Shown here: positions 1-63,064 of the stretch, piece after piece | Layout of the letters: every line of letters begins with the position of its first letter | Position numbering within the stretch: position 1 is the first letter of the stretch | DNA from: an uncultured Planctomycetales bacterium | GTDB lineage: Bacteria > Omnitrophota > Gorgyraeia > Zapsychrales > Fredricksoniimonadaceae | DNA: 63,064 bases | NCBI GenBank assembly: GCA_964487685.1 | Contig: CAZASA010000003.1 | Location: forward strand, 1 to 63,064 | Direction of reading: 5' to 3' | The notes under the pieces: generated by a model | Database searches by the model: none | Seen by the model: the letters and a program-made list of their open reading frames with translations, nothing else | What the model was told of the DNA's origin: nothing | Translations under genes and position numbers: made by a program

Positions 1-566
1 GTTTTCTGCTCGCCGGCGGATTTGATATACGGCAGCAAGGTCACATGGATATTCAGGGCATACGACTCGCCTAATTCCCAGCGCAATTGCCTGATAGCTT
101 CCAAAAACGGAAGACTCTCAATGTCGCCAACTGTTCCGCCGATCTCAACAATGGTCACATCCACGTCATTGGACTTGGAGACCTTCCTGATGCGTTCCTT
201 GATCTCATCGGTGATATGCGGGATGATCTGCACGGTCTTGCCCAGATAATCCCCGTGGCGTTCCTTGGTGATCACGGAATAATAAACTTTTCCGGCGGTA
301 ATACTGCTGTCCTTGGAAAGCTGGGTATGGGTGAAACGCTCGTAATGGCCCAGGTCAAGATCGGTTTCCGCGCCATCGTCGGTGACATAGACCTCCCCGT
401 GCTGATAGGGATTCATGGTGCCGGGATCGACGTTCAAATACGGGTCGCATTTGATGATGGCGGTCTTAAGCCCGCGCGCTTCCAGTAATTTCCCGATCGA
501 CGCAGCTGCTATACCTTTGCCTAAACTTGAAACAACCCCGCCCGTAATAAAAATGAATTTGCTCAC
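1..566 (-). CDS. pyrG: CTP synthase, N-terminal part (runs off the window edge)
   Basis: Not in the ORF track. My translation from GTG at 566 gives [25 protein letters not shown]...[13 protein letters not shown]...[20 protein letters not shown]. The start overlaps the purF stop (GTGA). Confidence 0.95.
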
Positions 567-1942
567 GCTGTAGTCTCCAGCTTTAATTTATTGGTGTTCC
601 TGGGTATTGCCGTCGGATATTTACCAGTATAACACGCCGAGCAGAAATTAGAGCCTTTTTTCATGACTGACAACATCCCCTCCAGGCTCAAAAACCCCAA
701 TGAATCGACCTTAATGAAATCCGCGATCTCCTGGACTGTTTTGTTATAAGCGATCAATTCCCCTGTTGAGGGAAAATCGATCCCGTAAAAACACGGGGAC
801 TTGATAGGCGGGCATGAGATACGCATATGGATCTCTTTGGCGCCCGAATCACGCAATTCCTGGATACGGCTGCGGGACGTTGTTCCCCTGACTATGGAAT
901 CCTCAATGACCACGACCTTTTTATCCTTGATCACTTCCTGGATAGGGTTAAGCTTGACCCGCACACGAAAATCACGCAAAAATTGAGTGGGTTGGATAAA
1001 GGTACGCCCGATATAATGGTTACGGATCATCCCCATTTCATACGGCAGCCCTAATTCCTGGGCATAACCAATGGCCGCGTAAAGGCCTGAATCCGGGATA
1101 CCCATGACAAAATCTGCTTTAATAGGATGTTCCTTAGCCAGTTGAACGCCTAATCGTTTCCTGACCAAATAAATATTATCGTCAAAAATAGTGCTGTCAG
1201 GACGGGCGAAATAAACATTTTCAAAGACACAGAAAGCTTTTTTGGCTTCCTTACTGCCCGGCAAAAAGATGGATTCCAGTTTATTGCCCTTGATGATGAC
1301 GATCTCGCCAGGTTCGATCTCGCGCACGAAATCCGCCTTCATCAGGTCAAAAGCGCAGCTCTCGGAGGCTAAAATGTACCCGTCGCCTAATTTCCCTAAA
1401 CATAAGGGACGAAATCCCTGAGGGTCACGGGCACCGACCAAACATTCTTCCAGTAAAAGGACCACTGAGTAAGCGCCCTGGACCTGAACAAATACCTTGG
1501 TCAACCATTGGGCCATGTTCCCATTAGGGGTCTTGGCCAATAGATGGACAAACATTTCCGAATCCATGGAAGTTTGAAAAATAGAGCCTTCGTCCTCAAA
1601 CTTGGCATAAAGTTCATCCGTATTGATCAAATTGCCGTTATGGGCGATGGCGATGGGTTTCTTGCGATGGCTGACTAAGATGGGCTGGATATTCTTGATA
1701 TGCGAAGCACCGGTGGTGGAATACCGGGTGTGAGCGATGGCCATGTGGCCTTTTAATTTGGTGATATTGCTTTCATCGAAATTATCAACCGCCAGCCCGT
1801 CTTTTTTAATGACGTGCATTTCACGGCCGTCGTAAGAGACGATGCCTGCTGCTTCTTCACCCCGGTGCTGCAATGCGTACAGGCCTAAAAAGGCCATTTT
1901 ACTGGCTTCTTTATGATGACTGATCCCGACGATCCCGCACAT
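563..1942 (-). CDS. purF: Amidophosphoribosyltransferase
   Basis: N-terminal MCGI Ntn nucleophile, [18 protein letters not shown] loop [27 protein letters not shown]; GGAGG SD. Confidence 0.97.
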
Positions 1943-1960
1943 CTATTGCCTCCATTGACC

Positions 1961-2017
1961 ATCCTAACACCCGGTGTTAGGAAGGATTAACCTTCCTAAC
2001 ACCGGGTGTTGTGGAGG
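1961..2017. repeat. Doublet of a ~27-nt palindrome (CCTTCCTAACAC-CGG-GTGTTRKGRAGG family)
   Basis: Perfect 20-bp inverted repeat 1966-1985/1991-2010; each arm is itself palindromic; the same family occurs at 28585-28634. Confidence 0.9.
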
Positions 2018-5000
2018 TCCTTCGCAATGACACGAGAATACAAATTCTGCAACGACTCAACTGTAAACTCTTCCTTGATACTCGCTTCCATTCCATTGAC
2101 CGCGGCCCATGCGCCCTGCAAGGTTGTGATACAGGGAATGTTGTGCAAAATAGCGGCCGCCCGGATCACCCGCATATCCGACTGGCTCTTTTTCCCTGAA
2201 GGCGTATTGATAATAAGATTTATCTCACCTTTTTTGACTAATGTCAATGCGTTTTCTTCACCTTCATGATGTTTATCCACAATAGTCACATTGATCCCCG
2301 CTGAACGGATGGTCTGCCCCGTGCCTTTGGTGGCCATGATCTTGAATTTTAATTCCTCTAATTTCCGGGCGATCACAACCAGGTCGCGCTTGTCATGGTC
2401 ATTGACACTGATAAAAACGCAGCCCTTCTTAGGCAAGGCCTGATTGGCCGCCATTTGTGATTTGGCAAAAGCAGCGCCAAAACTACTGGCAATGCCCATG
2501 ACCTCGCCGGTAGATTTCATTTCCGGACCTAAGATGATATCAACACCGGAAAAGCGGCTAAAAGGCAGGACTGATTCTTTGACACAGATATAGGTCATAT
2601 CTTCAGGATTGGCCAATTTAAAATCACTCAATTTCTTGCCGGCCATGATCTGGGCCGCGATCTTGGCCAACGGTATGCCGGTCGCTTTGCTTACAAATGG
2701 AGCGGTGCGCGATGCCCGCGGATTAACTTCCAACACATACACCTGACGGCCCTTGACCGCGAATTGAATGTTCATAAGCCCGATCACTTTTAACGCATGG
2801 GCCAGGCAAACGGTTTGGTCCTTGATGTCACGGATCACCTCAGCGCTTAAAGTGTGGGGCGGCAAAACGCAGGCTGAGTCCCCCGAATGGATCCCCGCGT
2901 TCTCAATATGCTCCATGACCCCGGCCACATATACATCCTTCCCGTCGCAAATCGCATCCACATCAACTTCCTGGGCGTCTTCCAAGAATTTATCGATCAG
3001 GACCGGATGCCCGCGCGAAACGCTGTGCAGTTCATCCAAAAAAGATTTTAGCGATTCTTCATCATAAACAATGCGCATCGCCCGCCCGCCCAACACGTAA
3101 GAAGGCCTGACCAACACAGGATAACCGATGCGGCCGGCCGCGACCAGGGTCTCTTCCTTGGTCGTTGTCGAGGCGTTCTGGGGCTGTTTAAGCCTTAAGG
3201 TGTCCATTAATTTGGAAAAATGCTCCCGGTTCTCGGCCAGATCAATGGAATCAACCGTGGTGCCTATGATCGGCACCCCGGACTGGGACAGCCGCCTGGC
3301 CAAATTAAGCGGTGTCTGTCCGCCGAATTGCACGATCACCCCGTCGGGTTTTTCCACATCATAAATATTCATCACATCTTCATAGGTCAACGGCTCGAAA
3401 TACAGCCTGTCGGACGTGTCATAATCCGTCGATACCGTCTCAGGATTAGAATTGACCATGATGGTCTCAAAGCCCATTTCCTTAAGGGCAAAGGCCGCAT
3501 GGCAGCAGCAATAATCAAATTCGATCCCCTGGCCGATACGGTTGGGTCCGCCGCCTAAGATCATGATCTTTTTCTTTTTAGATTTTCTTTTTTGATTATT
3601 AATAAGGGCTTCATCCTCAGTCTCATAGGTCGAATAATAGTACGGTGTATACGCTTCGAATTCCGCGGCACAGGTATCCACCACTTTGAAGGTGGCCACG
3701 ATGCCTAATTCTTTACGCATGGCACGAACGTCTTTTTCACTTTTATCCAGGAATTCGCCTAATTGGGCATCGGAAAAACCAAATTCCTTGGCCTGTCGCA
3801 GCAACTCTGGGCCTAAGGTCTTGGTTGAAGCGGCAACGGATTTTATATGATCTTCCAATTCCAAGATCTGGGCGATCTGGTCAATGAACCAGACGTCGAT
3901 CTTGGATACTTGTGAAACCTCCTCGATACTCATGCCTTTTTGCAAAGCGTATTTCAAATAGAATATGCGTGAAGCGTTGGGCTCTGAAAGCCTGAGGCTC
4001 ATCTTCTCATCTTCGATATAGCGCCAGTCCTGTTTATTGTCGAGACCCGTGTGGTCGATCTCGAGGCCTCTTAAACCTTTTTGCAAGGCTTCCTTGAAAT
4101 TGCGGCCGATGGCCATGGTCTCGCCGACACTTTTCATCTGTATGCCCAGGATATCCTTGGCTTCCGGAAATTTTTCAAAGGTAAAACGCGGGATCTTGAC
4201 AACAACATAGTCGATGGTAGGCTCAAAGCACGCCGGCGTTTCCCGGGTGATATCATTTTGGATCTCATCAAGCGAATAGCCCACGGCCAATTTGGCCGCG
4301 AACTTGGCGATCGGAAATCCCGTGGCTTTGGAGGCCAGCGCCGAGGAACGCGAGACGCGTGGGTTCATCTCAATGACCACCATGCGGCCGTTGGTGGGGT
4401 CCACGGCGAATTGGATGTTCGACCCTCCGGTCTCAACCCCGATCTCACGGATCAAGCGGATGGAAGCATCCCGCATGTTCTGATATTCGTCATCCGTCAA
4501 GGTCTGTGCCGGGGCGACCGTAATGCTGTCCCCCGTATGAACCCCCATCGGGTCCAAGTTTTCAATGGAACAGACGATCACGACATTATCGCTATGGTCC
4601 CTCATCACTTCCAATTCATATTCTTTCCAGCCTTCGATGGACTCTTCAATGAGGATCTCATGGATCATGGAGCTTTCGATCCCTAAAGCCGCGATGCGCT
4701 CAAACTCTTCAAGATCATGCGCGATCCCGCCGCCGGTGCCGCCTAAAGTGAATGAGGCCCGCACGATGCAGGGAAATCCGATCTCCTTGACCGCTTGCTT
4801 GGCTTCGGCAATATTATGCGCGAAAACGCTCTTGGGCACATCCAAGCCCACCTTGATGCACGCGGCCTTAAATTCACTGCGGTCTTCGGCTTTTTTGATC
4901 ACTTCATATTTGGCCCCCAGCATTTCAACCTTGTATTTGGCCAAAATGCCTCTCTCATGCAGCTGCATGGCCAAATTCAAGCCTGTTTGCCCGCCTAAGG

Positions 5001-5265
5001 TGGGCAAAATAGCGTCGGGTTTTTCTTTTTTGATAATGTATTCCAGGAATTCCGGGGTCAAAGGTTCAATGTAGGTGGCGTCCGCGATACCCGGATCGGT
5101 CATGATGGTGGCCGGATTGGAATTGACCAGCACCACCTTATAGCCTTCTTCTTTCAGGGCCTTGCAGGCCTGCGAGCCGGAATAATCAAATTCGCACGCC
5201 TGGCCGATGACAATGGGCCCTGCTCCGATGATCATGATTTTTTTAATATCAACGCGTTTGGGCAT
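1996..5265 (-). CDS. carB: Carbamoyl-phosphate synthase large subunit
   Basis: [17 protein letters not shown], second [15 protein letters not shown], two ATP-grasp halves, MGS domain; 1089 aa. Confidence 0.98.
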
Positions 5266-5283
5266 TTTTTTTACTCATTGTTC

Positions 5284-5309
5284 GTCATTCCCGCGAAAGC
5301 GGGAATCCA
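5284..5309. repeat. CGTC-type REP (dRS3-like ATTCCC-N8-GGGAAT)
   Basis: GTCATTCCCGCGAAAGCGGGAATCCA; identical copies at 43315, 47031 and 60681. Confidence 0.92.
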
Positions 5310-6400
5310 TTTTTCTTATAATCATCTATCATCTGAATGAATTGGTTGAACAAATATTGGGAATCGTGCGGGCCAGGGGCCGATTCCGGGTGATATTGAA
5401 TAGAGAATGCCGGGAATTTCTTATGCCGGATCCCCTCAACGCTTTTATCGTTTAAATTCACATGGATGATCTCGACATCATCGGCATTAAGGCTTTTAAT
5501 ATCCACACAAAAACCATGGTTCTGGCTCGTGATCCCGATACGTTTACCTTCAAAATCCTTCACCGGATGATTAGCCCCGTGATGGCCGAATTTTAATTTA
5601 TAGGTCTTGCCGCCTAATGCCAGCCCCAGGATCTGATTGCCTAAGCAAATACCGAAAATAGGGGCCTGTCCCAACAGCTCCTGGACTGTCTGAATAACAT
5701 AGGTGACCACCGCCGGATCGCCGGGCCCGTTGGAAAGAAATATCCCGTCGGGCTTGATAGCCATGATCTCCTTAGGCGTTGCCTTGGCCGGGAACACATG
5801 CACTTCACAGCCTAAGTCCGCCAGGATACGTAAAATATTGAACTTGATCCCGCAATCAATGGCCGCGATCTTATAGCGCCGGGGCCCTTGGTGCTTCCAA
5901 ACATATTTTTTAGCGGTGCTGACATCCTTGACAAAATCCATGCCTTCCATGGAAGGCATTTCTTCCAGCTTTTTCGCCAGGCTTTTAGGATCAAAATCCT
6001 CAGTTGAGATGATCGCCTTCATGGCCCCGGACATACGCAGATGACGGGTCAACGCTCGGGTGTCAACCCCTTCCATAGCCAGGATCTTATTATCATTTAA
6101 ATATTCGGTAAGGCTTTTTTGGGACCGCCAATTAGAAGGGCGCCGGGAAAATTCTTTGACGACAAACCCTTTGACGTGAATACGGTCAGACTCAACATCC
6201 TGATCGTTGATGCCGTAATTGCCGATCAACGGATAGGTCATCACTACGATCTGGCCTGTATAGGATGGATCAGTCAAAACTTCCTGATAACCGGTCATGG
6301 CGGTATTAAAGATAGCTTCGCCTGAGGTTTCCCCGGTCTCTTTTAAAGTATGTCCGCGGAAGCTTGTTTGGTCCTGCAGATATAGTATTGCCTGTTTCAT
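5285..6400 (-). CDS. carA: Carbamoyl-phosphate synthase small subunit
   Basis: FNTAMTGYQE, SNGPGDP, FGICLG, QYHPES; the stop lies inside the REP. Confidence 0.97.
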   Translation of the reverse strand: MKQAILYLQDQTSFRGHTLKETGETSGEAIFNTAMTGYQEVLTDPSYTGQIVVMTYPLIGNYGINDQDVESDRIHVKGFVVKEFSRRPSNWRSQKSLTEYLNDNKILAMEGVDTRALTRHLRMSGAMKAIISTEDFDPKSLAKKLEEMPSMEGMDFVKDVSTAKKYVWKHQGPRRYKIAAIDCGIKFNILRILADLGCEVHVFPAKATPKEIMAIKPDGIFLSNGPGDPAVVTYVIQTVQELLGQAPIFGICLGNQILGLALGGKTYKLKFGHHGANHPVKDFEGKRIGITSQNHGFCVDIKSLNADDVEIIHVNLNDKSVEGIRHKKFPAFSIQYHPESAPGPHDSQYLFNQFIQMIDDYKKNGFPLSRE

Positions 6401-6469
6401 GCCCTGCTTTTTAATTGAATATATAGCGGAAAAGACGTCGGCGGGAAGATTTACCTCCTGGCCTTAAAC

Positions 6470-6498
6470 ACTATAAAACAACTCCTCTTGCTTGTCAA
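6470..6498 (-). promoter_or_regulatory. Sigma70-type promoter of the carA-carB-purF-pyrG operon
   Basis: TTGACA (6498-6493), 17 nt, TATAGT (6475-6470). Confidence 0.75.
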
Positions 6499-6531
6499 GC
6501 AAGCTTAATAATCTCTTGGCAGATACTTCTC

Positions 6532-6906
6532 TTAATCCTTCAAGATTGAGTTGATCGAAGCGATGAGGTCCTGGGGAGGCATGGTTTTTTGGATATAATC
6601 AATAGCGCCGTATGATTCATAATCAATGAGATGCTTAGGCGTATCGATCGACGTATAAAAAATAACGGGAATACTCTGGGTGGCCGGGTTTTTCTTGATC
6701 TTTTTACACAATTCAATCCCTGAAATGCCAGGTAGAAGAATGTCCATCAGAATAATGTCAATCTTGCCCTCTAGGGTCATGCGTAACCCGTCAGGCCCGT
6801 TCTCTGCCAAGATCACATTAAAATCGTATTTTGATAATAATCTGCTGAGCAATGTCCTGTCGACAGGGTTGTCTTCAATGAACAAGATCGTTTTTTTAGC
6901 AGCCAT
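6532..6906 (-). CDS. Single-domain response regulator (REC)
   Basis: ILFIEDN, IILMDILLPGISGIELC, IPVIF, DYIQK. Confidence 0.9.
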   Translation of the reverse strand: MAAKKTILFIEDNPVDRTLLSRLLSKYDFNVILAENGPDGLRMTLEGKIDIILMDILLPGISGIELCKKIKKNPATQSIPVIFYTSIDTPKHLIDYESYGAIDYIQKTMPPQDLIASINSILKD

Positions 6907-6911
6907 AATTA

Positions 6912-6941
6912 ATTATACAACTATTTAATAACAATCGGCAA
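6912..6941 (-). promoter_or_regulatory. Promoter, probably leaderless, for the REC gene
   Basis: TTGCCG-18 nt-TATAAT, then only 5 nt to the ATG; no SD. Confidence 0.55.
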
Positions 6942-7562
6942 CTACTGTTTTGAATTCTGTATCCTGTATCCTATCTTTTCCAGGGCCAATCTGATCGCCT
7001 GATTGATAGGCAGCTGCTTATGGCCGTGAACAGGATCGATGCTTGCAACCGTTAGGGCATGATTGGATAGCAACGGGGCCTCGCAAAGCCCTTTTTGTAA
7101 TTTTTCCTGGGCCAATTGACAGGCTTTTGCGTGGCTGTCCTTGATGATCTTGCACGTCAGCAGTTCGCGCTGATTATGCTTGTCTGTGCGGCTGGCAAAG
7201 CCGAATAAGCGGCAGATTCCCGGACGATACGGATAGATACTGCAGCTTCCCTGGCCTTGGACTAAAAGGTCAGCTTTATAAAAAATGCATACGCTATTAG
7301 ATGAAGGCGACCGGATAACGTCTAAAATGCTTTCTACGTGGCCTTTGGACCATAAATATACGGCCATTGGCAATGCATCAGCGACCGTAATCTCTATATC
7401 AGGGTTAGTACAGCATGCCCCGCAGCCGTGTTTGCATTTAAGTCCGGTTTGCCTGGCAAATATCTTTGTTTGATCGTCGATCTTTTCGAATAAAGCGGTC
7501 ATCTCGCCTACGACCTTTTGGGTAGCCACAGGCAGCATATGGAGAATGTCATTGTAGGGCAT
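6942..7562 (-). CDS. YkgJ-family Cys-cluster (CxxxCxxCC) protein
   Basis: CKHGCGACC, CIFY...CSIYPYRPGICRLFG. Confidence 0.85.
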   Translation of the reverse strand: MPYNDILHMLPVATQKVVGEMTALFEKIDDQTKIFARQTGLKCKHGCGACCTNPDIEITVADALPMAVYLWSKGHVESILDVIRSPSSNSVCIFYKADLLVQGQGSCSIYPYRPGICRLFGFASRTDKHNQRELLTCKIIKDSHAKACQLAQEKLQKGLCEAPLLSNHALTVASIDPVHGHKQLPINQAIRLALEKIGYRIQNSKQ

Positions 7563-8118
7563 TAGTCACGTCTTTTTCGACACTCGGGTCCAGAGGTTCT
7601 GTCCTGGAACCATAGCGGCCAATGACCTTGCCTTGGCGGTTGACCAGGAATTTATTGAAATTCCAGGTAATATCCCCGTTAAAACCGGAGGCTGTTGTCA
7701 AATAATGGTACAACGGCGCCATGGCTGGGCCTTTGACACTGATCTTGGCAAAAAGCGGAAAGGTGACCTTATATTTTAACTCACAAAATTTTTTGATCGT
7801 GCTGTTATCGCCAGGTTCCTGATTTAAAAAATCATTCTCCGGAAAAGCCAGGATGGTAAAACCTTTAGCCTTGTACTTGTCATACAATTCTTCCAAACCG
7901 GCATATTGATGGGTAAAGCCGCAACGGCTGGCCGTGTTGACCACTAAAACCACCTGCCCTTTATAGTCTGACAGGCTCTTGTCTGCTCCGTCAATGGTCT
8001 TGACCCTAAAATCGTAGATGCTCCCTGCGCCACTCGTATCCAAAGACTCAAGTGCCTGGGCCCGGCGGGCAATTAAAAAAACAGCCAGTACCATCAAACT
8101 GATGATCAATACTTTCAT
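7549..8118 (-). CDS. gpx: Exported Cys-type glutathione peroxidase
   Basis: VVNTASRCGF, AFPENDFLNQEPG, ITWNFNKFLV; N-terminal signal peptide. Confidence 0.93.
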   Translation of the reverse strand: MKVLIISLMVLAVFLIARRAQALESLDTSGAGSIYDFRVKTIDGADKSLSDYKGQVVLVVNTASRCGFTHQYAGLEELYDKYKAKGFTILAFPENDFLNQEPGDNSTIKKFCELKYKVTFPLFAKISVKGPAMAPLYHYLTTASGFNGDITWNFNKFLVNRQGKVIGRYGSRTEPLDPSVEKDVTNALQ

Positions 8119-8126
8119 AATTATCC

Positions 8127-8507
8127 CTAGATATAGGCAACAACTTCAATTTCAACCAACGAATCCTTCGGGATACGGGCCACCTGAAGGGTGCTGCGGG
8201 CCGGTGCCGTTTCATTCTTGAAATGTTTGGCATAAACCTCATTCATCCCTGCGAAATCATTCAGGTCCTTCATGAATACCGTGGCCTTGACCACCTTTTC
8301 CAGCGACGATCCTCCTTGGGTTAAGACCGCGATCAAATTTTGGATGACCTGCTCTGTCTGTTCCTTGATGCCGCCGGCAACCATATTGCCCTGTTTATCC
8401 AACGGGATCTGTCCGGCGGTATAAATTAAATTACCGATGGACACCGCCTGATTATACGGCCCCACGGGCAAGGATGCTTTGTCTGTTTTAATGATCTTCT
8501 TACTCAT
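8127..8507 (-). CDS. ridA: RidA-family enamine deaminase
   Basis: VGPYNQAV, TAGQIP, PARSTLQVARIPKDSLVEIE. Confidence 0.93.
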   Translation of the reverse strand: MSKKIIKTDKASLPVGPYNQAVSIGNLIYTAGQIPLDKQGNMVAGGIKEQTEQVIQNLIAVLTQGGSSLEKVVKATVFMKDLNDFAGMNEVYAKHFKNETAPARSTLQVARIPKDSLVEIEVVAYI

Positions 8508-9736
8508 TTATTTTCTCCTAATCGGCTTTTTAATGCCTGCGCCACACAATACCCGCTGGCCCAGGCCCATTGAAAATTAAATCCTCCGATGCGGCCATCC
8601 ACATCCAAGATCTCCCCGGCAAAAAACAAACCCGGCATTATTGTTGAGCCTAATGTTTTGGGATCAATGGCTGACCAATCAATGCCGCCGGCTGTCACTT
8701 CTGCCTTACTATACCCGAGCACACCTGTTACTTCAAGCGGATATTGCACGCAATGGTCGATCAATCGTTGACGGGAGGCTTTATCCAATTGATTCAATGG
8801 CAATGAGCCATCAATACGGGTTTTCTTGAGAATGACTTCAGCCAATCGTTGCGGCAAATATTCCAACAAAATACCCTTGATCGTCTTTCGGGGGGTTTTC
8901 TCCTGTAGCTGACGCAAATAAGCTAGCATAGAATTTTCATCAAATGCCGGGATAAAATTAGCCAAGATCTTTTTGGGGTCTTGGGCATGCAAATAGTGCC
9001 GGCTGATGTCCAGGGCCGCGGGTCCGGAAAAACCAAGGTGTGTGAATAAAAAACCGTCCTGAAACGATATGCCCCTCTTGCCGCCATCTAAAAGTGTCAG
9101 CTTAACATCCAGTGTTATCCCTGATAAGGATTTAAAGTCACCATCAAAGGTAGTCAGGGGTGTCAGGGCAGGCGTTGTATCAACCATGGAATGCCCGAAT
9201 GATTGGGCCAATCGATATCCGGTCCCGTCACTGCCGGTCGTAGGATAGGACAATCCTCCGGTGGTGAGTACTATTTTCCCGGCGCTAAAATGAAAATGGT
9301 CTCCTTTGACGACGAAAGCGTCATGGGCCCGGGTGACCGCGATGACCTTATGCCCTGTCAAAAGGGTGACCTTGCTTGATTCGACCTTGCGCAATAGGGC
9401 TTCAAGTACGGTCTTGCCCGAATGCGTGGTCGGGAAATATTTTCCTGTCGGCTCAAGGAGCATTTCAACGCCCAGGTCTTTAAAGAATTCAATAGTGTCC
9501 GTATTGCTAAAAGCGCGCAGGATATTGCGCACATAAATGATATGTTCGCTGTTAAAATCTTTTTCGCTGACAGTCTTATTGGTGACATTACACCGGGTCC
9601 CTCCGGACATGAGGATCTTGGCCCCCACCTTGTTCTGCCCTTCCAGCAAAAGCACCTTCAAGCCGCCTTGAGCAGCCTGGATCGCCGTCATCAAACCCGC
9701 CGCACCAGCCCCCACAATGATCACATCATATTCCAT
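8504..9736 (-). CDS. HI0933/BaiN-family flavoprotein
   Basis: GAGAAG, KILMSGGTRCNVTN, LFTHLGFSGP, GEILDVDGRIGGFNFQWAWASG. Confidence 0.92.
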   Translation of the reverse strand: MEYDVIIVGAGAAGLMTAIQAAQGGLKVLLLEGQNKVGAKILMSGGTRCNVTNKTVSEKDFNSEHIIYVRNILRAFSNTDTIEFFKDLGVEMLLEPTGKYFPTTHSGKTVLEALLRKVESSKVTLLTGHKVIAVTRAHDAFVVKGDHFHFSAGKIVLTTGGLSYPTTGSDGTGYRLAQSFGHSMVDTTPALTPLTTFDGDFKSLSGITLDVKLTLLDGGKRGISFQDGFLFTHLGFSGPAALDISRHYLHAQDPKKILANFIPAFDENSMLAYLRQLQEKTPRKTIKGILLEYLPQRLAEVILKKTRIDGSLPLNQLDKASRQRLIDHCVQYPLEVTGVLGYSKAEVTAGGIDWSAIDPKTLGSTIMPGLFFAGEILDVDGRIGGFNFQWAWASGYCVAQALKSRLGENK

Positions 9737-10434
9737 TATATTATTTCCTTTTTAGTGGCCTCACAAAACTTGCCGGGTTCGAGTTCGCCTAATTTTAATT
9801 TTCCAAAAGCTGTCCGTTTTAATGCCGTGACTTCAGTGCCCAAAGATTCGAACATCCGGCGGATCTCGCGGTTCTTGCCTTCGGTCAGTTCTATGATCAA
9901 ATGTGATTCTTTGTTACTGGCTTTGCGCAAAACAATTGACCTTGGCTTAAGCAACTCTCCTTTGTCTTCGATACCCTGGGATAATCGCTTGACATCATCG
10001 TCGCTGATAAGTCCAGCCGCTGTTACCGTATAAATACGCGGTATTTCATTGGACGGATCTGTCAGAAAATTAGAAAGCTTGGTGTCCGTGGTCATCAAAA
10101 GCAAACCACAGCTGGCCATGTCCAGGCGTCCGACCGGATGCAAATGCTGCAAATGAGCCGGCAGCAGATCATAAATAGTTTTACGCCCTTTTTCATCTGA
10201 TCGTGTCGTCACAATGCCTTTAGGCTTATTAAGCATGATCGTGCAGGATTCTGCCCGGGCCACGGGTTTACCGTTGATCGTAATCTGGGCTTTCTCGGGG
10301 ACAACTAAAAATGCCGGGTCTTTGATAACACGGCCGTTGACCGCGATGAGACCCTCTTCGATCCATTGCTTGGTCTGACGACGCGAAGCAACGCCTAATT
10401 TAGACAAAGCCCGTTCTAGATGAACTTGACCCAT
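9736..10434 (-). CDS. RsuA/RluB-family pseudouridine synthase
   Basis: S4 domain LERALSKLGVASRR, HPVGRLD, EGKNREIRRM. Confidence 0.93.
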   Translation of the reverse strand: MGQVHLERALSKLGVASRRQTKQWIEEGLIAVNGRVIKDPAFLVVPEKAQITINGKPVARAESCTIMLNKPKGIVTTRSDEKGRKTIYDLLPAHLQHLHPVGRLDMASCGLLLMTTDTKLSNFLTDPSNEIPRIYTVTAAGLISDDDVKRLSQGIEDKGELLKPRSIVLRKASNKESHLIIELTEGKNREIRRMFESLGTEVTALKRTAFGKLKLGELEPGKFCEATKKEII

Positions 10435-11339
10435 AAACCCACCAGATAACTTTCCTTAAAGCTGTTGCTGCCGACAAAATCCTCGTCTTGTCCCACCCGC
10501 TGGATCTGAGCCACCTTGCGTCCGTTAAGACCCCGGGCAAGAATGCGTTCCAGGTCCGCATGACTAATGCCGCTATAATTGGTGGATACCAAGAGCTTCC
10601 CTCCGGGATTTAAGATCGCCACAGCCAGTGCAATTGCCTTAGGCAGATCGCGTTTAATTTGAAATACCTTGCCCTCATGGCGGGCAAATGAAGGAGGGTC
10701 AAGGATGATCAGATCAAAGGTATTGCCCTTTTTAAAAGCCCTCTGCATGTAAGAAACAGAGTCCGCCTTGATAAATTCTTTGTCCGTCGTGGATAAACCA
10801 TTTAATTGATAATTGATCCTTCCCCTCTCGAGGGTCTTACGGCTGATGTCCGTATTAATGACCTCCCGAGCACCATTCCTGCGGGCATGAACACCGAAAG
10901 AACAAGTGTACGCAAAGCAAACAAGAACTTTTGCCTGTGCACTTGCGTGGCCCACGATCCAGCGGTTGTGACGCATATCCAAAAAAAGGCCGCAATTAAG
11001 CCCGTCATTTAAATTGACCTCAAATTTTAAGCCATGTTCTTCAACAAAAGTGGACGGATCAGCGCCTATCAGCACTTCGGTTGTGATATCCAGGCTCCGG
11101 CGGGATTTAATGATCAAATATTCAACCGCAAATGACTCGGTCAAAACACGGCCGATGTCTTGCCGGTAGCTGTCCCAATGATCAGCCAGGAATTGGATAT
11201 GGAAATGTTTATTATACCGGTCGACCAAAAGGCCATCCAGGCCGTCCCCTGCGCCATTGACCAGGCGTAACGCATTGGTAAAAGTCATTTTCTTTCGGCG
11301 TTGGATCGCCTGATGAAGAGTACCTGCTAAGTCTTTCAT
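10416..11339 (-). CDS. RlmI-like class I SAM methyltransferase (no obvious PUA domain)
   Basis: RLVNGAGDGLDGLLVDRY, GLFLDMR, FDLIILDPPSF; start re-called at MKDLAG (ATGA overlap with the glpD stop). Confidence 0.85.
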   Translation of the reverse strand: MKDLAGTLHQAIQRRKKMTFTNALRLVNGAGDGLDGLLVDRYNKHFHIQFLADHWDSYRQDIGRVLTESFAVEYLIIKSRRSLDITTEVLIGADPSTFVEEHGLKFEVNLNDGLNCGLFLDMRHNRWIVGHASAQAKVLVCFAYTCSFGVHARRNGAREVINTDISRKTLERGRINYQLNGLSTTDKEFIKADSVSYMQRAFKKGNTFDLIILDPPSFARHEGKVFQIKRDLPKAIALAVAILNPGGKLLVSTNYSGISHADLERILARGLNGRKVAQIQRVGQDEDFVGSNSFKESYLVGLWVKFI

Positions 11340-12847
11340 GATTGGTTTTTGAGGATCTCGGTTACAGATCGACGACAATCTTGAGTTGGACAATCTAGGT
11401 ACGCTAATCCCAGTCTTCTCTCAATAATATCCTCCGTATTTTGTGCCATCTCGACATCGCGGGCATAAATGACCTGGGCACCAATGGCCGGTGAACAGGA
11501 ACAGATCCTTGCCTTTAATTGGTCCCTGCCTCGGGCGATATTAAGGACATCCCCGAACCGGCTGCCATAAATACCCTGCAAATACCTGATCAAGTCCAAA
11601 GGAACTTCATAGCGTTGGCTTAGGATCTTGAGCTCTTCATTACTGCCTCCGCTTCCGTAAAGGGCATACTGCCCTCCATAAGGTAATTTGGAAGCGAGCC
11701 CAGGCAATGCTTTAAGCACAGCTTCTTGTGCAATAGCGCGATACGTCGTATATTTGCCGCCCATGACAAAATAAATACCTGAAGCATGCATGTCAACGGC
11801 ATGTTTTCGGGAAATACGTGAAGGATCACCGGTGTCCGCCACCAGCGGCCTTACCCCTGCAAAGGTCTTGATGATCTTGGAGCGGTCAAAAATGATATTG
11901 GGAAAAACCCTGCCCGCTTCCTGTAATAAATATTTTATATCCTCTTCCTCGACTTGGACATGGTCCAGGTCTTGATGATAATCCGTGTCTGTTGTCCCGA
12001 TCAATGAATTGCCCTTAAAAGGGATAACAAAGAAAATGCGCTTGTCCTGGCGGCTTTGCAATAAAAAAGCACTGGGAGAAATTTCTCCCCGGTAAACAAT
12101 ATGAACGCCCTTGGTGGGCCTCAAGCGTTTAATGGAATGCGGCACCTCTTTTTCGATCAATTGATCAGACCACGGTCCGGCCGCCACCATGATCTTGGAG
12201 GCAAAAATATCCATCCGCTGTCCGCTGATATGGTCCAGCGCTTTGACACCGACGGCACGCTGGTCCTTGTCCTTGATAAAACTTTCAACCTCAACATAAT
12301 TGGCGACACTTGCCCCTTTAAGGTCAGCCATCAGCGCATTTTCCAGACAGATCCTGGCGTCATCCATCTGAGCATCAAAGTATTCCACCGCGCCGACCAG
12401 GCCATCCAAATTGATGCCCGGCGCCAGGGCTGTGACTTCAGCAATGGATAAAAAGCGGTGGCCGCATAATTTGTACTTACCGCTTAAGAGATCATAAAGC
12501 CAAACACCCAATTTCATCATCCATAACGGCCTTGCGTCATTCTTATACACCGGGATCACGAAAGGCATGGGCTTGACCAAATAAGGCACTGCCTGCCACT
12601 GGATATAGCGTTCCTTTAAAGACTCATAGACCAGGTCAAATTCAAAATTTTCCAGATAACGGATACCCCCATGCAGCAGCTTAGTGGATTTGCTGGAAGT
12701 GCCGCTGGCCAGATCGTTCTTTTCAACCAAAGCAACACTGGCACCGGCGCTTGCGGCCAGATGCGCAATGGCCGCGCCATTGATGCCGCCGCCGACGACA
12801 AGAAGATCGAATTTACTTTTAGTTAACCGTGACGTATCGCGGATCAA
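11336..12847 (-). CDS. glpD: FAD-dependent glycerol-3-phosphate dehydrogenase
   Basis: GGGING, GTSSKSTKLLHGGIRYLE, DAQMDDAR, GGKYTTYR. Confidence 0.94.
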   Translation of the reverse strand: MIRDTSRLTKSKFDLLVVGGGINGAAIAHLAASAGASVALVEKNDLASGTSSKSTKLLHGGIRYLENFEFDLVYESLKERYIQWQAVPYLVKPMPFVIPVYKNDARPLWMMKLGVWLYDLLSGKYKLCGHRFLSIAEVTALAPGINLDGLVGAVEYFDAQMDDARICLENALMADLKGASVANYVEVESFIKDKDQRAVGVKALDHISGQRMDIFASKIMVAAGPWSDQLIEKEVPHSIKRLRPTKGVHIVYRGEISPSAFLLQSRQDKRIFFVIPFKGNSLIGTTDTDYHQDLDHVQVEEEDIKYLLQEAGRVFPNIIFDRSKIIKTFAGVRPLVADTGDPSRISRKHAVDMHASGIYFVMGGKYTTYRAIAQEAVLKALPGLASKLPYGGQYALYGSGGSNEELKILSQRYEVPLDLIRYLQGIYGSRFGDVLNIARGRDQLKARICSCSPAIGAQVIYARDVEMAQNTEDIIERRLGLAYLDCPTQDCRRSVTEILKNQS

Positions 12848-12862
12848 TTTATCATCTCACTT

Positions 12863-14353
12863 TTAGGCCATGGCTTGATGTACGGCATGGCGCCAGCCGT
12901 CATATTTTAATTGGGCTTCTTTGCGCGACAGGCGGGGCTTAAAGGTACGTTCAATTTTTTTGATCTTAAGTAATCCTTCCGGCTTCCACCATCCAATAGA
13001 AACGCCTGCCAAATAAGCGGCCCCGGCAGCCGTTGAGTCAACCATCAACGGCCTGTTGACATTAACGCCAATCATGTCTGATTGAAATTGCATTAAAAGA
13101 TTATTACGGCAAGCGCCCCCATCCACCGCCAGGGACCTGATCTTAAGGCCGGATTCTTGACCCATCAGATCAAAAACTTCCTTGGTCTGATAGGCCATGG
13201 ATTCCAGGGCGGCCCGCACAAGATGACTGGCATTAACTCCCCTTGTCAAACCGGTAATAATGCCGCGCGCTTGGGCATTCCAGTACGGTGCGCCTAACCC
13301 CACAAAGGCTGGTACCACATAGATCCCATTTGTATCTTTGACCTTAAGGGCCATGGCTTCACTCGACGAAGAATCTTTGATCATTTTTAATTCATCCCTC
13401 AGCCATTGGATCACCGCCCCGGCAATGAACACCGAGCCTTCCAAGGCATAGACAGACTTGCCCCTAGCATCACAGCCCAAGGTAGTCAGCAGCCCTTTCT
13501 TGGAATAAATGCATTTACTTCCCGTATTAAGCAGCATAAAACATCCGGTACCATAGGTGTTCTTGATCGTGCCGGGTTTAAAACACCACTGCCCGTATAA
13601 AGCCGCCTGCTGGTCTCCCATCACCGCTGTTATGGGAATGCCCTCGGGCAGGCCCGCGATGCCCTGGGCCGTCATACCAAATACAGACGATGAAGGAAGT
13701 ACCTGCGGCAGGATATTTTCAGGGATATTTAATAATTTTAATAATGGCTTGCTCCATGTCTTTTTCTTGATGTCAAAGACCAGGGTGCGGCTGGCATTGG
13801 TCATATCCGTGACATGGTTTTTACCAGCGGTCAATTTATAGACAAGCCAGGAATCAATGGTGCCAAAGGCCACTTGACCTTTAAGCGCTTTTGTCCTCAG
13901 TCCCTTGACATGGTCTAAGATCCATTGGACCTTGGTGCCGGAAAAATAGGCGTCAACAACCAGGCCCGTTGTCTTGCGGAATAAATTTTCATGTTTTTTA
14001 AGACGTTTGCAAGCTTCTGCGGTGCGGCGGCATTGCCAGACAATGGCGTTATATACTGGTTTTGAAGTCACTCGGTCCCATAGGACCGTCGTTTCCCGTT
14101 GATTGGTAATGCCGATGGCGGCAATACATGAAGGATCGACGTGAGAGCGGGCTATTGCCTTTCTAATGACCGCAACAACGCTATTCCAAATCTCCTGCGG
14201 ATCATGTTCAACCCAGCCGGGCTTGGGGTAATATTGTTTGAACTCCTGATAAGCACAGGCGATCACGCGGCCATGAGCATCAAAAATAAATGCCTTTGAG
14301 CCAGTGGTCCCTTGATCGACGGAAAGAATATATTTTTTAATTGCCTTAGCCAT
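12863..14353 (-). CDS. glpK: Glycerol kinase
   Basis: DQGTTGS, GITNQRETT, GDQQAAL, KNTYGTGCF, YALEGS. Confidence 0.97.
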   Translation of the reverse strand: MAKAIKKYILSVDQGTTGSKAFIFDAHGRVIACAYQEFKQYYPKPGWVEHDPQEIWNSVVAVIRKAIARSHVDPSCIAAIGITNQRETTVLWDRVTSKPVYNAIVWQCRRTAEACKRLKKHENLFRKTTGLVVDAYFSGTKVQWILDHVKGLRTKALKGQVAFGTIDSWLVYKLTAGKNHVTDMTNASRTLVFDIKKKTWSKPLLKLLNIPENILPQVLPSSSVFGMTAQGIAGLPEGIPITAVMGDQQAALYGQWCFKPGTIKNTYGTGCFMLLNTGSKCIYSKKGLLTTLGCDARGKSVYALEGSVFIAGAVIQWLRDELKMIKDSSSSEAMALKVKDTNGIYVVPAFVGLGAPYWNAQARGIITGLTRGVNASHLVRAALESMAYQTKEVFDLMGQESGLKIRSLAVDGGACRNNLLMQFQSDMIGVNVNRPLMVDSTAAGAAYLAGVSIGWWKPEGLLKIKKIERTFKPRLSRKEAQLKYDGWRHAVHQAMA

Positions 14354-14362
14354 TTATACTGC

Positions 14363-15177
<815 letters not shown>

Positions 15178-15178
<1 letters not shown>

Positions 15179-16533
15179 TAGGAAGGTTTATTGACCATTA
15201 TATCAAAAATCCCAAAGCCTTCGTGCCATAATTTAATATTCATGTCCGTATGAATGACCCCATCCGGGTCCACCGCGAAACTAAAGCCTGTATTAGCCAC
15301 ACGGATGACCCACCAGTGATTTTCCACCGCCCGCATCACCGCGGCCTCGGAATGGAGCAGGCAGGAAGGACGGTCGTTGAACCATCCGTCATTGGAGATT
15401 TCCACCAAAAAATCCGCCCCTTCCCGTCGTAATTTTGCCACCAGTCCGGGGTTAGCGGATTCAGAACAGATCACAACGCCAAAACGCAATGCCTCCCGGC
15501 CCAAGGCAAAGACCCCCGGCCTGTTGCCCGGGCTGATATGATAGCCGCGCCCCCAATCAATGCCCCACGCTGAAAAAGGGGTAGTTTCCGAGAACGGCAC
15601 CAATGCCTGCTTATGATACAACCCGACCATTTGCCCGTGGGCATTGATGAGCAAGGCGCTATTATATTCTTTACCGTTAATGATGGGAGCGATCCCCATC
15701 AGCAGGTCCGCGTTCATATGAAGGGCTTGGGCCTTGATCACCGGCAGCCATCGGTCACTTTGCAGAAGATCGTCGGGAAAGGCTGTTTCCGGCCAGATCA
15801 CTAGATTGGGATGCGCTATTTGATAGGATTGTTCGGTAAGCGTTAGATGGATTCCTACGTTACGGTCAAAGAGGGCCGCATCCATTTTTTCAGTGGGGGA
15901 AATATTTCCCTGAATAATACTGATACGTAAATGACGCGCAGAGGGTGATACCTGTTCTTTTTTCACCACCCCGATTGCAACAACACTCAAAAAAATGATG
16001 ATGGCCGTGAATAAATAATTAACTCTACGCTTCCTGTCAATAACAGCTACGTACAGCAAGGCATTGACAAGAATAATAATAAAACTCATGCCCAAACAAC
16101 CAACAGTGCCATACAATTTCAACATCACCGGACAAAAAGCATGGGCATGGCTGATATAAAAACTAAATCCCCCCAATAATTTATTTCGCAACAACTCACT
16201 TATGCACCACAGCAACGGGAAATATATTACATTCACCCACCATCGCCGGGAAGATATAAAAAAACAGCTAAAGATCAATACCTGACAGCTTAAGCTTACC
16301 ACAAAAGCCAAAAACCCCGCCGGAGATATCCTGATCAAGCCCTGCGTCATCAACCCATACGCGCAAGATCCCCAAAAAACACCATAACCCAAACGCACCT
16401 TCAAAGGCTTATCTTTTAAGGCCAAAAGCAGCGGCACCGCAAAGACCCAGATCAATGGCCAAAACCCATACATGGAAATATAATTAGGAAAAGAAAGATA
16501 AAATAAAACTGCGGATAGAAAAGTTAGCGGCAT
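15178..16533 (-). CDS. lnt: Apolipoprotein N-acyltransferase
   Basis: N-terminal TMs, IQGNI, VIWPETA, YHKQALVPFSE, ICSES, ISNDGWF, RVANTG. Confidence 0.92.
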
Positions 16534-16536
16534 CTA

Positions 16537-16704
16537 GCGGGTCCTGGCTCGTCGCGTCATTCAGGTGCTCCTGCGAGCAACTGCGAGTGTCGGTTAATCC
16601 GACCGAGCAGAATCGTTTAGCTCAACGGCCTTGAAAGGTGGTTTCCCTATTTAGGTCCGGCCACCGTTGCCGTGCGCCCCTGAACGACGCTCCTCGCCAC
16701 CCGC
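16537..16704 (-). ncRNA. Candidate structured RNA (6S-like rod) or composite REP-derived element
   Basis: Ends pair (GCGGGU/ACCCGC, GCGUC/GACGC, GUUCAGG/CCUGAAU); two internal hairpins; TATAAT at 16722-16717. Family not confirmed. Confidence 0.45.
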
Positions 16705-16737
16705 CGCAAACGAGAAATTATAATAGCCGAATATGTG

Positions 16738-17265
16738 CTATGACTTTGCCTTCATCATAGGCGTGGTCGCAACTGGCTTTGTTTCAGGTGCCGCATCCTG
16801 GGTATCAATAAGCTCATGCAGCAAAGCCGCGGACTTAAGCATATTGTCCCTGTCCTGCTGGGCCTGGAAGATCTCAAAGCTGTGACGGGCCGCCAACACC
16901 GCCGGCAATTTCTTGCCTGACATCTTGTCAGCAATGCTCAGCATATAAAAGATCGTCCCATCATCCGGGAAGGTCTTACCCGCGATCTCAAGGAAATCAG
17001 CCGCATGGTCATATTCCTGGATCTTAAGGAGGATCTGGCCTAAGAGCAAATAGGCTTCAGGTTCTGAAGGGTTGACCTTGATGGATGTCTCAAGGTCCAT
17101 GATCGTGGCATTCAAGTCTTTATTTTGAAGATCATTCAAGCTCTTCATGATCAATTTATGGCCGACATCTTTGCGCTGATCGATGTCAGGCTGTTGCTGA
17201 CTCTCTTGTTTTTGACAGCCGACAAGGGCAAGAAGGGAAACTAAAACGAACAAGATCTTTTTCAT
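16738..17265 (-). CDS. TPR-repeat lipoprotein
   Basis: Lipobox LVGC after MKK plus a hydrophobic stretch; TPR-like EAYLLLGQILL. Confidence 0.8.
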   Translation of the reverse strand: MKKILFVLVSLLALVGCQKQESQQQPDIDQRKDVGHKLIMKSLNDLQNKDLNATIMDLETSIKVNPSEPEAYLLLGQILLKIQEYDHAADFLEIAGKTFPDDGTIFYMLSIADKMSGKKLPAVLAARHSFEIFQAQQDRDNMLKSAALLHELIDTQDAAPETKPVATTPMMKAKS

Positions 17266-17306
17266 AAAACGCTCTCTTTCTTTTAGGCCGCTACAGCGGG
17301 GTGTTC

Positions 17307-18794
17307 TTAAGCCTTTTGGTTAATTGTCATTAAATATTGATGCACTCCCTGTGCTGCGCTACGTCCTTCATAGATCGCCCACACCACCAACGACTGGCCG
17401 CGGGTCATATCACCTGCCGTAAAAATTCCTGGTATTGATGTCATTTTATGCGCATCGGCCACAACATTCCATCGAGCATCAAGTACAACACCCAATTGCT
17501 CCAACATCCCTTTTTTAACAGGTCCGGTAAATCCTAACGCCAAAAGTAATAGATCGCAATCCATGTCAAATTCCGATCCCGGAATTTCGCTCATCTTCAT
17601 CTGACCGCTGGCCGGGTCTTTTTTCCAATCAAGACGCACCCCGTGTAATTTCTTTAATTGGCCGTTTTCACCGCTTAAACGTTTGGTCATAATGCCGTAA
17701 TCACGGACACACCCTTCTTCATGGGAGCTGGAAGTCCGCAAAATAAATGCCCAGTTCGGCCATGGATTGTCCGCCGCGCGATTCTCCGGAGGCTTGGGCA
17801 TCAATTCCAGCTGATGCACGCTTAAGGCCCCCTGACGGATCGCAGTGCCCACACAATCCGACCCTGTGTCCCCGCCGCCTAACACCACCACGTGTTTTCC
17901 CTTGGCCGTGATTTCTTCCAATGAGGACGGCTTGACCTGCAGGACCGTATCCGCATATTTGGACATAAAAATGTTTGTCGGGGCTTTATTATCACGCAGG
18001 TTTTGCTGAGGCAAAAAATACATGGCCTGATAAACGCCTTTTAATTCCCGCCCTGGTACTGGAAGTTCCCTGCCGGCCTCAGCTCCGCCGCATAAAACGA
18101 TGGCATCAAACTTCTCACGCAATTCTTGGGTCCCGACATTGACGCCAACATGGGCGTTGGTCTTGAACACCACCCCTTCTTCGCGCATGCGGTCAAGCCG
18201 GCGAGTGACAAACTTTTTCTCCAATTTAAAATCAGGTATCCCTAAAGCCAATAAGCCCCCTAAGATTTCATTCTTCTCATAAACCGTGACCTTGTGTCCC
18301 TTTTTATTCAGTTCATCCGCGCAGGCAAGCCCCGCGGGTCCGGAACCAATGACAGCCACCTTCATGCCGGTGCGATGCTCTGGCACTTGGGGCTTGATCC
18401 AGCCTTTTTCGTAAGCGTTCTCAACGATCGCCAGTTCAATGTTCTTGATGGTCACCGGCGGAGCATTGATGCCCAGGACACAGGAATTTTCACAAGGAGC
18501 CGGACAGACACGGCCGGTGAACTCCGGAAAATTATTCGTTTTATGCAGACGCTCGATAGCTTCTTGCCATCGGTCACGGTAAACAAGATCGTTCCAGTCC
18601 GGGATGATGTTGCCGATTGGACAGCCTGACTGGCAAAAGGGCACACCGCAATCCATACAACGCGCACCCTGGTTTTTTAATTCCTTGGCAGCCGGAAGAT
18701 GCGTGAATTCATTGTAATTTTTTATCCGGCGGGCTATATCGTCCTTCTTATAGTCCTGCCGGTCATATTTCATGAAACCTTTAATATCACCCAT
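17307..18794 (-). CDS. gltD: Glutamate synthase small subunit
   Basis: RCMDCGVPFCQSGCP, GRVCPAPCE, GSGPAG, GGGDTGSDC, GQSLVVWAI. Confidence 0.97.
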   Translation of the reverse strand: MGDIKGFMKYDRQDYKKDDIARRIKNYNEFTHLPAAKELKNQGARCMDCGVPFCQSGCPIGNIIPDWNDLVYRDRWQEAIERLHKTNNFPEFTGRVCPAPCENSCVLGINAPPVTIKNIELAIVENAYEKGWIKPQVPEHRTGMKVAVIGSGPAGLACADELNKKGHKVTVYEKNEILGGLLALGIPDFKLEKKFVTRRLDRMREEGVVFKTNAHVGVNVGTQELREKFDAIVLCGGAEAGRELPVPGRELKGVYQAMYFLPQQNLRDNKAPTNIFMSKYADTVLQVKPSSLEEITAKGKHVVVLGGGDTGSDCVGTAIRQGALSVHQLELMPKPPENRAADNPWPNWAFILRTSSSHEEGCVRDYGIMTKRLSGENGQLKKLHGVRLDWKKDPASGQMKMSEIPGSEFDMDCDLLLLALGFTGPVKKGMLEQLGVVLDARWNVVADAHKMTSIPGIFTAGDMTRGQSLVVWAIYEGRSAAQGVHQYLMTINQKA

Positions 18795-18823
18795 TTATTC
18801 CTTAACTCCCCATCATTTTGTTC

Positions 18824-18902
18824 GTCATTCCCGCCCAACGCACTGTCAACCCCCCTGTCCAGCAAAGAAAGCATCCATCATTGACATATAAGCGGGAATC
18901 CA
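18824..18902. repeat. CGTC-type REP interrupted by a 56-nt loop insert
   Basis: GTCATTCCCGC + 56 nt (18835-18890) + AGCGGGAATCCA; flanks resemble the 5284 copy (TTGTTC...). Confidence 0.85.
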
Positions 18903-18924
18903 CTTTTAAGAAAATATATCCGTG

Positions 18925-21900
18925 TCAGCCAATATGGCCACTATGTACATTGTCCGTGTTCTTGATCGCTTCAGCCTCTTCGATGACCCTGCGGTAATCC
19001 CTCGGATAAACCTTGATAAATTGGCCTAATGTCTTTGACCAATCATCCAATATTCCCTTGGCCACCGTTGACTGGGTGTATTTTAAATGTTTTTCGATCA
19101 ACCCTTTTAGTTCCGCGATATCTTTTGGATCTTTAACAGGGAAAAGGTCGACCATGCCGGTATTACAATTCTTATGCGAAAGCCCTTCACGGTCCCACAC
19201 GTAGGCGATCCCGCCCGACATCCCCGCGGCAAAATTACGTCCGATAGGTCCTATGACGACGACCCTCCCGCCGGTCATGTACTCGCAGCCATGGTCTCCC
19301 ACTCCTTCAACCACCGTCGATGCGCCGGAATTACGCACGGCAAAGCGTTCGCCGACAAGTCCGCGGAAATAAGCTTCGCCTAAAATAGCGCCATACAAGA
19401 CCACATTGCCCGCGATCATGTTCTCTTCAGGGACAAATAATGCGCCCTTGGGCGGATAAATGACGATCCTGCCGCCGGAAAGCCCCTTGCCCACATAATC
19501 GTTGGCCTCACCTTCAAGGGTCAAGCTCACCCCATGGGCCAGAAAAGCGCCAAAGCTCTGTCCTGCCGAGCCTTTAAATTTAATTTGGATCGTATCATCA
19601 GGCAATCCCGCCAATGCATATTTACGGGCGATCTGGCTGGATAGCATAGTGCCGACCGTCCGGTTGATATTACGGATATTGGCTTCGATCGTCACGGGCG
19701 TTCCATGATCGATGGCCTCTTGGCTTTGGGCGATCAAGGCGTTGTCCAGGGCCTTATCCAGCCCGTGGTCCTGGGTCGTGCTGTGGCGGATGCTCACACC
19801 CTTGGGCACGTCAGGGCGATGCAAAATTTTCGTCAGATCAACACCCTTGGCCTTCCAGTGGTCAACAGTGTCCCTGGTATCCAGCATATCGACACGGCCA
19901 ACCATGTCCTCAAACTTCCTGACGCCCATGGAGGCCATGATCTCGCGCACTTCCTCGGCGATAAAAGTAAAGAAATTGACCACATATTCCGGCTTACCGT
20001 CAAATTTCTTGCGAAGTTCCGGGTCCTGGGTCGCAACCCCGACCGAACAGGTGTTCAAATGGCATTTGCGCAGCATAATACAGCCCATCGTGATCAAGGC
20101 TGTGGTAGAAAATCCAAATTCATCCGCGCCCAGCATTGCCGCGATGACCACGTCACGGCCGGTCTTTAATTGTCCGTCGGTCTGCACCCGGATACGGCCG
20201 CGCAGATCATTCATCACCAGGACTTGCTGGGTCTCGGCAATACCCAATTCCATGGGCAGGCCCGCGTGTTTAATGGACGTCTGGGGAGAAGCTCCGGTGC
20301 CTCCTTCAAACCCGGAGATCAGTACATGGTCAGCCTTGCCTTTGGAAACCCCGGCCGCGACCGTACCGACACCTACTTCCGACACCAATTTGACAGAGAC
20401 CATGGCCTGAGGATTTGAATTTTTCAGGTCATGGATCAATTGGGCCAGATCTTCGATGGAATAAATATCGTGATGAGGCGGCGGTGAGATCAATTGCACG
20501 CCCGGCGTCGTGTGACGGGTATACGCAATTTCCTTGGACACCTTGTGCCCCGGCAGCTGGCCGCCCTCGCCGGGCTTGGCTCCCTGGGCCATCTTGATCT
20601 GCAGCTGGTCCGCATTGACCAGGTATTCGATCGTGACCCCAAAACGTCCCTGAGCCACCTGCTTGATCCGGCTGCGGCGCCAATCACCGTTAGGGTCTTT
20701 CTTAAAGCGCACGGCATCCTCGCCGCCTTCACCGGTATTTGAAAATCCGCCTAACCGGTTCATGGCAATGGCCAGTGTCTCGTGGGCTTCACGGGAAATG
20801 GAGCCATAGCTCATGGCCCCGGTGGCAAAACGTTTAACAATGCTCGACGCAGGCTCGACCTCTTCAAGAGGGATCGGTGTCTTATCCTTGAATTTGATAA
20901 GACCGCGGATGTTGGCCAATTGCCGGCTATGATCATTGACCGCTTTAGAAAATTGTTTAAAGACCTGGAAATTACCGGAACGCGTCGCGTGCTGCAAAAG
21001 GGCTATCGTCGTCGGGTTTAACTGATGGTACTCAGCTTCTTTACGCCAGGCATATTCCCCGCCTTCATCCAGCATCCCGTCATTCGACGGCCATCGGGGA
21101 TAACCCTTTTCATGGCGCATCATCGCTTCCTGGACCACGGTCGCTATGTCGATCCCGCCGATGCGTGAGGGTGTTGCCGTAAAATATTTATCGATCAATT
21201 CCTGACCCAGGCCCACCGCTTCAAAGATCTGCGCCCCGCAATAGGATTGGATCGTGGAAATGCCCATTTTGGAAATGATCTTATAAAGCCCCTTATGGCA
21301 GGCTTTCAGGAAATTCTTCTCCGCATCCTTAAAGTCCATGGTCAGTTCAAATTTCGTATCCTTGAGCATCGCTTCAATGGTCTCAAAGGCCAGGTAAGGG
21401 TTGACCGCGTTGGCGCCATACCCGATCAGGACCGCAAAATGATGCAATTCCCGCGCGTCCCCGCATTCGACCACGAGGCTGACCTTTAGGCGAGTCCCCT
21501 GACGTATCAAATGATGGTGCAAGCCGGCGCAGGCCAGCAGCGACGGTATCGGTACTTTCTTGGACGAAATGTCACGGTCAGAGAGGATCAAAATGCTAAT
21601 ACCCTCTTTGATGGCCTTGTCTGCCGCGGCACATAGTGAATCAAAGGCCTTCTCAATGGCCTCACTGCCTTCTTTTTTATCGAAGACCATCGGCAGTTTC
21701 AGGGCCTTTAAAGAACCCTGATTGACCCGGCTGATCTTTGCTAATTCTTCATTGGTCAAGACCGGATGCTGTATCCATAGCCGGTGACAATGCTGCGGGC
21801 CTTCTTCCAGCAAATTGCTCTCAGCGCCCAGCATCATGTCCTCGCCCATGATGATCTCTTCACGGATCGCGTCAATGGGAGGATTGGTCACCTGCGCGAA

Positions 21901-23457
21901 TAATTGTTTGAAATATTCAAATAAAAGTTTTGGTCTATCGGAAAAAACGGCCAGCGGTGTGTCAGCACCCATGGAGCCCGTGGCTTCTTCTCCCATGGCC
22001 ATGGGTTTTAAGATAATTTTCAAGTCCTCGATCGTAATACCGAAAGCGCGCTGGCGCTCCAGCAAGGTCTTTTCATCCAGGCCCGGCACTTTTTTGGGTT
22101 CGGGAAGGGTGCGGATATCGACGATGTTCTCCCTCAGCCATTTTTCATAAGGATGGCGTTTGGCATAAGTCCCTTTGACCTCTCGGTCATCGATGATACG
22201 CCCTTCGGTCGTGTCCACCAGGAACATTTTCCCGGGCTGCAAACGGCCTTTGCTGACGATCTTCTCCACGGGAACAGGCAATACCCCTGCTTCTGAAGCC
22301 ATGATCACAATGTCATCATTCGTCACCAAAAAACGCGACGGACGCAACCCGTTGCGGTCAAGCAATGCTCCCACATAACGTCCGTCGGAAAATGCCATGG
22401 CCGCGGGGCCGTCCCAGGGTTCCATCAAACAGGAATGGTATTCATAAAAAGCGCGCTTGGAGCGTTCCATTTCCTGGTGATTGCTCCAGGCCTCGGGGAT
22501 CATCATCATCATCGCGTGCGGCAATGAACGGCCGCAAAGAACGAGCATCTCCAGCACATTATCAAAGGTCGCTGTGTCCGAACCGTTAGGCACGACAATA
22601 GGCAGTACTTTCTTTAAGTCATCACCAAAACCTTTAGAAACAAACTGCTTCTCCCGGGTTTGGATCCAATTGAGGTTGCCCCGCAAGGTATTGATCTCTC
22701 CATTATGCGCGATATAGCGGTAAGGATGGGCCAAAGACCAGCTGGGAAAAGTATTGGTGGAGTAACGCGAATGCACCAGGGCTATCGCTGAGACCATCGT
22801 TGGGTCGCTTAGGTCCGGGAAAAACCTGTCCACTTGCTCGCTCATCAGCTGGCCCTTGTAAACAAGGGTGTGGCTATTGAGTGAACAAAAATAATAAAAA
22901 TTCTTTTGCGGCAAGGTGGAATTATAGACCTTCTTCCACAAGCGCTTGCGGATCACATAAAGTTTACGGTTAAAATCTTCCTGGGAAGTTTTAGCACCTC
23001 GGGCAATAAAAAGCTGTTTGAATGCCGGCATCACCGAACGGGCGACCTGGCCGATACTGCCCGGCTCATGGGGAACTGAACGCCAGCCGATCAATTTCTG
23101 GCCTTCTTCATGGATGATATGTTCGGTCCACTCTTCAATGATGTTGCGGTCATCGAGCGAGGTCGGCAAGAACACGAGCCCGGCACCATAATCACCGAAT
23201 GAAGGCAGCTCCAAATGGATCCTGGCCAATTCCTTGCGGAAAAAAGCATCCGGCATCTGGATCAGGATCCCGGCACCATCTCCGGTCAAAGGATCACAAC
23301 CGCATGCGCCGCGATGGGCCAAATTCTCCAGGATCTGGATCCCATGGCGGACCATATCATGGGATTTTTGTCCTTTGATATGCGCAATGAACCCAACACC
23401 GCAGGAATCATGCTCAAATTGAGGATCGTATAAACCTTGTTTTAAAGGAAGACTCAT
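18925..23457 (-). CDS. gltB: Glutamate synthase large subunit
   Basis: EHDSCGVGF, HSRYSTNTFPSW, KMAQGAKPGEGGQLPG, CHLNTCSVGVATQ, GXGXG C-terminal domain; 1510 aa. Confidence 0.98.
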   Translation of the reverse strand: MSLPLKQGLYDPQFEHDSCGVGFIAHIKGQKSHDMVRHGIQILENLAHRGACGCDPLTGDGAGILIQMPDAFFRKELARIHLELPSFGDYGAGLVFLPTSLDDRNIIEEWTEHIIHEEGQKLIGWRSVPHEPGSIGQVARSVMPAFKQLFIARGAKTSQEDFNRKLYVIRKRLWKKVYNSTLPQKNFYYFCSLNSHTLVYKGQLMSEQVDRFFPDLSDPTMVSAIALVHSRYSTNTFPSWSLAHPYRYIAHNGEINTLRGNLNWIQTREKQFVSKGFGDDLKKVLPIVVPNGSDTATFDNVLEMLVLCGRSLPHAMMMMIPEAWSNHQEMERSKRAFYEYHSCLMEPWDGPAAMAFSDGRYVGALLDRNGLRPSRFLVTNDDIVIMASEAGVLPVPVEKIVSKGRLQPGKMFLVDTTEGRIIDDREVKGTYAKRHPYEKWLRENIVDIRTLPEPKKVPGLDEKTLLERQRAFGITIEDLKIILKPMAMGEEATGSMGADTPLAVFSDRPKLLFEYFKQLFAQVTNPPIDAIREEIIMGEDMMLGAESNLLEEGPQHCHRLWIQHPVLTNEELAKISRVNQGSLKALKLPMVFDKKEGSEAIEKAFDSLCAAADKAIKEGISILILSDRDISSKKVPIPSLLACAGLHHHLIRQGTRLKVSLVVECGDARELHHFAVLIGYGANAVNPYLAFETIEAMLKDTKFELTMDFKDAEKNFLKACHKGLYKIISKMGISTIQSYCGAQIFEAVGLGQELIDKYFTATPSRIGGIDIATVVQEAMMRHEKGYPRWPSNDGMLDEGGEYAWRKEAEYHQLNPTTIALLQHATRSGNFQVFKQFSKAVNDHSRQLANIRGLIKFKDKTPIPLEEVEPASSIVKRFATGAMSYGSISREAHETLAIAMNRLGGFSNTGEGGEDAVRFKKDPNGDWRRSRIKQVAQGRFGVTIEYLVNADQLQIKMAQGAKPGEGGQLPGHKVSKEIAYTRHTTPGVQLISPPPHHDIYSIEDLAQLIHDLKNSNPQAMVSVKLVSEVGVGTVAAGVSKGKADHVLISGFEGGTGASPQTSIKHAGLPMELGIAETQQVLVMNDLRGRIRVQTDGQLKTGRDVVIAAMLGADEFGFSTTALITMGCIMLRKCHLNTCSVGVATQDPELRKKFDGKPEYVVNFFTFIAEEVREIMASMGVRKFEDMVGRVDMLDTRDTVDHWKAKGVDLTKILHRPDVPKGVSIRHSTTQDHGLDKALDNALIAQSQEAIDHGTPVTIEANIRNINRTVGTMLSSQIARKYALAGLPDDTIQIKFKGSAGQSFGAFLAHGVSLTLEGEANDYVGKGLSGGRIVIYPPKGALFVPEENMIAGNVVLYGAILGEAYFRGLVGERFAVRNSGASTVVEGVGDHGCEYMTGGRVVVIGPIGRNFAAGMSGGIAYVWDREGLSHKNCNTGMVDLFPVKDPKDIAELKGLIEKHLKYTQSTVAKGILDDWSKTLGQFIKVYPRDYRRVIEEAEAIKNTDNVHSGHIG

Positions 23458-23542
23458 ATTTTTCCCCTATTTCATCAGGGTCATATCTTGTTGGTTAGAA
23501 AAGGGTTATTTTATTATCATTCGTCGTAAAATGCAATTTAAA

Positions 23543-24679
23543 TTACGGTGAATGCAGGTAAAGGGCTGACGCCAAAATATCCCTGTAGGTCATAAGCCCC
23601 CGGATGAACACCAATCCGCCCAGCATGATCGATACATTCAAACAGACCCATAGGTTCGATCGGCTCCACCGGCGCAAATCAATGCTGGCTAACGCAAACA
23701 TCAGGATGTCGACAGGCGCTAAATAGATCAAATAACGGCTAAAGAAACCTTGCTTGGAATGCAGCGTAAAGATATCTATAAATAATATAGAGAAACCGCT
23801 TGTTAAGAATATCAAGAACACCGGCAAAAAAAACATATTCGAGGGGGTCTTCTTGTGCTTTTCAGGCAATACCCATGCGGTCAATGCGTAAATGACATAG
23901 ATGAACAATCTTTCCGGCATGATCACATCAAAGAAATTCGAGGAAAACATATAGGTCCTGATCCGGGAAGTATCATCGAAATGATAGTAGAACAAAACAA
24001 TGCTCATGGGGACGAGCCAAAGCAGCGCCAGGTGCTTTAGCCCCGCCCTGTCCTTGATCCAGACGAACAAGGTCACCATGGTGATCTGGAACATGGCCGT
24101 AGGTGATGTCAACGCCAGTAATAGATGGGTGGTGATAAGGCTTCCTGCGGTTTTCAATTTAGGGGCCATGTACAGGCACGAGAGGAGCAATAATTGGACA
24201 GTGGTCAATAAAAACCATAATGAATAAGGACGCGCTTCGACCCAGTACATCCAGACCATCGGTGTGACCAAGGCAACGCTCAAAGCGAATAATGCCGCAA
24301 AAAAAGAATAAAAGCGCGTAAAAAAATAAAAGATAACTGTTAACGCAAGGGACATATAAATATTAGACGGGATACGCAAGATGACCTGGGAAGGGATGTC
24401 CCTGGTCCTGTTCAAGGAGTCAGCATAAACGGCAGGCATATGATATGAAAAAGCATCACAGGCCGTTTTTTGAATAATATAAAAAAGCGGGTTTTTATTG
24501 CCGTCCGGGAATTTCAGAGACAGGATGCCCGCGTAAGAATCCGCATCAATGGCCGTATGCTGGGTATAAAGTTCGTCGAGCCAGAGCACCTTGTGCTGGC
24601 TCAAAGAGAACCCGCAGGTCATCAAGAGGATAAAAACCCCGGCAGATATATATAAACTTTTCAAATGGTCAAAACGCAT
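23543..24679 (-). CDS. Polytopic membrane protein, GT-C/PMT-like glycosyltransferase candidate
   Basis: WLDELY motif after the first TM, EARPYSLW, many TMs. Confidence 0.65.
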   Translation of the reverse strand: MRFDHLKSLYISAGVFILLMTCGFSLSQHKVLWLDELYTQHTAIDADSYAGILSLKFPDGNKNPLFYIIQKTACDAFSYHMPAVYADSLNRTRDIPSQVILRIPSNIYMSLALTVIFYFFTRFYSFFAALFALSVALVTPMVWMYWVEARPYSLWFLLTTVQLLLLSCLYMAPKLKTAGSLITTHLLLALTSPTAMFQITMVTLFVWIKDRAGLKHLALLWLVPMSIVLFYYHFDDTSRIRTYMFSSNFFDVIMPERLFIYVIYALTAWVLPEKHKKTPSNMFFLPVFLIFLTSGFSILFIDIFTLHSKQGFFSRYLIYLAPVDILMFALASIDLRRWSRSNLWVCLNVSIMLGGLVFIRGLMTYRDILASALYLHSP

Positions 24680-25346
24680 AGACCTCCGGGTGCATCTTGC
24701 CGATCATGGCTTGGAGCTTTTGCCTGTCCTGCACATGCCTTAATATTTGATCGAGGATAAAGGAAGTCTTGTACATCAACCCCAAATGCCTTGCCCCGTC
24801 CGTCACGATCTGGCTCTCATTTGAACCTAGTAAAGGCAAATAGATCCAGGATGATGTGAGCATTCTTTTAAAACTGGCCTTGGGTTCGACTAGCATGGCT
24901 TGGCGCAGCAAAACATCCGCTTGCTCATAGCGGGACTCGTCCATGTAGATCACGGCCAGATCATAATAATTCCAGAAATAATCCGGATAAAATCCGATAC
25001 CTTTCTTTAAGTACTCGATCGCTTTGGGATCGTCTTTTAAATAATGATAAAGATAACCCAGTAAGCCATACGCATCCCTCATTCCGGGGAATACCCGAAG
25101 CAAATGTTCGTAATAATCCGCAAAATACCTGATCCTGTTGGTATCCAGGGAAGCTCGATGGAAATTCAAGTCGCTGATATAATTGATCGGGTCAGGCCTA
25201 AGATTATTGATCGCCGTCATATCCGCCACGACAAAGGTCTGGCTGACATTCTGGGCAGCCCGGTAAAATATTACTAACAAAAATAGTGCCAGGATGATGT
25301 TGGCAGCGGGGAATAAGGTTTTTTTAAGGGCCTTGGTGACGGGCAT
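24669..25346 (-). CDS. Membrane-anchored TPR protein
   Basis: Start re-called at MPVTK; one TM, then DAYGLLGYLY...WNYYDLAVIY TPR-like helices. Confidence 0.7.
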   Translation of the reverse strand: MPVTKALKKTLFPAANIILALFLLVIFYRAAQNVSQTFVVADMTAINNLRPDPINYISDLNFHRASLDTNRIRYFADYYEHLLRVFPGMRDAYGLLGYLYHYLKDDPKAIEYLKKGIGFYPDYFWNYYDLAVIYMDESRYEQADVLLRQAMLVEPKASFKRMLTSSWIYLPLLGSNESQIVTDGARHLGLMYKTSFILDQILRHVQDRQKLQAMIGKMHPEVYAF

Positions 25347-25350
25347 CTTG

Positions 25351-26052
25351 TCAGCTCTCCGGTCTTGCGAAAAACCGGTATTTAATGATAGGCCAAAACA
25401 TTTCAACGGCAGTTGTCCATTTGATCTTTTTACCGGCCTGATAGGACCTCGCCGTGTAATCGATCGCGACTTCCTTGATAGAGTAACCCCGGGCAAGGAG
25501 CTTGACTGTAAATTCCGTCTCAAAGGCAAAGTTCCGGGAACGGATGGTCAGTCCTTCCAAAGCCCGTCGGGGAAAAACCTTAAAACCCGTATTGATATCG
25601 GTCAGCTTAACACCATACAGCAGCCTGAATACCGCATTAGAGATCCCATTGGCCCACCGGTTGACCGGCTCCATCCCTTTGATCTGCCCTAAAAAACGTG
25701 AACCATAAACCACTTGCGCGGCGCCATCCAAAATAGGCGCTAACAGTTTCCCGTATTCATCAGGGTCATATTCCAGGTCCGCGTCCTGGATCAGCAAAAG
25801 ATCGCCCGTCGCATTCTTGAAACCTGTCAATACAGCCGCGGTCTTGCCCTGATTGCTTTGATGGACAATGACCAGATCTTCCTGCTGCCTTAATTGATTT
25901 AAAATATCAGCTGTCCCGTCCCTGGAACCGTCATTGACGATCACGATCTCTTTTAGGAGCCCTCCGGGCAAGGGCACGGCCCTGACCTTCTCAACGATCT
26001 GGGCAATGGTCGATTCTTCATTAAAGGCAGGGATAACAACGGATAATTTCAT
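25351..26052 (-). CDS. GT2 glycosyltransferase (DPM-synthase/ArnC-like)
   Basis: VVIPAFNE, VNDGSRDGT, QDADLEYDP, YGSRF. Confidence 0.92.
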   Translation of the reverse strand: MKLSVVIPAFNEESTIAQIVEKVRAVPLPGGLLKEIVIVNDGSRDGTADILNQLRQQEDLVIVHQSNQGKTAAVLTGFKNATGDLLLIQDADLEYDPDEYGKLLAPILDGAAQVVYGSRFLGQIKGMEPVNRWANGISNAVFRLLYGVKLTDINTGFKVFPRRALEGLTIRSRNFAFETEFTVKLLARGYSIKEVAIDYTARSYQAGKKIKWTTAVEMFWPIIKYRFFARPES

Positions 26053-27653
26053 TCTCTATACCTATTAGTGATAGGCAGCCGCCAATCCTTGCCGAAAGCG
26101 CAGGGGGTGATCTTAACCCCGGGCGGGGCCTGACGTCTTTTATACTCATTCATGTCCACCAGTCGAATGGTCCTCAACACCAGCTTGGCATCCATTCCCG
26201 ACGCAATGATATCCTGAGGCGAGGCATGACCCTCAATGTACGCCTTTAATACCTTGTCCAGGTTTTCGTAAGCCCCCAAGGTCTCTTCATCAGTTTGGTC
26301 CAGTCTTAGCTCCGCTGACGGCGCCCTGAGTAAAATACTTTTAGGTATGACAGCAACCCGGCTAATGCTGTTTCGATAACGGGCCAATTCATACACCTTG
26401 GTCTTAAAAACATCCTTGATAACGGCAAAGCCTCCGGACATGTCCCCATAAAGCGTGCAATAGCCTACAGCCATTTCACTTTTATTGCCGGTCGTCAGGA
26501 TCAGTCCTCCGAATTTATTGGCCATGGCCATTAAAATATTGCCCCTGATGCGCGCCTGGATATTCTCCTCGGCGGTGTCCGCCGGAAGACCTGCAAAATA
26601 ACGCGCCATCGTCTTTAAGTAGGCGGCAAAGATCCCTTTAATGGGGATCTCTTTTAATTCCATCTTTAAATTCCGGGCCAGCACCCTCGCATCCAGACGG
26701 GTGGCTTTGCTGTTAAAACGACTGGGCATCGAGATCGCGGTGACATTTTCAGCCCCGAATGCATCACAGGCAATGCAGGCAACCAGGGCGGAGTCCACTC
26801 CTCCGCTTAAGCCCAACGCCACTTTTTTAAAACCATTTTTCAGGGCATAATCACGGGTCCCCAGGACCAGGCCTTTATAGACCTCCTCACTGCTTTCCAT
26901 GATCGGGGCGACCGGGTTGTCCTTTCGGGCCAGGTCCACTTGCAGGAGCGTTTCATCAAACTGCGTGGCCCGCGCCATTACGTTTCCATCCGGTGCTATC
27001 ACCATGCTCCCCCCGTCGAAAACCAGCTCGTCCTGGCCTCCGATCGTATTGACATAGACCAAATGCGTTTTTGTTTCCTTGGCACGGCGCACCAATAATT
27101 CCTGGCGTTCCTTGATCTTTCCCATCTGATACGGCGATGACGAAATATTGATCAAAATCAAGGCCCCTGCTTTTGCCTGTGCCTGATACACCGACCCTTC
27201 GATCCAAATATCCTCACAGATACTGATACCGATCTTGACACCGTTGACCGTCGATAATCCCGGATTTTGGCCCAAAGAAAAATACCGTTTCTCATCGAAA
27301 ACGCCGTAGTTGGGCAATTCATGCTTATAGTAAACTTCCTGCAGCTTACCATCAACGATCAGGGCTGCCGCGTTATAGATCTTCCCCGTGGAATCACTGT
27401 CCACAAAACCCGCAATGACACTTATTCCCCGCGCCTTCTTGACCAGCGCATCTAAAGCCTTGATATTATCCGCCACGAAATGCTTCTTTAAAAGCAGGTC
27501 TTCCGGCGGATATCCGCAAACGGCCAATTCCGGGAACACCACGAGCTGGGCCCCCGCCTTTTGGGCCTGCGCCGTATACTCCAGGATCTTGCGCGTATTG
27601 CCCGCCAAGTCTCCTACGGTCGGATTAATTTGGGCTAAAGATATTTTCAACAT
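26049..27653 (-). CDS. nadE: Glutamine-dependent NAD+ synthetase
   Basis: Nitrilase domain (FPEL, YYKHELPNYGVFDEKRYF, ICEDIW) plus SGGVDS, ENIQARIRG, TGNKSE. Confidence 0.96.
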   Translation of the reverse strand: MLKISLAQINPTVGDLAGNTRKILEYTAQAQKAGAQLVVFPELAVCGYPPEDLLLKKHFVADNIKALDALVKKARGISVIAGFVDSDSTGKIYNAAALIVDGKLQEVYYKHELPNYGVFDEKRYFSLGQNPGLSTVNGVKIGISICEDIWIEGSVYQAQAKAGALILINISSSPYQMGKIKERQELLVRRAKETKTHLVYVNTIGGQDELVFDGGSMVIAPDGNVMARATQFDETLLQVDLARKDNPVAPIMESSEEVYKGLVLGTRDYALKNGFKKVALGLSGGVDSALVACIACDAFGAENVTAISMPSRFNSKATRLDARVLARNLKMELKEIPIKGIFAAYLKTMARYFAGLPADTAEENIQARIRGNILMAMANKFGGLILTTGNKSEMAVGYCTLYGDMSGGFAVIKDVFKTKVYELARYRNSISRVAVIPKSILLRAPSAELRLDQTDEETLGAYENLDKVLKAYIEGHASPQDIIASGMDAKLVLRTIRLVDMNEYKRRQAPPGVKITPCAFGKDWRLPITNRYRE

Positions 27654-27672
27654 TTATAATTATCCACTAGAG

Positions 27673-27815
27673 GGCTGGTACCGATATGTTTTTTCTGCGT
27701 AAAAAAATCTGACAACGTTGACTTTTGGGGATCTTTACGCATTACCTCTACTTAGGGCTCAACCATACCCACCAGAACGTCAGATTTTAGCAGAAAATAT
27801 ATATCGGTATCAGCC
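27673..27815. repeat. ~143-bp element with ~40-bp imperfect terminal inverted repeats
   Basis: GGCTGGTACCGATATG..TTTTCTGC..AAAATCTGAC (27673-27713) versus GTCAGATTTT..GCAGAAAA..ATATCGGTATCAGCC (27779-27815). Confidence 0.75.
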
Positions 27816-28523
27816 AAAATGGCTGCCATTAATAATTCCCAAAAAATTCTGGTATATTCTTTGGGCCTGCGCATCAAACGACTTTTTATACTTCCAATAA
27901 TCCTCCATCATCGATTGCGCGTGGTCCAAGCGTCCCGGTAGATCATTGGCAATATATTCATCACACCATTCCTTGATACTTTTGTCCGTGATCTCGACGT
28001 GAAATTGTAATCCATACGCATTATCGCCCACCTTTAAGGCCTGATGAGGACAGCCCGGGGCCTTGGCCAGCAATTTTCCGTTTGAAGGCACATTGAACAT
28101 GTCCCCATGCCAATGATATATCGGGTCTTGCGGTCGAAAGCCGTCAAAAAATGGATCTTGTTTTCCCTCAGCCGTAAGTTCGATCTCATACCAGCCGATC
28201 TCTTTGACCGGCGATTTGACGACCTTGGCGCCCGCTGCCTTGGCCAAAAGCTGTGAACCTAAGCATATTCCCAAGAAAGAAATGTTCTTTTTTAAAACCC
28301 CCTGGATAAAGTCATTTTCCGGTTTCAAAAAAGGATATTTATCCTCTTCGTCGACATTCATGGGGCCGCCCAAAACAACCACGGCCTTGAACTTCCCCGG
28401 ATCCGCGGGTAAAGGCTCCCCTGCGCCTAATTCGATGATCTTAAACGCCTCTCCCCTGGACTTTAAGAAATCCCCCAAGGTCCCGGGCCCTTCAATATCG
28501 ATATGTTTAACGATCAAAATCAT
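27810..28523 (-). CDS. Stand-alone class I glutamine amidotransferase
   Basis: VLGGPM, FLGICLGSQLL, HWHGD, GLQFHVE. Confidence 0.9.
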   Translation of the reverse strand: MILIVKHIDIEGPGTLGDFLKSRGEAFKIIELGAGEPLPADPGKFKAVVVLGGPMNVDEEDKYPFLKPENDFIQGVLKKNISFLGICLGSQLLAKAAGAKVVKSPVKEIGWYEIELTAEGKQDPFFDGFRPQDPIYHWHGDMFNVPSNGKLLAKAPGCPHQALKVGDNAYGLQFHVEITDKSIKEWCDEYIANDLPGRLDHAQSMMEDYWKYKKSFDAQAQRIYQNFLGIINGSHFG

Positions 28524-28548
28524 AGAGCGATTATACTATAAAAATGAT

Positions 28549-28574
28549 AAGGGGACACTTTAAAGTGTCCCCTT
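28549..28574. repeat. Perfect 26-bp palindrome AAGGGGACACTTTAAAGTGTCCCCTT
   Basis: Self-reverse-complementary; just 3' of glnA, possibly terminator-like. Confidence 0.8.
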
Positions 28575-28584
28575 TTATATAACC

Positions 28585-28634
28585 ACCATAACACCCGGTG
28601 TTAGGATCCTTCCTAACACCGGGTGTTGGGAAGG
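28585..28634. repeat. Second doublet of the CCTTCCTAACACCGGGTGTT palindrome family
   Basis: 17-bp inverted repeat 28590-28606/28611-28627; full unit at 28608-28634. Confidence 0.88.
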
Positions 28635-28637
28635 TTC

Positions 28638-30782
28638 TTACGCGTTCATCAATAACATTTCCGCATAACTCGGCAGTGGCCATATATTGGCCGGAACCAA
28701 CCCTTCGAGCTGGTCAATGGATTCACGCAGTTTACCCATGGCGCTGATGATCTTCGCTGCGTCATGTTTGGCTAACGCCGCATCCAAGGTATCCGAATTG
28801 CTCAAGGACAGCTCGATCAAGCCGGAGAGCCCCTTTAGCAATTTCTTTTGGCCGGTGGTCTTTCCAGCAGTGCCGACGGACTTAATGGTGTCCGCTAACT
28901 GTTTCTGGTATTCCATGGCCGCCGGGATCAGCATGGTGCGGGCGATCGTTGAGGCGCAATCGCCTTCCAGGACCTGCACTGTTTTATAAGCATGTTCGTT
29001 GATCTCAAAACGGGAAGCTATTTCTATTTCACTTAAAACACCATGCTTGACCAAGACCTGGACATTCTTCTTGGCCTTGATGGCTTCCAGGGCTTCGGGG
29101 GTAGCCTTCAAATTAGGCAGCCCGCGCTTTTTGGCTTCGATCTGCCACTCAGGGATATAATTATCCCCGTTATAAACCACCCGTTTATGTTTCTTGATGA
29201 TCTCTTGGAGGACTTTCTGCAGGCTGGAATTAAAATCTTTGCCCGCTTTCTTATCCGCTTCCAATTGATCACAGATATTTGAAACAGCCTCAGCCACGAT
29301 CGTGTTGAGGATCATGTTAGCGGCCGAAGGATTCTGGTTGGAGCCTACCGCGCGGAATTCAAACTTGGCACCGGTAAAAGCAAACGGTGAAGTTCGGTTA
29401 CGGTCAGTCGTGTCCTTGGCCAGGGACGGAAGGGAATCAACGCCCACATGAATGGAGCTTCCTTCCTTGGATGACTTGGCCCCGCCTTTTTCGATCTGCT
29501 CGATAATATCGGTAAGCTGATCGCCCAAAAAGATGGACACGATCGCCGGAGGCGCTTCATTGGCTCCCAGACGATGATCGTTACCCGCTGAGGCGACGCC
29601 TACGCGTAAAAGATCCGCATAAGTATCAACAGCCTTGATGACCGCGCATAGCAAGGTCAAAAACTTGGCATTTTCATGCGGGGTCTTTCCCGGATAAAGC
29701 CAGTTCTTACCGTCAGGACCTACTACCGACCAGTTATTGTGCTTGCCTGAACCGTTGATGCCCGCAAAAGGTTTCTCATGTAATAAACAGGCCAGCCCAT
29801 GCTTGTCAGCGATCTGACGCATAAGCTCCATGGCCATCATATTATGATCTACCGCCGTATTAAGATCTTCGTAGATCGGAGCGATCTCATATTGCGCCGG
29901 AGCAACTTCATTATGCCGGGTCTTGGAAGGCATGCCCAAACCCCATAAGGTCCGGTCCAAGTCTTCCATAAAGCCCATGATGCGGGGCTTAATGGCGCCG
30001 AAATAATGATCTTCCTGTTGCTGGTGCTTGGCCGGTTTTAGTCCGAACAAGGTGCGTCCGGTTTCAACCAAGTCTAAACGTGCCTGATAATGGGCCTTGT
30101 CGATGAGGAAATATTCCTGCTCCGGTCCGAGTGTGCAGTAAGCGCGTTTACCTTTGGTATCAATGCCGAAAAGTCCGGCCAAACGGCAGATCTGCTTGCT
30201 TAAAGCCACCATGGAACGTAATAATGGTGTCTTTTTGTCCAAAGCTTCACCGTGATATCCAATATAAAATGTCGGTATGCATAAGGTGGTAGCCCCTGGG
30301 CCTTCTTTGATAAAAGCCGGAGATGTCGGGTCCCATCCAGTGTAACCACGGGCTTCGAAAGTCGCACGCAATCCGCCTGACGGGAATGAAGAAGCATCCG
30401 GTTCTCCTTGGATCAATTCCTTACCGGAAAAATTCAATGTAACCCCGCCTGCATTGTCCCAAGCAATGAAAGAATCATGTTTTTCCGCCGTCACACCCGT
30501 CAATGGTTGAAACCAATGTGTAAAATGTGTCGCTCCTTTGGAAATGGCCCATTTTTTCATGGCTTCGGCCACTTCATCGGCAATGGAAGCATCCAGTTTG
30601 CCGCCCTCTTTAATGGTTTTTTCGATAGAAACATATGCTTTTGGAGAAAGCATTTCTTTCATGACCTTAAGGCTAAATACATTTTCTCCGAAATGTTCAG
30701 GCAAATGTTCACTGAAAGAACCATTGCAGCAGCTCTCTTCAGAACAAGCCGCCTGAATGACTTCTTCGCGAGCTTGACTCAT
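28638..30782 (-). CDS. glnA: Glutamine synthetase type III
   Basis: [71 protein letters not shown]; 714 aa. Confidence 0.96.
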
Positions 30783-30839
30783 AAAAACCCCCTTCTGGTT
30801 TTCTAAATGGACTTGCTGTCCCCTAATAAATAATGATGA

Positions 30840-30889
30840 ATATTATCTTCTAAGCTTAGCATTGTCAAGATTTTTTGTGCGTGCACAAA
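30840..30889 (-). promoter_or_regulatory. glnA promoter with an adjacent 16-bp palindrome
   Basis: TTGACA (30868-30863), 17 nt, TAATAT (30845-30840); TTTGTGC-N2-GCACAAA at 30874-30889. Confidence 0.65.
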
Positions 30890-30901
30890 TGAAATTTTGG
30901 A

Positions 30902-30960
30902 AAGAATGGGGCACAGGCCTCCCGCCGGCTGACCGACAGGGCTTCCTGTGCCCCATTCTT
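30902..30960. repeat. 16-bp perfect inverted repeat with a 27-nt loop, probable glnK terminator or REP
   Basis: AAGAATGGGGCACAGG / CCTGTGCCCCATTCTT; on the minus strand it is followed by TTTCC. Confidence 0.75.
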
Positions 30961-30970
30961 AAAACAACCA

Positions 30971-31312
30971 TCAGCCGATGGCTTTGGATCCTTCTTCACC
31001 GGTGCGAATGCGTATACATCTTGGCAGATCTACAACAAAGATCTTGCCGTCACCGATCTTACCGGTACGGGCCCCTTTGATGATGGCCTTGATGGTCGGT
31101 TCAACGAAATCCTCGTTGACCGCGATCTCCAATCGTACCTTGCGCAGTAAATTACCCGTTTCCTTGACGCCGCGGTAAAACTCGTCAACACCCACCTGAC
31201 GGCCATGGCCGAGTACTTCGGATACTGTGATCAAATTCACATTCACCGCATAGAGCTCCTGCTTAACATCTTCGAGCTTGTAGGGTTGAATTATGGCAAT
31301 GACTACTTTCAT
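30971..31312 (-). CDS. glnK: P-II nitrogen regulatory protein
   Basis: [13 protein letters not shown]-loop [22 protein letters not shown]; follows amtB. Confidence 0.95.
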
Positions 31313-31340
31313 GTAAGAAACCTCCTTGTGTCAGATTATA

Positions 31341-32603
31341 TTAGTCTAAGATCGTATAAGCACGCTCATGATGCTGGCTAAGATCAATACCAATGATCTC
31401 ATCCTCAGCACTTGCCCGCATTCCAATGGTTTTATCGATGACTAGGCAGATCAGCCATGTGACAACAAACGAGAACACGGTTGTCAGCACGCAGGCCTTG
31501 ACTTGGATCATAAACTGGGCAGGATTCCCATCAAATACACCTGAACCAGCTGAGTTGATCGCTTTGACGGCGAATAATCCGGTGGCTAATGCGCCCCAAG
31601 TTCCGCCGCAAAAGTGCACCCCAAAGGCATCCAGCGTGTCATCATAACCTAATTTCGGTTTGACAAAGGCCACCATGCAGTAGCAGATAACGCTGACTAA
31701 GAAGCCGATCCATAATGAACCGCCAACATCCACGAAACCGGAAGCCGGTGTGATGGCCACTAAACCAGCGACAGCGCCAGAGCAAGCCCCGACGATGGTT
31801 GGTTTGCCGTTAAACAGCCATTCACAAGCAGCCCAGCTGATAGCCGCGGCAGCTGTTGCGGTATTGGTCACAACGAAAGCACTGGTTGCCAAAGCACCGG
31901 CAGTAACGGCAGAACCGGCGTTGAAACCAAACCAGCCGAACCACAATAAGGAAGCACCGATCATGACAAAAGGCACGTTATGCATACCTTGTTTATCCGT
32001 ACCGATGCGTTTCCCTAAATAAAGAGCTGTTGCAAGCCCTGCAATACCGGCATTCATGTGGACAACAGTACCACCGGCAAAGTCCAAGGCTCCCCATTGA
32101 TGTCCAGCCAGGCCGTCAGAGGCCCAGACCATGTGAGCAATAGGACAATACACAAAGGTCAACCATAACACGGTAAACCAGACCCATGCGGAAAATTTAA
32201 CCCGCTCAGCGAAAGAACCAATGACCAGTGCAGGTGTGATGACCGCGAACATACATTGAAAGATCATGTATGCTTGATGCGGAATAGTCCCGGCATACTC
32301 TGAGGCCGGCCCATTCGGATTCAGCCCCTTCATCATGGCCCAATCCAAGCCGCCGATATAGGGGGTCCAAAAACCCTTACTATGACCGAAGGCCAAACTA
32401 TACCCATAAACGACCCATAACACGCTGACTATGGCCAAGCACATAAAACATTGCATCAACATGCTTAGAACGTTTTTTCTCCTGACCATACCCCCGTAAA
32501 ATAGGGCCAGTCCAGGTGCCGTCATCGCCAAAACCAAGGCTGAAGACGTCAGGACCCATGCCGTATCTCCTGAGTTGAATACTGGTGCTGGTGTTGTTCC
32601 CAT
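31341..32603 (-). CDS. amtB: Ammonium transporter
   Basis: GDTAWVL, FYGGMVRRKN, DFAGGTVVH, WFGWFGFNAGS, DDTLDAFGVH; AGGAGG SD; no cleavable signal peptide. Confidence 0.97.
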   Translation of the reverse strand: MGTTPAPVFNSGDTAWVLTSSALVLAMTAPGLALFYGGMVRRKNVLSMLMQCFMCLAIVSVLWVVYGYSLAFGHSKGFWTPYIGGLDWAMMKGLNPNGPASEYAGTIPHQAYMIFQCMFAVITPALVIGSFAERVKFSAWVWFTVLWLTFVYCPIAHMVWASDGLAGHQWGALDFAGGTVVHMNAGIAGLATALYLGKRIGTDKQGMHNVPFVMIGASLLWFGWFGFNAGSAVTAGALATSAFVVTNTATAAAAISWAACEWLFNGKPTIVGACSGAVAGLVAITPASGFVDVGGSLWIGFLVSVICYCMVAFVKPKLGYDDTLDAFGVHFCGGTWGALATGLFAVKAINSAGSGVFDGNPAQFMIQVKACVLTTVFSFVVTWLICLVIDKTIGMRASAEDEIIGIDLSQHHERAYTILD

Positions 32604-32631
32604 TACGTGTACCCTCCTATTTTATTACTGG

Positions 32632-32754
32632 TTAAACAATATGTTCTCTTAAAGCCCAAAACAGCCCCATAGCTAATGCCAATTGGGCAAAAGCACAAAG
32701 TAAGGCCATGATTCCTGCGTTTTTGATCATTGGTGAGGATTGGGTAATTCTCAT
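32632..32754 (-). CDS. Putative 40-aa membrane peptide
   Basis: GGAGAGG SD 8 nt before the ATG; MRITQSSPMIKNAGIMALLCAFAQLALAMGLFWALREHIV with one TM-length stretch. Confidence 0.55.
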   Translation of the reverse strand: MRITQSSPMIKNAGIMALLCAFAQLALAMGLFWALREHIV

Positions 32755-32875
32755 ATGGTACCTCTCCGATCTGGACCCCGCTTGCCCCGCTATAAGCGGT
32801 GGCCGATGGGCCGACTGGCCAGGCGGGGCTTTGTCTTGTTGATCCTTTTTTGACCAGCCCATCGGCTGGCAGGCA

Positions 32876-32920
32876 ATAAAAAATCCGGTTCTCTATGCGT
32901 CATAGCATAAGAAACCGGAC
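32876..32920 (-). terminator. Intrinsic terminator 2 of the amtB leader
   Basis: 15-bp stem UCCGGUUUCUUAUGC/GCAUAGAGAACCGGA (1 mismatch, 2 GU), then UUUUUUAUU. Confidence 0.85.
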
Positions 32921-32932
32921 CTCATTGCCCAT

Positions 32933-32975
32933 AAAATAAAAAATCCCCTCAGTTTAAGTACTGCCCCAAGAGGAC
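32933..32975 (-). terminator. Intrinsic terminator 1 of the amtB leader
   Basis: GUCCUCU..CAGU/ACUG-AGGGGAU bulged stem, then UUUUUAUUUU. Confidence 0.65.
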
Positions 32976-33042
32976 TAACTTTGCCCGTGTAACTTTCCGG
33001 AACGTCAACGCTCCGAAAATATTAAATTCAAACTACGATGTA

Positions 33043-33071
33043 AATATATCCGCTAAACCAATATTTGTCAA
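33043..33071 (-). promoter_or_regulatory. Promoter of the amtB-glnK leader
   Basis: TTGACA (33071-33066), 17 nt, TATATT (33048-33043). Confidence 0.7.
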
Positions 33072-33083
33072 GAATTTTTTTGC

Positions 33084-33302
33084 TTACAGTTGGCCCCTGA
33101 CAATTTTTTCTGCCTTGATCCAGTCTTCCACGTCGTGGCCGTTCTTATAACCGCGTGCGACATAAAGCTCATACGCTTTTTGGGCAACCTTTTGATTGAA
33201 GTCCCCGTTAGTCTTACTTGTTTGCCCGGAAGGAGTTTCAACCCTGCTTTTTGGCACCCGAGAGGTGACCGTCGTTCTTTTAACACTGCTGGCTTGTATC
33301 AT
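33084..33302 (-). CDS. DUF2934-domain small protein
   Basis: VAQKAYELYVARGYKNGHDVEDWIKAE matches the family pattern. Confidence 0.8.
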   Translation of the reverse strand: MIQASSVKRTTVTSRVPKSRVETPSGQTSKTNGDFNQKVAQKAYELYVARGYKNGHDVEDWIKAEKIVRGQL

Positions 33303-33379
33303 AAGAACCTCTCCTTGCTGGATAAAAAATCCTCTCTTCCACTCGAAAAGAGGACAACATTGCCCTTGTAACTAAAATA

Positions 33380-33408
33380 AATATACCCCCTCAAAATAAT
33401 TTTGTCAA
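33380..33408 (-). promoter_or_regulatory. Promoter of the DUF2934 gene
   Basis: TTGACA-17 nt-TATATT. Confidence 0.55.
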
Positions 33409-33469
33409 TGAAATATTTGTGCCATGGTATATAATGTTGCGGTTTAACAACTTGGATGCGTGAAAACAT

Positions 33470-35359
33470 ATGTGCGGAATCGGCGGCTATCGGTCAAAGC
33501 ACCCTGTGCCTTTGGAAAAAATGAGCTTGGTCCTGGCCCATCGCGGTCCTGATGACGCCGGCATCTACCGTCTGGGTGATGTTGCCTTACTGCACCGGCG
33601 ATTGTCGATCATCGACTTGAAAAACGGCCATCAGCCAATGCTAAGTCGTGATGAGCAAACCGTCCTTGTATTCAACGGAGAAATTTACAATTACCTGGAG
33701 CTCAAAAAAAACCTCCAGGCCCATGGCCTTGCCTTTAAGACCTCCTCGGACACTGAAGTATTATTGCGTGCCTACGAGCATTTTGGGACAGAATGCCTGG
33801 CGCATTTAAACGGAGATTTTGCTTTTGTTATTTTTGACCGCCGCCGCAACCTGCTTTTTGGCGCGCGCGACAGACTGGGGATCAGGCCTTTCTATTACAC
33901 GCAGAATGACAAAGGTTTTTTCTTTGCCTCGGAGATCAAGGCCTTATTGGAAACAGCCTGTGTCGATCGACGGGTCAATCCGATTGCCCTGGACCTATAT
34001 TTGACCTACCGTTATGTGCCCGGCCGCGGCACCATGTTCAAGAATATCTTTAAACTTCTGCCCGGCGAAGCTTTTACCCAATCCGGTGATGATGCGCCCC
34101 GGTTTTGGAAATATTGGGACCTGCCCCAAAATGAAGAGGCCCTGGGACCCGATGAGGCCTATCAACAATTTGAAGGGTTATTGACGGATTCAGTACGCTA
34201 TCGCCTGATCAGTGATGTGCCCTTAGGTGTCTATTTATCCGGCGGCATGGATTCAACAAGCGTGGCCGCGGTCATGGCTGGATTAAAGCAAGCTCCCATC
34301 CGGACCTATACGGCATGTTTTGATATGGACGTCGATGAAAGTGCCGCGGCAAGGCAGACAGCCAAACGCTTTTTATGTGACCATCATGAAGTAAGGATCA
34401 CCCCTGATTCCCTGGACTTTTTACCCCAGATCACCTGGCATATGGATGAACCTTTCGGTGACACCATTCTTGTCCCGAATTTTTGTTTAAGCAAGGAAGC
34501 CGGCCGTCATGTCAAAGTCGTACTTACCGGCGAAGGTGCCGATGAGGGGCAGATGGGTTATGTTCATCACGAATCCCTGGCGATTGGATTTTCCTTATCC
34601 CGAAGAGTTCCAAGGGGATTGCGGTGTGCATTGGGCCATCTTATACCATATATCCCGGTAAAATTATTAGACAGGGCTTTTAACTATCCCCATTCGATGG
34701 GAATGGCCGGTCGTAGACGATTGGCCGAACTGTTAAGCCTGCTCGACCGTCCGGGCCATGCTTATCAGCATTTTTGCTCCTTGTTCTCTGAAGATGAACG
34801 GGCCCGGTTGTACGGGCCCGGACTTCGGCATTGCCTCAACGAAGCTAAAAAGGCCTATCACGATCCCCTTGTCAATCGCCTGAACATCGCTAAAGATCCG
34901 TTACGCGCTATTTATATCCATGACTTTAAGCATTGGCTGCCGGATAATATCCTCAATAAGCAGGACCGGATGACCATGGCCCATTCCATCGAGGGCCGTG
35001 TTCCGTATTTAGACCATCGCCTGGTCGAGTTTGAAGCCAAACTACCCTGTGCTCTGAAAATAAAAGACGGTCAGGGGAAATATCTGCTGCGACGATTTTA
35101 TGAACAGCACCTGGGGGTCCCCAGCAAAAGAAAAAAAGCCTTCGTCATGCCCCTGCAAGGGGCTTATCATACTAAATACCAAAGCTTGGTAGACCGGTAT
35201 TTGAACGATACGGCCATTGATTCGGGCCTTTGGAATAAACAAGAGATCGCCTCCATCGTCCGAGAAGCAGACCGCTCGCCATTGTTAGGCCACAAAAAAG
35301 TGATGGCCTTGATGATGCTGCAGATATGGCACGAGTTGTTTAAACCGCAATGGGATTAA
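33470..35359 (+). CDS. asnB: Asparagine synthase (glutamine-hydrolysing)-family amidotransferase
   Basis: MCGI, HRGPDD, FNGEIYN, LSGGMDS, LTGEGADE, DRMTMAHSIEGRVPYLD; the substrate may not be aspartate. Confidence 0.9.
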   Translation: MCGIGGYRSKHPVPLEKMSLVLAHRGPDDAGIYRLGDVALLHRRLSIIDLKNGHQPMLSRDEQTVLVFNGEIYNYLELKKNLQAHGLAFKTSSDTEVLLRAYEHFGTECLAHLNGDFAFVIFDRRRNLLFGARDRLGIRPFYYTQNDKGFFFASEIKALLETACVDRRVNPIALDLYLTYRYVPGRGTMFKNIFKLLPGEAFTQSGDDAPRFWKYWDLPQNEEALGPDEAYQQFEGLLTDSVRYRLISDVPLGVYLSGGMDSTSVAAVMAGLKQAPIRTYTACFDMDVDESAAARQTAKRFLCDHHEVRITPDSLDFLPQITWHMDEPFGDTILVPNFCLSKEAGRHVKVVLTGEGADEGQMGYVHHESLAIGFSLSRRVPRGLRCALGHLIPYIPVKLLDRAFNYPHSMGMAGRRRLAELLSLLDRPGHAYQHFCSLFSEDERARLYGPGLRHCLNEAKKAYHDPLVNRLNIAKDPLRAIYIHDFKHWLPDNILNKQDRMTMAHSIEGRVPYLDHRLVEFEAKLPCALKIKDGQGKYLLRRFYEQHLGVPSKRKKAFVMPLQGAYHTKYQSLVDRYLNDTAIDSGLWNKQEIASIVREADRSPLLGHKKVMALMMLQIWHELFKPQWD

Positions 35360-35366
35360 ATATTTC

Positions 35367-36818
35367 ATGAGAGTACTTGTCTTAAACCCCATGACCCAAC
35401 AATCAAAGAACATCATCCGTGATGTGGTCTATGGATGTTGGTGTAACGGCAAGAGAATTGCCGGCGCAAGCACACCCCCGTTTATCCTGATGACGATAAC
35501 CTCCCTGCTAAGGCGTGAAGGTATCAACGCGGATTTTCTGGATGCCCAAGCCCAGCAGATACCGTCGGATAAAATGTCCCTGCGCATCAAGGACTATCAT
35601 GTGGTCATCATGTCAAGTTCAACGATGACCTTTCAGGAAGACGCCAATTATCTGCTCGGGTTGAAACGCTGCCGTGCCGGCTTGACCACCGTGCTTTTTG
35701 GTTCGCACCCCACCTTCATGCCCCGCTATTGCCTGGCCCATTCTGGCGTCGACATTATCATTAAACATGACCCTGAATGGATCATTAAAGAATTGATGCT
35801 TTTGATGGCCCAGGGAAAAGACTACAGCGGTCTTAAAGGTATTGGTTATAAAAATGATTCCGGAGTTCTGATCAACGCGGACCATGAGGACGCCGATGAC
35901 CTGGACCAATTGCCCTTTCCTGACGTGGACCTTTTACCCAAAGGCATTGAATATTTCAATCCCATTGTCAAACGCACTCCCTACATGACCACTTCCACCA
36001 GCCGCGGCTGTCCGGCCAAATGCACGTTCTGTACCGCTCCCACCTTTCACGGGACTTCAGTTCGCTTTCAATCCGCCCAACGTGTCATCAAAGAGATCGA
36101 ATATTATGTGAACAAAGGCATCAAGGAGATCTATTTCCGTGATGATACTTTTTTTATCAATAAAAAACGGGACCTGACTATTTTTAATCATATAATCACC
36201 CATAAAATAGACGTGTCCTGGATCGCCAATGCCCGTGTTGATATGCTCGATGAGGATACTCTTAAACATGCCCAGTTAGCAGGCTGTCATACGATCAAAT
36301 TCGGGATTGAATCCGGCCGCCAGGAGATCCTGGATGGGATGAAAAAAGGTTACCGCTTACAAGAGGCCAAAGATATTTTTGACTTGGCCCGACGCTACAA
36401 TGTCAAGACGCATGCGCACATCATGCTGGGCAATCCCGGCGACACTAAAGAGACCGTTGAAGAGACGATCCGCTTTGCCTTGCGCCTGGACCCAAGTACC
36501 GCCACCTTTGGCATATGCACGCCGTATCCGGGAACGCCGCTTTTTGAGATGGTCCGGGAAAAATATCCGCAGATCGGCGATGGCAGCAGCTCTGACTTGT
36601 CCCATCTGCACGTTTCGGGCCTGTTCAATGAACATTTCACGAGCCTTAAGAAAGAAGAGCTTCGCCGCATGGTCTTTTATGCCTATTGGAAATTCTATGT
36701 CCGGCCCGCTTACTGGATCAAGTCCCTCAAGACACAGGTCACAGGCCTTAATGATATTAAGCGTTTGTCGATCGCGGCAGCCAATATTTTTAATTTTATT
36801 GCGAGCAAGGAGAATTAA
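35367..36818 (+). CDS. Cobalamin-binding radical SAM protein
   Basis: N-terminal B12-binding-like region (FGSHPT), SRGCPAKCTFC, FGIESG. Confidence 0.9.
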   Translation: MRVLVLNPMTQQSKNIIRDVVYGCWCNGKRIAGASTPPFILMTITSLLRREGINADFLDAQAQQIPSDKMSLRIKDYHVVIMSSSTMTFQEDANYLLGLKRCRAGLTTVLFGSHPTFMPRYCLAHSGVDIIIKHDPEWIIKELMLLMAQGKDYSGLKGIGYKNDSGVLINADHEDADDLDQLPFPDVDLLPKGIEYFNPIVKRTPYMTTSTSRGCPAKCTFCTAPTFHGTSVRFQSAQRVIKEIEYYVNKGIKEIYFRDDTFFINKKRDLTIFNHIITHKIDVSWIANARVDMLDEDTLKHAQLAGCHTIKFGIESGRQEILDGMKKGYRLQEAKDIFDLARRYNVKTHAHIMLGNPGDTKETVEETIRFALRLDPSTATFGICTPYPGTPLFEMVREKYPQIGDGSSSDLSHLHVSGLFNEHFTSLKKEELRRMVFYAYWKFYVRPAYWIKSLKTQVTGLNDIKRLSIAAANIFNFIASKEN

Positions 36819-37684
36819 TGGAAAATTTCGCCCAAGTCTCCGTCGTTATCCCTGCCTACAATGAAGAAAAGACCATTAAACCGCTGGTGGAACGGATCTT
36901 CAAGCTCTCCCGGGACCTTGAGGTCATTGTCGTCTCCGATGGTTCGACAGACAGCACGGCCCTCTTGGCTCATGAAGCAGGTGCGATCGTCCTCGAGCAT
37001 CCTTACAATATCGGTAACGGGGCTTCGATCAAAAGCGGGGCATTACGCGCCACCCGTGCATGGATCGTGTTCATGGATGCAGACCTTCAACATCAACCCG
37101 AAGACATTCCCCAACTTTTGGCCTTCCTGCCGCAGTATGATATGGTTGTAGGCGCCCGTACCAGTCAATGTTCAACGGCCCGGCACCGGAACATCGGCAA
37201 TATCATCCTCAACCGCTTTGCCGAAAATATAAGTGGCTATAAGATCAAAGACCTGACCTCAGGTTTTAGGGCAGTCAAGCGCAATATCTTTTTAAAATTC
37301 ATCCATCTTTATCCCTTGCGCTATTCGTATCCTTCGACCAGCACCCTGGCCTTTTTTTGTTCGGGGTATTTTGTTAAATATGTCGATCTGCCGACCATTG
37401 TCCGCCGCAGCCACGCTAGAGGCTCGATCGACCCCTGGCGGGATGGATTAAGGTTCTTGCATATCATCCTGCGCATTGTGATGACCTTTAGCCCGCAAAA
37501 AATATTTAACCCTATCGCAGGACTGCTTTTGTTGGGAGGTATCGGGTTTTCGGTCTATCAATTGATATTTACCGGGGCCATCCGGAGCACCGTCGTCATC
37601 CTGTTGATCTCATCCTTGGTTGTTTTCTTAAATGGGGTGCTGGCAGATCAATTGGCACGTCTACGCAGAGACTTGAATAAATGA
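36818..37684 (+). CDS. GT2 glycosyltransferase with C-terminal TMs
   Basis: VVIPAYNE, DGSTD, MDADLQH, DLTSGFRA. Confidence 0.9.
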   Translation: MENFAQVSVVIPAYNEEKTIKPLVERIFKLSRDLEVIVVSDGSTDSTALLAHEAGAIVLEHPYNIGNGASIKSGALRATRAWIVFMDADLQHQPEDIPQLLAFLPQYDMVVGARTSQCSTARHRNIGNIILNRFAENISGYKIKDLTSGFRAVKRNIFLKFIHLYPLRYSYPSTSTLAFFCSGYFVKYVDLPTIVRRSHARGSIDPWRDGLRFLHIILRIVMTFSPQKIFNPIAGLLLLGGIGFSVYQLIFTGAIRSTVVILLISSLVVFLNGVLADQLARLRRDLNK

Positions 37685-39270
37685 GTTTTATACTTGTGAT
37701 CTTGGCCGCGGCGGCGGCACGTTTTTATCATCTTGCCGGGCATGGCCTGGGCGAATGCGATGCCTTGATCTACTCAAATAATTCAAAGCTATGGTTCTTT
37801 GACCATCATTTTGTCAATTATTGGGCAAAACCCGGCTACCATTTTTTAAGCTGCCTTACGATCGGCCTCCTGGGCTTTCATGACTACGATCTTTTATACC
37901 TGAACTCATTTCTCGACATCATCAATATCATTTTGCTTGTCCTGATCGGCTTTAAATTGGGCATGCGCCGGGTATTTGTTTTGTCTGCCGCTGTCATCTA
38001 CGCCTTTTTGCCTTTTATACTTCAGAATTGTGCCGACGGCTTGCCTCATTTGTCATCGACAACTTTTTTTCTGGGGGCATTCTATGTTTTCTTGATCTAC
38101 TATAATTCCCCTCGAAAACCCCAAGGGCTCCTTTTCTTGACCGGCGTTCTGATCGCTTTTGCCGGCAATGTACATCCCACTCTTTTAGTCGGCATGGCTT
38201 TCTTCGCGACGGTCTTGATCGTGATGGGCCTAAAAAAATCCGCGACCTTAAGCAGTCTGTTCATTTACGGTTCAGGGTGTCTCTGTGTTTTTATTGCCTT
38301 TGCTTTTCTGACGTCGGGAAGTCTTCTCGGACGGATTTTTCTCCATTACCAGCAATCGACCCAGGGGATGCAAGGCAATGTCCTTTCGAAATTAAGTTAC
38401 AGTTTCGCGGGACTACTATCAATAATTACTCTTCCCGTTGTCCTGCTTTTCTTAGGGGTATTTTGTTTTGCCTTGTTACGACCAGCTTCTTTCAAAACTC
38501 CTGGCAGCACCCGTCCGATCAACCTGTTTCTGCTGGGCGGGTATGTCCTTATTTTTTTATTGATCAATTGTTTTGTTGTCTTGGGCTGGCTATATCGCTT
38601 GTTGGTGCCGATCGTCCCCTTGATCATTGTTGGACTGGCGGCCTTGGCTGATCGTAGGACGGCTGATTTCCCTGAAGAATGGCGCGTGGCCCAAAAATTC
38701 CTTGGGCTCGCGATCATCATCGCAATTTTTAATATTTCCTGCCATTGGGATGTCATTGACAAAAGACCTGCCACTGTCTTTAGGCAGATGGCCGATGTTC
38801 TTGACCACCGGGTGGATGACCGCAACCGGTTATTGATATTGCCCAGCCATTTTTTTGCGCCGATGTATTATTTAGATGTTTATTTTGACAGGAATGATTT
38901 GTACCGGACCAAAGGGCCCTGGACACCGGAGATAAGTTTATTACAAACTTATCACATAAAATATATTGCGTTGTGTAAAAATCTGGCCGAGGATAAAAAT
39001 CCTTCGGATAAGGCGGAATTAGCGTTAATGTCCCAGTGGCTTGATCAGCGGAGAGCGAAATGTTTATTAAACAGCCCTCAGGTGAGCCTCTATGAGGTCC
39101 CGATCCATGACAACTGGGGCAACATCCCTGAAACAGCTGATGATCTTCCCTTTTTTGACCTGCAACGGGCTTCTAAAAACTGGCGGCTGCGGCACCCTTT
39201 TATTTCACCGGCTTCTGGTCCTCATGCCGGACACTCACCCAGTTCGAAGCTCAGCCATCAAGATAACTGA
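37681..39270 (+). CDS. Polytopic GT-C/ArnT-like glycosyltransferase candidate
   Basis: AARFYHL...ECD after TM1, ~11 TMs, soluble C-terminal domain. Confidence 0.65.
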   Translation: MSFILVILAAAAARFYHLAGHGLGECDALIYSNNSKLWFFDHHFVNYWAKPGYHFLSCLTIGLLGFHDYDLLYLNSFLDIINIILLVLIGFKLGMRRVFVLSAAVIYAFLPFILQNCADGLPHLSSTTFFLGAFYVFLIYYNSPRKPQGLLFLTGVLIAFAGNVHPTLLVGMAFFATVLIVMGLKKSATLSSLFIYGSGCLCVFIAFAFLTSGSLLGRIFLHYQQSTQGMQGNVLSKLSYSFAGLLSIITLPVVLLFLGVFCFALLRPASFKTPGSTRPINLFLLGGYVLIFLLINCFVVLGWLYRLLVPIVPLIIVGLAALADRRTADFPEEWRVAQKFLGLAIIIAIFNISCHWDVIDKRPATVFRQMADVLDHRVDDRNRLLILPSHFFAPMYYLDVYFDRNDLYRTKGPWTPEISLLQTYHIKYIALCKNLAEDKNPSDKAELALMSQWLDQRRAKCLLNSPQVSLYEVPIHDNWGNIPETADDLPFFDLQRASKNWRLRHPFISPASGPHAGHSPSSKLSHQDN

Positions 39271-40467
39271 TTCAGCAATGTCCTTCATCGACCGGCAGGT
39301 GTCCATGCTTTTTTTGTGGATCAATCGGAATGCGGCATCTTCGGAGAGATTGTTCATCTTCATCAGGATCCCCTTGGCCCGTTCCACAAGCTTGCGGGTT
39401 TCCAGGGCTTGCTTGGCTTCCACGGCTTGGTGCATCAACTTGGTATTCTCAACCGCGACCGCCGCCTGATTGGCGACGATCTGAAGGACGCCGACTTCCT
39501 GCTCTTCAAAATGGTGCGGCTGTTTGGTATACACGTTAATGACCCCGATGGCCTTGCCTTTGGCGATCATGGGCACCGCCACCATGGAAGTCAGGCCTTC
39601 TTTCAGGGCCAGGTCACGGTAAGCATATTTTTCATCTTTACTGACATCATAGACCATGGCCGGTTTTTTGGAGGTGATCACAGAACCGGTCAAACTGTTC
39701 TGTACCTTGATATTGGGTTTTAATTTATATTCCGAGCTTAACGATTGCGTGGCCTTGATCGAAAGCTCCAGGCCCTTATCATCCAGGAGCATGATGGAAC
39801 AAATTTTTGAATTTAGCATTTCAGCGGTGACCACCACGATCAAGTCCAGGATCTCTTCTAAATAATCCTCGCTCGTGATCGAACGGCTGACCTTGATCAA
39901 GGAATCGAATTGCAGGGCTTTCTTCTTTGTTTCCTCAAACAGCCTGGCATGTTCAATGATACCCCCGACCTGCTTGGCGATCATTTCGATCAAATTGACC
40001 GTCTCCGTCGAATAATCCTGCTGGCTTTTATGCTGGACATTAACGACCCCGATGGCCTTGCCTTTATAGATGACGGGTACTGACAAGAACGCTTCGTATC
40101 GGTCTTCAGGGAGCACATCGAAACTTTTAAAGCGCGGGTCGCGGTAGGCGCGGGCCTTGATAGCCACTGTCTTATTTTCCCGGGCCACCCAGCCGGTGAT
40201 CCCTTCCCCGGTCTTCAAGACCACATTGCCCAGTTCTTTTTTATGCGCGGTTTTGGACGCCATCAAAACCAAATTCTGTTTGCTCTCATCAAAAAGATAG
40301 ATAAAAACAGAGTCCGCGTCCGTCATTTCGGTGACGATCTTAACGATCAACTGCAGCGTCAGGTTCAAATCAAGCTCGGATGAGGCGATATCAACCACAT
40401 TGCGCAAGATCTGCAGCTCTTGGTTGGATGTCACACTTAGCTTTTTATTTTTGGTGCGTTCTGCCAT
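39235..40467 (-). CDS. GAF-GAF-ANTAR RNA-binding regulator
   Basis: Two GAF domains (EGITGWVA..FLSVPV..IGVVNVQ; AVPM..IGVINVY) plus ALETRKLVERAKGILM...SEDAAFRLIHKKSMD. Confidence 0.92.
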   Translation of the reverse strand: MAERTKNKKLSVTSNQELQILRNVVDIASSELDLNLTLQLIVKIVTEMTDADSVFIYLFDESKQNLVLMASKTAHKKELGNVVLKTGEGITGWVARENKTVAIKARAYRDPRFKSFDVLPEDRYEAFLSVPVIYKGKAIGVVNVQHKSQQDYSTETVNLIEMIAKQVGGIIEHARLFEETKKKALQFDSLIKVSRSITSEDYLEEILDLIVVVTAEMLNSKICSIMLLDDKGLELSIKATQSLSSEYKLKPNIKVQNSLTGSVITSKKPAMVYDVSKDEKYAYRDLALKEGLTSMVAVPMIAKGKAIGVINVYTKQPHHFEEQEVGVLQIVANQAAVAVENTKLMHQAVEAKQALETRKLVERAKGILMKMNNLSEDAAFRLIHKKSMDTCRSMKDIAESVILMAELRTG

Positions 40468-40572
40468 AAACTTACTATTTCAAATGTTGCCAGATATGTG
40501 CCGTTACCTTAATGCTTCTATTAAACAAACGGCCTGCCATAGGATTTCCTAAATCGTTATTGTGATTTGAAT

Positions 40573-40622
40573 ACAATACCATAGCACTATCCTCTTGACA
40601 ATATTACTTTTATTTCTATGAT
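40573..40622. promoter_or_regulatory. Overlapping divergent promoters (nuoJ + / ANTAR -)
   Basis: + strand TTGACA-16-TATGAT; - strand TTGTCA-17-TATTGT, sharing the -35 region. Confidence 0.55.
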
Positions 40623-40634
40623 TAGAGGACACGT

Positions 40635-41156
40635 ATGTCTCATATTTTCTTCTATCTTTTCGCTTTAACCCTGGTCCTGGCAAGCCTCACTGTCGTGCTT
40701 GCCCGCAACCCCCTTTACAATGTCCTGGCCCTGGTCGTCGCTATTTTTGCGTTATCGTGTCTTTTTGTGCTTCTTGAGGCCTTTTTTGTTGGCATGGTCC
40801 TGCTGCTGGTTTATGCGGGTGCCGTACTTGTCTTCTTCCTTTTTGTGGTGATGTGCCTGAACCTTAATGCCATTAAACTCGACCAGGTTAAGCAAAGCCG
40901 TTTTCGCTTATGGGGCACGGTGGTCGGATTGATGTATGCCTCTTCTTTTTATTTAGCTGTCCGGAGTTTCATCCAGGCCCAAACAATGGAACCTTCTTCC
41001 ATCCGCGGGACCATCGAGATTATCGGCATGGTCCTTTTTACACAATACTTACTGCCTTTTGAACTGACTTCTCTATTATTATTGATCGCGATCTTCGGGA
41101 TCGTTTCCCTGGCGCAAGGGGCGTTGAGCACCGGCAAGGACTTAGAAACCTTATGA
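40635..41156 (+). CDS. nuoJ: NADH-quinone oxidoreductase subunit J
   Basis: LVYAGAVLVFFLFVVM, YLLPFELTS. Confidence 0.93.
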   Translation: MSHIFFYLFALTLVLASLTVVLARNPLYNVLALVVAIFALSCLFVLLEAFFVGMVLLLVYAGAVLVFFLFVVMCLNLNAIKLDQVKQSRFRLWGTVVGLMYASSFYLAVRSFIQAQTMEPSSIRGTIEIIGMVLFTQYLLPFELTSLLLLIAIFGIVSLAQGALSTGKDLETL

Positions 41157-41455
41157 TCGCACTAGGCTATTATTTGAGTTTAAGCGGCATTATCTTTTCC
41201 ATTGGACTGGTAGGTGTCATGACCAGCCGCAGTGTACTCAAGGTGCTTTTGTCGCTGGAACTTTTGTTGGCCGCGTCCAACCTTTCCTTTGTGTCCTTTT
41301 CAAAATATAACGGCGATTACGCGGGACAGTTGATCGTCTTTTTCGTCATCCTCGTTGCCGCGGCAGAGGTTGCTATCGGGCTTGCCATCATTGTATTGAT
41401 GTACCGGCGTTTATCAACGATCCAGGCTGATGAATTAAGGACAATGAAATGGTAA
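41153..41455 (+). CDS. nuoK: NADH-quinone oxidoreductase subunit K
   Basis: LELLL, VAAAEVAIGLAI. Confidence 0.95.
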   Translation: MIALGYYLSLSGIIFSIGLVGVMTSRSVLKVLLSLELLLAASNLSFVSFSKYNGDYAGQLIVFFVILVAAAEVAIGLAIIVLMYRRLSTIQADELRTMKW

Positions 41456-43308
41456 GCGCCCACTTGGTTTGGATAGCCTTTTTTGCGCCGCTCGTTGCCT
41501 GCGTTCTTATCACTCTTTTCTTCCTTAATAATAAAACTTACAGCTCGCTCATTGCCATCGCGGGCATCCTAAGTTCTTTTATTTGCAGCTGTTTGGTCTT
41601 TGCTCAAATATTCCACTCCAACCCTCCGGCCGAATTTCAGCAATCCTTGACCTGGATTAACATCGATGCCTTGACCATTAACTTCGGGTTTTTAATAAAC
41701 CCGCTGGCCATCATGATGTTATTGATCGTTACCGGGGTCGGCTCTGCTATTTTTATTTATTCACGCGGCTATATGGATGAGGATCCCTGTGCCCCCCGGT
41801 TCTTCGCGGAATTAAGCCTTTTTGCCTTCTCAATGATAGGCATTGTGCTTTCCAATAATTTTATTCAGCTATTCATATTTTGGGAGCTGGTCGGTTTAAG
41901 CTCCTATCTGTTGATCGGCTTCTGGTATGCCAAGCCTTCTGCCGCCGACGCGGGAGTCAAAGCCTTTTTGGTCAACCGTTTATCTGATTTTGGTTTTCTT
42001 TGCGGGATCATTTTATTGTGGAGCCTATCGGATATCGGCAATGGCCGTAGCTTCCTTTTCACTGACCTGACCAGCGTCATCCCTCATATTGATCCTCATT
42101 TACTGACGATAGTCGGTCTCTTGTTATTCTGCGGGGTCATCGGCAAATCTGCCCAGGTCCCTTTACATGTTTGGCTGATCGATGCCATGGAAGGCCCCAC
42201 CCCGGTCAGCGCCCTGATCCATGCCGCAACCATGGTGGCCGCCGGTATTTACCTGTTGGCCCGCTCCTTTTTTATTTTTGAACCCTCAGCCACGACCTTA
42301 AGTTTTATCGCGTACACCGGGGCCGTCACGGCCCTCATGGCGGCCATACTCGCCGTTGCTGAAGATGATATTAAAAGGATCCTGGCCTATTCAACGCTTA
42401 GCCAATTAGGTTTAATGGTCATGGCCTTAGGCTTGGGCGGCCCTATGCAGGGGATGTATCACCTGACCACGCATGCCTTTTTTAAAGCCCTGCTGTTCCT
42501 CGGCGCCGGCTCTGTGATCTATGCCCTTCACCATGAACAAAATATCTGGAAGATGCAAGGCCTCTTAAAGAAAATGCCCATCACCGGAATAACCTTTCTT
42601 ATCGGGACCCTGGCCCTTTGCGGCATTTTCCCGTTAAGCGGATTTTGGAGCAAGGATGCGATCCTGGCCCTTGCTTTTGAGAATAACACCGTGCTTTATC
42701 TGATCGCCGCTTTAGCCAGCGGATTGACCGCTTTTTATATGGGTCGTTTGTTTTGGGTAGTATTCTGGGGCACTCCGGCGGCCTTGCATCACGGCCCGGA
42801 AGCTCATGATATCCATGAATCCCCGTTGGTGATGACACTGCCCTTGGTCTTCCTGGCCATCCTTTCGGCCATCGGAGGATTTATCGGTATCCCTCAACTG
42901 ATTTTTCCTGCCCAAGCCTCTGAAGCATTGAACATGAAGGTCGCCATCATATCTTCAGCGATCGCTGTTCTAGGGCTTGTCTTTTCCTATGTTATTTACG
43001 GCAAGCGCACTTCAAACGATCCATTAGTAAAAATGCTTGGCGGCTTCCATGCTGTTTTGAGAAATAAATTTTATTTCGATATTGTTTACACCTGGTATGT
43101 GGATACGATCCAGCAAACCATGGCTGTTCTTTTAGCTAAATTTGAAAAAGAATTCATTGTCCGTTACTGTGTTGGCGGGCTGACCAACCTGGCCCGAAAT
43201 AGCGGCAAGACCTTCCGTTATTTACAAAACGGCCTGGTCCAGTTCTATGCCTTGATCTTTATCCTGGGAGCTATTTTGCTATTTCTTTTTTTGATGCGGG
43301 TGCATTAA
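41449..43308 (+). CDS. nuoL: NADH-quinone oxidoreductase subunit L
   Basis: WELVGLSSYLLIGFW, GKSAQVPLHVWL, HLTTHAFFKALLFL. Confidence 0.96.
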   Translation: MVSAHLVWIAFFAPLVACVLITLFFLNNKTYSSLIAIAGILSSFICSCLVFAQIFHSNPPAEFQQSLTWINIDALTINFGFLINPLAIMMLLIVTGVGSAIFIYSRGYMDEDPCAPRFFAELSLFAFSMIGIVLSNNFIQLFIFWELVGLSSYLLIGFWYAKPSAADAGVKAFLVNRLSDFGFLCGIILLWSLSDIGNGRSFLFTDLTSVIPHIDPHLLTIVGLLLFCGVIGKSAQVPLHVWLIDAMEGPTPVSALIHAATMVAAGIYLLARSFFIFEPSATTLSFIAYTGAVTALMAAILAVAEDDIKRILAYSTLSQLGLMVMALGLGGPMQGMYHLTTHAFFKALLFLGAGSVIYALHHEQNIWKMQGLLKKMPITGITFLIGTLALCGIFPLSGFWSKDAILALAFENNTVLYLIAALASGLTAFYMGRLFWVVFWGTPAALHHGPEAHDIHESPLVMTLPLVFLAILSAIGGFIGIPQLIFPAQASEALNMKVAIISSAIAVLGLVFSYVIYGKRTSNDPLVKMLGGFHAVLRNKFYFDIVYTWYVDTIQQTMAVLLAKFEKEFIVRYCVGGLTNLARNSGKTFRYLQNGLVQFYALIFILGAILLFLFLMRVH

Positions 43309-43314
43309 TTATAT

Positions 43315-43340
43315 GTCATTCCCGCGAAAGCGGGAATCCA
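43315..43340. repeat. CGTC-type REP
   Basis: Exact GTCATTCCCGCGAAAGCGGGAATCCA between nuoL and nuoM. Confidence 0.92.
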
Positions 43341-43370
43341 TAACAGAATTAATTCTCAAGTGGCTCATTT

Positions 43371-44846
43371 ATGATAACACCTAATCTTTCCTGGATCCTT
43401 TTACTGCCCTTGCTGGGATTAGGCCTTCTGTGCCTGGTGCCGGCGCATTCAACGGCCTTGATCCGTCGTATATCAAATTTTGCCGTGCTTCTTCCTTTTA
43501 TCCTCTCCATCTGGGTATACGCGGCTTACGACCATGCGGCCGGCGGCTTTCAATTTGTCCAGAATATTCCCTGGGTCGTGCCCTTTGGCATTTCCTATCA
43601 TCTGGGTGTTGACGGTATCAATTCATTGATGCTACTGCTCTTGGGGGCAGCTTCCATGTCAGCAGTCCTGGTATCCGCCTCTATTAAGGAACGCATTAAG
43701 GAATATTATATCCTTCTGTTGATCACGGTCATCGGCACCTACGGCGCATTTTTGTCCCTGGATATTTTCTTTTTCTATTTCTTTCATGAAGTGGCTGCTG
43801 TCCCGGTCTTTTTAATGATCGCGATATGGGGATCCGAGCGTCGTGAATTCGCGGCCATGAAACTGACCTTGTATCTGGTGGCCGGCGCCTCCATTGCCCT
43901 GATCGGACTATTGGCCCTGTATTCTGCCACCGGTCTTCAGACATTTGATTTAGTACAGATCCAACAGCAATTAGCCGCCCATCCCCTGCCGATCGACGTG
44001 CAAAACTGGATTTTCCCGTTGATCGTCCTTGGGTTTGGTATCACCCTTACCCTCTGGCCCTTTTATACCTGGGCACCGGTGGGTTATGCCGAAGCGCCCA
44101 CCGCCATCAGTATGCTGCATGCCGGTGTTCTCAAAAAAATGGGGGCTTACGCTATTATCCGTTTTGCCCTCCAGTTAATGCCGCAAGCAGCCCATGCCTG
44201 GATGCCTATCATTGCTGGCTTGGCCATTGTCAATATTGTTTACTGTGGTTTCATTGCGCTCACCCAGCGTGATCTAAAATATATTTTAGGATACTCCAGC
44301 TGCAGCCACATGGGATACATCTTGCTTGGATTAGCCTGCTTTAATACGATCGGGCTTAACGGTGTCGTGTACCTGATGTTTGCCCACGGCATCATGGCGG
44401 CCCTGGCATTCGCCCTCACAGGATTTGTTGTTGACCAGACCAAGACCCGGAATTTAGATGAATTAGGCGGACTTCTTAAATGCATGCCTTTTATCGGTGT
44501 GTGTTTTATGATGGCCGCCCTGGCCTCTGCCGGTGTTCCCGGATTTGCCAATTTTGTCGCCGAGATCCTGGTCCTTCTGGGCGCCTGGGACCAATACCGA
44601 TGGCTTACGGTCTTTGCCATCTTCGGGCTTGTGATCACCGCCATCTATTTGCTTAAAGCGATCCGTCTGGGGTTCCAAGGGCCGCTTGACCCTAAATTTG
44701 CCGTCCTGACAGATGCCCAAACACTTTCAGCCAAATTGCCTTATGCTTTATTGTTAGCTTTATTAATATTAGTCGGGTGCTTACCCGCTGTCATCTTGAC
44801 CCATATCGCCTCAAGTACGAAGACGATCGTAGAAAGTATCCAATAA
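43371..44846 (+). CDS. nuoM: NADH-quinone oxidoreductase subunit M
   Basis: YHLGVDGI, LKKMGAY, YSSCSHMG, GVPGFANFVAE. Confidence 0.94.
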   Translation: MITPNLSWILLLPLLGLGLLCLVPAHSTALIRRISNFAVLLPFILSIWVYAAYDHAAGGFQFVQNIPWVVPFGISYHLGVDGINSLMLLLLGAASMSAVLVSASIKERIKEYYILLLITVIGTYGAFLSLDIFFFYFFHEVAAVPVFLMIAIWGSERREFAAMKLTLYLVAGASIALIGLLALYSATGLQTFDLVQIQQQLAAHPLPIDVQNWIFPLIVLGFGITLTLWPFYTWAPVGYAEAPTAISMLHAGVLKKMGAYAIIRFALQLMPQAAHAWMPIIAGLAIVNIVYCGFIALTQRDLKYILGYSSCSHMGYILLGLACFNTIGLNGVVYLMFAHGIMAALAFALTGFVVDQTKTRNLDELGGLLKCMPFIGVCFMMAALASAGVPGFANFVAEILVLLGAWDQYRWLTVFAIFGLVITAIYLLKAIRLGFQGPLDPKFAVLTDAQTLSAKLPYALLLALLILVGCLPAVILTHIASSTKTIVESIQ

Positions 44847-44849
44847 ATT

Positions 44850-44881
44850 CCCCCTCTTTTGTATAAAGAGGGGTTAGGGGA
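44850..44881. repeat. CCCCTCTTT-N5-AAAGAGGGG-TTAGGGGA palindromic element
   Basis: 9-bp perfect arms with a G-rich tail, between nuoM and nuoN; single copy here. Confidence 0.6.
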
Positions 44882-44900
44882 GTTACAATAATTAAAGCTT

Positions 44901-46349
44901 ATGTATCCCGTTATTGATTGGAATTTAATTTCATTAGAAACGCTGATCGGCATTGTCCTGGTGTCCTTGATCGTGGTGGATATTGCCTTGCCGCGTAAGG
45001 TCGAACGGGACTGGATCGGGATCTTTAGTTTTATCGCTCTTGTTGGTCTTAATATTTTCTGGCTTACTCAAGGGAGTCTTAGCGGCATCACCTTTGGCGG
45101 CATGTTCGTCATGGACTCTCTGGCATGGTTCTTCAAAGGATTTTTCCTCATCGCCATGGTCTTTGTCTTTGCCATGACCCAGGAATTCTTTAAATCTTTG
45201 GGAGAGCGTCGCAATGAGTTTTATTTGTTGTTATGGGTCGCCCTTCTGGGGATGTGCCTCATTGCTTCCAGTGCGGATTTTCTATTGATGTTCATTGCCA
45301 TTGAAATACTTACCATCTCTCTCTATGTTATGACTGCCTATCTTAAAAGCGATAAGCTTTCCATTGAAGCAGGGATGAAATATTTGATCCTGGGTTCATT
45401 GGCTTCCGGGTTTTTCCTTTATGGGTTAAGCTTCCTTTACGGCGTCACCCACTCCACTAATTTTTCAGCGATCCAGGCTTTTAGCCTGACTCATGCCCTG
45501 GCACCGATGACCCTTTTTGCCATGGTCCTTATCTTTGCGGCTGTTGGTTTTAAGATCGGGGCGGTGCCTTTTCACATGTGGGTGGCTGATGTGTACCAGG
45601 GAGCGCCGACACCGGTGACCGCCCTGTTGTCCGTCGGGTCCAAAGCCGCCGGCTTCATTGTCCTGGTCAGGCTTTTCTTCGGCGTGTTTGGCGCCTGGCA
45701 TGAGCAATGGAGCTTGAGTCTGGCGATCCTTTCAGCCATTACCATGACCTATGGTAATTTGGTGGCGATGTTTCAAACCAATATCAAACGCCTGTTGGGG
45801 TATTCCAGCATCAGCCACGCGGGTTATCTGTTGATGGGAGCTGCGGCAGGAACTGCCTTAGGAGCTTCGGGAATCAATTTCTATTTATTGGGTTATCTGT
45901 TTACGAACCTTGCGGCGTTCTTGGTCATTATCGTTTTTTCGATCGCCACCCATAGTGATGAGATCGCGGATTATGCCGGTCTTGTTAAACGTTCGGGTCT
46001 TTTGGCTTTTACCCTGCTTTTGGCTTTGGTATCATTGGCGGGCATGCCGCCCTTGGCCGGGTTCTTTGGTAAATTCACCTTACTGATGGCGGTAATTCAA
46101 AAAGGATATCTATGGCTGGCCTTGGTCGCCGGGGTCAATATTGTTATTTCGCTTTACTATTATTTGATGGTCGCCAAACGCATCTATGTTGACAGCCCTC
46201 ACAACTCTTCCCCGATTGCTGTCCCTGCAGGTATTAAACTGCTCCTGGTCCTTGCCATCTTCGGCATCGTCATTGTCGGGATATTCCAAGGCCCATTCCT
46301 GGATGCGGCCATGACCGCGGTCCAGGGCATGTACCTTTCCCGCTTATAA
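44901..46349 (+). CDS. nuoN: NADH-quinone oxidoreductase subunit N
   Basis: EAGMKY, FKIGAVPFHMWVADVYQGAP, KRLLGYSSISHAG, SLAGMPPLAGF. Confidence 0.96.
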   Translation: MYPVIDWNLISLETLIGIVLVSLIVVDIALPRKVERDWIGIFSFIALVGLNIFWLTQGSLSGITFGGMFVMDSLAWFFKGFFLIAMVFVFAMTQEFFKSLGERRNEFYLLLWVALLGMCLIASSADFLLMFIAIEILTISLYVMTAYLKSDKLSIEAGMKYLILGSLASGFFLYGLSFLYGVTHSTNFSAIQAFSLTHALAPMTLFAMVLIFAAVGFKIGAVPFHMWVADVYQGAPTPVTALLSVGSKAAGFIVLVRLFFGVFGAWHEQWSLSLAILSAITMTYGNLVAMFQTNIKRLLGYSSISHAGYLLMGAAAGTALGASGINFYLLGYLFTNLAAFLVIIVFSIATHSDEIADYAGLVKRSGLLAFTLLLALVSLAGMPPLAGFFGKFTLLMAVIQKGYLWLALVAGVNIVISLYYYLMVAKRIYVDSPHNSSPIAVPAGIKLLLVLAIFGIVIVGIFQGPFLDAAMTAVQGMYLSRL

Positions 46350-46357
46350 ATTAACAC

Positions 46358-46384
46358 GTCATTGCGAGCGCAGCGAAGCAATCT
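46358..46384. repeat. CGTC-type REP, GTCATTGCGAG subfamily
   Basis: (C)GTCATTGCGAGCGCAGCGAAGCAATCT between convergent nuoN and REC genes. Confidence 0.85.
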
Positions 46385-46792
46385 CTAATTATTCCTTGAA
46401 CGATTGATCTCTTTGCGGACAGTGCTTAATAATTTTGGGTAATGCAGCGGCTTGGCAAAAGCGCGGTAGGATTCATTGCCGATGATGATGATAAGATCCC
46501 CTTTATCGTCCCTCACGTCAATGGTGTTGGTTGCAAAAACAATGGGGATATCTCTGGTGTCAGGGTCATTCTTTAATCGGGTGACAAATTCCCGGCCATC
46601 GCCATCCGGGAAAATCACGTCCATCAGGATCGCGTCAGGCTTTTGGGCTTTGGCGATCTTCAAACACTCTGCTTCGTTCCAGGCTAAAAGCACCTGATAG
46701 CCGTCATTGATGAATGCCTTTTCCGTCATTTTCTGCGCCACCGGATTATCATCAACCAACAGTATCGTCTTCGGGTTTTTATGCATGCGCAC
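46385..46792 (-). CDS. Single-domain response regulator (REC)
   Basis: ILLVDDN, DAILMDVIFP, IPIVF, AKP. Confidence 0.88.
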   Translation of the reverse strand: MRMHKNPKTILLVDDNPVAQKMTEKAFINDGYQVLLAWNEAECLKIAKAQKPDAILMDVIFPDGDGREFVTRLKNDPDTRDIPIVFATNTIDVRDDKGDLIIIIGNESYRAFAKPLHYPKLLSTVRKEINRSRNN

Positions 46793-46810
46793 TTCCCTGG
46801 ATTTAGCGGG

Positions 46811-46936
46811 TTATCTGGTATTGGTGTGAAAAACAGCGGTAAAAAGATAAATGAAGGCAATGGCCACGGCCATCATCGCGACAGCGGCAGCAACCAGCCC
46901 AAGGCCATTAAGCACTTCCCGGAATTTTTTATTCAT
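46811..46936 (-). CDS. Putative 41-aa single-TM protein
   Basis: My translation: MNKKFREVLNGLGLVAAAVAMMAVAIAFIYLFTAVFHTNTR; TGnTAACAT 7 nt upstream. Confidence 0.55.
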   Translation of the reverse strand: MNKKFREVLNGLGLVAAAVAMMAVAIAFIYLFTAVFHTNTR

Positions 46937-47030
46937 GGGTAATATGTTATCACAAAAAATAATCCTGCCAGGAACTTAATTTAACTTTCGAACTTTCGTG
47001 ACATACCATAAAGCGTGTAAATTACTCTAC

Positions 47031-47056
47031 GTCATTCCCGCGAAAGCGGGAATCCA
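47031..47056. repeat. CGTC-type REP
   Basis: Exact copy, 3' of the htrA-like gene. Confidence 0.92.
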
Positions 47057-47065
47057 TAAAAAAAA

Positions 47066-47995
47066 TTAAATTTGCGGCACGATGGCGACGATGATCTTTT
47101 CAAAATCACGGATAACCGTCAGCTTATACTCATGCCCTGCAACAGCCTTGGTCAAAAGCTTGTGGAGATCATCAATGGAGGCGATCATTTGGTCATCCAT
47201 CCCAATGATCACATCACCTGCCCGTAAACCAAAACGCTCTGCAGGACTGCCTGGTTCAAGACCGGTAATGCTTACCCCTGATTCAACAGGAGTTTTACCT
47301 ACATGCACCATGCCCTTGGGTAAGATGACATTCTGGACCATGACCCCGATGAACCCGCGGCGGACCTGACCGCTTCGCATCAGTTCAGTGGCAATAAATG
47401 TGGCGGTATTGGACGGAATGGCAAAGCACAGCCCCTGAGCCGGCAGGATCACAGCGGTATTGACGCCTATCACTTCGCTCTGGCTATTGAGCAACGGGCC
47501 GCCTGAGTTGCCGGGATTAAGGGCCGCGTCAGTCTGGATGATCTCTTCGATCAACCGCCCGGATTGCGAGCGCATGGAACGCCCCAAAGCGCTGATCACC
47601 CCTGCTGTAAGCGTGCATTGAAAACTATAGGGATTCCCGATGGCAATAGCGATCTGACCTACGCGCAAACGGCTGGAATCGCCTAATGGCAAGAAGTTCA
47701 GGTCATGCAAGCCGACGTGGATGACAGCAAGGTCTGTGTGCGGATCATCCCCTATCAATTGGGCTTCAATGCGGCGACCATCCACAAAACAAACTTCAAT
47801 GTGCCGGGCTTCATGGACCACGTGGCTGTTGGTGATGATGTAGCCATCCGGTGTAAAAACAAATCCTGACCCGCTGCCCTGCCCCTGATTCTTGACCAAA
47901 ATATTAACAACCGCGGAAGAAGCCTTTTGAAAAACACCGCTTACGGTCTGTGAATACGTATCCAATAATTTTTCATCAACGTTACGGAAATCCAT
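47066..47995 (-). CDS. HtrA/DegS-like serine protease with one PDZ domain, no signal peptide
   Basis: ITNSHVV, DLAVI, TDAALNPGNSGGPL, PDZ GSPAERFGLRAGDVI; AGGAGG SD before the ATG at 47995. Confidence 0.92.
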   Translation of the reverse strand: MDFRNVDEKLLDTYSQTVSGVFQKASSAVVNILVKNQGQGSGSGFVFTPDGYIITNSHVVHEARHIEVCFVDGRRIEAQLIGDDPHTDLAVIHVGLHDLNFLPLGDSSRLRVGQIAIAIGNPYSFQCTLTAGVISALGRSMRSQSGRLIEEIIQTDAALNPGNSGGPLLNSQSEVIGVNTAVILPAQGLCFAIPSNTATFIATELMRSGQVRRGFIGVMVQNVILPKGMVHVGKTPVESGVSITGLEPGSPAERFGLRAGDVIIGMDDQMIASIDDLHKLLTKAVAGHEYKLTVIRDFEKIIVAIVPQI

Positions 47996-48040
47996 GATCA
48001 ATCCCTCCTTTTAGCTCACTTATCTATTCTATCATAGCCG

Positions 48041-48673
48041 TCAAATATGAACTTTCTGGAGCTTCTCGATCTCTCGGGGATCCTTGATGGCCCCGATCAA
48101 TTTCGCTTGATGAATATCTTCCATCCCCGATTTATAATTGCCCTCACCAAAAAATGCGCTTGCCCGATTGATATACGCTTCAACAATAGCAGGGTTAAGC
48201 TCAGTGACCTCAGAAAAATCAATGATGGCTTTATCATAAATCTTTTTGTTATTATAGGCTCGTCCGCGGTTTAGGTAGGCAAAGGTTGATTTAGGCTTAA
48301 GTTCAATGGCCTTGGAACAATCTAAAATAGCCAGGTCATTTTTGCCTTTAGTAATATAGGCATTGCAACGGTTATTATAAGCTGATTCAAAATCGGGTTT
48401 GATGGCAATGGCCTTGCTGTAATCAGAAATAGCCTTATCAATCTTGCCCATCAATCCATACGCTTGTCCACGGTTAAAATAGGCGCTGGCGTATTTAGGG
48501 TTCATTTTAATGGCCTTGGCAAATTCTGTGATCGCCCCTTCAAGCTTGTTGCTCTTGGCCAAATTAATGCCCTTTTCCAAATCCCCCTTGGCCGTTTCCA
48601 GGCCCCAGGCATGGCCCGAGATCAACAGCATTCCCAGCAAAATAAGCACATTCATTTTCCTTGGGCTTCTCAT
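48041..48673 (-). CDS. Exported TPR-repeat protein
   Basis: Signal peptide ending AWG; five TPR units (AYFNRG, AYNNR, AYLNRG, AYINRA). Confidence 0.9.
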   Translation of the reverse strand: MRSPRKMNVLILLGMLLISGHAWGLETAKGDLEKGINLAKSNKLEGAITEFAKAIKMNPKYASAYFNRGQAYGLMGKIDKAISDYSKAIAIKPDFESAYNNRCNAYITKGKNDLAILDCSKAIELKPKSTFAYLNRGRAYNNKKIYDKAIIDFSEVTELNPAIVEAYINRASAFFGEGNYKSGMEDIHQAKLIGAIKDPREIEKLQKVHI

Positions 48674-48737
48674 TCTAAATCCTTAATTTAGCAAAATTCA
48701 ATGTACTCCGGTTTCTTTGAAAGGATTGATCTTATTC

Positions 48738-48762
48738 GTAGGGGCGGACCTTGTGTTCGCCC
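48738..48762. repeat. GTAG-type REP
   Basis: GTAG-GGGCGGA-CCTTGTG-TTCGCCC hairpin just 3' of nuoI. Confidence 0.7.
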
Positions 48763-48767
48763 GTTGA

Positions 48768-49370
48768 TTATTCGTCCATCAAACGCTTTTTATTGTAGAT
48801 CATGCTATTGCGGGAGTATTCGGCAATGTTGAGCTTTTGGGTGTCCATGCGGATGGCATCCTCAGGGCAGACTTCGACACAAAAGCCGCAATACACACAT
48901 TTGCCAAGGTCCAGGATAAATTCGGAAGGATATTTTTCAATATTAGGGTCTGGATGCTCGGCGGCGGTGATCTCAATGCACCTGGCCGGGCAGACCGTCT
49001 CACACATCATGCAAGCCACACAGCGGGGAGATCCGTCTTCACGTTTGGTCAAGCGATGGCGGGTCCGCAGCCGTGACGATAAAGGCCTGGGCATTTCCGG
49101 ATATTGATAGGTGACCGCTCCCTTGATATTCTTGCAGAGACCGAACAAATGCAGGATATGAAAGGTCACATTATAAAAGAAATGTTTCGAAGTCAGATAC
49201 AATCCGCTCCAGAGCATCGGCAGATAGGTGTTCTCCCAAGAATTCAATTCCCGGCGGTTGCTTTGTTTCCAGGCGCGCTTCATCTGAGAGACGCGCATGG
49301 CGGCAAAAGGGCCTTTGGGATCAAAATATTTTTCCAATTCCTGACGGCGTTTTTCCGTGGTGTTATCCAT
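48768..49370 (-). CDS. nuoI: NADH-quinone oxidoreductase subunit I
   Basis: CVACMMCETVCP, CVYCGFCVEVCP. Confidence 0.95.
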   Translation of the reverse strand: MDNTTEKRRQELEKYFDPKGPFAAMRVSQMKRAWKQSNRRELNSWENTYLPMLWSGLYLTSKHFFYNVTFHILHLFGLCKNIKGAVTYQYPEMPRPLSSRLRTRHRLTKREDGSPRCVACMMCETVCPARCIEITAAEHPDPNIEKYPSEFILDLGKCVYCGFCVEVCPEDAIRMDTQKLNIAEYSRNSMIYNKKRLMDE

Positions 49371-49372
49371 AT

Positions 49373-50458
49373 TTATCCTAAAAGAGTTATCACGATCGCG
49401 GTGATGGCAATATTAAGCAAGGACACCGGTAACAATATTTTCCATCCTAAATTCATCAGTTGATCATAGCGGAATCGCGGCAGCGTCCAGCGCACCGCCA
49501 TCAAGACCCAGATAAAGAAAGCGACCTTGGTAAAGAAAGACAATATCCCTAAAAGTACCACCGGCAAATTAGTCATGGCCACATGAGCACCCCATGGGAA
49601 ATAAAATCCATCCGCATGCAGATACGGCACCTGCCATCCCCCAAAAAACAAGGTCGTCATCAAGGCCGAGACCAGCACGGTTTCAACCAGGTCCGCTAAA
49701 AAGAACATCCCGAATTTCATGCCGCTGTATTCCACAAAATACCCGATGATCTCTGATTCCCCCTCGGGAAGGTCAAATGGTGTGCGTTTGGTCTCTGCGG
49801 TGGCCGCGGTCAAAAATAAAAAGAACGCCAAAGGCTGGACAAAGACCCCCCATTTAGGAAGCCAGCCGCCAAACATAGTGGCGCCTTGCGCGCGGTCCAG
49901 GGCCTGAAGGTCGAGCGTATTAAACACCATGATGACCCCCATGATGGCAGCCCCCATGGTAATCTCGTAGGCGATCATCTGTGCCGCCCCGCGCATCCCG
50001 CCTAAAAACGCGTAATTATTATTGGAAGAAAAACCAGCCAGGACAACCCCATAAACGCCCATGGACATCATGGCAAAGATAAAAATAAGCGCGATATTAA
50101 GGTTAGCCGCCTGCAGCTCGATCACATGCCCGTTCATCACCAAGGCGCCACCAATGGGGATGGCCGCAAAACCAACAAGCGCAAAGATGACGGATAAATA
50201 AGGGGCCAAATTGAACAAAAATTTATTGGCCCCCTCAGGCATGAATTCTTCTTTACTAAGCATCTTAAGCACGTCGGCAATAGCATGGAAAAGGCCCATG
50301 GCCTTAAAACCAAAAATGGACGCTCGATTGGCCCCGATGCGGTCTTGCATCACAGCGCTTTGCTTGCGCTCAACCCAGGTCAAAAGTCCGGCGATGTTAA
50401 ACATAATAAACAAAGTGCCGGCGCTTAAAATGAATTTGATCAGGATATCAGTCATCAT
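49373..50458 (-). CDS. nuoH: NADH-quinone oxidoreductase subunit H
   Basis: WVERK, QDRIGANR, AETKRTPFDLPEGESE, LPRFRYDQLM. Confidence 0.96.
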   Translation of the reverse strand: MMTDILIKFILSAGTLFIMFNIAGLLTWVERKQSAVMQDRIGANRASIFGFKAMGLFHAIADVLKMLSKEEFMPEGANKFLFNLAPYLSVIFALVGFAAIPIGGALVMNGHVIELQAANLNIALIFIFAMMSMGVYGVVLAGFSSNNNYAFLGGMRGAAQMIAYEITMGAAIMGVIMVFNTLDLQALDRAQGATMFGGWLPKWGVFVQPLAFFLFLTAATAETKRTPFDLPEGESEIIGYFVEYSGMKFGMFFLADLVETVLVSALMTTLFFGGWQVPYLHADGFYFPWGAHVAMTNLPVVLLGILSFFTKVAFFIWVLMAVRWTLPRFRYDQLMNLGWKILLPVSLLNIAITAIVITLLG

Positions 50459-50459
50459 A

Positions 50460-52046
50460 TCAGCCTTTTAGGACCATTCCTTTATCAGAGATCTTATCAT
50501 AGGTCATTTCGGCAAATGACGGGACCGTTGCCGCTATATCTTTAAAAATATCTTGAGCATGTTTATAGGGCATGGCCGCGCCTAATTTGGCGCTTAGCAT
50601 AGCCATAATTTCCCAATCACCTTTGGATTCTGCCATCGGCAAAAACGCCGGCCAGATGCGCTGGACCTTTTGTTGGCAATTGGTAAAGGTCCCTTCTTTT
50701 TCCGCGTAAACACTGCTGGGCAGATTTAAATGGGCATAGGAGCAAGTCTCATTGATATTACTGCCCTGAAAAACAATGAGCTTCACTTTATTAGCGATCT
50801 CTTTGACCGTGTCTTTGCCATAAAGGGTGATCAGATCATGGCCAAAGACATATAAAAGATCGATCTCACCCTGCTTGGCCTTTTGGATGATCTGGTTAGC
50901 CTCCCCATTGATCTCAAGGACCTTCATGGCGCCTGCGGTATTGGGATTTTTGTCCGCTTTCATCAGGAAATCATCGCTGTCTCCCTGTTTTTGGGGCACT
51001 TTAAAATCAATGTACGTACCGGGAAGGGTGTCTTTAAAAAGCTTGCGGATAACAAATAGGTCTTCATTGGTCAATTGGGCAGAGGCCAAAACACCGATCC
51101 TGTTAGTGCGTTTAGTGTCTTTGAACCCTTTGATCACTGTAACAATTGTATCAATAGCCTTGTCCCAGGCGATAATCTCATCCTTAAGCTGGGGATGATG
51201 GATCCTGTTCTCATCGATAAAATGATAATTATAGCGTCCCTTGTCGCAGATCCAATAATCATTGACCTCAGGATTATGGCGGGGCTTAAGACGCATCACC
51301 CGTGCCGACTTAAACTGATGCGGGCGCATCTTGTCCCATTCAACCGTGATATTGCATCCCTGGCTGCAGCCAGGGCAAACTGACTTTGTTTGCGCCAAAT
51401 ACCATACCCGGCATTTAAAACGGAAATCTTTGTCTGTCAATGCGCCCACCGGACAGATATCAACAACATTGCCGGAATAATTATTGTCCAATTGCTTGCC
51501 CGGATACACATCCAACTGAGAATGGTCCCCGCGGCTAAATACGCCGAACTCGCTGGTTTTGGTGATATGGTCGGCAAAACGGACACAGCGCGTGCAAAGG
51601 ATACAGCGCTCCTGGTCAAGCATCACGGTGGGGCCGATCGAAAAAGCTTTCTTTTCTTTTTTGACCTTCACATCAGCCAATCGGCTGTCGTATTGGCCAT
51701 GCTCCATATAATAATCCTGCAGTTTGCATTCCCCTGCCTGGTCGCAGACCGGGCAATCCACCGGATGATTGACAAGCAAGAATTCCAACACGGTTTTGCG
51801 GACCTCAACGACCTTAGGCGAGTTTGTCTTGACCACCATGCCGTCGGTTACCGGTGTGTAACAGGCGATCTGCATCTTGGATTGTTTTTCAACCTCCACC
51901 ATGCAAATACGGCAATTGCCCGACACCGGCAGGGCCGGATGATAACAGTAACGAGGGATGGTGATCCCCAGTTTATCCGCGGCCTGAATGATCGTTGTCC
52001 CCGCAGGGACTTCTATGTGTTTCCCATCAATGCTTACGTTTGGCAT
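50460..52046 (-). CDS. nuoG: NADH-quinone oxidoreductase subunit G (short, 528 aa)
   Basis: GNCRICMVEV, HPVDCPVCDQAGECKLQ, RCILCTRC, CPVGAL, CPGCSQGC. Confidence 0.94.
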   Translation of the reverse strand: MPNVSIDGKHIEVPAGTTIIQAADKLGITIPRYCYHPALPVSGNCRICMVEVEKQSKMQIACYTPVTDGMVVKTNSPKVVEVRKTVLEFLLVNHPVDCPVCDQAGECKLQDYYMEHGQYDSRLADVKVKKEKKAFSIGPTVMLDQERCILCTRCVRFADHITKTSEFGVFSRGDHSQLDVYPGKQLDNNYSGNVVDICPVGALTDKDFRFKCRVWYLAQTKSVCPGCSQGCNITVEWDKMRPHQFKSARVMRLKPRHNPEVNDYWICDKGRYNYHFIDENRIHHPQLKDEIIAWDKAIDTIVTVIKGFKDTKRTNRIGVLASAQLTNEDLFVIRKLFKDTLPGTYIDFKVPQKQGDSDDFLMKADKNPNTAGAMKVLEINGEANQIIQKAKQGEIDLLYVFGHDLITLYGKDTVKEIANKVKLIVFQGSNINETCSYAHLNLPSSVYAEKEGTFTNCQQKVQRIWPAFLPMAESKGDWEIMAMLSAKLGAAMPYKHAQDIFKDIAATVPSFAEMTYDKISDKGMVLKG

Positions 52047-53293
52047 ACCCGGCCTTTGATCTTATCCTCAAATTCACTGCGAAATTTACTGACGTAACTG
52101 CCCACTGACATGGACACCGCGTCCCCAAATGCACAGATCGTATTGCCGCCGATATTGTTCACAATACCCGGCAAATTGTTTAGGTCATGCGGCCTTGCAT
52201 GGCCTTCATAGATCCTCTTCACATTGCGATACACCCAGCCGCTGCCCTCACGGCAGGGAGAACACTGGCCGCAGGATTCATGCGCAAAAAATCTGGCCGC
52301 GATCATGGCCGCCCAGACCATGTCCGTCGTATCGTCCATGACGATGATCCCGCCTGAGCCTGCCATGGAACCGATCGCTTTTAGGGAATCGAAATCCATT
52401 TTCACATCTAATTGGTCCGGTGTCAGGATCGGCGCTGATATCCCGCCGGGGATCACTGCTTTAAGTTTACGTCCGTTAGGGATCCCTCCGGCATGATCGT
52501 AGATGATCTCACGCAAGGTCGTGCCGTTGGGGAGTTCATACACGCCGGGCCGGGCCACATGGCCGCTGACACAAAACAATCGATTGCCGCCGTTTTTCTC
52601 ACATCCCAATTTGGCAAACCACTCCGCCCCTTTGTTGATGATGGGCGGGACACAGGAAATAGTTTCCACGTTATTAATGACTGTTGGACAGCCGAACAGG
52701 CCGACCACCGCCGGAAATGGCGGTTTTAAGCGCGGAAAACCTTTTTTTCCTTCAAGTGATTCCAACAAAGCTGTTTCTTCACCGCAAATATACGCCCCGG
52801 CACCTGGATGGACCACGATATCAATATCAAAACCTGTCCCAAAGATACCCTTGCCTAAAAATCCCGCCCTGTAGGCCTCATCAACCGCGCCCTGCATGAT
52901 CTGTAATGCATTCACATATTCCCCGCGGATATACACATAGGCCTTATGGCTGTTGATCGCAAAACACGTGATAATGATCCCTTCGATCAAACCATGCGGG
53001 TCTTGTTCAAGGATATATTTGTCCTTGAACGTCCCGGGTTCCCCTTCGTCGGCATTGATGACCAGATATTTGGGCTTGGGATTGGCTTGCGGGATAAAGC
53101 TCCATTTGGTGCCCGCCGGAAAACCGGCCCCTCCAAGCCCTCTGAGATTAGATTTCTTGACCTCATCGATCACTTGTGGCGGCGTCATTTGGGTCAAGGC
53201 CTTGCGCGCCGCCTGATAACCATTATCTTTCAGATAATTGATCAGGCGGTGCGAATCTACCAATCCAAAATGACGTGAAACTATTTTTTCCAT
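52034..53293 (-). CDS. nuoF: NADH-quinone oxidoreductase subunit F
   Basis: LRGLGGAGFP, NADEGEPG, GAGAYICGEETAL, ESCGQCSPCREG; start re-called at MEKIV (the track's extension is REP-derived). Confidence 0.96.
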   Translation of the reverse strand: MEKIVSRHFGLVDSHRLINYLKDNGYQAARKALTQMTPPQVIDEVKKSNLRGLGGAGFPAGTKWSFIPQANPKPKYLVINADEGEPGTFKDKYILEQDPHGLIEGIIITCFAINSHKAYVYIRGEYVNALQIMQGAVDEAYRAGFLGKGIFGTGFDIDIVVHPGAGAYICGEETALLESLEGKKGFPRLKPPFPAVVGLFGCPTVINNVETISCVPPIINKGAEWFAKLGCEKNGGNRLFCVSGHVARPGVYELPNGTTLREIIYDHAGGIPNGRKLKAVIPGGISAPILTPDQLDVKMDFDSLKAIGSMAGSGGIIVMDDTTDMVWAAMIAARFFAHESCGQCSPCREGSGWVYRNVKRIYEGHARPHDLNNLPGIVNNIGGNTICAFGDAVSMSVGSYVSKFRSEFEDKIKGRVCQT

Positions 53294-53309
53294 AACAAAA
53301 ACTTCTAAT

Positions 53310-53365
53310 GTCATTCCCGCGAGCAACTGCGAGTGTCGGTTAACCCGACCGTAAGCGGGAATCCA
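53310..53365. repeat. CGTC-type REP with a 30-nt loop insert
   Basis: GTCATTCCCGCGA + GCAACTGCGAGTGTCGGTTAACCCGACCGT + AAGCGGGAATCCA. Confidence 0.9.
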
Positions 53366-53374
53366 CAACAACTG

Positions 53375-53839
53375 CTACTTATTTTTCTCAATGATCTCAT
53401 CGATCCTCTGCTTGTCCAAAAAGCCTTTGTACTCTTTATTGCCCTGCATCACCGGCGCCATCTCACAGGCCCCCAGGCACTCGACAACACTCAAGCTAAA
53501 TTTACCGTCGGGGGTAATTTCGCCGGGTTTCAGGTCCAGCCGTTCTTTAATATACGCGATGACATCTTCCGAACCCCGCAACGCGCACGCCGTGGTCTGG
53601 CAAACGGAAAAATGGTATTTGCCGATTCTTTGTTGGTGAAATAAATGGTAAAAAGAAACCACTTCATGGACATGAACGACCGGCACGCCCAAATACTCGG
53701 CCATGTTCGCCTCTGTCTGAGGCGTTATCAGCCCTTCCTTCTCCTGGACACAATGAAGCAAAGGCAAAAGGGCCGCGCGCTTTTGCTCATACTTGGCCGT
53801 GATCTTGTCGAGTTCTTTAAGGTATTCCGCGCTAAACAT
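53375..53839 (-). CDS. nuoE: NADH-quinone oxidoreductase subunit E
   Basis: VCQTTACAL, VECLGACE; start re-called at MFSAE (TAATG overlap with nuoD). Confidence 0.95.
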   Translation of the reverse strand: MFSAEYLKELDKITAKYEQKRAALLPLLHCVQEKEGLITPQTEANMAEYLGVPVVHVHEVVSFYHLFHQQRIGKYHFSVCQTTACALRGSEDVIAYIKERLDLKPGEITPDGKFSLSVVECLGACEMAPVMQGNKEYKGFLDKQRIDEIIEKNK

Positions 53840-55161
53840 TATCGATCCAATTCCCCGGCGATCATGTTGACCGAACCAAAAGTCGGCACCAAATCCGCCA
53901 TCATGCTGCCGATCAGACATTTCGGCAAAGCCGCCATGATCGGAAAACACGGCGGATGAACACGCACCCGCCATGGCTGGTCCCGTCCGTCGGAAACAAT
54001 ATAAAATCCCAGTTCCCCATTGGCCCCTTCCACCGGGAAATACACTTCACCCACCGGAGGATGAATGCCATGGCCGTACATTACTAATTTAAAATGGTTC
54101 ATCAGGCCTTCGATATTGCCATAGGTGTTTTCTTTGGCCGGCAGCACCACATCTTTTTTATTCGCATTGATAGCATCATGATACTTCCTGGTGCTTCCCT
54201 GCAATGTTGGGTCGAGCGTGACCTCATCTTCAATTAATTCCTGCGTCTGGCCCATCTTGGCACTGTCCACCATCTGGGCGGCCGGGATGACACATCCGGT
54301 CAGATCCGCGGCAATAGCGCCATCGGGGATCTGCTGGAAACACTGCTCAATAATCCTCAACGATTGTTCAGCCTCGGCCATGCGCACAAAATAACGGTCC
54401 AGATTGTCCCCTTTGGTGCCGACAGGGACTTCAAAATCAAGACGGTCATAAATAAGGTACGGATTGGATTTGCGCACATCATAGGCCACTCCGGTTGACC
54501 TTAAAAACGGCCCGGTGATCCCGTAAGAGATCGCGTCTTCGGCAGAAATCGTCCCGATATCCTTCATGCGGTCAAAGAAAATACGGTTGCGGGTCAATAG
54601 CTCATCTGTTTCAATAAGCACCTTGCGTACATCCGCGATCTTTTTAAAAGCCTTGTCCACAAAACCTGCGGTCAGATCTGCCTTGACACCGCCGATACGC
54701 ACATAGGAGATCGTAAGCCTAGCCCCGGTGATCTCCTCGACTAACTCATAAAGAAATTCGCGGGCCTTGATCATATACAAAAATACGGATAAGGCCCCCA
54801 ACTCCATGGCTGATGCGCCGATGCAGGTCAAATGGTCAGTGACTCTCGAGATCTCGCTCATGATCACACGGATATATTTGGCGCGTTCAGGGATTTCGAT
54901 CCCTAATAATTTTTCAACCCCTAACGCAAAGCCTACATTATTGATCAACGGAGAAACATAATTCAAACGGTCCGTATACGGAAAGCACTGGGCGTACATC
55001 ACCGTCTCGCACATCTTCTCAAAGGCCCGGTGAAGATACCCGATCTCAACATCTACCCCCTTGATCTTCTCACCGTCCAATTCCATCACCAAACGGATGA
55101 CGCCGTGCATCGCCGGGTGCGAAGGGCCTACATTCAATAACATGGAACGCGTTTGGGTCAT
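53839..55161 (-). CDS. nuoD: NADH-quinone oxidoreductase subunit D
   Basis: NVGPSHPAMHG, GYLHRAFEK, DRLNY, GELGFY, GELDR; contains an extra ~45-aa segment. Confidence 0.96.
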   Translation of the reverse strand: MTQTRSMLLNVGPSHPAMHGVIRLVMELDGEKIKGVDVEIGYLHRAFEKMCETVMYAQCFPYTDRLNYVSPLINNVGFALGVEKLLGIEIPERAKYIRVIMSEISRVTDHLTCIGASAMELGALSVFLYMIKAREFLYELVEEITGARLTISYVRIGGVKADLTAGFVDKAFKKIADVRKVLIETDELLTRNRIFFDRMKDIGTISAEDAISYGITGPFLRSTGVAYDVRKSNPYLIYDRLDFEVPVGTKGDNLDRYFVRMAEAEQSLRIIEQCFQQIPDGAIAADLTGCVIPAAQMVDSAKMGQTQELIEDEVTLDPTLQGSTRKYHDAINANKKDVVLPAKENTYGNIEGLMNHFKLVMYGHGIHPPVGEVYFPVEGANGELGFYIVSDGRDQPWRVRVHPPCFPIMAALPKCLIGSMMADLVPTFGSVNMIAGELDR

Positions 55162-55655
55162 TAGTTTGCCGGTCCGATCAACGGTTGACGTTTATTAACA
55201 GGATAATCTTTGCGCAAGGCATGCCCCTGAAACTCTTCATACATCAAAATGCGCTTTAAATTAGGATGCCCTTTGAATTTAATACCGTACATGTCCCAGA
55301 CTTCCCGTTCATACCAATCCGCGGAAGCCCAGAAATCGACGAGCGAATCCACCTCGGGATTTTTCTCATCAACCGGGACCTTGATGCGTAAGCGATGATT
55401 GCATTTAAGGGAAAAGAAATGGTAGACCACTTCAAAGCGGAATTCTTTCTGGATCCGTCCACCTGCAAAAAACAGATAATCCACCGCAGTCAGGTCCATC
55501 AGGAAATTAAAATCCAACTCCGGCCTTGTTTTCAAAAATTCGGCAACAGCCCGAAGACTGTTGGGACGAATAACGGCCGTCTCATCGCCCCTGAAGGCAT
55601 GGGACTCGATGATCTGGTCGGAAAACTGCTCTTGGACTTTCTGCAAGGGTGTCAT
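55161..55655 (-). CDS. nuoC: NADH-quinone oxidoreductase subunit C
   Basis: DLTAVDY, FEVVYH, EREVWDMYG, GHALRKDYP; start re-called at MTPLQ. Confidence 0.94.
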   Translation of the reverse strand: MTPLQKVQEQFSDQIIESHAFRGDETAVIRPNSLRAVAEFLKTRPELDFNFLMDLTAVDYLFFAGGRIQKEFRFEVVYHFFSLKCNHRLRIKVPVDEKNPEVDSLVDFWASADWYEREVWDMYGIKFKGHPNLKRILMYEEFQGHALRKDYPVNKRQPLIGPAN

Positions 55656-55692
55656 GAATATTCCCTGTTCCCTGGATAGCGTTGCTGGGGGT

Positions 55693-56265
55693 TCATATCG
55701 TGGGCGTGGATTCAATATGTTTAATATGCCCCTCGATCGTGTAGCCGCCTTGAAGTTCCTTCGGCCGGCCGATCTTTGTCCGGGGATCATACAATGTCCT
55801 GGATTGTTCCCCTTTTTGGATCTTGTCCTGGAGTTTCATCAATCCATCAAGGACATTCTCAGGCCGCGGCGGGCATCCCGGTATATAAATATCAACCGGG
55901 ATAATGGTATCAATACCCATCACGGTTGAATAATTATCGTAAAACCCGCCGGTGCAGGTGCAGACACCAAAGGCCACTACCCATTTGGGTTCACACATCT
56001 GGTCAAAGACTGTCTTTAGAACAGGGGCCATTTTGTGGCTGATCGTCCCCACCACAAATAGAACATCCGACTGCCTTGGCGAAAATCGCGGAAAACCGGC
56101 CCCAAAGCGGTCCTGGTCATAGTGAGAAGCATTCGTCGACATATATTCCATCCCACAGCAGGCTGTGACAAAGGGATACTGGAAGATGGAAAACTTGCGC
56201 GCCCAGCCCAGGGCGTCATTTAATTTTGAGGTAAAAAAATTGGTTGGAGAGCTCATGAACGACAT
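55693..56265 (-). CDS. nuoB: NADH-quinone oxidoreductase subunit B
   Basis: ACCGMEY, SPRQSD, PGCPPRPE. Confidence 0.95.
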   Translation of the reverse strand: MSFMSSPTNFFTSKLNDALGWARKFSIFQYPFVTACCGMEYMSTNASHYDQDRFGAGFPRFSPRQSDVLFVVGTISHKMAPVLKTVFDQMCEPKWVVAFGVCTCTGGFYDNYSTVMGIDTIIPVDIYIPGCPPRPENVLDGLMKLQDKIQKGEQSRTLYDPRTKIGRPKELQGGYTIEGHIKHIESTPTI

Positions 56266-56269
56266 TAAA

Positions 56270-56623
56270 TTACTCCCATTCTAAGGCCCGTTTCTTCAAG
56301 ACATAGAAGAACCCCAGGACCACAAAACCCATAAAAACAGCCATCTCTGATAAGCCAAAAAGCCCCAGCTTCCTGAAAACAACCGCCCAGGGAAAAAGAA
56401 ATACTAACTCGACGTCAAAAACAATAAAAAGCATGGCCACGATATAAAAATGGATAGGCATGTTCCCGCCGGGTAAGGAAAAAGGCTCCTTGCCGCACTC
56501 AAAAGGTTTGGATTTTTCAGCACTTGGGAATTTAGGGCTTAGAAACTTAGGGATGGTAAGCAAAAGCGCGGCCAGCGCCAGGGCAAATAGAAAAGCAAAT
56601 ATGACTGCTATGTATTCTAACAT
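56270..56623 (-). CDS. nuoA: NADH-quinone oxidoreductase subunit A
   Basis: PFECG, FYIVAMLFIVFDVELVFLFPWA; start re-called at MLEY. Confidence 0.94.
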   Translation of the reverse strand: MLEYIAVIFAFLFALALAALLLTIPKFLSPKFPSAEKSKPFECGKEPFSLPGGNMPIHFYIVAMLFIVFDVELVFLFPWAVVFRKLGLFGLSEMAVFMGFVVLGFFYVLKKRALEWE

Positions 56624-56669
56624 GTTGGGATGATCGCATTCTTTAATAAGCAATAAAACAGGCTAAAAT

Positions 56670-56698
56670 ACTTTAATTTAGGAAGACAAATTAGTCAA
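56670..56698 (-). promoter_or_regulatory. nuoA promoter
   Basis: TTGACT-17 nt-TAAAGT. Confidence 0.55.
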
Positions 56699-56766
56699 GA
56701 ATGTTTCCCCAATAAGAAAACCTTACGAAACCGAAGAAATTGGGCCTTTGTGTGTTTCGAAGTGGC

Positions 56767-57873
56767 TTACAAATTATCCAGGATCATGTCCACGTTCACA
56801 TAATCCTTGACCAAACGCCTGGCCTCACGGATCTTGTCGCGGTCCGTTTTCTGGATCTTAGGGGTCATGTTCTCGATGGCCGCGGCAATGGTATAGGTAT
56901 CCTGGTCTGAGTACAGCACCGGGATGCGGCTATCCTTGAGAAGTCCCGCGATCTTATGATCCGGTGTCAAACCCCCGGTCAAAATAAGGCCGGCCACCTT
57001 GACCGCGCGCCCCTGCTGAAGCAAATAAGAAGATACGGCCACCAGCATATTATCCACCCTGTCCCCGGACGTGATGACCAGGGCCCCATCGCGTAAATGG
57101 CCGATCATATTATACGGTTCCATGGCCGCGACAATGGCATCATAAACCCGGGTGCGTAAATTTTCCTCGCCTGAAAACACCTTTAAGTCCAGGCGTTCCC
57201 TGATCTGTTCGACCGTAGGCGCACTTAACAGGTCCATCTCCGGGATGACACCCAAAAGCCGGATGCCTTTCCGGTCCAGGCCCTTTCTTACAATGCTTTT
57301 GATCTTATCTATTTTAGCCGGGATCACCTTATTGATAATAACACCCAGGACCGGAACATTGCATTGGTCAAACAAGGCTTTATTAAGCATGATCTCATCA
57401 ATGGCCCGCCCGATCCCGCCGCCGGAAACAATGATGGCCTTGCTTCCCAATAAAGCCGCCACATCAGCGTTAGAGCAATCGATCACCGATCCCACGGCCG
57501 CGTGCCCAGTGCCCTCGACAATGATGGCGTCCTTGCCGCGGGTGATCGTTTGAAAAGATTTAAGGATCTTGTCATGCAAGCGTTGTTTTTCAGGCTCAAG
57601 GATGTATTTTTCCGTATAACCCTGGCCGATAGTGATAGGGCTCATGTCCTTGATATGCTTTTTGCAATGGTATACTTCCCCGATCAAATAAGTATCTTTA
57701 TCAATGCTATTTTCTTCGTAGGTGACAGTTTCCTGGCCTACGGGTTTCATAAAAGCCGTCTTGATCTTGCGCTCCTGGAAATTCTTAAAAAGTCCCAAGG
57801 CCAAGGTCGTCTTGCCGGCGTTTTGATGGATGGCAGAAATAAAAATGTTCTTTAATTGTTTAGTTTTTTTCAT
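56767..57873 (-). CDS. Stand-alone BioD-like P-loop + DRTGG protein (Pta N-terminal-like, no PTA catalytic domain)
   Basis: NAGKTT, FMKPVG, IVEGTGH, ITSGDRVD, LILTGG. Confidence 0.85.
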   Translation of the reverse strand: MKKTKQLKNIFISAIHQNAGKTTLALGLFKNFQERKIKTAFMKPVGQETVTYEENSIDKDTYLIGEVYHCKKHIKDMSPITIGQGYTEKYILEPEKQRLHDKILKSFQTITRGKDAIIVEGTGHAAVGSVIDCSNADVAALLGSKAIIVSGGGIGRAIDEIMLNKALFDQCNVPVLGVIINKVIPAKIDKIKSIVRKGLDRKGIRLLGVIPEMDLLSAPTVEQIRERLDLKVFSGEENLRTRVYDAIVAAMEPYNMIGHLRDGALVITSGDRVDNMLVAVSSYLLQQGRAVKVAGLILTGGLTPDHKIAGLLKDSRIPVLYSDQDTYTIAAAIENMTPKIQKTDRDKIREARRLVKDYVNVDMILDNL

Positions 57874-57903
57874 AATTTAATACACCCTCTTGGCCTTATG
57901 CGC

Positions 57904-58662
57904 TTATTCCGTTTTTGGCTCAAGCAACTTAACCAGCCCCCCGAGCGATCCCAATGTCTCTACCGGCAGGGCAAAGACCACGGTTTTAGATGGCGATGAA
58001 CCAAGGCCGTCTATCGTTTGGAGTATCCTCAATTGCATGGCCCCCGGGGATTCGGTCATTGTTTTTGCAGCTGCCGCGAGGTTAAATGCAGCCATTTTAT
58101 CCCCTTCTGCCTTAGTGATCGTGGCCCTTTTTTCCCTCTCCGCGGAAGCCTGCCGTGACATCATTTCCTTTAATTCTTGAGGCACATCCACATCCAGGAT
58201 CTTGATCGCGGATACATTTAAGCCCCAGTTGCCTGCTTGTTTTTGGATGATCTCTTCAATTTCATCGCCGATCTTTTGGCGTTCTGCCAACAGATCATCA
58301 AAGCTCATGCCGCCCACCACGTCCCGCAATGCCGCCTGGGCATATTGCGAAACCGCGTACAAATAATTCTGGACCTTGATCACCGCTATTTGGGCATCGA
58401 CTACCTGAAAATAAACAACGCCATTGATCGACACCGGCACATTGTCCTTGGTGATGGCCTGCTGCTTGGGGATATCATTGGTCAAGACCCTCATATCCAC
58501 CACCCTGGCAAATTCAATAATAGGAATGATAAAATTCAATCCCGGCTGAAGCGTCCTGGAATATTTTCCCAGTTGGAACACAACACCGGTTTCATATTGC
58601 TGGATGATCCTGATTGAAAAAGCTACCAGTAGAATTAGAATAGGGATCAAATAATATGGCAT
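57904..58662 (-). CDS. SPFH/stomatin-family protein
   Basis: QQAITKDNV, MSRQASAEREKRA, QLRILQT. Confidence 0.93.
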   Translation of the reverse strand: MPYYLIPILILLVAFSIRIIQQYETGVVFQLGKYSRTLQPGLNFIIPIIEFARVVDMRVLTNDIPKQQAITKDNVPVSINGVVYFQVVDAQIAVIKVQNYLYAVSQYAQAALRDVVGGMSFDDLLAERQKIGDEIEEIIQKQAGNWGLNVSAIKILDVDVPQELKEMMSRQASAEREKRATITKAEGDKMAAFNLAAAAKTMTESPGAMQLRILQTIDGLGSSPSKTVVFALPVETLGSLGGLVKLLEPKTE

Positions 58663-58714
58663 ATGATCTTCACTCGCTTTCTTTCATTAACACATTAACA
58701 AGTTGTAAAAAAAT

Positions 58715-59749
58715 TTAAGCAAACATGTTATAGGGATATATCCCTGATGAATGTCCGTCGCTCCAGGAAATACCGACGGCATAATTCCCTAAAGGTAAGA
58801 TCTCGACCGGATTAATGTCCGCGGGGATCTTTTTAGTATCCACCAGGCGCTGGCCGGTCACCTCCGACACACAAACCGCACATTGGCAGTTGGCACGAAG
58901 GTCAAAGGCCTTGGCGGATATCTCGCGCCCGTCGCTAAAAACTAACACCACGCGGCCGTCACGATAGCCGGCATCTTTTAAATTGGATTGGGAAGATTCC
59001 ATTTTCCCGACAGCCTCTAATAATTCGTCGGCCGCCAGCTGGATATACTTATTGGCCTGATAGGAACGCATATCGCCGGAGAGTTGTTCCATGACAGGGA
59101 TCTCGACTAAGGTCTTGACCCCAAATCGCTTGGATAAAGCCCCTGCTTTTTGTTCCCCAAAAATATAATATTTTTTGCCCGTATCCGGCGCTGTAAAATA
59201 AGCCATGTTCTCGATAACACCCAGGATCGGCACCTTGACCTTTTCAAACATCAATATCCCGCGGGCCGTATCAACCAAAGAAAGGCTGTGATGGGTAGTG
59301 ACGATCACCGCCCCGGTCAATTTGATCGACTGGGTGATGGTCAGCTGAACGTCCCCGGTCCCGGGCGGCATGTCGACGATCAGAAAGTCCAATTCACCCC
59401 AATCTGTCTGGAACAATAATTGCTGGATATAACGTGTGACAATGGGACCGCGCATTACCGCCGGGGCGTCACCCAATAAAAACCCAAAGGACATGACTTT
59501 AAGTCCCTTATAATCAACAGGCGAAATCATCTTGAATTCATTGGTCAAAACCTGCGCATCCTGCAGCTGGAAAAGCGAAGGCAAGGACGGTCCATAAATA
59601 TCCGCGTCCAACAAACCGGTCTTAAGACCGCGCTGGGCAAATTCCAAGGCCAGCGCACAGGCACAAGTTGATTTGCCCACACCGCCTTTGCAAGAGGAGA
59701 TAGCGATCACATGTTTGACTTTTGATAATGAAAAAGGATTGGTGCTCAT
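58715..59749 (-). CDS. Mrp/ApbC Fe-S carrier ATPase with a C-terminal DUF971-like domain
   Basis: SCKGGVGKS, DADIYGPS, DMPPGTGD, ENMAY; tail LRANCQCAVC...GNYAVGISWSDGHSSGIY. Confidence 0.88.
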   Translation of the reverse strand: MSTNPFSLSKVKHVIAISSCKGGVGKSTCACALALEFAQRGLKTGLLDADIYGPSLPSLFQLQDAQVLTNEFKMISPVDYKGLKVMSFGFLLGDAPAVMRGPIVTRYIQQLLFQTDWGELDFLIVDMPPGTGDVQLTITQSIKLTGAVIVTTHHSLSLVDTARGILMFEKVKVPILGVIENMAYFTAPDTGKKYYIFGEQKAGALSKRFGVKTLVEIPVMEQLSGDMRSYQANKYIQLAADELLEAVGKMESSQSNLKDAGYRDGRVVLVFSDGREISAKAFDLRANCQCAVCVSEVTGQRLVDTKKIPADINPVEILPLGNYAVGISWSDGHSSGIYPYNMFA

Positions 59750-59753
59750 TAAT

Positions 59754-59804
59754 AGATCCTTCGCCTGTTGGCTCAGGATGACGCCAACATTTCGTTGGCG
59801 TCAT
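59754..59804. repeat. CGTC-type REP (GTCATCCTGAG subfamily, - strand) plus an 11-bp hairpin
   Basis: Reverse complement CGTCATCCTGAGCCAACAGGCGAAGGATCT; ATGACGCCAAC-N5-GTTGGCGTCAT contains the sucD stop. Confidence 0.8.
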
Positions 59805-60670
59805 TTTAATCGGGCAGCTAAAGCTTGAGGGATCTCATCGGGGAAATCTACGACAATAACACCCGCGTCGCGCAGCATCTGCATTTTAGCCTCAGCCGTG
59901 GAATCCCCTGAAGAAATAATGGCCCCGGCATGCCCCATACGCTTTCCGGCAGGGGCGGTACGTCCGGCAATGAACGCCACGACGGGTTTGGTGACATACC
60001 TTTTGATATATTCCGCGGCCAACTGTTCATCTCCGCCGCCGATCTCGCCTACCATGACAATGGCTTTGGTGCCCGGGTCTTCCTGGAACATCTTAAGGAC
60101 ATCGACAAACCTAGTACCGATGATAGGGTCTCCGCCTAAACCCACACAGGTCGATTGGCCCATATCATTCGCTGTCAAATTGAACACCACTTCATAAGTC
60201 AGGGTGCCTGAGCGGGAAATGACGCCGATATCGCCGGCTTTGTGAATATGGCCCGGCATAATACCGATCTTGGCTTTGCCCGGTGAGATCAAACCCGGAC
60301 AATTAGGCCCGATCAAACGGATCTGGGTATTCCGTAAAGCTTTCTTAACTTCCACCATGTCCAAAACCGGTATCCCTTCAGTAATACAGATGATCAAGGG
60401 AATGCCGTTGGTAATGTCTTCAAGGATGGCATCTTTGGCAAATTTAGCAGGAACATAAATGACAGCGGCATTACAACCGGTCTTGTCCTTGGCTTCTTTG
60501 ACAGAATTAAAGACCGGTATGCCGTTGACCTCTTGCCCGCCTTTGCCCGGCGTCACACCGCCGACAACCTGGGTGCCGTAATCGAGCATCTGTTTGGCAT
60601 GGAAAGACCCGTCGCGGCCGGTAATGCCCTGGACAATGACCTTGGTATTTTGATCGATCAAGATAGACAT
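59801..60670 (-). CDS. sucD: Succinyl-CoA synthetase alpha subunit
   Basis: [33 protein letters not shown]; start re-called at MSILID. Confidence 0.96.
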
Positions 60671-60680
60671 AATTCCCTTT

Positions 60681-60765
60681 GTCATTCCCGCGAAAGCGGG
60701 AATCCAATATTAAAATGGATCCCCGATTAAAACATTCGGGGATGACCCCGCCTTGGCGGAGTCAT
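60681..60765. repeat. Inverted REP doublet plus hairpin
   Basis: REP 60681-60706; opposite-strand GTCATCCCCGAATGTTTTAATCGGGGATCCA 60716-60746; ATGAC-CCCGCCTTGGCGGA-GTCAT to 60765. Confidence 0.88.
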
Positions 60766-61892
60766 TTAGACGCCTTTACTGCTTCGGTTACCGCCTGGCG
60801 CATGGACTTATAGGTCGTTAAGCCTGCGGCTGTTAAAAGGGCTTTGGCTTCATTTTCATTGGTCCCGGTCAAACGGATGACCAAAGGGACCGGGATCTCA
60901 ATTTGTTTTAACGCGGTCAATATCCCGTTGGCAATATCATCGCACCGGGTAATGCCGCCGAAAATATTGATCAAAATGACCTTGATACTTTTATTGCGTA
61001 AAATGATCTTTAGAGCATCCAGCACTTTCTGGGGATTGGAAGAACCTCCCACATCCAGAAAATTAGCGGCCTTGCCGCCTAATAGATTGACCTCGTCCAT
61101 GGTGCCCATGGCCAGACCCGCGCCATTGACGATACAGCCGACATTGCCGTCTAATTTCACAAAACTCAGGCCCTTTTCCTTGGCTTCCATTTCATCAGCG
61201 TCTTCATATTTCATGTCCCGCAACGCATTGAATTCAGGATGGCGGTACAGGCTATTGTCATCAATGACGACCTTGGCATCCGCGGCGATCAGGTTTCCTT
61301 TGTCATCGATGACAAAGGGATTGATCTCCGCCAGGGAGCAGTCTTTTTCAAAAAATAATTTAAGTAATTTTTGCAAGATGGATGTAGCACTTTTCTGGAG
61401 CCGCATGTCCCCGAAAAGCTGTACGGCAAAAGGCGCCCAGCGTGTCTCATCAAGGGTTTGGGCCCCTTGCATATAAAATTTTATGATCTTGTCCGGGTGG
61501 ATCTTGGCGGTTTCTTCGATATCAACACCGCCTTCAGCAGAGGCGATAATGACAACATCGCCTTTGCTATTATCAATGGCCGCGGCCAGATAATATTCTT
61601 TCTTGATATCAATGGCCCGGGCGACCAGGAGACGCTCCACCGTATAGCCTTTGATGTTTAAATTTTTGATGCGGTCAAATTCGGTCTTAAGCTCAACTTC
61701 GTTGGCAACAACCTTGACCCCGCCGGCTTTGCCGCGTCCGCCCACCAGGACCTGGGCTTTGATAACAACGGGAAACCCTGTTTTGCGGGCAATGGCAAGT
61801 GCTTCATCCGCACTTTGGGCTGTCGCACCTTCTGAAATAGGGATGCCGTATTCGGCAAATAAGTTTCTGGCTTGGTATTCGTGGATTTTCAT
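60762..61892 (-). CDS. sucC: Succinyl-CoA synthetase beta subunit
   Basis: MKIHEYQA, KAQVLVGGRGKAGG, NGAGLAM, NFLDVGG, NIFGGI. Confidence 0.96.
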   Translation of the reverse strand: MKIHEYQARNLFAEYGIPISEGATAQSADEALAIARKTGFPVVIKAQVLVGGRGKAGGVKVVANEVELKTEFDRIKNLNIKGYTVERLLVARAIDIKKEYYLAAAIDNSKGDVVIIASAEGGVDIEETAKIHPDKIIKFYMQGAQTLDETRWAPFAVQLFGDMRLQKSATSILQKLLKLFFEKDCSLAEINPFVIDDKGNLIAADAKVVIDDNSLYRHPEFNALRDMKYEDADEMEAKEKGLSFVKLDGNVGCIVNGAGLAMGTMDEVNLLGGKAANFLDVGGSSNPQKVLDALKIILRNKSIKVILINIFGGITRCDDIANGILTALKQIEIPVPLVIRLTGTNENEAKALLTAAGLTTYKSMRQAVTEAVKASK

Positions 61893-61959
61893 ACGACTGA
61901 TGAATAGTATCACAATTTTCCGCAAATGCGATAAAAAATTGTGATTTCAAATGGACAAA

Positions 61960-62616
61960 TCAAGCCTGGATCTTTTCACCCCGCAAGATCCCTTCCACTT
62001 GTTTGGCATCGATCCTTAATCCCCCATCATGCTCGATATGGATCGTGTATAAATACCCGGGGATAAAAATAGCTCCCGGGGCTTCGATCTGAACACTTTT
62101 GATCCCTGCGTTCTTGGCCTTGGCCTCATCAAAGGCAAAGCGCCAAAAATCCTGCCAAAACTTGTTTTCAAATCCGCCGGCCTTACCCGGGACCTTGTAC
62201 CCGCCCGGTATGGCATTGACCTGGGTAATGGGAAATTCCTGTGTGTGCGGCCCATCCAGCATAAATACTTTCCAAAACAGATAAACGCTCCTGCCTTTAA
62301 ACCGGTCCCCAGCGGCCACAAATTTATCCTCAAAACGCACGACCAGGGATTGGAACTGGATCAAGTTGCCGCTGAAAGTAAAATATTTAGCCGGAAGATC
62401 TTTGCCCGCACTATCCTGTTCAACAAATTTAATGGTGGTCAGATTGCGTTGAAGCTTTTCATCGTAATTAACCGCGGTCACAAGTACTTGGGCGGCCCGT
62501 GACTCTGCCTGAAGACGCTCCAGCATCTGCCGGTAGACATGTTCCTGGTCAAGCCGCCAATAAAGCCAATAGCCGGCAATGCTCAAACAAATAACAATGA
62601 TCAAAAATTTTCTCAT
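61960..62616 (-). CDS. N-terminally anchored hypothetical protein
   Basis: One N-terminal TM, short coiled segment, aromatic-rich beta domain; AGG SD. Confidence 0.75.
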   Translation of the reverse strand: MRKFLIIVICLSIAGYWLYWRLDQEHVYRQMLERLQAESRAAQVLVTAVNYDEKLQRNLTTIKFVEQDSAGKDLPAKYFTFSGNLIQFQSLVVRFEDKFVAAGDRFKGRSVYLFWKVFMLDGPHTQEFPITQVNAIPGGYKVPGKAGGFENKFWQDFWRFAFDEAKAKNAGIKSVQIEAPGAIFIPGYLYTIHIEHDGGLRIDAKQVEGILRGEKIQA

Positions 62617-62695
62617 CCTCTTATCCTACTATCATAGTTGCTGATAATCAATTATTCCCTGGCAATAATCTATTCATTTAGCTATCATTGCATTT

Positions 62696-63064
62696 ATGGA
62701 ATTTATCCATCATTTCGCGGATTTTTTTATTCATCTGGACCGTCACGTAGCCTTGATCAGTGCCCATTATGGCGTCTGGACATATTTGATCCTGTTTATC
62801 ATTATCTTCTGCGAAACCGGCCTGGTTGTCACGCCTTTTTTGCCGGGAGATTCCCTGCTATTTGTATTAGGCGCCATGGCTGCCGTCGGAGACTTACGAT
62901 TGTCTGCCTTGATCCTGCTTTTATCTTTGGCCGCCGTGGGCGGAAATATTCTTAATTACACGATCGGCGTATTCTTGTCAGATAAGGTCACAAACAATCA
63001 CGCCATCCCCTTTGTCAAACAGGCCTATATCAAACGTACGCATGAATTCTTTGAAAAATACGGC
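62696..63064 (+). CDS. dedA: DedA-family membrane protein (partial)
   Basis: Not in the ORF track. My translation: MEFIHHFADFFIHLD...IIFCETGLVVTPFLPGDSLLF. Confidence 0.9.
   Translation, partial: MEFIHHFADFFIHLDRHVALISAHYGVWTYLILFIIIFCETGLVVTPFLPGDSLLFVLGAMAAVGDLRLSALILLLSLAAVGGNILNYTIGVFLSDKVTNNHAIPFVKQAYIKRTHEFFEKYG

Follow-up and report, generated by a model that had tools for sequence, protein, structure and literature searches.

The question raised by this locus is whether a short sequence that recurs within the window (the whole stretch of 63,064 nt analysed here) is merely part of a longer palindromic repeat or an independent unit that has come to lie inside other repeats. The first-pass annotation had described a 33-nt repeat, GCGAGCAACTGCGAGTGTCGGTTAA(T/C)CCGACCG, and both copies, at 16573–16605 and 53319–53351 on the + strand, were confirmed and are identical at 32 of 33 positions, with a likeness that reaches 37 nt (TCC(T/C)GC...). 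Chance can be excluded, as shuffled sequence gave 0.00 matches. The core of the repeat is a discrete, sharp-edged 30-mer, GAGCAACTGCGAGTGTCGGTTAAYCCGACC, which consists of a 14-nt leader (GAGCAACTGCGAGT), a hairpin GTCGG-TTAAC-CCGAC and a final C; in the DNA fold, a stem of 5 bp with a loop of 5 nt is preceded by the single-stranded leader. Its two copies in the window are:

16575–16604, + strand: 30-nt unit, TTAATC variant (sequence match)
53321–53350, + strand: 30-nt unit, TTAACC variant (sequence match and DNA fold)

The unit is a non-coding, high-copy repeat of uncultured Omnitrophota-like bacteria. A metagenome scan recovered 29 loci, to which one locus from a GTDB genome is added, and across these the identical sharp 30-nt borders are found in at least ten unrelated flank contexts. 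In the metagenome holding the window's organism, contig depth is ~690–770 over the unit as against 8–14 in single-copy flanks. Conservation is overstated by this sample, as the loci were gathered by exact match, and unselected second copies within them show 3–6 nt differences. The viral contigs scanned gave no match to the module, and a literature search on its sequence returned nothing relevant. The module is one subfamily of a family of 30-nt units that is abundant and widespread in Omnitrophota-like genomes: sister subfamilies are found at these positions in further Omnitrophota MAGs, with stems related by compensatory exchanges (GTCC/GGAC, GTCG/CGAC, GTCGG/CCGAC).

At 53.3 kb the unit lies within a second repeat, GTCATTCCCGCGAAAGCGGGAATCCA, which had been called a canonical REP. 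It is indeed a real repeat, with four exact copies in the window (starting at 5284, 43315, 47031 and 60681), but it matches the published NTS/SRM hairpin (PMC11893778) and is not a REP of the RAYT type. The four canonical copies agree with the NTS consensus CGTCATTCCCGCGMAVGCGGGAATCYRG, as given in PMC11893778, at 26–27 of 28 positions, with mismatches only at the outermost ones. According to that report (Nat Commun 2025), the hairpin is an ssDNA site of the GIY-YIG nuclease SsnA, for which the loop is dispensable in vitro, loop changes and extensions being tolerated; Ssn cleavage lies a few nt 5' of the hairpin. The link to a nuclease was made only in 2025. Among the matches listed, NTS/SRM hairpins occur in more than 120 species of many phyla, where they are oriented and multi-copy. 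The window holds 6 copies within 63 kb, five of them as follows and the sixth between nuoE and nuoF:

5284–5309, + strand: canonical NTS with empty loop GAAA, exact copy, between carA and carB
18824–18902, + strand: NTS with an unrelated 59-nt cargo in its loop, between gltD and gltB
43315–43340, + strand: canonical NTS, exact copy
47031–47056, + strand: canonical NTS, exact copy
60681–60746, + strand: doublet of a canonical NTS (60681–60706) and an inverted type-B hairpin, TGGATCCCCGATTAAAACATTCGGGGATGAC (60716–60746)

The arrangement of the doublet is REPIN/BIME-like and was found also in locus L009, at 94% identity. The 30-nt unit is not itself an SRM: it has no GTCAT head, and by inspection neither strand fits GTCWY followed by a palindrome, GTCGG being present instead.

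The junction of nuoE and nuoF provides the clearest view of the composite:

52034–53293, − strand: nuoF
53310–53365, + strand: NTS/SRM host with the unit, configuration I, between nuoE and nuoF
53375–53839, − strand: nuoE (NuoE has 154 aa as called in the protein collection)

The order within the composite is GTCATTCCCGC, the unit, GTAA and then GCGGGAATCCA. It had been claimed that removal of 30 nt restores the canonical repeat, and deletion of 53322–53351 does give the exact canonical hairpin; the alternative deletion, 53321–53350, leaves the loop variant GTAA, which is also present in a cargo-free copy (L009:7796). An allelic series exists at this site, where 18 relatives have a spacer of 0–23 nt without any hairpin, the NTS stands by itself in L159, is combined with a forward unit in L013 and carries a reversed unit in the window. 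Because L158, at 88% nt identity the nearest relative for the nuo locus, has no hairpin, the series does not form a clean nested phylogeny. The assembled contigs examined showed no joints and no filled/empty polymorphism within one population. A second allelic site is found in a giant secreted-protein gene, where one position carries an NTS with the unit in L032 and the same NTS with a different nested cargo in L031; in L029, the corresponding stretch reads like a different, putative SRM-type hairpin.

In all 13 NTS-type hosts, the unit adjoins the 3' end of the 5' stem arm, and the host loop (GAAA, GTAA, TTTC or AAAACATT) follows it intact. This applies to five host stem types (CCCGC, CCGGC, CCCCGC, CCCGA and CCCCGA), and, judged by the asymmetric NTS ends, the unit occurs either way round. 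A simple inversion of the loop can be excluded as the source of the two orientations, since that of the 4-nt host loop does not change. The preference for loops is strong but not absolute: the proposal of a mobile module that targets hairpin loops holds with respect to an independent unit, which occupies five hairpin hosts, on either strand, and at least ten flank contexts, but about half of the distinct contexts lie outside hairpin loops.

These observations bear on the simplest alternative, that the composite is just a longer REP/NTS variant with constant flanks. Both copies in the window do have NTS-like flanks (GTCATTC...GAATC), and the first-pass annotation had named a single fixed flank together with a lack of empty alleles as the pattern that would speak against mobility. 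What is found is a variety of flanks, an empty NTS in L159 and 18 relatives without the hairpin. The longer variant is refuted by the at least ten unrelated flank contexts, five stem types and two orientations, to which copies without any hairpin flanks can be added, and we consider it extremely unlikely. The data support an independent unit located at one fixed point in the NTS.

The copy at 16.6 kb has a more complex setting:

15178–16533, − strand: lnt
16537–16706, + strand: 170-nt mosaic palindromic repeat containing the unit, multi-copy with sharp ends (metagenome)
16738–17265, − strand: TPR lipoprotein gene

Here the unit is surrounded by NTS-like flanks, CGTCATTC...GCAGAATC. Further copies of the 170-nt element lie in unrelated contexts (L016, L025, L037), and it is absent from the orthologous site in three relatives (L217, L218, L219). 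Depth varies between parts of the element, which indicates a mosaic. What had been listed as an ncRNA candidate is thus this multi-copy repeat. No GTDB genome scanned with its core gave a match, Rfam found nothing in the whole window at the gathering threshold, and a tRNA/tmRNA scan was negative. An Rfam scan by E-value of 16400–16850 yielded HTH-XRE at 15.5 bits (E = 3.2) and RAGATH-32 at 13 bits (E = 1.9), against cut-offs of 42–50 bits, and thus nothing credible. The unit had also been placed in the loop of a TCCTGC/GCAGAA stem; this is confirmed only weakly, as the unit is closed by a 4-bp CTGC/GCAG stem and not by a clean TCCTGC/GCAGAA one. The supposed degenerate copy GCCGG-CTGA-CCGAC at 30924–30937 could not be upheld, as it shares only ~9–10 nt of the hairpin part, with an indel; this palindrome has none of the 14-nt leader and no match in the 167 loci, and we treat the likeness as fortuitous.

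The 30-mer might instead be a functional cis-element, i.e. a selected RNA motif or binding site, with a regulatory, RNA-stability or terminator-like role, between the genes of operons. Copies do occur in the spacers that separate operon genes, metatranscriptomes include contigs with the module, and the compensatory changes between subfamilies preserve the hairpin. Such a role would not readily account for both orientations relative to transcription at the one nuoE/nuoF site, for the units that sit in frame within protein-coding genes in several reading frames, or for the formation of tandem arrays; most relatives lack the unit at orthologous sites and an Rfam match is absent. Selection for such an element is therefore quite improbable as the explanation. 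Inspection by eye led us to reject a sigma-54 promoter, an attC site, a T-arm and a CRISPR repeat, for which the spacing or the consensus did not fit; the copies are moreover solitary or in head-to-tail arrays without spacers, which is not the arrangement of CRISPR repeats.

A more serious competitor is a mosaic in which short palindromes are shuffled through template switching, slippage and gene conversion. There would be no dedicated insertion, and the junction would be fixed because a few founder composites have spread as longer NTS variants. Shuffling of short palindromes by such recombination has been proposed for BIMEs and NIMEs. Tandem arrays of the unit family have periods of 30, 21 and 9, so that slippage or recombination also shape it; there are arrays and half-unit arrays in L177, L185 and L208, duplications of the decamer GAGCAACTGC, arrays of the NTS 3' half in L159, and the differences in depth within the 170-nt element. 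A conserved unit-bearing doublet is common to L020 and L036, and many of the NTS copies with a unit may descend from a few composites that already existed and spread, and not from new insertions. Against this, CCGACC at the 3' junction runs straight into GAAA, TTTC or AAAACATT, where a second template switch would find no homology; identical 30-nt borders recur in five types of stem, on either strand and also away from hairpins, and the host loop stays intact. We therefore regard recombination by itself as unlikely, if much less so than a cis-acting role.

The explanation we favour, with a probability of about 0.6, is that a discrete 30-nt unit has repeatedly been inserted at a fixed point of NTS hairpins. 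It builds on what the loci display directly, namely the discreteness and copy number of the unit, its fixed insertion point in both orientations, and filled as well as empty alleles. The unit would have entered NTS hairpins several independent times, in each case exactly where the 5' stem arm ends and the loop begins. Entry would be possible on either strand because the stem is a perfect palindrome, both strands presenting the same 5' arm. The loop sequence is irrelevant to Ssn recognition (PMC11893778), so that cargo would be tolerated and the composite hairpin could persist and spread like any other NTS. Insertion would use folded DNA in single-stranded form, would duplicate no target and would have a fixed polarity. 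A strand-transfer enzyme (HUH/Y1-like or Ssn-associated) would perform it in trans, and slippage would afterwards yield the arrays.

The first-pass annotation had suggested a check for RAYT or GIY-YIG genes flanked by the repeats, and none was found adjoining the units. Motif scans of ~640 kb of Omnitrophota sequence, including the window, detected no HUH/Y1 (RAYT) or GIY-YIG gene. As described in PMC11893778, ssnA encodes a GIY-YIG protein of about 94 aa and is often flanked by NTS copies; in other phyla, we find the architecture NTS-ssnA-NTS in L075 and the gene only in L136. A tblastn search with the SsnA-like protein of L075 was negative in the window and in the Omnitrophota loci, with matches only in L075 and L136, and a homology search with the same protein returned only Methylophilaceae-type proteins and is uninformative for the lineage of the window. 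When the genes adjoining units were clustered, no recurrent enzyme emerged, and the sole recurrent group was the giant secreted-protein family that carries units in frame. As no RAYT, GIY-YIG or other HUH gene adjoins the units, we infer mobility from their distribution; with no mobilising enzyme found, the same applies to the mechanism.

Several known systems are reminiscent of this one. The NTS/SRM hairpins with Ssn fit best in that a loop dispensable for SsnA (PMC11893778) is compatible with a cargo-carrying loop, but natural loop cargo at a fixed point, as present here, is not met in the sections of that report consulted, and no ssnA was found in the window or in the relatives sampled. REP, BIME and REPIN sequences with RAYT are likewise short extragenic palindromes with a conserved single-stranded leader and a hairpin, which form doublets and mosaics at high copy number and are supposed to be handled as ssDNA. 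They differ in their GTAG/GTGG head (the unit starts with GAGCAACTGC, the host with GTCAT) and in not being nested at a fixed position in another repeat family; no ORF with HUH plus Y motif is present in the sequence sampled here, which represents an incomplete genome. NIMEs of Neisseria share the palindrome ATTCCC-N8-GGGAAT and its linkage to interchangeable short repeat units, but there whole dRS3 copies flank RS units of 50–150 bp, whereas here the half-arms of one hairpin enclose 30 nt.

IS1397/ISKpn1 and the REP-targeting IS621/IS110-type elements likewise insert specifically into extragenic palindromes, in the loop or at the centre, but they are autonomous, at least 1.3 kb long and carry transposase genes, unlike the non-coding 30-nt unit. 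IS200/IS605, PATEs and IS91/Helitron-type ends resemble the unit in the lack of target duplication, fixed polarity versus the target strand, a subterminal hairpin, a short leader and insertion 3' of a short ssDNA target. PATEs, however, have two hairpin ends and the unit only one, and no TnpA gene was found here; IS200/IS605-derived PATEs use a fixed tetra- or pentanucleotide target, while the unit is only preceded almost always by C. The unit is not a MITE, as it has no terminal inverted repeats and no duplication, with at most a 1-nt C being ambiguous at the junction. Rickettsia palindromic elements, which are also small palindromic repeats, may be located in frame within protein-coding genes, as here, but they are 100–150 bp long, unrelated in sequence and not nested in NTS loops.

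The data point to a way of inserting tiny DNA units into hairpin loops. More tentatively, it is possible that the 30-mer is the smallest kind of mobile DNA, a unit with a single hairpin that is copied and inserted by an ssDNA-acting enzyme (Ssn-associated or HUH-type) at the junction of 5' arm and loop of extruded hairpins without target duplication, in which case NTS/SRM loops would be landing pads that collect cargo, sometimes in frame in genes. The presence of a second repeat at one exact loop point, on either strand and in several stems, shows that in vivo the loop accepts insertions and is apparently a preferred place for them, and unit and hairpin together form a concrete substrate pair for finding the enzyme that moves such tiny elements. 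There are also effects on annotation, as the units give rise to apparent ncRNA candidates, cause in-frame extensions or interruptions of ORFs, and lead to breaks in metagenome assemblies.

Both copies of a 33-nt module noted in the first-pass annotation were confirmed; they are identical at 32 of 33 positions, and dinucleotide-preserving shuffles gave zero matches. Their likeness reaches 4 nt further to the left, TCC(T/C)GC, and they are the only two copies in the window:

16573-16605, plus strand: module copy with the 30-nt unit at 16575-16604, in a 170-nt element
53319-53351, plus strand: module copy with the unit at 53321-53350, in a hairpin loop

At 53.3 kb, removal of 30 nt does restore the canonical hairpin, GTCATTCCCGCGAAAGCGGGAATCCA, exactly if 53322-53351 is deleted; deletion of 53321-53350 also gives the GTCATTCCCGCGAAAGCGGGAATCCA hairpin but with the loop GTAA, which is known from a cargo-free copy as well.

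An exact 24-mer of the module was found in one GTDB genome, and a 23-mer with one free position in 29 metagenome loci, with zero matches in viral contigs. When aligned on the match, all copies have a discrete 30-mer in common, GAGCAACTGCGAGTGTCGGTTAAYCCGACC, with C or G as the final base. The flanks of this unit fall into at least 10 unrelated classes, so that it is not bound to one fixed flank. It is a high-copy dispersed repeat, as its summed contig depth in the rhizosphere metagenome carrying this organism is about 690-770, against 8-14 for single-copy flanks, and the assembly breaks at the unit. The window itself is a complete metagenome contig of 63,064 nt with housekeeping genes (carAB, lnt, gltBD, glnA3, glnB and the nuo operon); its NuoE, NuoF and TPR proteins share 70-94% identity with those of Candidatus Omnitrophota MAGs and with proteins encoded on unlabelled contigs from peat, rhizosphere and groundwater.

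The earlier interpretation of a REP nested within a REP stands as regards nesting in a repeat hairpin. The host itself, judged by its sequence, belongs to a different known class and is not a RAYT-type REP. PMC11893778 defines the Neisseria Transformation Sequence (NTS), CGTCATTCCCGCGMAVGCGGGAATCYRG, and, more broadly, Ssn-related motifs (SRM), hairpins that are bound and cut solely as single-stranded DNA, a few nt 5' of the hairpin, by the 94-aa GIY-YIG nuclease SsnA. In the window, GTCATTCCCGCGAAAGCGGGAATCCA occurs four times exactly and twice with an enlarged loop, and its NTS copies differ from the published consensus at 1-2 of 28 positions. The same hairpin occurs in more than 120 species of many phyla among the matches listed, and in one fetched locus (L075; L numbers denote loci fetched from databases) inverted hairpin copies flank a 94-aa GIY-YIG gene, the NTS-ssnA-NTS layout described there. 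According to the same paper, SsnA needs no particular loop and tolerates extensions at the loop position; loop cargo would therefore be neutral for the host element. Small hairpins are also nested in NTS loops of other phyla (L045, L105, L132, L134 and L146; Syntrophaceae, Dechloromonas and other MAGs), some adjoining the 3' rather than the 5' arm, so loop cargo is not peculiar to Omnitrophota.

The position of the unit within its hosts is fixed. In all 13 NTS-type hosts it begins immediately after the final base of the 5' stem arm, and the host's own loop follows intact directly behind it:

CCCGC, unit, GAAA or GTAA, GCGGG: window at 53.3 kb and L027
CCCGC, unit, TTTC, GCGGG: L013, L017, L020, L023, L028/L032 and L036
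Host with CCGGC stem: L021 and L023:4822
Type-B hairpin (a second type), CCC(C)GAC, unit, (T/A)AAAACATTCGGG(G): L009:1975, L019 and L021:297

No target duplication was seen at the unit junctions, where the ambiguity amounts to a single C at most. Measured against the asymmetric NTS ends (GTCA...TCCA), the unit may point either way. Flipping of the loop is excluded as the source of these two forms, since the 4-nt host loop keeps the NTS orientation whichever way the unit points. The stem being a perfect palindrome, the 5' arm is identical on the two strands, and insertion after this arm on either strand would give exactly the two forms observed. The proposal that the module targets hairpin loops applies to NTS-type hosts, to which stems of at least 6 bp were confined in a flank-pairing test; other contexts have 4 bp (the 170-nt element), 3 bp (L015/L026) or, in several cases, none. 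A closing stem does exist around the 16.6-kb unit, although the suggested TCCTGC/GCAGAA pairing shrinks to just 4 bp, CTGC/GCAG.

Empty orthologous sites were found at the nuoE/nuoF junction, compared between the window and 21 relatives. Eighteen relatives have a spacer of 0-23 nt, L159 combines a type-B hairpin with an NTS whose loop is plain TTTC, L013 an NTS with the unit forward, and the window an NTS oriented as in L013 with the unit reversed. The closest relative at this locus (L158, 88% nucleotide identity) has no hairpin whatever; the hairpin itself has thus been gained or lost here, and the series does not form a simple nested phylogeny. A second site is found in a giant secreted-protein gene, where L032 carries an NTS plus unit (translated VIPAKGRINRHSQLLAGIQ), L031 the same NTS with another palindrome nested in it at the same alignment position, and L029, by protein alignment only, a stretch reading like a different SRM-type hairpin.

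In this giant protein family, NTS/SRM hairpins and 30-nt units are inserted in frame in variable linkers, and which repeat is found at a given alignment position differs from one homologue to the next (L032:2780-2850, L031:110-200, L033:3892-4745, L214, L200, L210 and L029), which is reminiscent of the Rickettsia palindromic elements. The family has no Pfam match and shares the N-terminal motif LPxPGxMVxLSP...LKGIxVHPDNPFxFDFI. In-frame NTS hairpins also occur in KsgA and a SurA-like protein (L033:5749-6543 and L033:1850-2845, the latter at the N-terminus), and the module provides the last ~12 codons and the stop context of 6-phosphogluconolactonase (Pgl; L001:5-796).

The unit belongs to a wider family. 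The pattern GARCAACTGYGAGTGTCSGG was found in 49 loci, nearly all from Omnitrophota MAGs, some of them labelled Planctomycetales by automated binning. The main subfamily, GAACAACTGTGAGTGTCCGGYWTGAGGACC, is likewise 30 nt long, and a third one ends in GTCGGGYATGACGACC; subfamily stems differ through compensatory changes (GTCC/GGAC, GTCG/CGAC, GTCGG/CCGAC). Family units sit in the same kinds of place as the module of the window:

NTS loops, directly after the 5' arm: L174, L198 and L215
Type-B loops: L182 and L213
Other SRM-type hairpins: L179, L208 and L211
Directly after ...GGGAATGAC: L201, L204 and L206

In L022 one larger repeat contains the module; in L188, L189, L193 and L207 it contains the main subfamily instead. 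Both subfamilies are present in the MAG of L001. A long-read Omnitrophota MAG has a head-to-tail array of four unit copies with period 30 (L177:1048-1157), arrays of the 21-nt 5' part and then of the 9-nt 3' part of the unit (L185:698-759, periods 21 and 9), and a further such stretch at L208:6526-6566.

The data establish a discrete 30-nt unit in high copy number whose junction stays fixed across five host stem types and on both strands; the hairpin is missing at some sites, empty at others and filled at others still, with the unit pointing either way. We favour a process where the unit would insert into folded single-stranded DNA, with fixed polarity and without target duplication, as HUH/Y1 single-strand transposases and rolling-circle elements do; the enzyme would work in trans, and arrays would arise afterwards by slippage. 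In the sequence covered, namely the window and ~640 kb of Omnitrophota loci, with the genome itself incomplete, there was no ORF with HUH/Y1 or GIY-YIG motifs, and no enzyme recurred beside the units. The strongest alternative is a mosaic produced by recombination, with a small number of founder composites spreading. This process surely contributes, as indicated by the arrays, half-unit arrays and conserved doublets, but it leaves unexplained the identical borders across hosts that lack homology at the 3' junction. A role as a functional cis-element is unlikely, since the unit is found both ways round at one site, in frame within genes and in arrays.

The host hairpin and mosaic REP-like repeats are already known. 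Natural loop cargo is not described in the portions of PMC11893778 consulted, and in the literature we did not find a family of 30-nt units restricted, on database evidence, to Omnitrophota, its nesting at a single precise position within NTS/SRM loops of either strand, or an allelic series of this sort at a housekeeping junction.

The stretch around the 16.6-kb copy, previously regarded as an ncRNA candidate, is a single member of a dispersed mosaic repeat 170 nt long (16537-16706). It gives good folds on either strand (z = -3.1 and -3.8), with two compensatory pairs among four copies. A conserved ncRNA gene is disfavoured by the lack of an Rfam match, by a multi-copy metagenome depth (45-180 vs 8-9 for the flanks, differing between parts of the element) and by copies of 89-95% identity in unrelated gene contexts (L016, L025, L037). 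Many different flanks join its sharp ends at 16537 and 16706. Rfam scores far under threshold at 16605-16664 (HTH-XRE, plus strand, E = 3.2; RAGATH-32, minus strand, E = 1.9) involve the shared string GUGGC-GGAC..GGGAAACCA and probably reflect chance. Three relatives with the gltD-TPR gene order (lnt recognised by eye in L217 alone) also speak against such a gene, having other palindromes or a plain terminator-like hairpin 3' of the TPR lipoprotein gene (L217:1740-1830, L218:1650-1800, L219:1640-1680); counting the window's 170-nt element, the spacer downstream of the TPR gene holds a different long palindrome in each case and is a hot spot for palindromic inserts. NTS-like sequence surrounds the unit (CGTCATTC...GCAGAATC), and this copy may be a decayed NTS with its unit. 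The module is present in metatranscriptome contigs, one spanning 16547-16685 at 88% identity, at low depth and with DNA carry-over possible.

All six NTS copies (5284, 18824, 43315, 47031, 53310, 60681) and both modules lie on the plus strand, which has negative GC skew throughout, with neighbouring genes on both strands. This orientation may reflect a replication-strand bias, with SsnA cutting one strand only. Further composites were seen:

60681-60746, plus strand: canonical NTS, then an inverted type-B hairpin 9 nt later, a REPIN/BIME-like doublet
18824-18902, plus strand: NTS with 59 nt of unrelated cargo in the loop, between gltD and gltB

The doublet is kept as one unit in another genome, where the locus is unrelated (L009:7796-7861, 94% identity). 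The 59-nt cargo holds its own inverted repeat, TGTCAA/TTGACA, and no further copy of it was seen. In the nuoD-nuoE spacer of L159 (1400-1480), the 3' half of an NTS plus spacer (AAGCGGGAATGACAATAAAGAA) comes three more times in tandem behind that NTS.

A degenerate module copy had been suggested at 30924-30937. This stretch, the loop of a strong palindrome, resembles the module in a portion of the small hairpin only and lacks the leader altogether; it is absent from 167 loci, and we treat the likeness as chance. The enclosing palindrome (30905-30957, 13-bp stem, between glnB and the gene of a type III glutamine synthetase, DNA fold z = -5.1) is single-copy among all loci fetched and terminator- or attenuator-like in look. 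Another palindromic family, ACCWYCCTAACACCSGGTGTTRGGA, unrelated to NTS or module, has two adjacent inverted copies at each of two window sites (1958-2022 and 28582-28639) and recurs in a related contig (L016:431-476).

Follow-up and report, generated by a model that had tools for sequence, protein, structure and literature searches.

Three sites in the 63,064-nucleotide stretch of DNA analyzed here (the window), which belongs to an uncultivated member of Candidatus Omnitrophota, are likely to be protein-dependent transcription attenuators of the ANTAR type, located behind near-consensus sigma-70-type promoters, with a GAF-GAF-ANTAR protein encoded in the same window as the antiterminator. Two of the sites stand in series in the leader of a small ORF, amtB and glnK, and the third precedes a gene for a DUF2934 small protein. 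The module that they share is part of a phylum-wide nitrogen regulon of Omnitrophota which is genetically linked to the GAF-GAF-ANTAR protein. The relevant features of the window are as follows.

39235 to 40467, minus strand: GAF-GAF-ANTAR one-component protein, proposed antiterminator (two GAF domains and ANTAR by Pfam)
33380 to 33408, minus strand: putative sigma-70-type promoter of the DUF2934 leader (TTGACA, 17 nt, TATATT; consensus scan)
33324 to 33365, minus strand: module 3, with the hairpin GGGC-AAUGUU-GUCC at 33365-33352, the terminator at 33355-33329 and U6 at 33329-33324
33084 to 33302, minus strand: DUF2934 small protein gene, proposed target of module 3 (Pfam)
33043 to 33071, minus strand: putative sigma-70-type promoter of the amtB leader (TTGACA 33071-33066, 17-nt spacer, TATATT 33048-33043; consensus scan, 11/12 matches)
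32994 to 33019, minus strand: P1, candidate partner or "recruitment" hairpin (11-bp stem, -13.5 kcal/mol)
32972 to 32986, minus strand: P2, candidate antiterminator hairpin GGGCAAAGUUAGUCC, that is GGGC-AAAGUUA-GUCC (7-nt loop, A1 and G4)
32938 to 32975, minus strand: T1, first predicted intrinsic terminator (stem 32975-32943, U6 32943-32938)
32917 to 32930, minus strand: P3, candidate antiterminator hairpin GGGCAAUGAGGUCC, that is GGGC-AAUGAG-GUCC (hexaloop, A1 and G4)
32878 to 32920, minus strand: T2, second predicted intrinsic terminator (stem 32920-32883, U6 32883-32878)
32946 to 32935 and 32886 to 32875, minus strand: GGATTTTTTATT (sequence match)
32632 to 32754, minus strand: small hydrophobic ORF of 40 aa, conserved, first gene of the proposed regulated transcript (tblastn)
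31341 to 32603, minus strand: amtB, ammonium transporter, proposed regulated gene (PF00909, 405 bits)
30971 to 31312, minus strand: glnK-type P-II gene, proposed regulated gene (PF00543, 85.5 bits)

The amtB leader occupies the minus-strand intergenic gap between the DUF2934 gene and amtB. An initial annotation of this DNA had described a TTGACA-17-TATATT promoter before the leader, followed by two similar hairpins whose GUCC forms the 5' arm of a terminator. Our consensus scan returned the same promoter, and both hairpins were found on the minus strand with the coordinates and sequences that had been given; T1 and T2 each start at the GUCC in question and, as had also been noted, end in GGAUUUUUU. 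A further hairpin had been reported as GGAGC-GUUGAC-GUUCC at 33014-32999. This is present as the core of P1, although the stem as folded is longer, with 11 bp spanning 33019-32994. The conserved helix of P1 corresponds to 33018-32995, and its hexaloop GUUGAC (33009-33004) is closed by a C-G pair. P2 starts 8 nt downstream of P1 and has a folding energy of only -2.8 kcal/mol by itself. Its 3' arm doubles as the 5' base of T1, a weak terminator of 10 bp including several G-U pairs and a 13-nt loop (-11.1 kcal/mol). T2 has 15 bp, -19.3 kcal/mol and the apical loop C-UAUGAC-G, and its 5' base is the GUCC of P3. No partner hairpin for P3 was found within 70 nt upstream in the window. The 181-nt leader as a whole folds with z = -5.25 relative to shuffled sequences. 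Rfam 15 gave no matches at the gathering score in the whole window, and at E <= 10 the region 32500-33400 matched only S774 and MIR2670 at chance level (E about 5).

The initial annotation was correct in placing two modules in the amtB leader but missed a third, identical one before the DUF2934 gene. Terminator T3 of this module 3, returned by the consensus scan, comprises 11 bp and U6 (-15.1 kcal/mol) with a 5-nt apical loop, and the hairpin loop AAUGUU is a hexaloop with A1 and G4. Only about 8 nt separate the predicted start site from the hairpin, which leaves no room for an upstream partner hairpin; the same layout was found in loci L001, L002, L003, L005 and L006. The pattern GGGCAANGN{2,3}GTCC occurs three times in the 63-kb window compared with 0.07 expected, and none of 100 shuffles reached three occurrences. 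Besides the genes listed above, the window encodes type III glutamine synthetase (GSIII), purF, carAB, gltBD, nadE and nuo genes according to Pfam. No module was found in the window ahead of carA, purF, gltB, gltD, nadE, the GATase gene or the ANTAR gene, and the GSIII leader in the window carries only a degenerate relic of a module, without a terminator.

In T1, T2 and T3 alike the GUCC serves both as the 3' arm of the small hairpin and as the base of the terminator, making the two folds mutually exclusive. When the hairpin is forced to form in folding of the three modules, the GGAU beside the U-tract is left unpaired. With -2.8 to -3.4 kcal/mol for the small hairpins against -11.1, -19.3 and -15.1 kcal/mol for T1, T2 and T3, respectively, termination is expected to be the default, with read-through requiring a factor that holds the hairpin.

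Using the ANTAR protein as a query against a species-level genome collection, we identified 33 relatives with 62-92% identity. All 33 are encoded by Candidatus Omnitrophota MAGs, some of which are mislabelled "uncultured Planctomycetales". The gene order in nearly all of them is nuoL-K-J (divergent), then ANTAR, [DUF2934], [small ORF], amtB, glnK, [glnA], GSIII, GATase and nadE, where the genes from ANTAR to nadE are all on one strand. The regulator thus normally adjoins the leaders, and in most of the 33 genomes its gene is immediately followed, on the same strand, by a motif-bearing leader of DUF2934, amtB or GSIII. In 13 relatives the DUF2934 gene has the ANTAR gene on one side and amtB on the other. 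The window deviates by a 5.8-kb block on the opposite strand (33470-39270; asnB-like, radical SAM, GT2 and unknown genes), which separates the ANTAR gene from DUF2934. Because of this insertion, which the initial annotation had overlooked, the regulator is "nearby", as it had stated, rather than adjacent in the window, at about 6 kb from its proposed targets; in relatives the gene is syntenic with motif-bearing leaders. A strict module was detected no more than 900 nt downstream of the ANTAR gene on the same strand in 22 of the 33 loci. In L059 the ANTAR orthologue, at 60% identity, has a module before it. The small hydrophobic ORF has 44-76% identity in nine relatives in which it occupies the same position (tblastn), and further copies sit behind T2-type terminators; it matched no Pfam family.

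The whole tandem layout is common to 20 amtB leaders, with TTGACA-17-TATAnT present in all 20 aligned relatives, and compensatory changes were found in P1, T1 and T2. The nine base pairs of P1 are 98.9% paired, with six of nine changed on both sides; its covariation score was matched by none of 500 shuffles, and slid registers were at most 55% paired. Position 1 of the P1 loop is A in 16 and position 4 is G in all 20 of these leaders, the P1 of the window having G1 and G4. T2 is 89.6% paired over 15 pairs, of which 12 are changed on both sides, again with a score that 0/500 shuffles match. T1 was compared by anchored stems since its MAFFT alignment was too gappy for column-wise counts; over the 11 pairs compared, pairing is kept with alternation of UA/GC/CG and GU/GC/AU/UA at positions 8-10. 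The GGGC/GUCC stem of P2 (four pairs, 100% paired) is invariant in the 20 leaders, and the four pairs of P3 are 100% paired in 18 leaders. These stems show no covariation, so their support is conservation only. The P2 loop has 7-8 nt in 20/20 relatives. Distant amtB leaders in L024 and L025 also carry a partner hairpin and two GG[G/A]C..GUCC hairpins. In relatives T1 and module 2 are 2 to 104 nt apart, inserted repeats included, which indicates that the two amtB modules act independently and are not one composite structure. Three of these inserts are copies of a repeated, mobile-looking element. Extra hairpins between T1 and module 2 in L010, L011 and L014-L020 were considered as counterparts of P1 and rejected, their loops having 5-8 nt and no consistent A1/G4.

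To describe the module without presupposing its loop, the window and 33 protein-fetched loci were scanned for all GC-rich hairpins of 4 bp in which the 3' arm also forms a terminator base. Stems of the GGGC/GUCC type accounted for 43 of the 55 matches. Their hexaloops read A (24/27), U or A, U (22/27), G (26/27), A (22/27) and A, in agreement with the earlier description of ANTAR-type hairpins overlapping terminators. That description had called the geometry non-canonical on account of one 7-nt loop and a second module that lacks a partner. Both peculiarities are as described, and both turn out to be rules of the family. Among 80 curated modules, 17 of the 18 hairpins with 7-8-nt loops have a hexaloop partner at 7-9 nt upstream, the partner being closed by C-G with a loop of the form [A/G]..G.., whereas only 19 of 62 hexaloop hairpins have a partner of that kind, at variable distance. 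C-G-closed hexaloops upstream of modules are of the type A..G in 31 cases and G..G in nine, with any other combination seen at most twice. A "nested" site, where the apex of the terminator is a C-A..G..-G hexaloop, occurs in 16 of the 62 hexaloop modules (other combinations at most five). Such an apical loop is not convincing as a partner in the window, where the T2 apex C-UAUGAC-G has G4 only and the T3 apex is a 5-nt loop.

A collection-wide scan for the hairpin plus GGAUUUUUU returned at least 120 stretches, and all counts from it are lower bounds. At least 39 of the 119 new loci listed belong to Omnitrophota. Among the matches listed, good terminator pairing was found in 33 of 44 from Omnitrophota and in 8 of 80 others; most matches outside the phylum, which lack terminator pairing, look like chance. 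Genes following the Omnitrophota modules, again among the matches listed, include GSIII (at least about 14), amtB (at least seven, some behind a small ORF), DUF2934, nifH, carA, a porin, a PyrK/GltD-like subunit and nitrite reductases of the NirB and ferredoxin types. Four features all point towards antitermination mediated by ANTAR: the signature of the loops, their position over terminators, the nitrogen-related regulon and the linkage to an ANTAR gene.

Pfam confirmed the initial assignments of amtB-glnK and of the GAF-GAF-ANTAR gene. The ANTAR domain scores 75.2 bits with PF03861 (cut-off 27.3) and aligns to those of Rv1626, EutV and NasR (1s8n, 6wsh and 4akk). Residues R340, K341, K345 and K347 of NasR matter for RNA binding (PMC7496416). 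In the alignment of RKLVERAK with NasR RKLIEKAK three of these (R340, K341 and K347) are kept and K345 is replaced by R, and an F aligns to NasR W362, the W/F/Y aromatic position. ANTAR antiterminators are active as dimers held together by a coiled coil ahead of the ANTAR domain, and a helical linker at residues about 340-355 aligns with the linker of EutV and Rv1626. The best PDB matches of the first GAF domain (residues 13-176) are the PtsP GAF structures 3ci6 (E = 3.3e-24) and 3trc (1.1e-15), and it also matches the NifA-like Nlh1 GAF (1.7e-08); for the second GAF domain no relative proved informative. EI-Ntr (PtsP) has a GAF domain that binds glutamine (PMC4848567). Judging from this homology, the signal is probably glutamine and/or 2-oxoglutarate, sensed directly by the PtsP-like N-terminal GAF domain with no kinase involved. 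At E <= 1e-10 the databases contain over 6,000 relatives of this family, and the names given to its members go no further than "GAF domain-containing" or "GAF and PtsI domain" protein (JGI). The GAF-ANTAR class was called uncharacterised in 2012 (PMC3369931), and the literature that could be searched yielded no later characterisation of a member.

It is possible that the attenuators are real and that their trans factor is encoded elsewhere, as a GnfR-like REC-ANTAR protein or as an RNA-binding protein that is unrelated, with the GAF-GAF-ANTAR protein doing something else. The closest characterised site is indeed bound by the REC-ANTAR protein GnfR (PMC2995071), the candidate gene is 6 kb off in the window, and the search for a second ANTAR domain, which found none, covered 63 kb of the genome. 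Against this, the GAF-GAF-ANTAR gene adjoins motif-bearing leaders in most relatives over a range of 62-92% protein identity, and in L059 a module stands before it. We therefore consider a different factor rather unlikely. A choice between hairpin and terminator made by the RNA alone, whether as a riboswitch, by leader-peptide attenuation or through an element that responds to temperature or causes pausing, seems very unlikely. Mutually exclusive folds are typical of riboswitches, and riboswitches for nitrogen metabolites exist; however, the conserved hairpin of 14 nt, about 8 nt from the start in module 3, is too small for an aptamer, and at about -3 kcal/mol it faces terminators of -11 to -19 kcal/mol. 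There is no leader ORF and no Rfam match, and the loop signature is that of ANTAR targets.

We give still less credence to the idea that a repressor uses the conserved GGGCAnnGnnGTCC, shortly past the promoter, as its DNA operator, with the terminators being ordinary leaky terminators or insulators. A partly palindromic motif at about +8 to +22 of consensus promoters does occupy a common operator position, but in the amtB leader the motif is 60-120 nt from the promoter, and the "palindrome" needs a G-U wobble (GGGC/GUCC). In the one variant of the small stems, in which the GUCC of P3 is replaced by GCUC, RNA pairing is kept by swapped G-C and G-U pairs while DNA symmetry is not, and the 3' arm of the terminator changes to match (GAGC or GGGC). 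Furthermore, every copy of the motif lies on the transcribed strand and is joined to a terminator base.

Antitermination by the GAF-GAF-ANTAR protein, our preferred reading, would work as follows. By default the nascent RNA would fold into the intrinsic terminators, and polymerase would stop at T1 and then at T2 before reaching the small ORF, amtB and glnK, and at T3 before DUF2934. Under nitrogen limitation a dimeric GAF-GAF-ANTAR protein, inactivated by glutamine and/or activated by 2-oxoglutarate, could bind the C-G-closed A..G.. loop of the GGGC/GUCC hairpin. This 4-bp hairpin would be too weak alone, at about -3 kcal/mol, and would need to be held by the protein. Once held, it would sequester GUCC from the GGAU beside the U-tract, leaving a shortened terminator that is uncoupled from the U-tract and permits read-through. 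In this way the protein would act at two successive modules on the small ORF-amtB-glnK transcript and at a single one before DUF2934. Points that speak against this reading are the single hairpin of modules 2 and 3, given that EutV needs two, the lack of covariation in the GGGC/GUCC stems, the weakness of T1, the G at position 1 of the P1 loop in the window, the lack of an Rfam match and the distance of about 6 kb between the gene and its proposed targets.

The two amtB modules may differ in how they capture the protein. Module 1 resembles a canonical two-hairpin substrate, with the P1 hexaloop, an 8-nt linker and the 7-nt loop of P2. P1 probably recruits the protein to P2, the poorer site with the enlarged loop, which would fit the successive-binding model (PMC8934654). 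Module 2 could be an autonomous single-hexaloop attenuator. Read-through probabilities of serial modules would multiply, and the arrangement may therefore give less leak and a sharper response, in line with the steep nitrogen switch envisaged in the initial annotation. As far as sequence comparison can tell, the main inferences of that annotation are supported.

The novelty which it implied was overrated, since ANTAR attenuators before amtB, P-II and GS genes had already been published (PMC3369931, PMC2995071). GnfR of Geobacter binds CAGGCAANGGCGCC and antiterminates nifH, and the same site with terminators occurs in the glnK and amtB leaders (Ueki & Lovley 2010, PMC2995071). As in the system proposed here, an ANTAR-domain protein acts on nitrogen-limitation genes including amtB and glnK, and CAGGCAANGGCGCC has a short G/C stem and a loop AANGnn, overlaps the 5' side of the terminator and has a core nearly equal to GGGCAANGnnGUCC. 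GnfR, however, is a phosphorylated response regulator under a histidine kinase, whereas here two GAF domains are part of the same polypeptide; in addition, the phylum is different, the stem here is GGGC/GUCC and that of the GnfR site GGC/GCC, and the leader studied here has two serial attenuators.

A dual hexaloop with A1 and G4 which overlaps a terminator was defined as the ANTAR substrate (Ramesh 2012, PMC3369931), and a single hexaloop was later found to be the minimal ANTAR binding unit, with successive binding (Walshe 2022, PMC8934654); antitermination by EutV needs both hairpins and short spacing (PMC3369931, PMC8934654). The EutV/EutW attenuators of the eut locus of Enterococcus faecalis likewise have short A1/G4 hairpins, the 3' hairpin sharing nucleotides with the 5' arm of the terminator, and there too several attenuators lie along one locus; a dimeric ANTAR protein serves them, as is proposed here. 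Module 1, with two hairpins and an 8-nt linker, falls within the 5-12 nt of eut. Different from eut are the loop of P2, which has 7 nt (7-8 nt in relatives) and is not a hexaloop, and the single-hairpin modules 2 and 3. The loops of P1, P3 and module 3 are 6 nt long. The proposed signal is nitrogen status and not ethanolamine, and no kinase would be involved here.

Covariance-model matches were also reported in front of genes that encode P-II, an ammonium transporter, glutamine and glutamate synthase or nitrogenase (Ramesh 2012, PMC3369931), with at least 13 ANTAR-target matches in six transcription units of Desulfotomaculum acetoxidans (PMC3369931). The nitrogen regulons predicted for D. acetoxidans and Pelobacter carbinolicus are of the dual-hairpin type, belong to Firmicutes and Deltaproteobacteria and were left without an assigned regulator architecture or signal; neither Omnitrophota nor single-hairpin modules are among the regulons of that study (PMC3369931).

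NasR, which acts on the nasF leader of Klebsiella, is similarly a one-component, kinase-independent protein whose sensor controls RNA binding and which requires a hexaloop with A1 and G4, and the RNA-binding residues RKLxE[K/R]AK are common to both proteins (PMC7496416). In NasR, NasT and AmiR, however, the sensor is NIT (nitrate), NasS or AmiC, in contrast to GAF-GAF here, and the targets are single operons and not a general nitrogen regulon. PtsP (EI-Ntr) and NifA-type proteins combine the related GAF domain with PEP phosphotransferase or AAA+ activator output, in contrast to the RNA-binding ANTAR domain here. In view of the results of Ramesh 2012, Ueki & Lovley 2010 and Walshe 2022, the kind of system is already known. 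What is new is the PtsP-like GAF-GAF sensor, the phylum, single-hairpin attenuators at the start of the transcript, and the rule that pairs an enlarged loop with a partner hairpin. We found no paper on the phylum Omnitrophota in this respect.

GAF-ANTAR and PAS-ANTAR proteins together form a large class. Since both the target RNA and the regulon are clear here and the ligand is plausible, the class can be tested directly in vitro; to judge by the near-consensus sigma-70-type promoters, E. coli RNA polymerase could be used. The locus also offers a natural test of the revised ANTAR model, with a single hexaloop as minimal unit and successive binding, for within one leader the same protein apparently serves neighbouring attenuators of the dual- and the single-hairpin kind. 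In Omnitrophota MAGs the motif is of practical use as a marker when nitrogen-regulated genes are annotated, and the system provides a first view of the regulation of nitrogen assimilation in an uncultivated and widespread phylum.

A broader reading, which we put forward tentatively and with some doubt, is that nitrogen assimilation in Omnitrophota is mainly controlled after initiation by one kinase-independent, glutamine/2-oxoglutarate-sensing GAF-GAF-ANTAR protein acting on constitutive sigma-70 promoters through single-hexaloop attenuators. If this is true, it would be the first ANTAR protein to antiterminate with one hairpin, and it would use three interchangeable architectures: a recruitment hairpin with an enlarged-loop hairpin, a lone hexaloop, and a hexaloop with an ANTAR-type hexaloop nested at the apex of the terminator. 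Post-initiation control would then cover amtB-glnK, GSIII, glnA, nitrite reductases, nifH and carA, and would replace initiation control of the NtrBC/sigma-54, GlnR or NtcA type.

Among the 80 curated modules, in each of which a GGGC-loop-GUCC hairpin, the proposed target of the ANTAR protein, is fused to an intrinsic terminator, 62 carry a hexaloop. The terminator apex of 16 of these 62 is itself a C-G-closed hexaloop with A at position 1 and G at position 4, while any other combination at these two positions occurs at most five times, a clear enrichment of A..G.. apices in the terminators of hexaloop modules. Examples in related loci are L001:11290, L002:2532, L003:5934, L059:83, L071:5437, L074:3905, L077, L082:339, L092:462 and L133. 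In contrast to the canonical ANTAR substrate, the apex hexaloop gives these modules a different, "nested" two-hexaloop geometry. Positions 1 and 6 of the hexaloop in the partner hairpin P1 (33004-33009, minus strand, in the window; columns 21-26 of alignment A1) co-vary: 16 leaders have A...U or A...A, and the other four, the window's among them, have G...C. Because of this covariation, there are hints of a 1-6 interaction or of a tetraloop alternative in P1.

Two features lie between T2, the terminator of module 2, and amtB:

32765-32870, minus strand: some 100 nt of GC-rich sequence with strong secondary structure, including CCCCGC...GCGGGG arms, between T2 and the small ORF
32632-32754, minus strand: small ORF of 40 aa, hydrophobic (MRITQSSPMIKNAGIMALLCAFAQLALAMGLFWALREHIV), with its own RBS

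The structured stretch is missing from most relatives. Similar CCGCCAAAGGCGG hairpins recur between genes of the relatives L011, L017 and L019, which suggests that it may be a REP-like repeat. An apparent MITE, the repeat ATTGGTTCGACTCAC ... GACGAGTCGAAGGATT, interrupts the amtB leader between terminator T1 and module 2 in three relatives (L013:11735-11810, L016:11363-11450 and L019:8162-8260); a similar sequence is found downstream of glnK in L024. The small ORF occurs at the same position in many Omnitrophota with 44-76% identity, matches no Pfam family and could encode a small AmtB-associated membrane peptide.

The following features mark the end of the amtB operon and the region downstream of it:

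30904-30958, minus strand: long GC-rich hairpin GAAUGGGGCACAGG ... CCUGUGCCCCAUUC, then UUUCC, directly 3' of the glnK stop codon
30783-30870, minus strand: leader of the type III glutamine synthetase gene (GSIII), with a TTGACA-17-TAATAT promoter
563-30782, minus strand: long one-strand run of glutamine- or nitrogen-linked genes (purF, carB, carA, gltD, gltB, nadE, class-I GATase, GSIII)

The hairpin precedes the separate GSIII promoter and is likely an operon-end terminator or stabiliser. Complete modules are found before GSIII or glnA in many relatives (L009, L010, L012, L013, L015, L016, L019, L027-L031). The window's GSIII leader has no terminator, and its sole module trace is a degenerate GGGGACAGCAAGUCC at 30809-30823 (minus strand); this leader appears to have lost its attenuator. 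No module was found in the leaders of the nitrogen-linked genes of the run in the window.

The GAF-GAF-ANTAR gene is separated from the DUF2934 gene by an insertion:

33470-39270, plus strand: 5.8-kb inserted block

This block encodes an asnB-like amidotransferase, a B12-binding radical SAM protein, a GT2 glycosyltransferase and a 529-aa protein without a Pfam match, and is present at the equivalent position in none of 33 related loci. Its final ORF runs convergently into the ANTAR gene, overlapping that gene's 3' end by 36 nt. Upstream of the window's ANTAR gene (40468-40634) there is no equivalent of the module leader found in a more distant Omnitrophota genome, where a complete module (L059:83-132) lies immediately 5' of the ANTAR orthologue (60% identity); this placement implies that the orthologue would be autoregulated in that genome.
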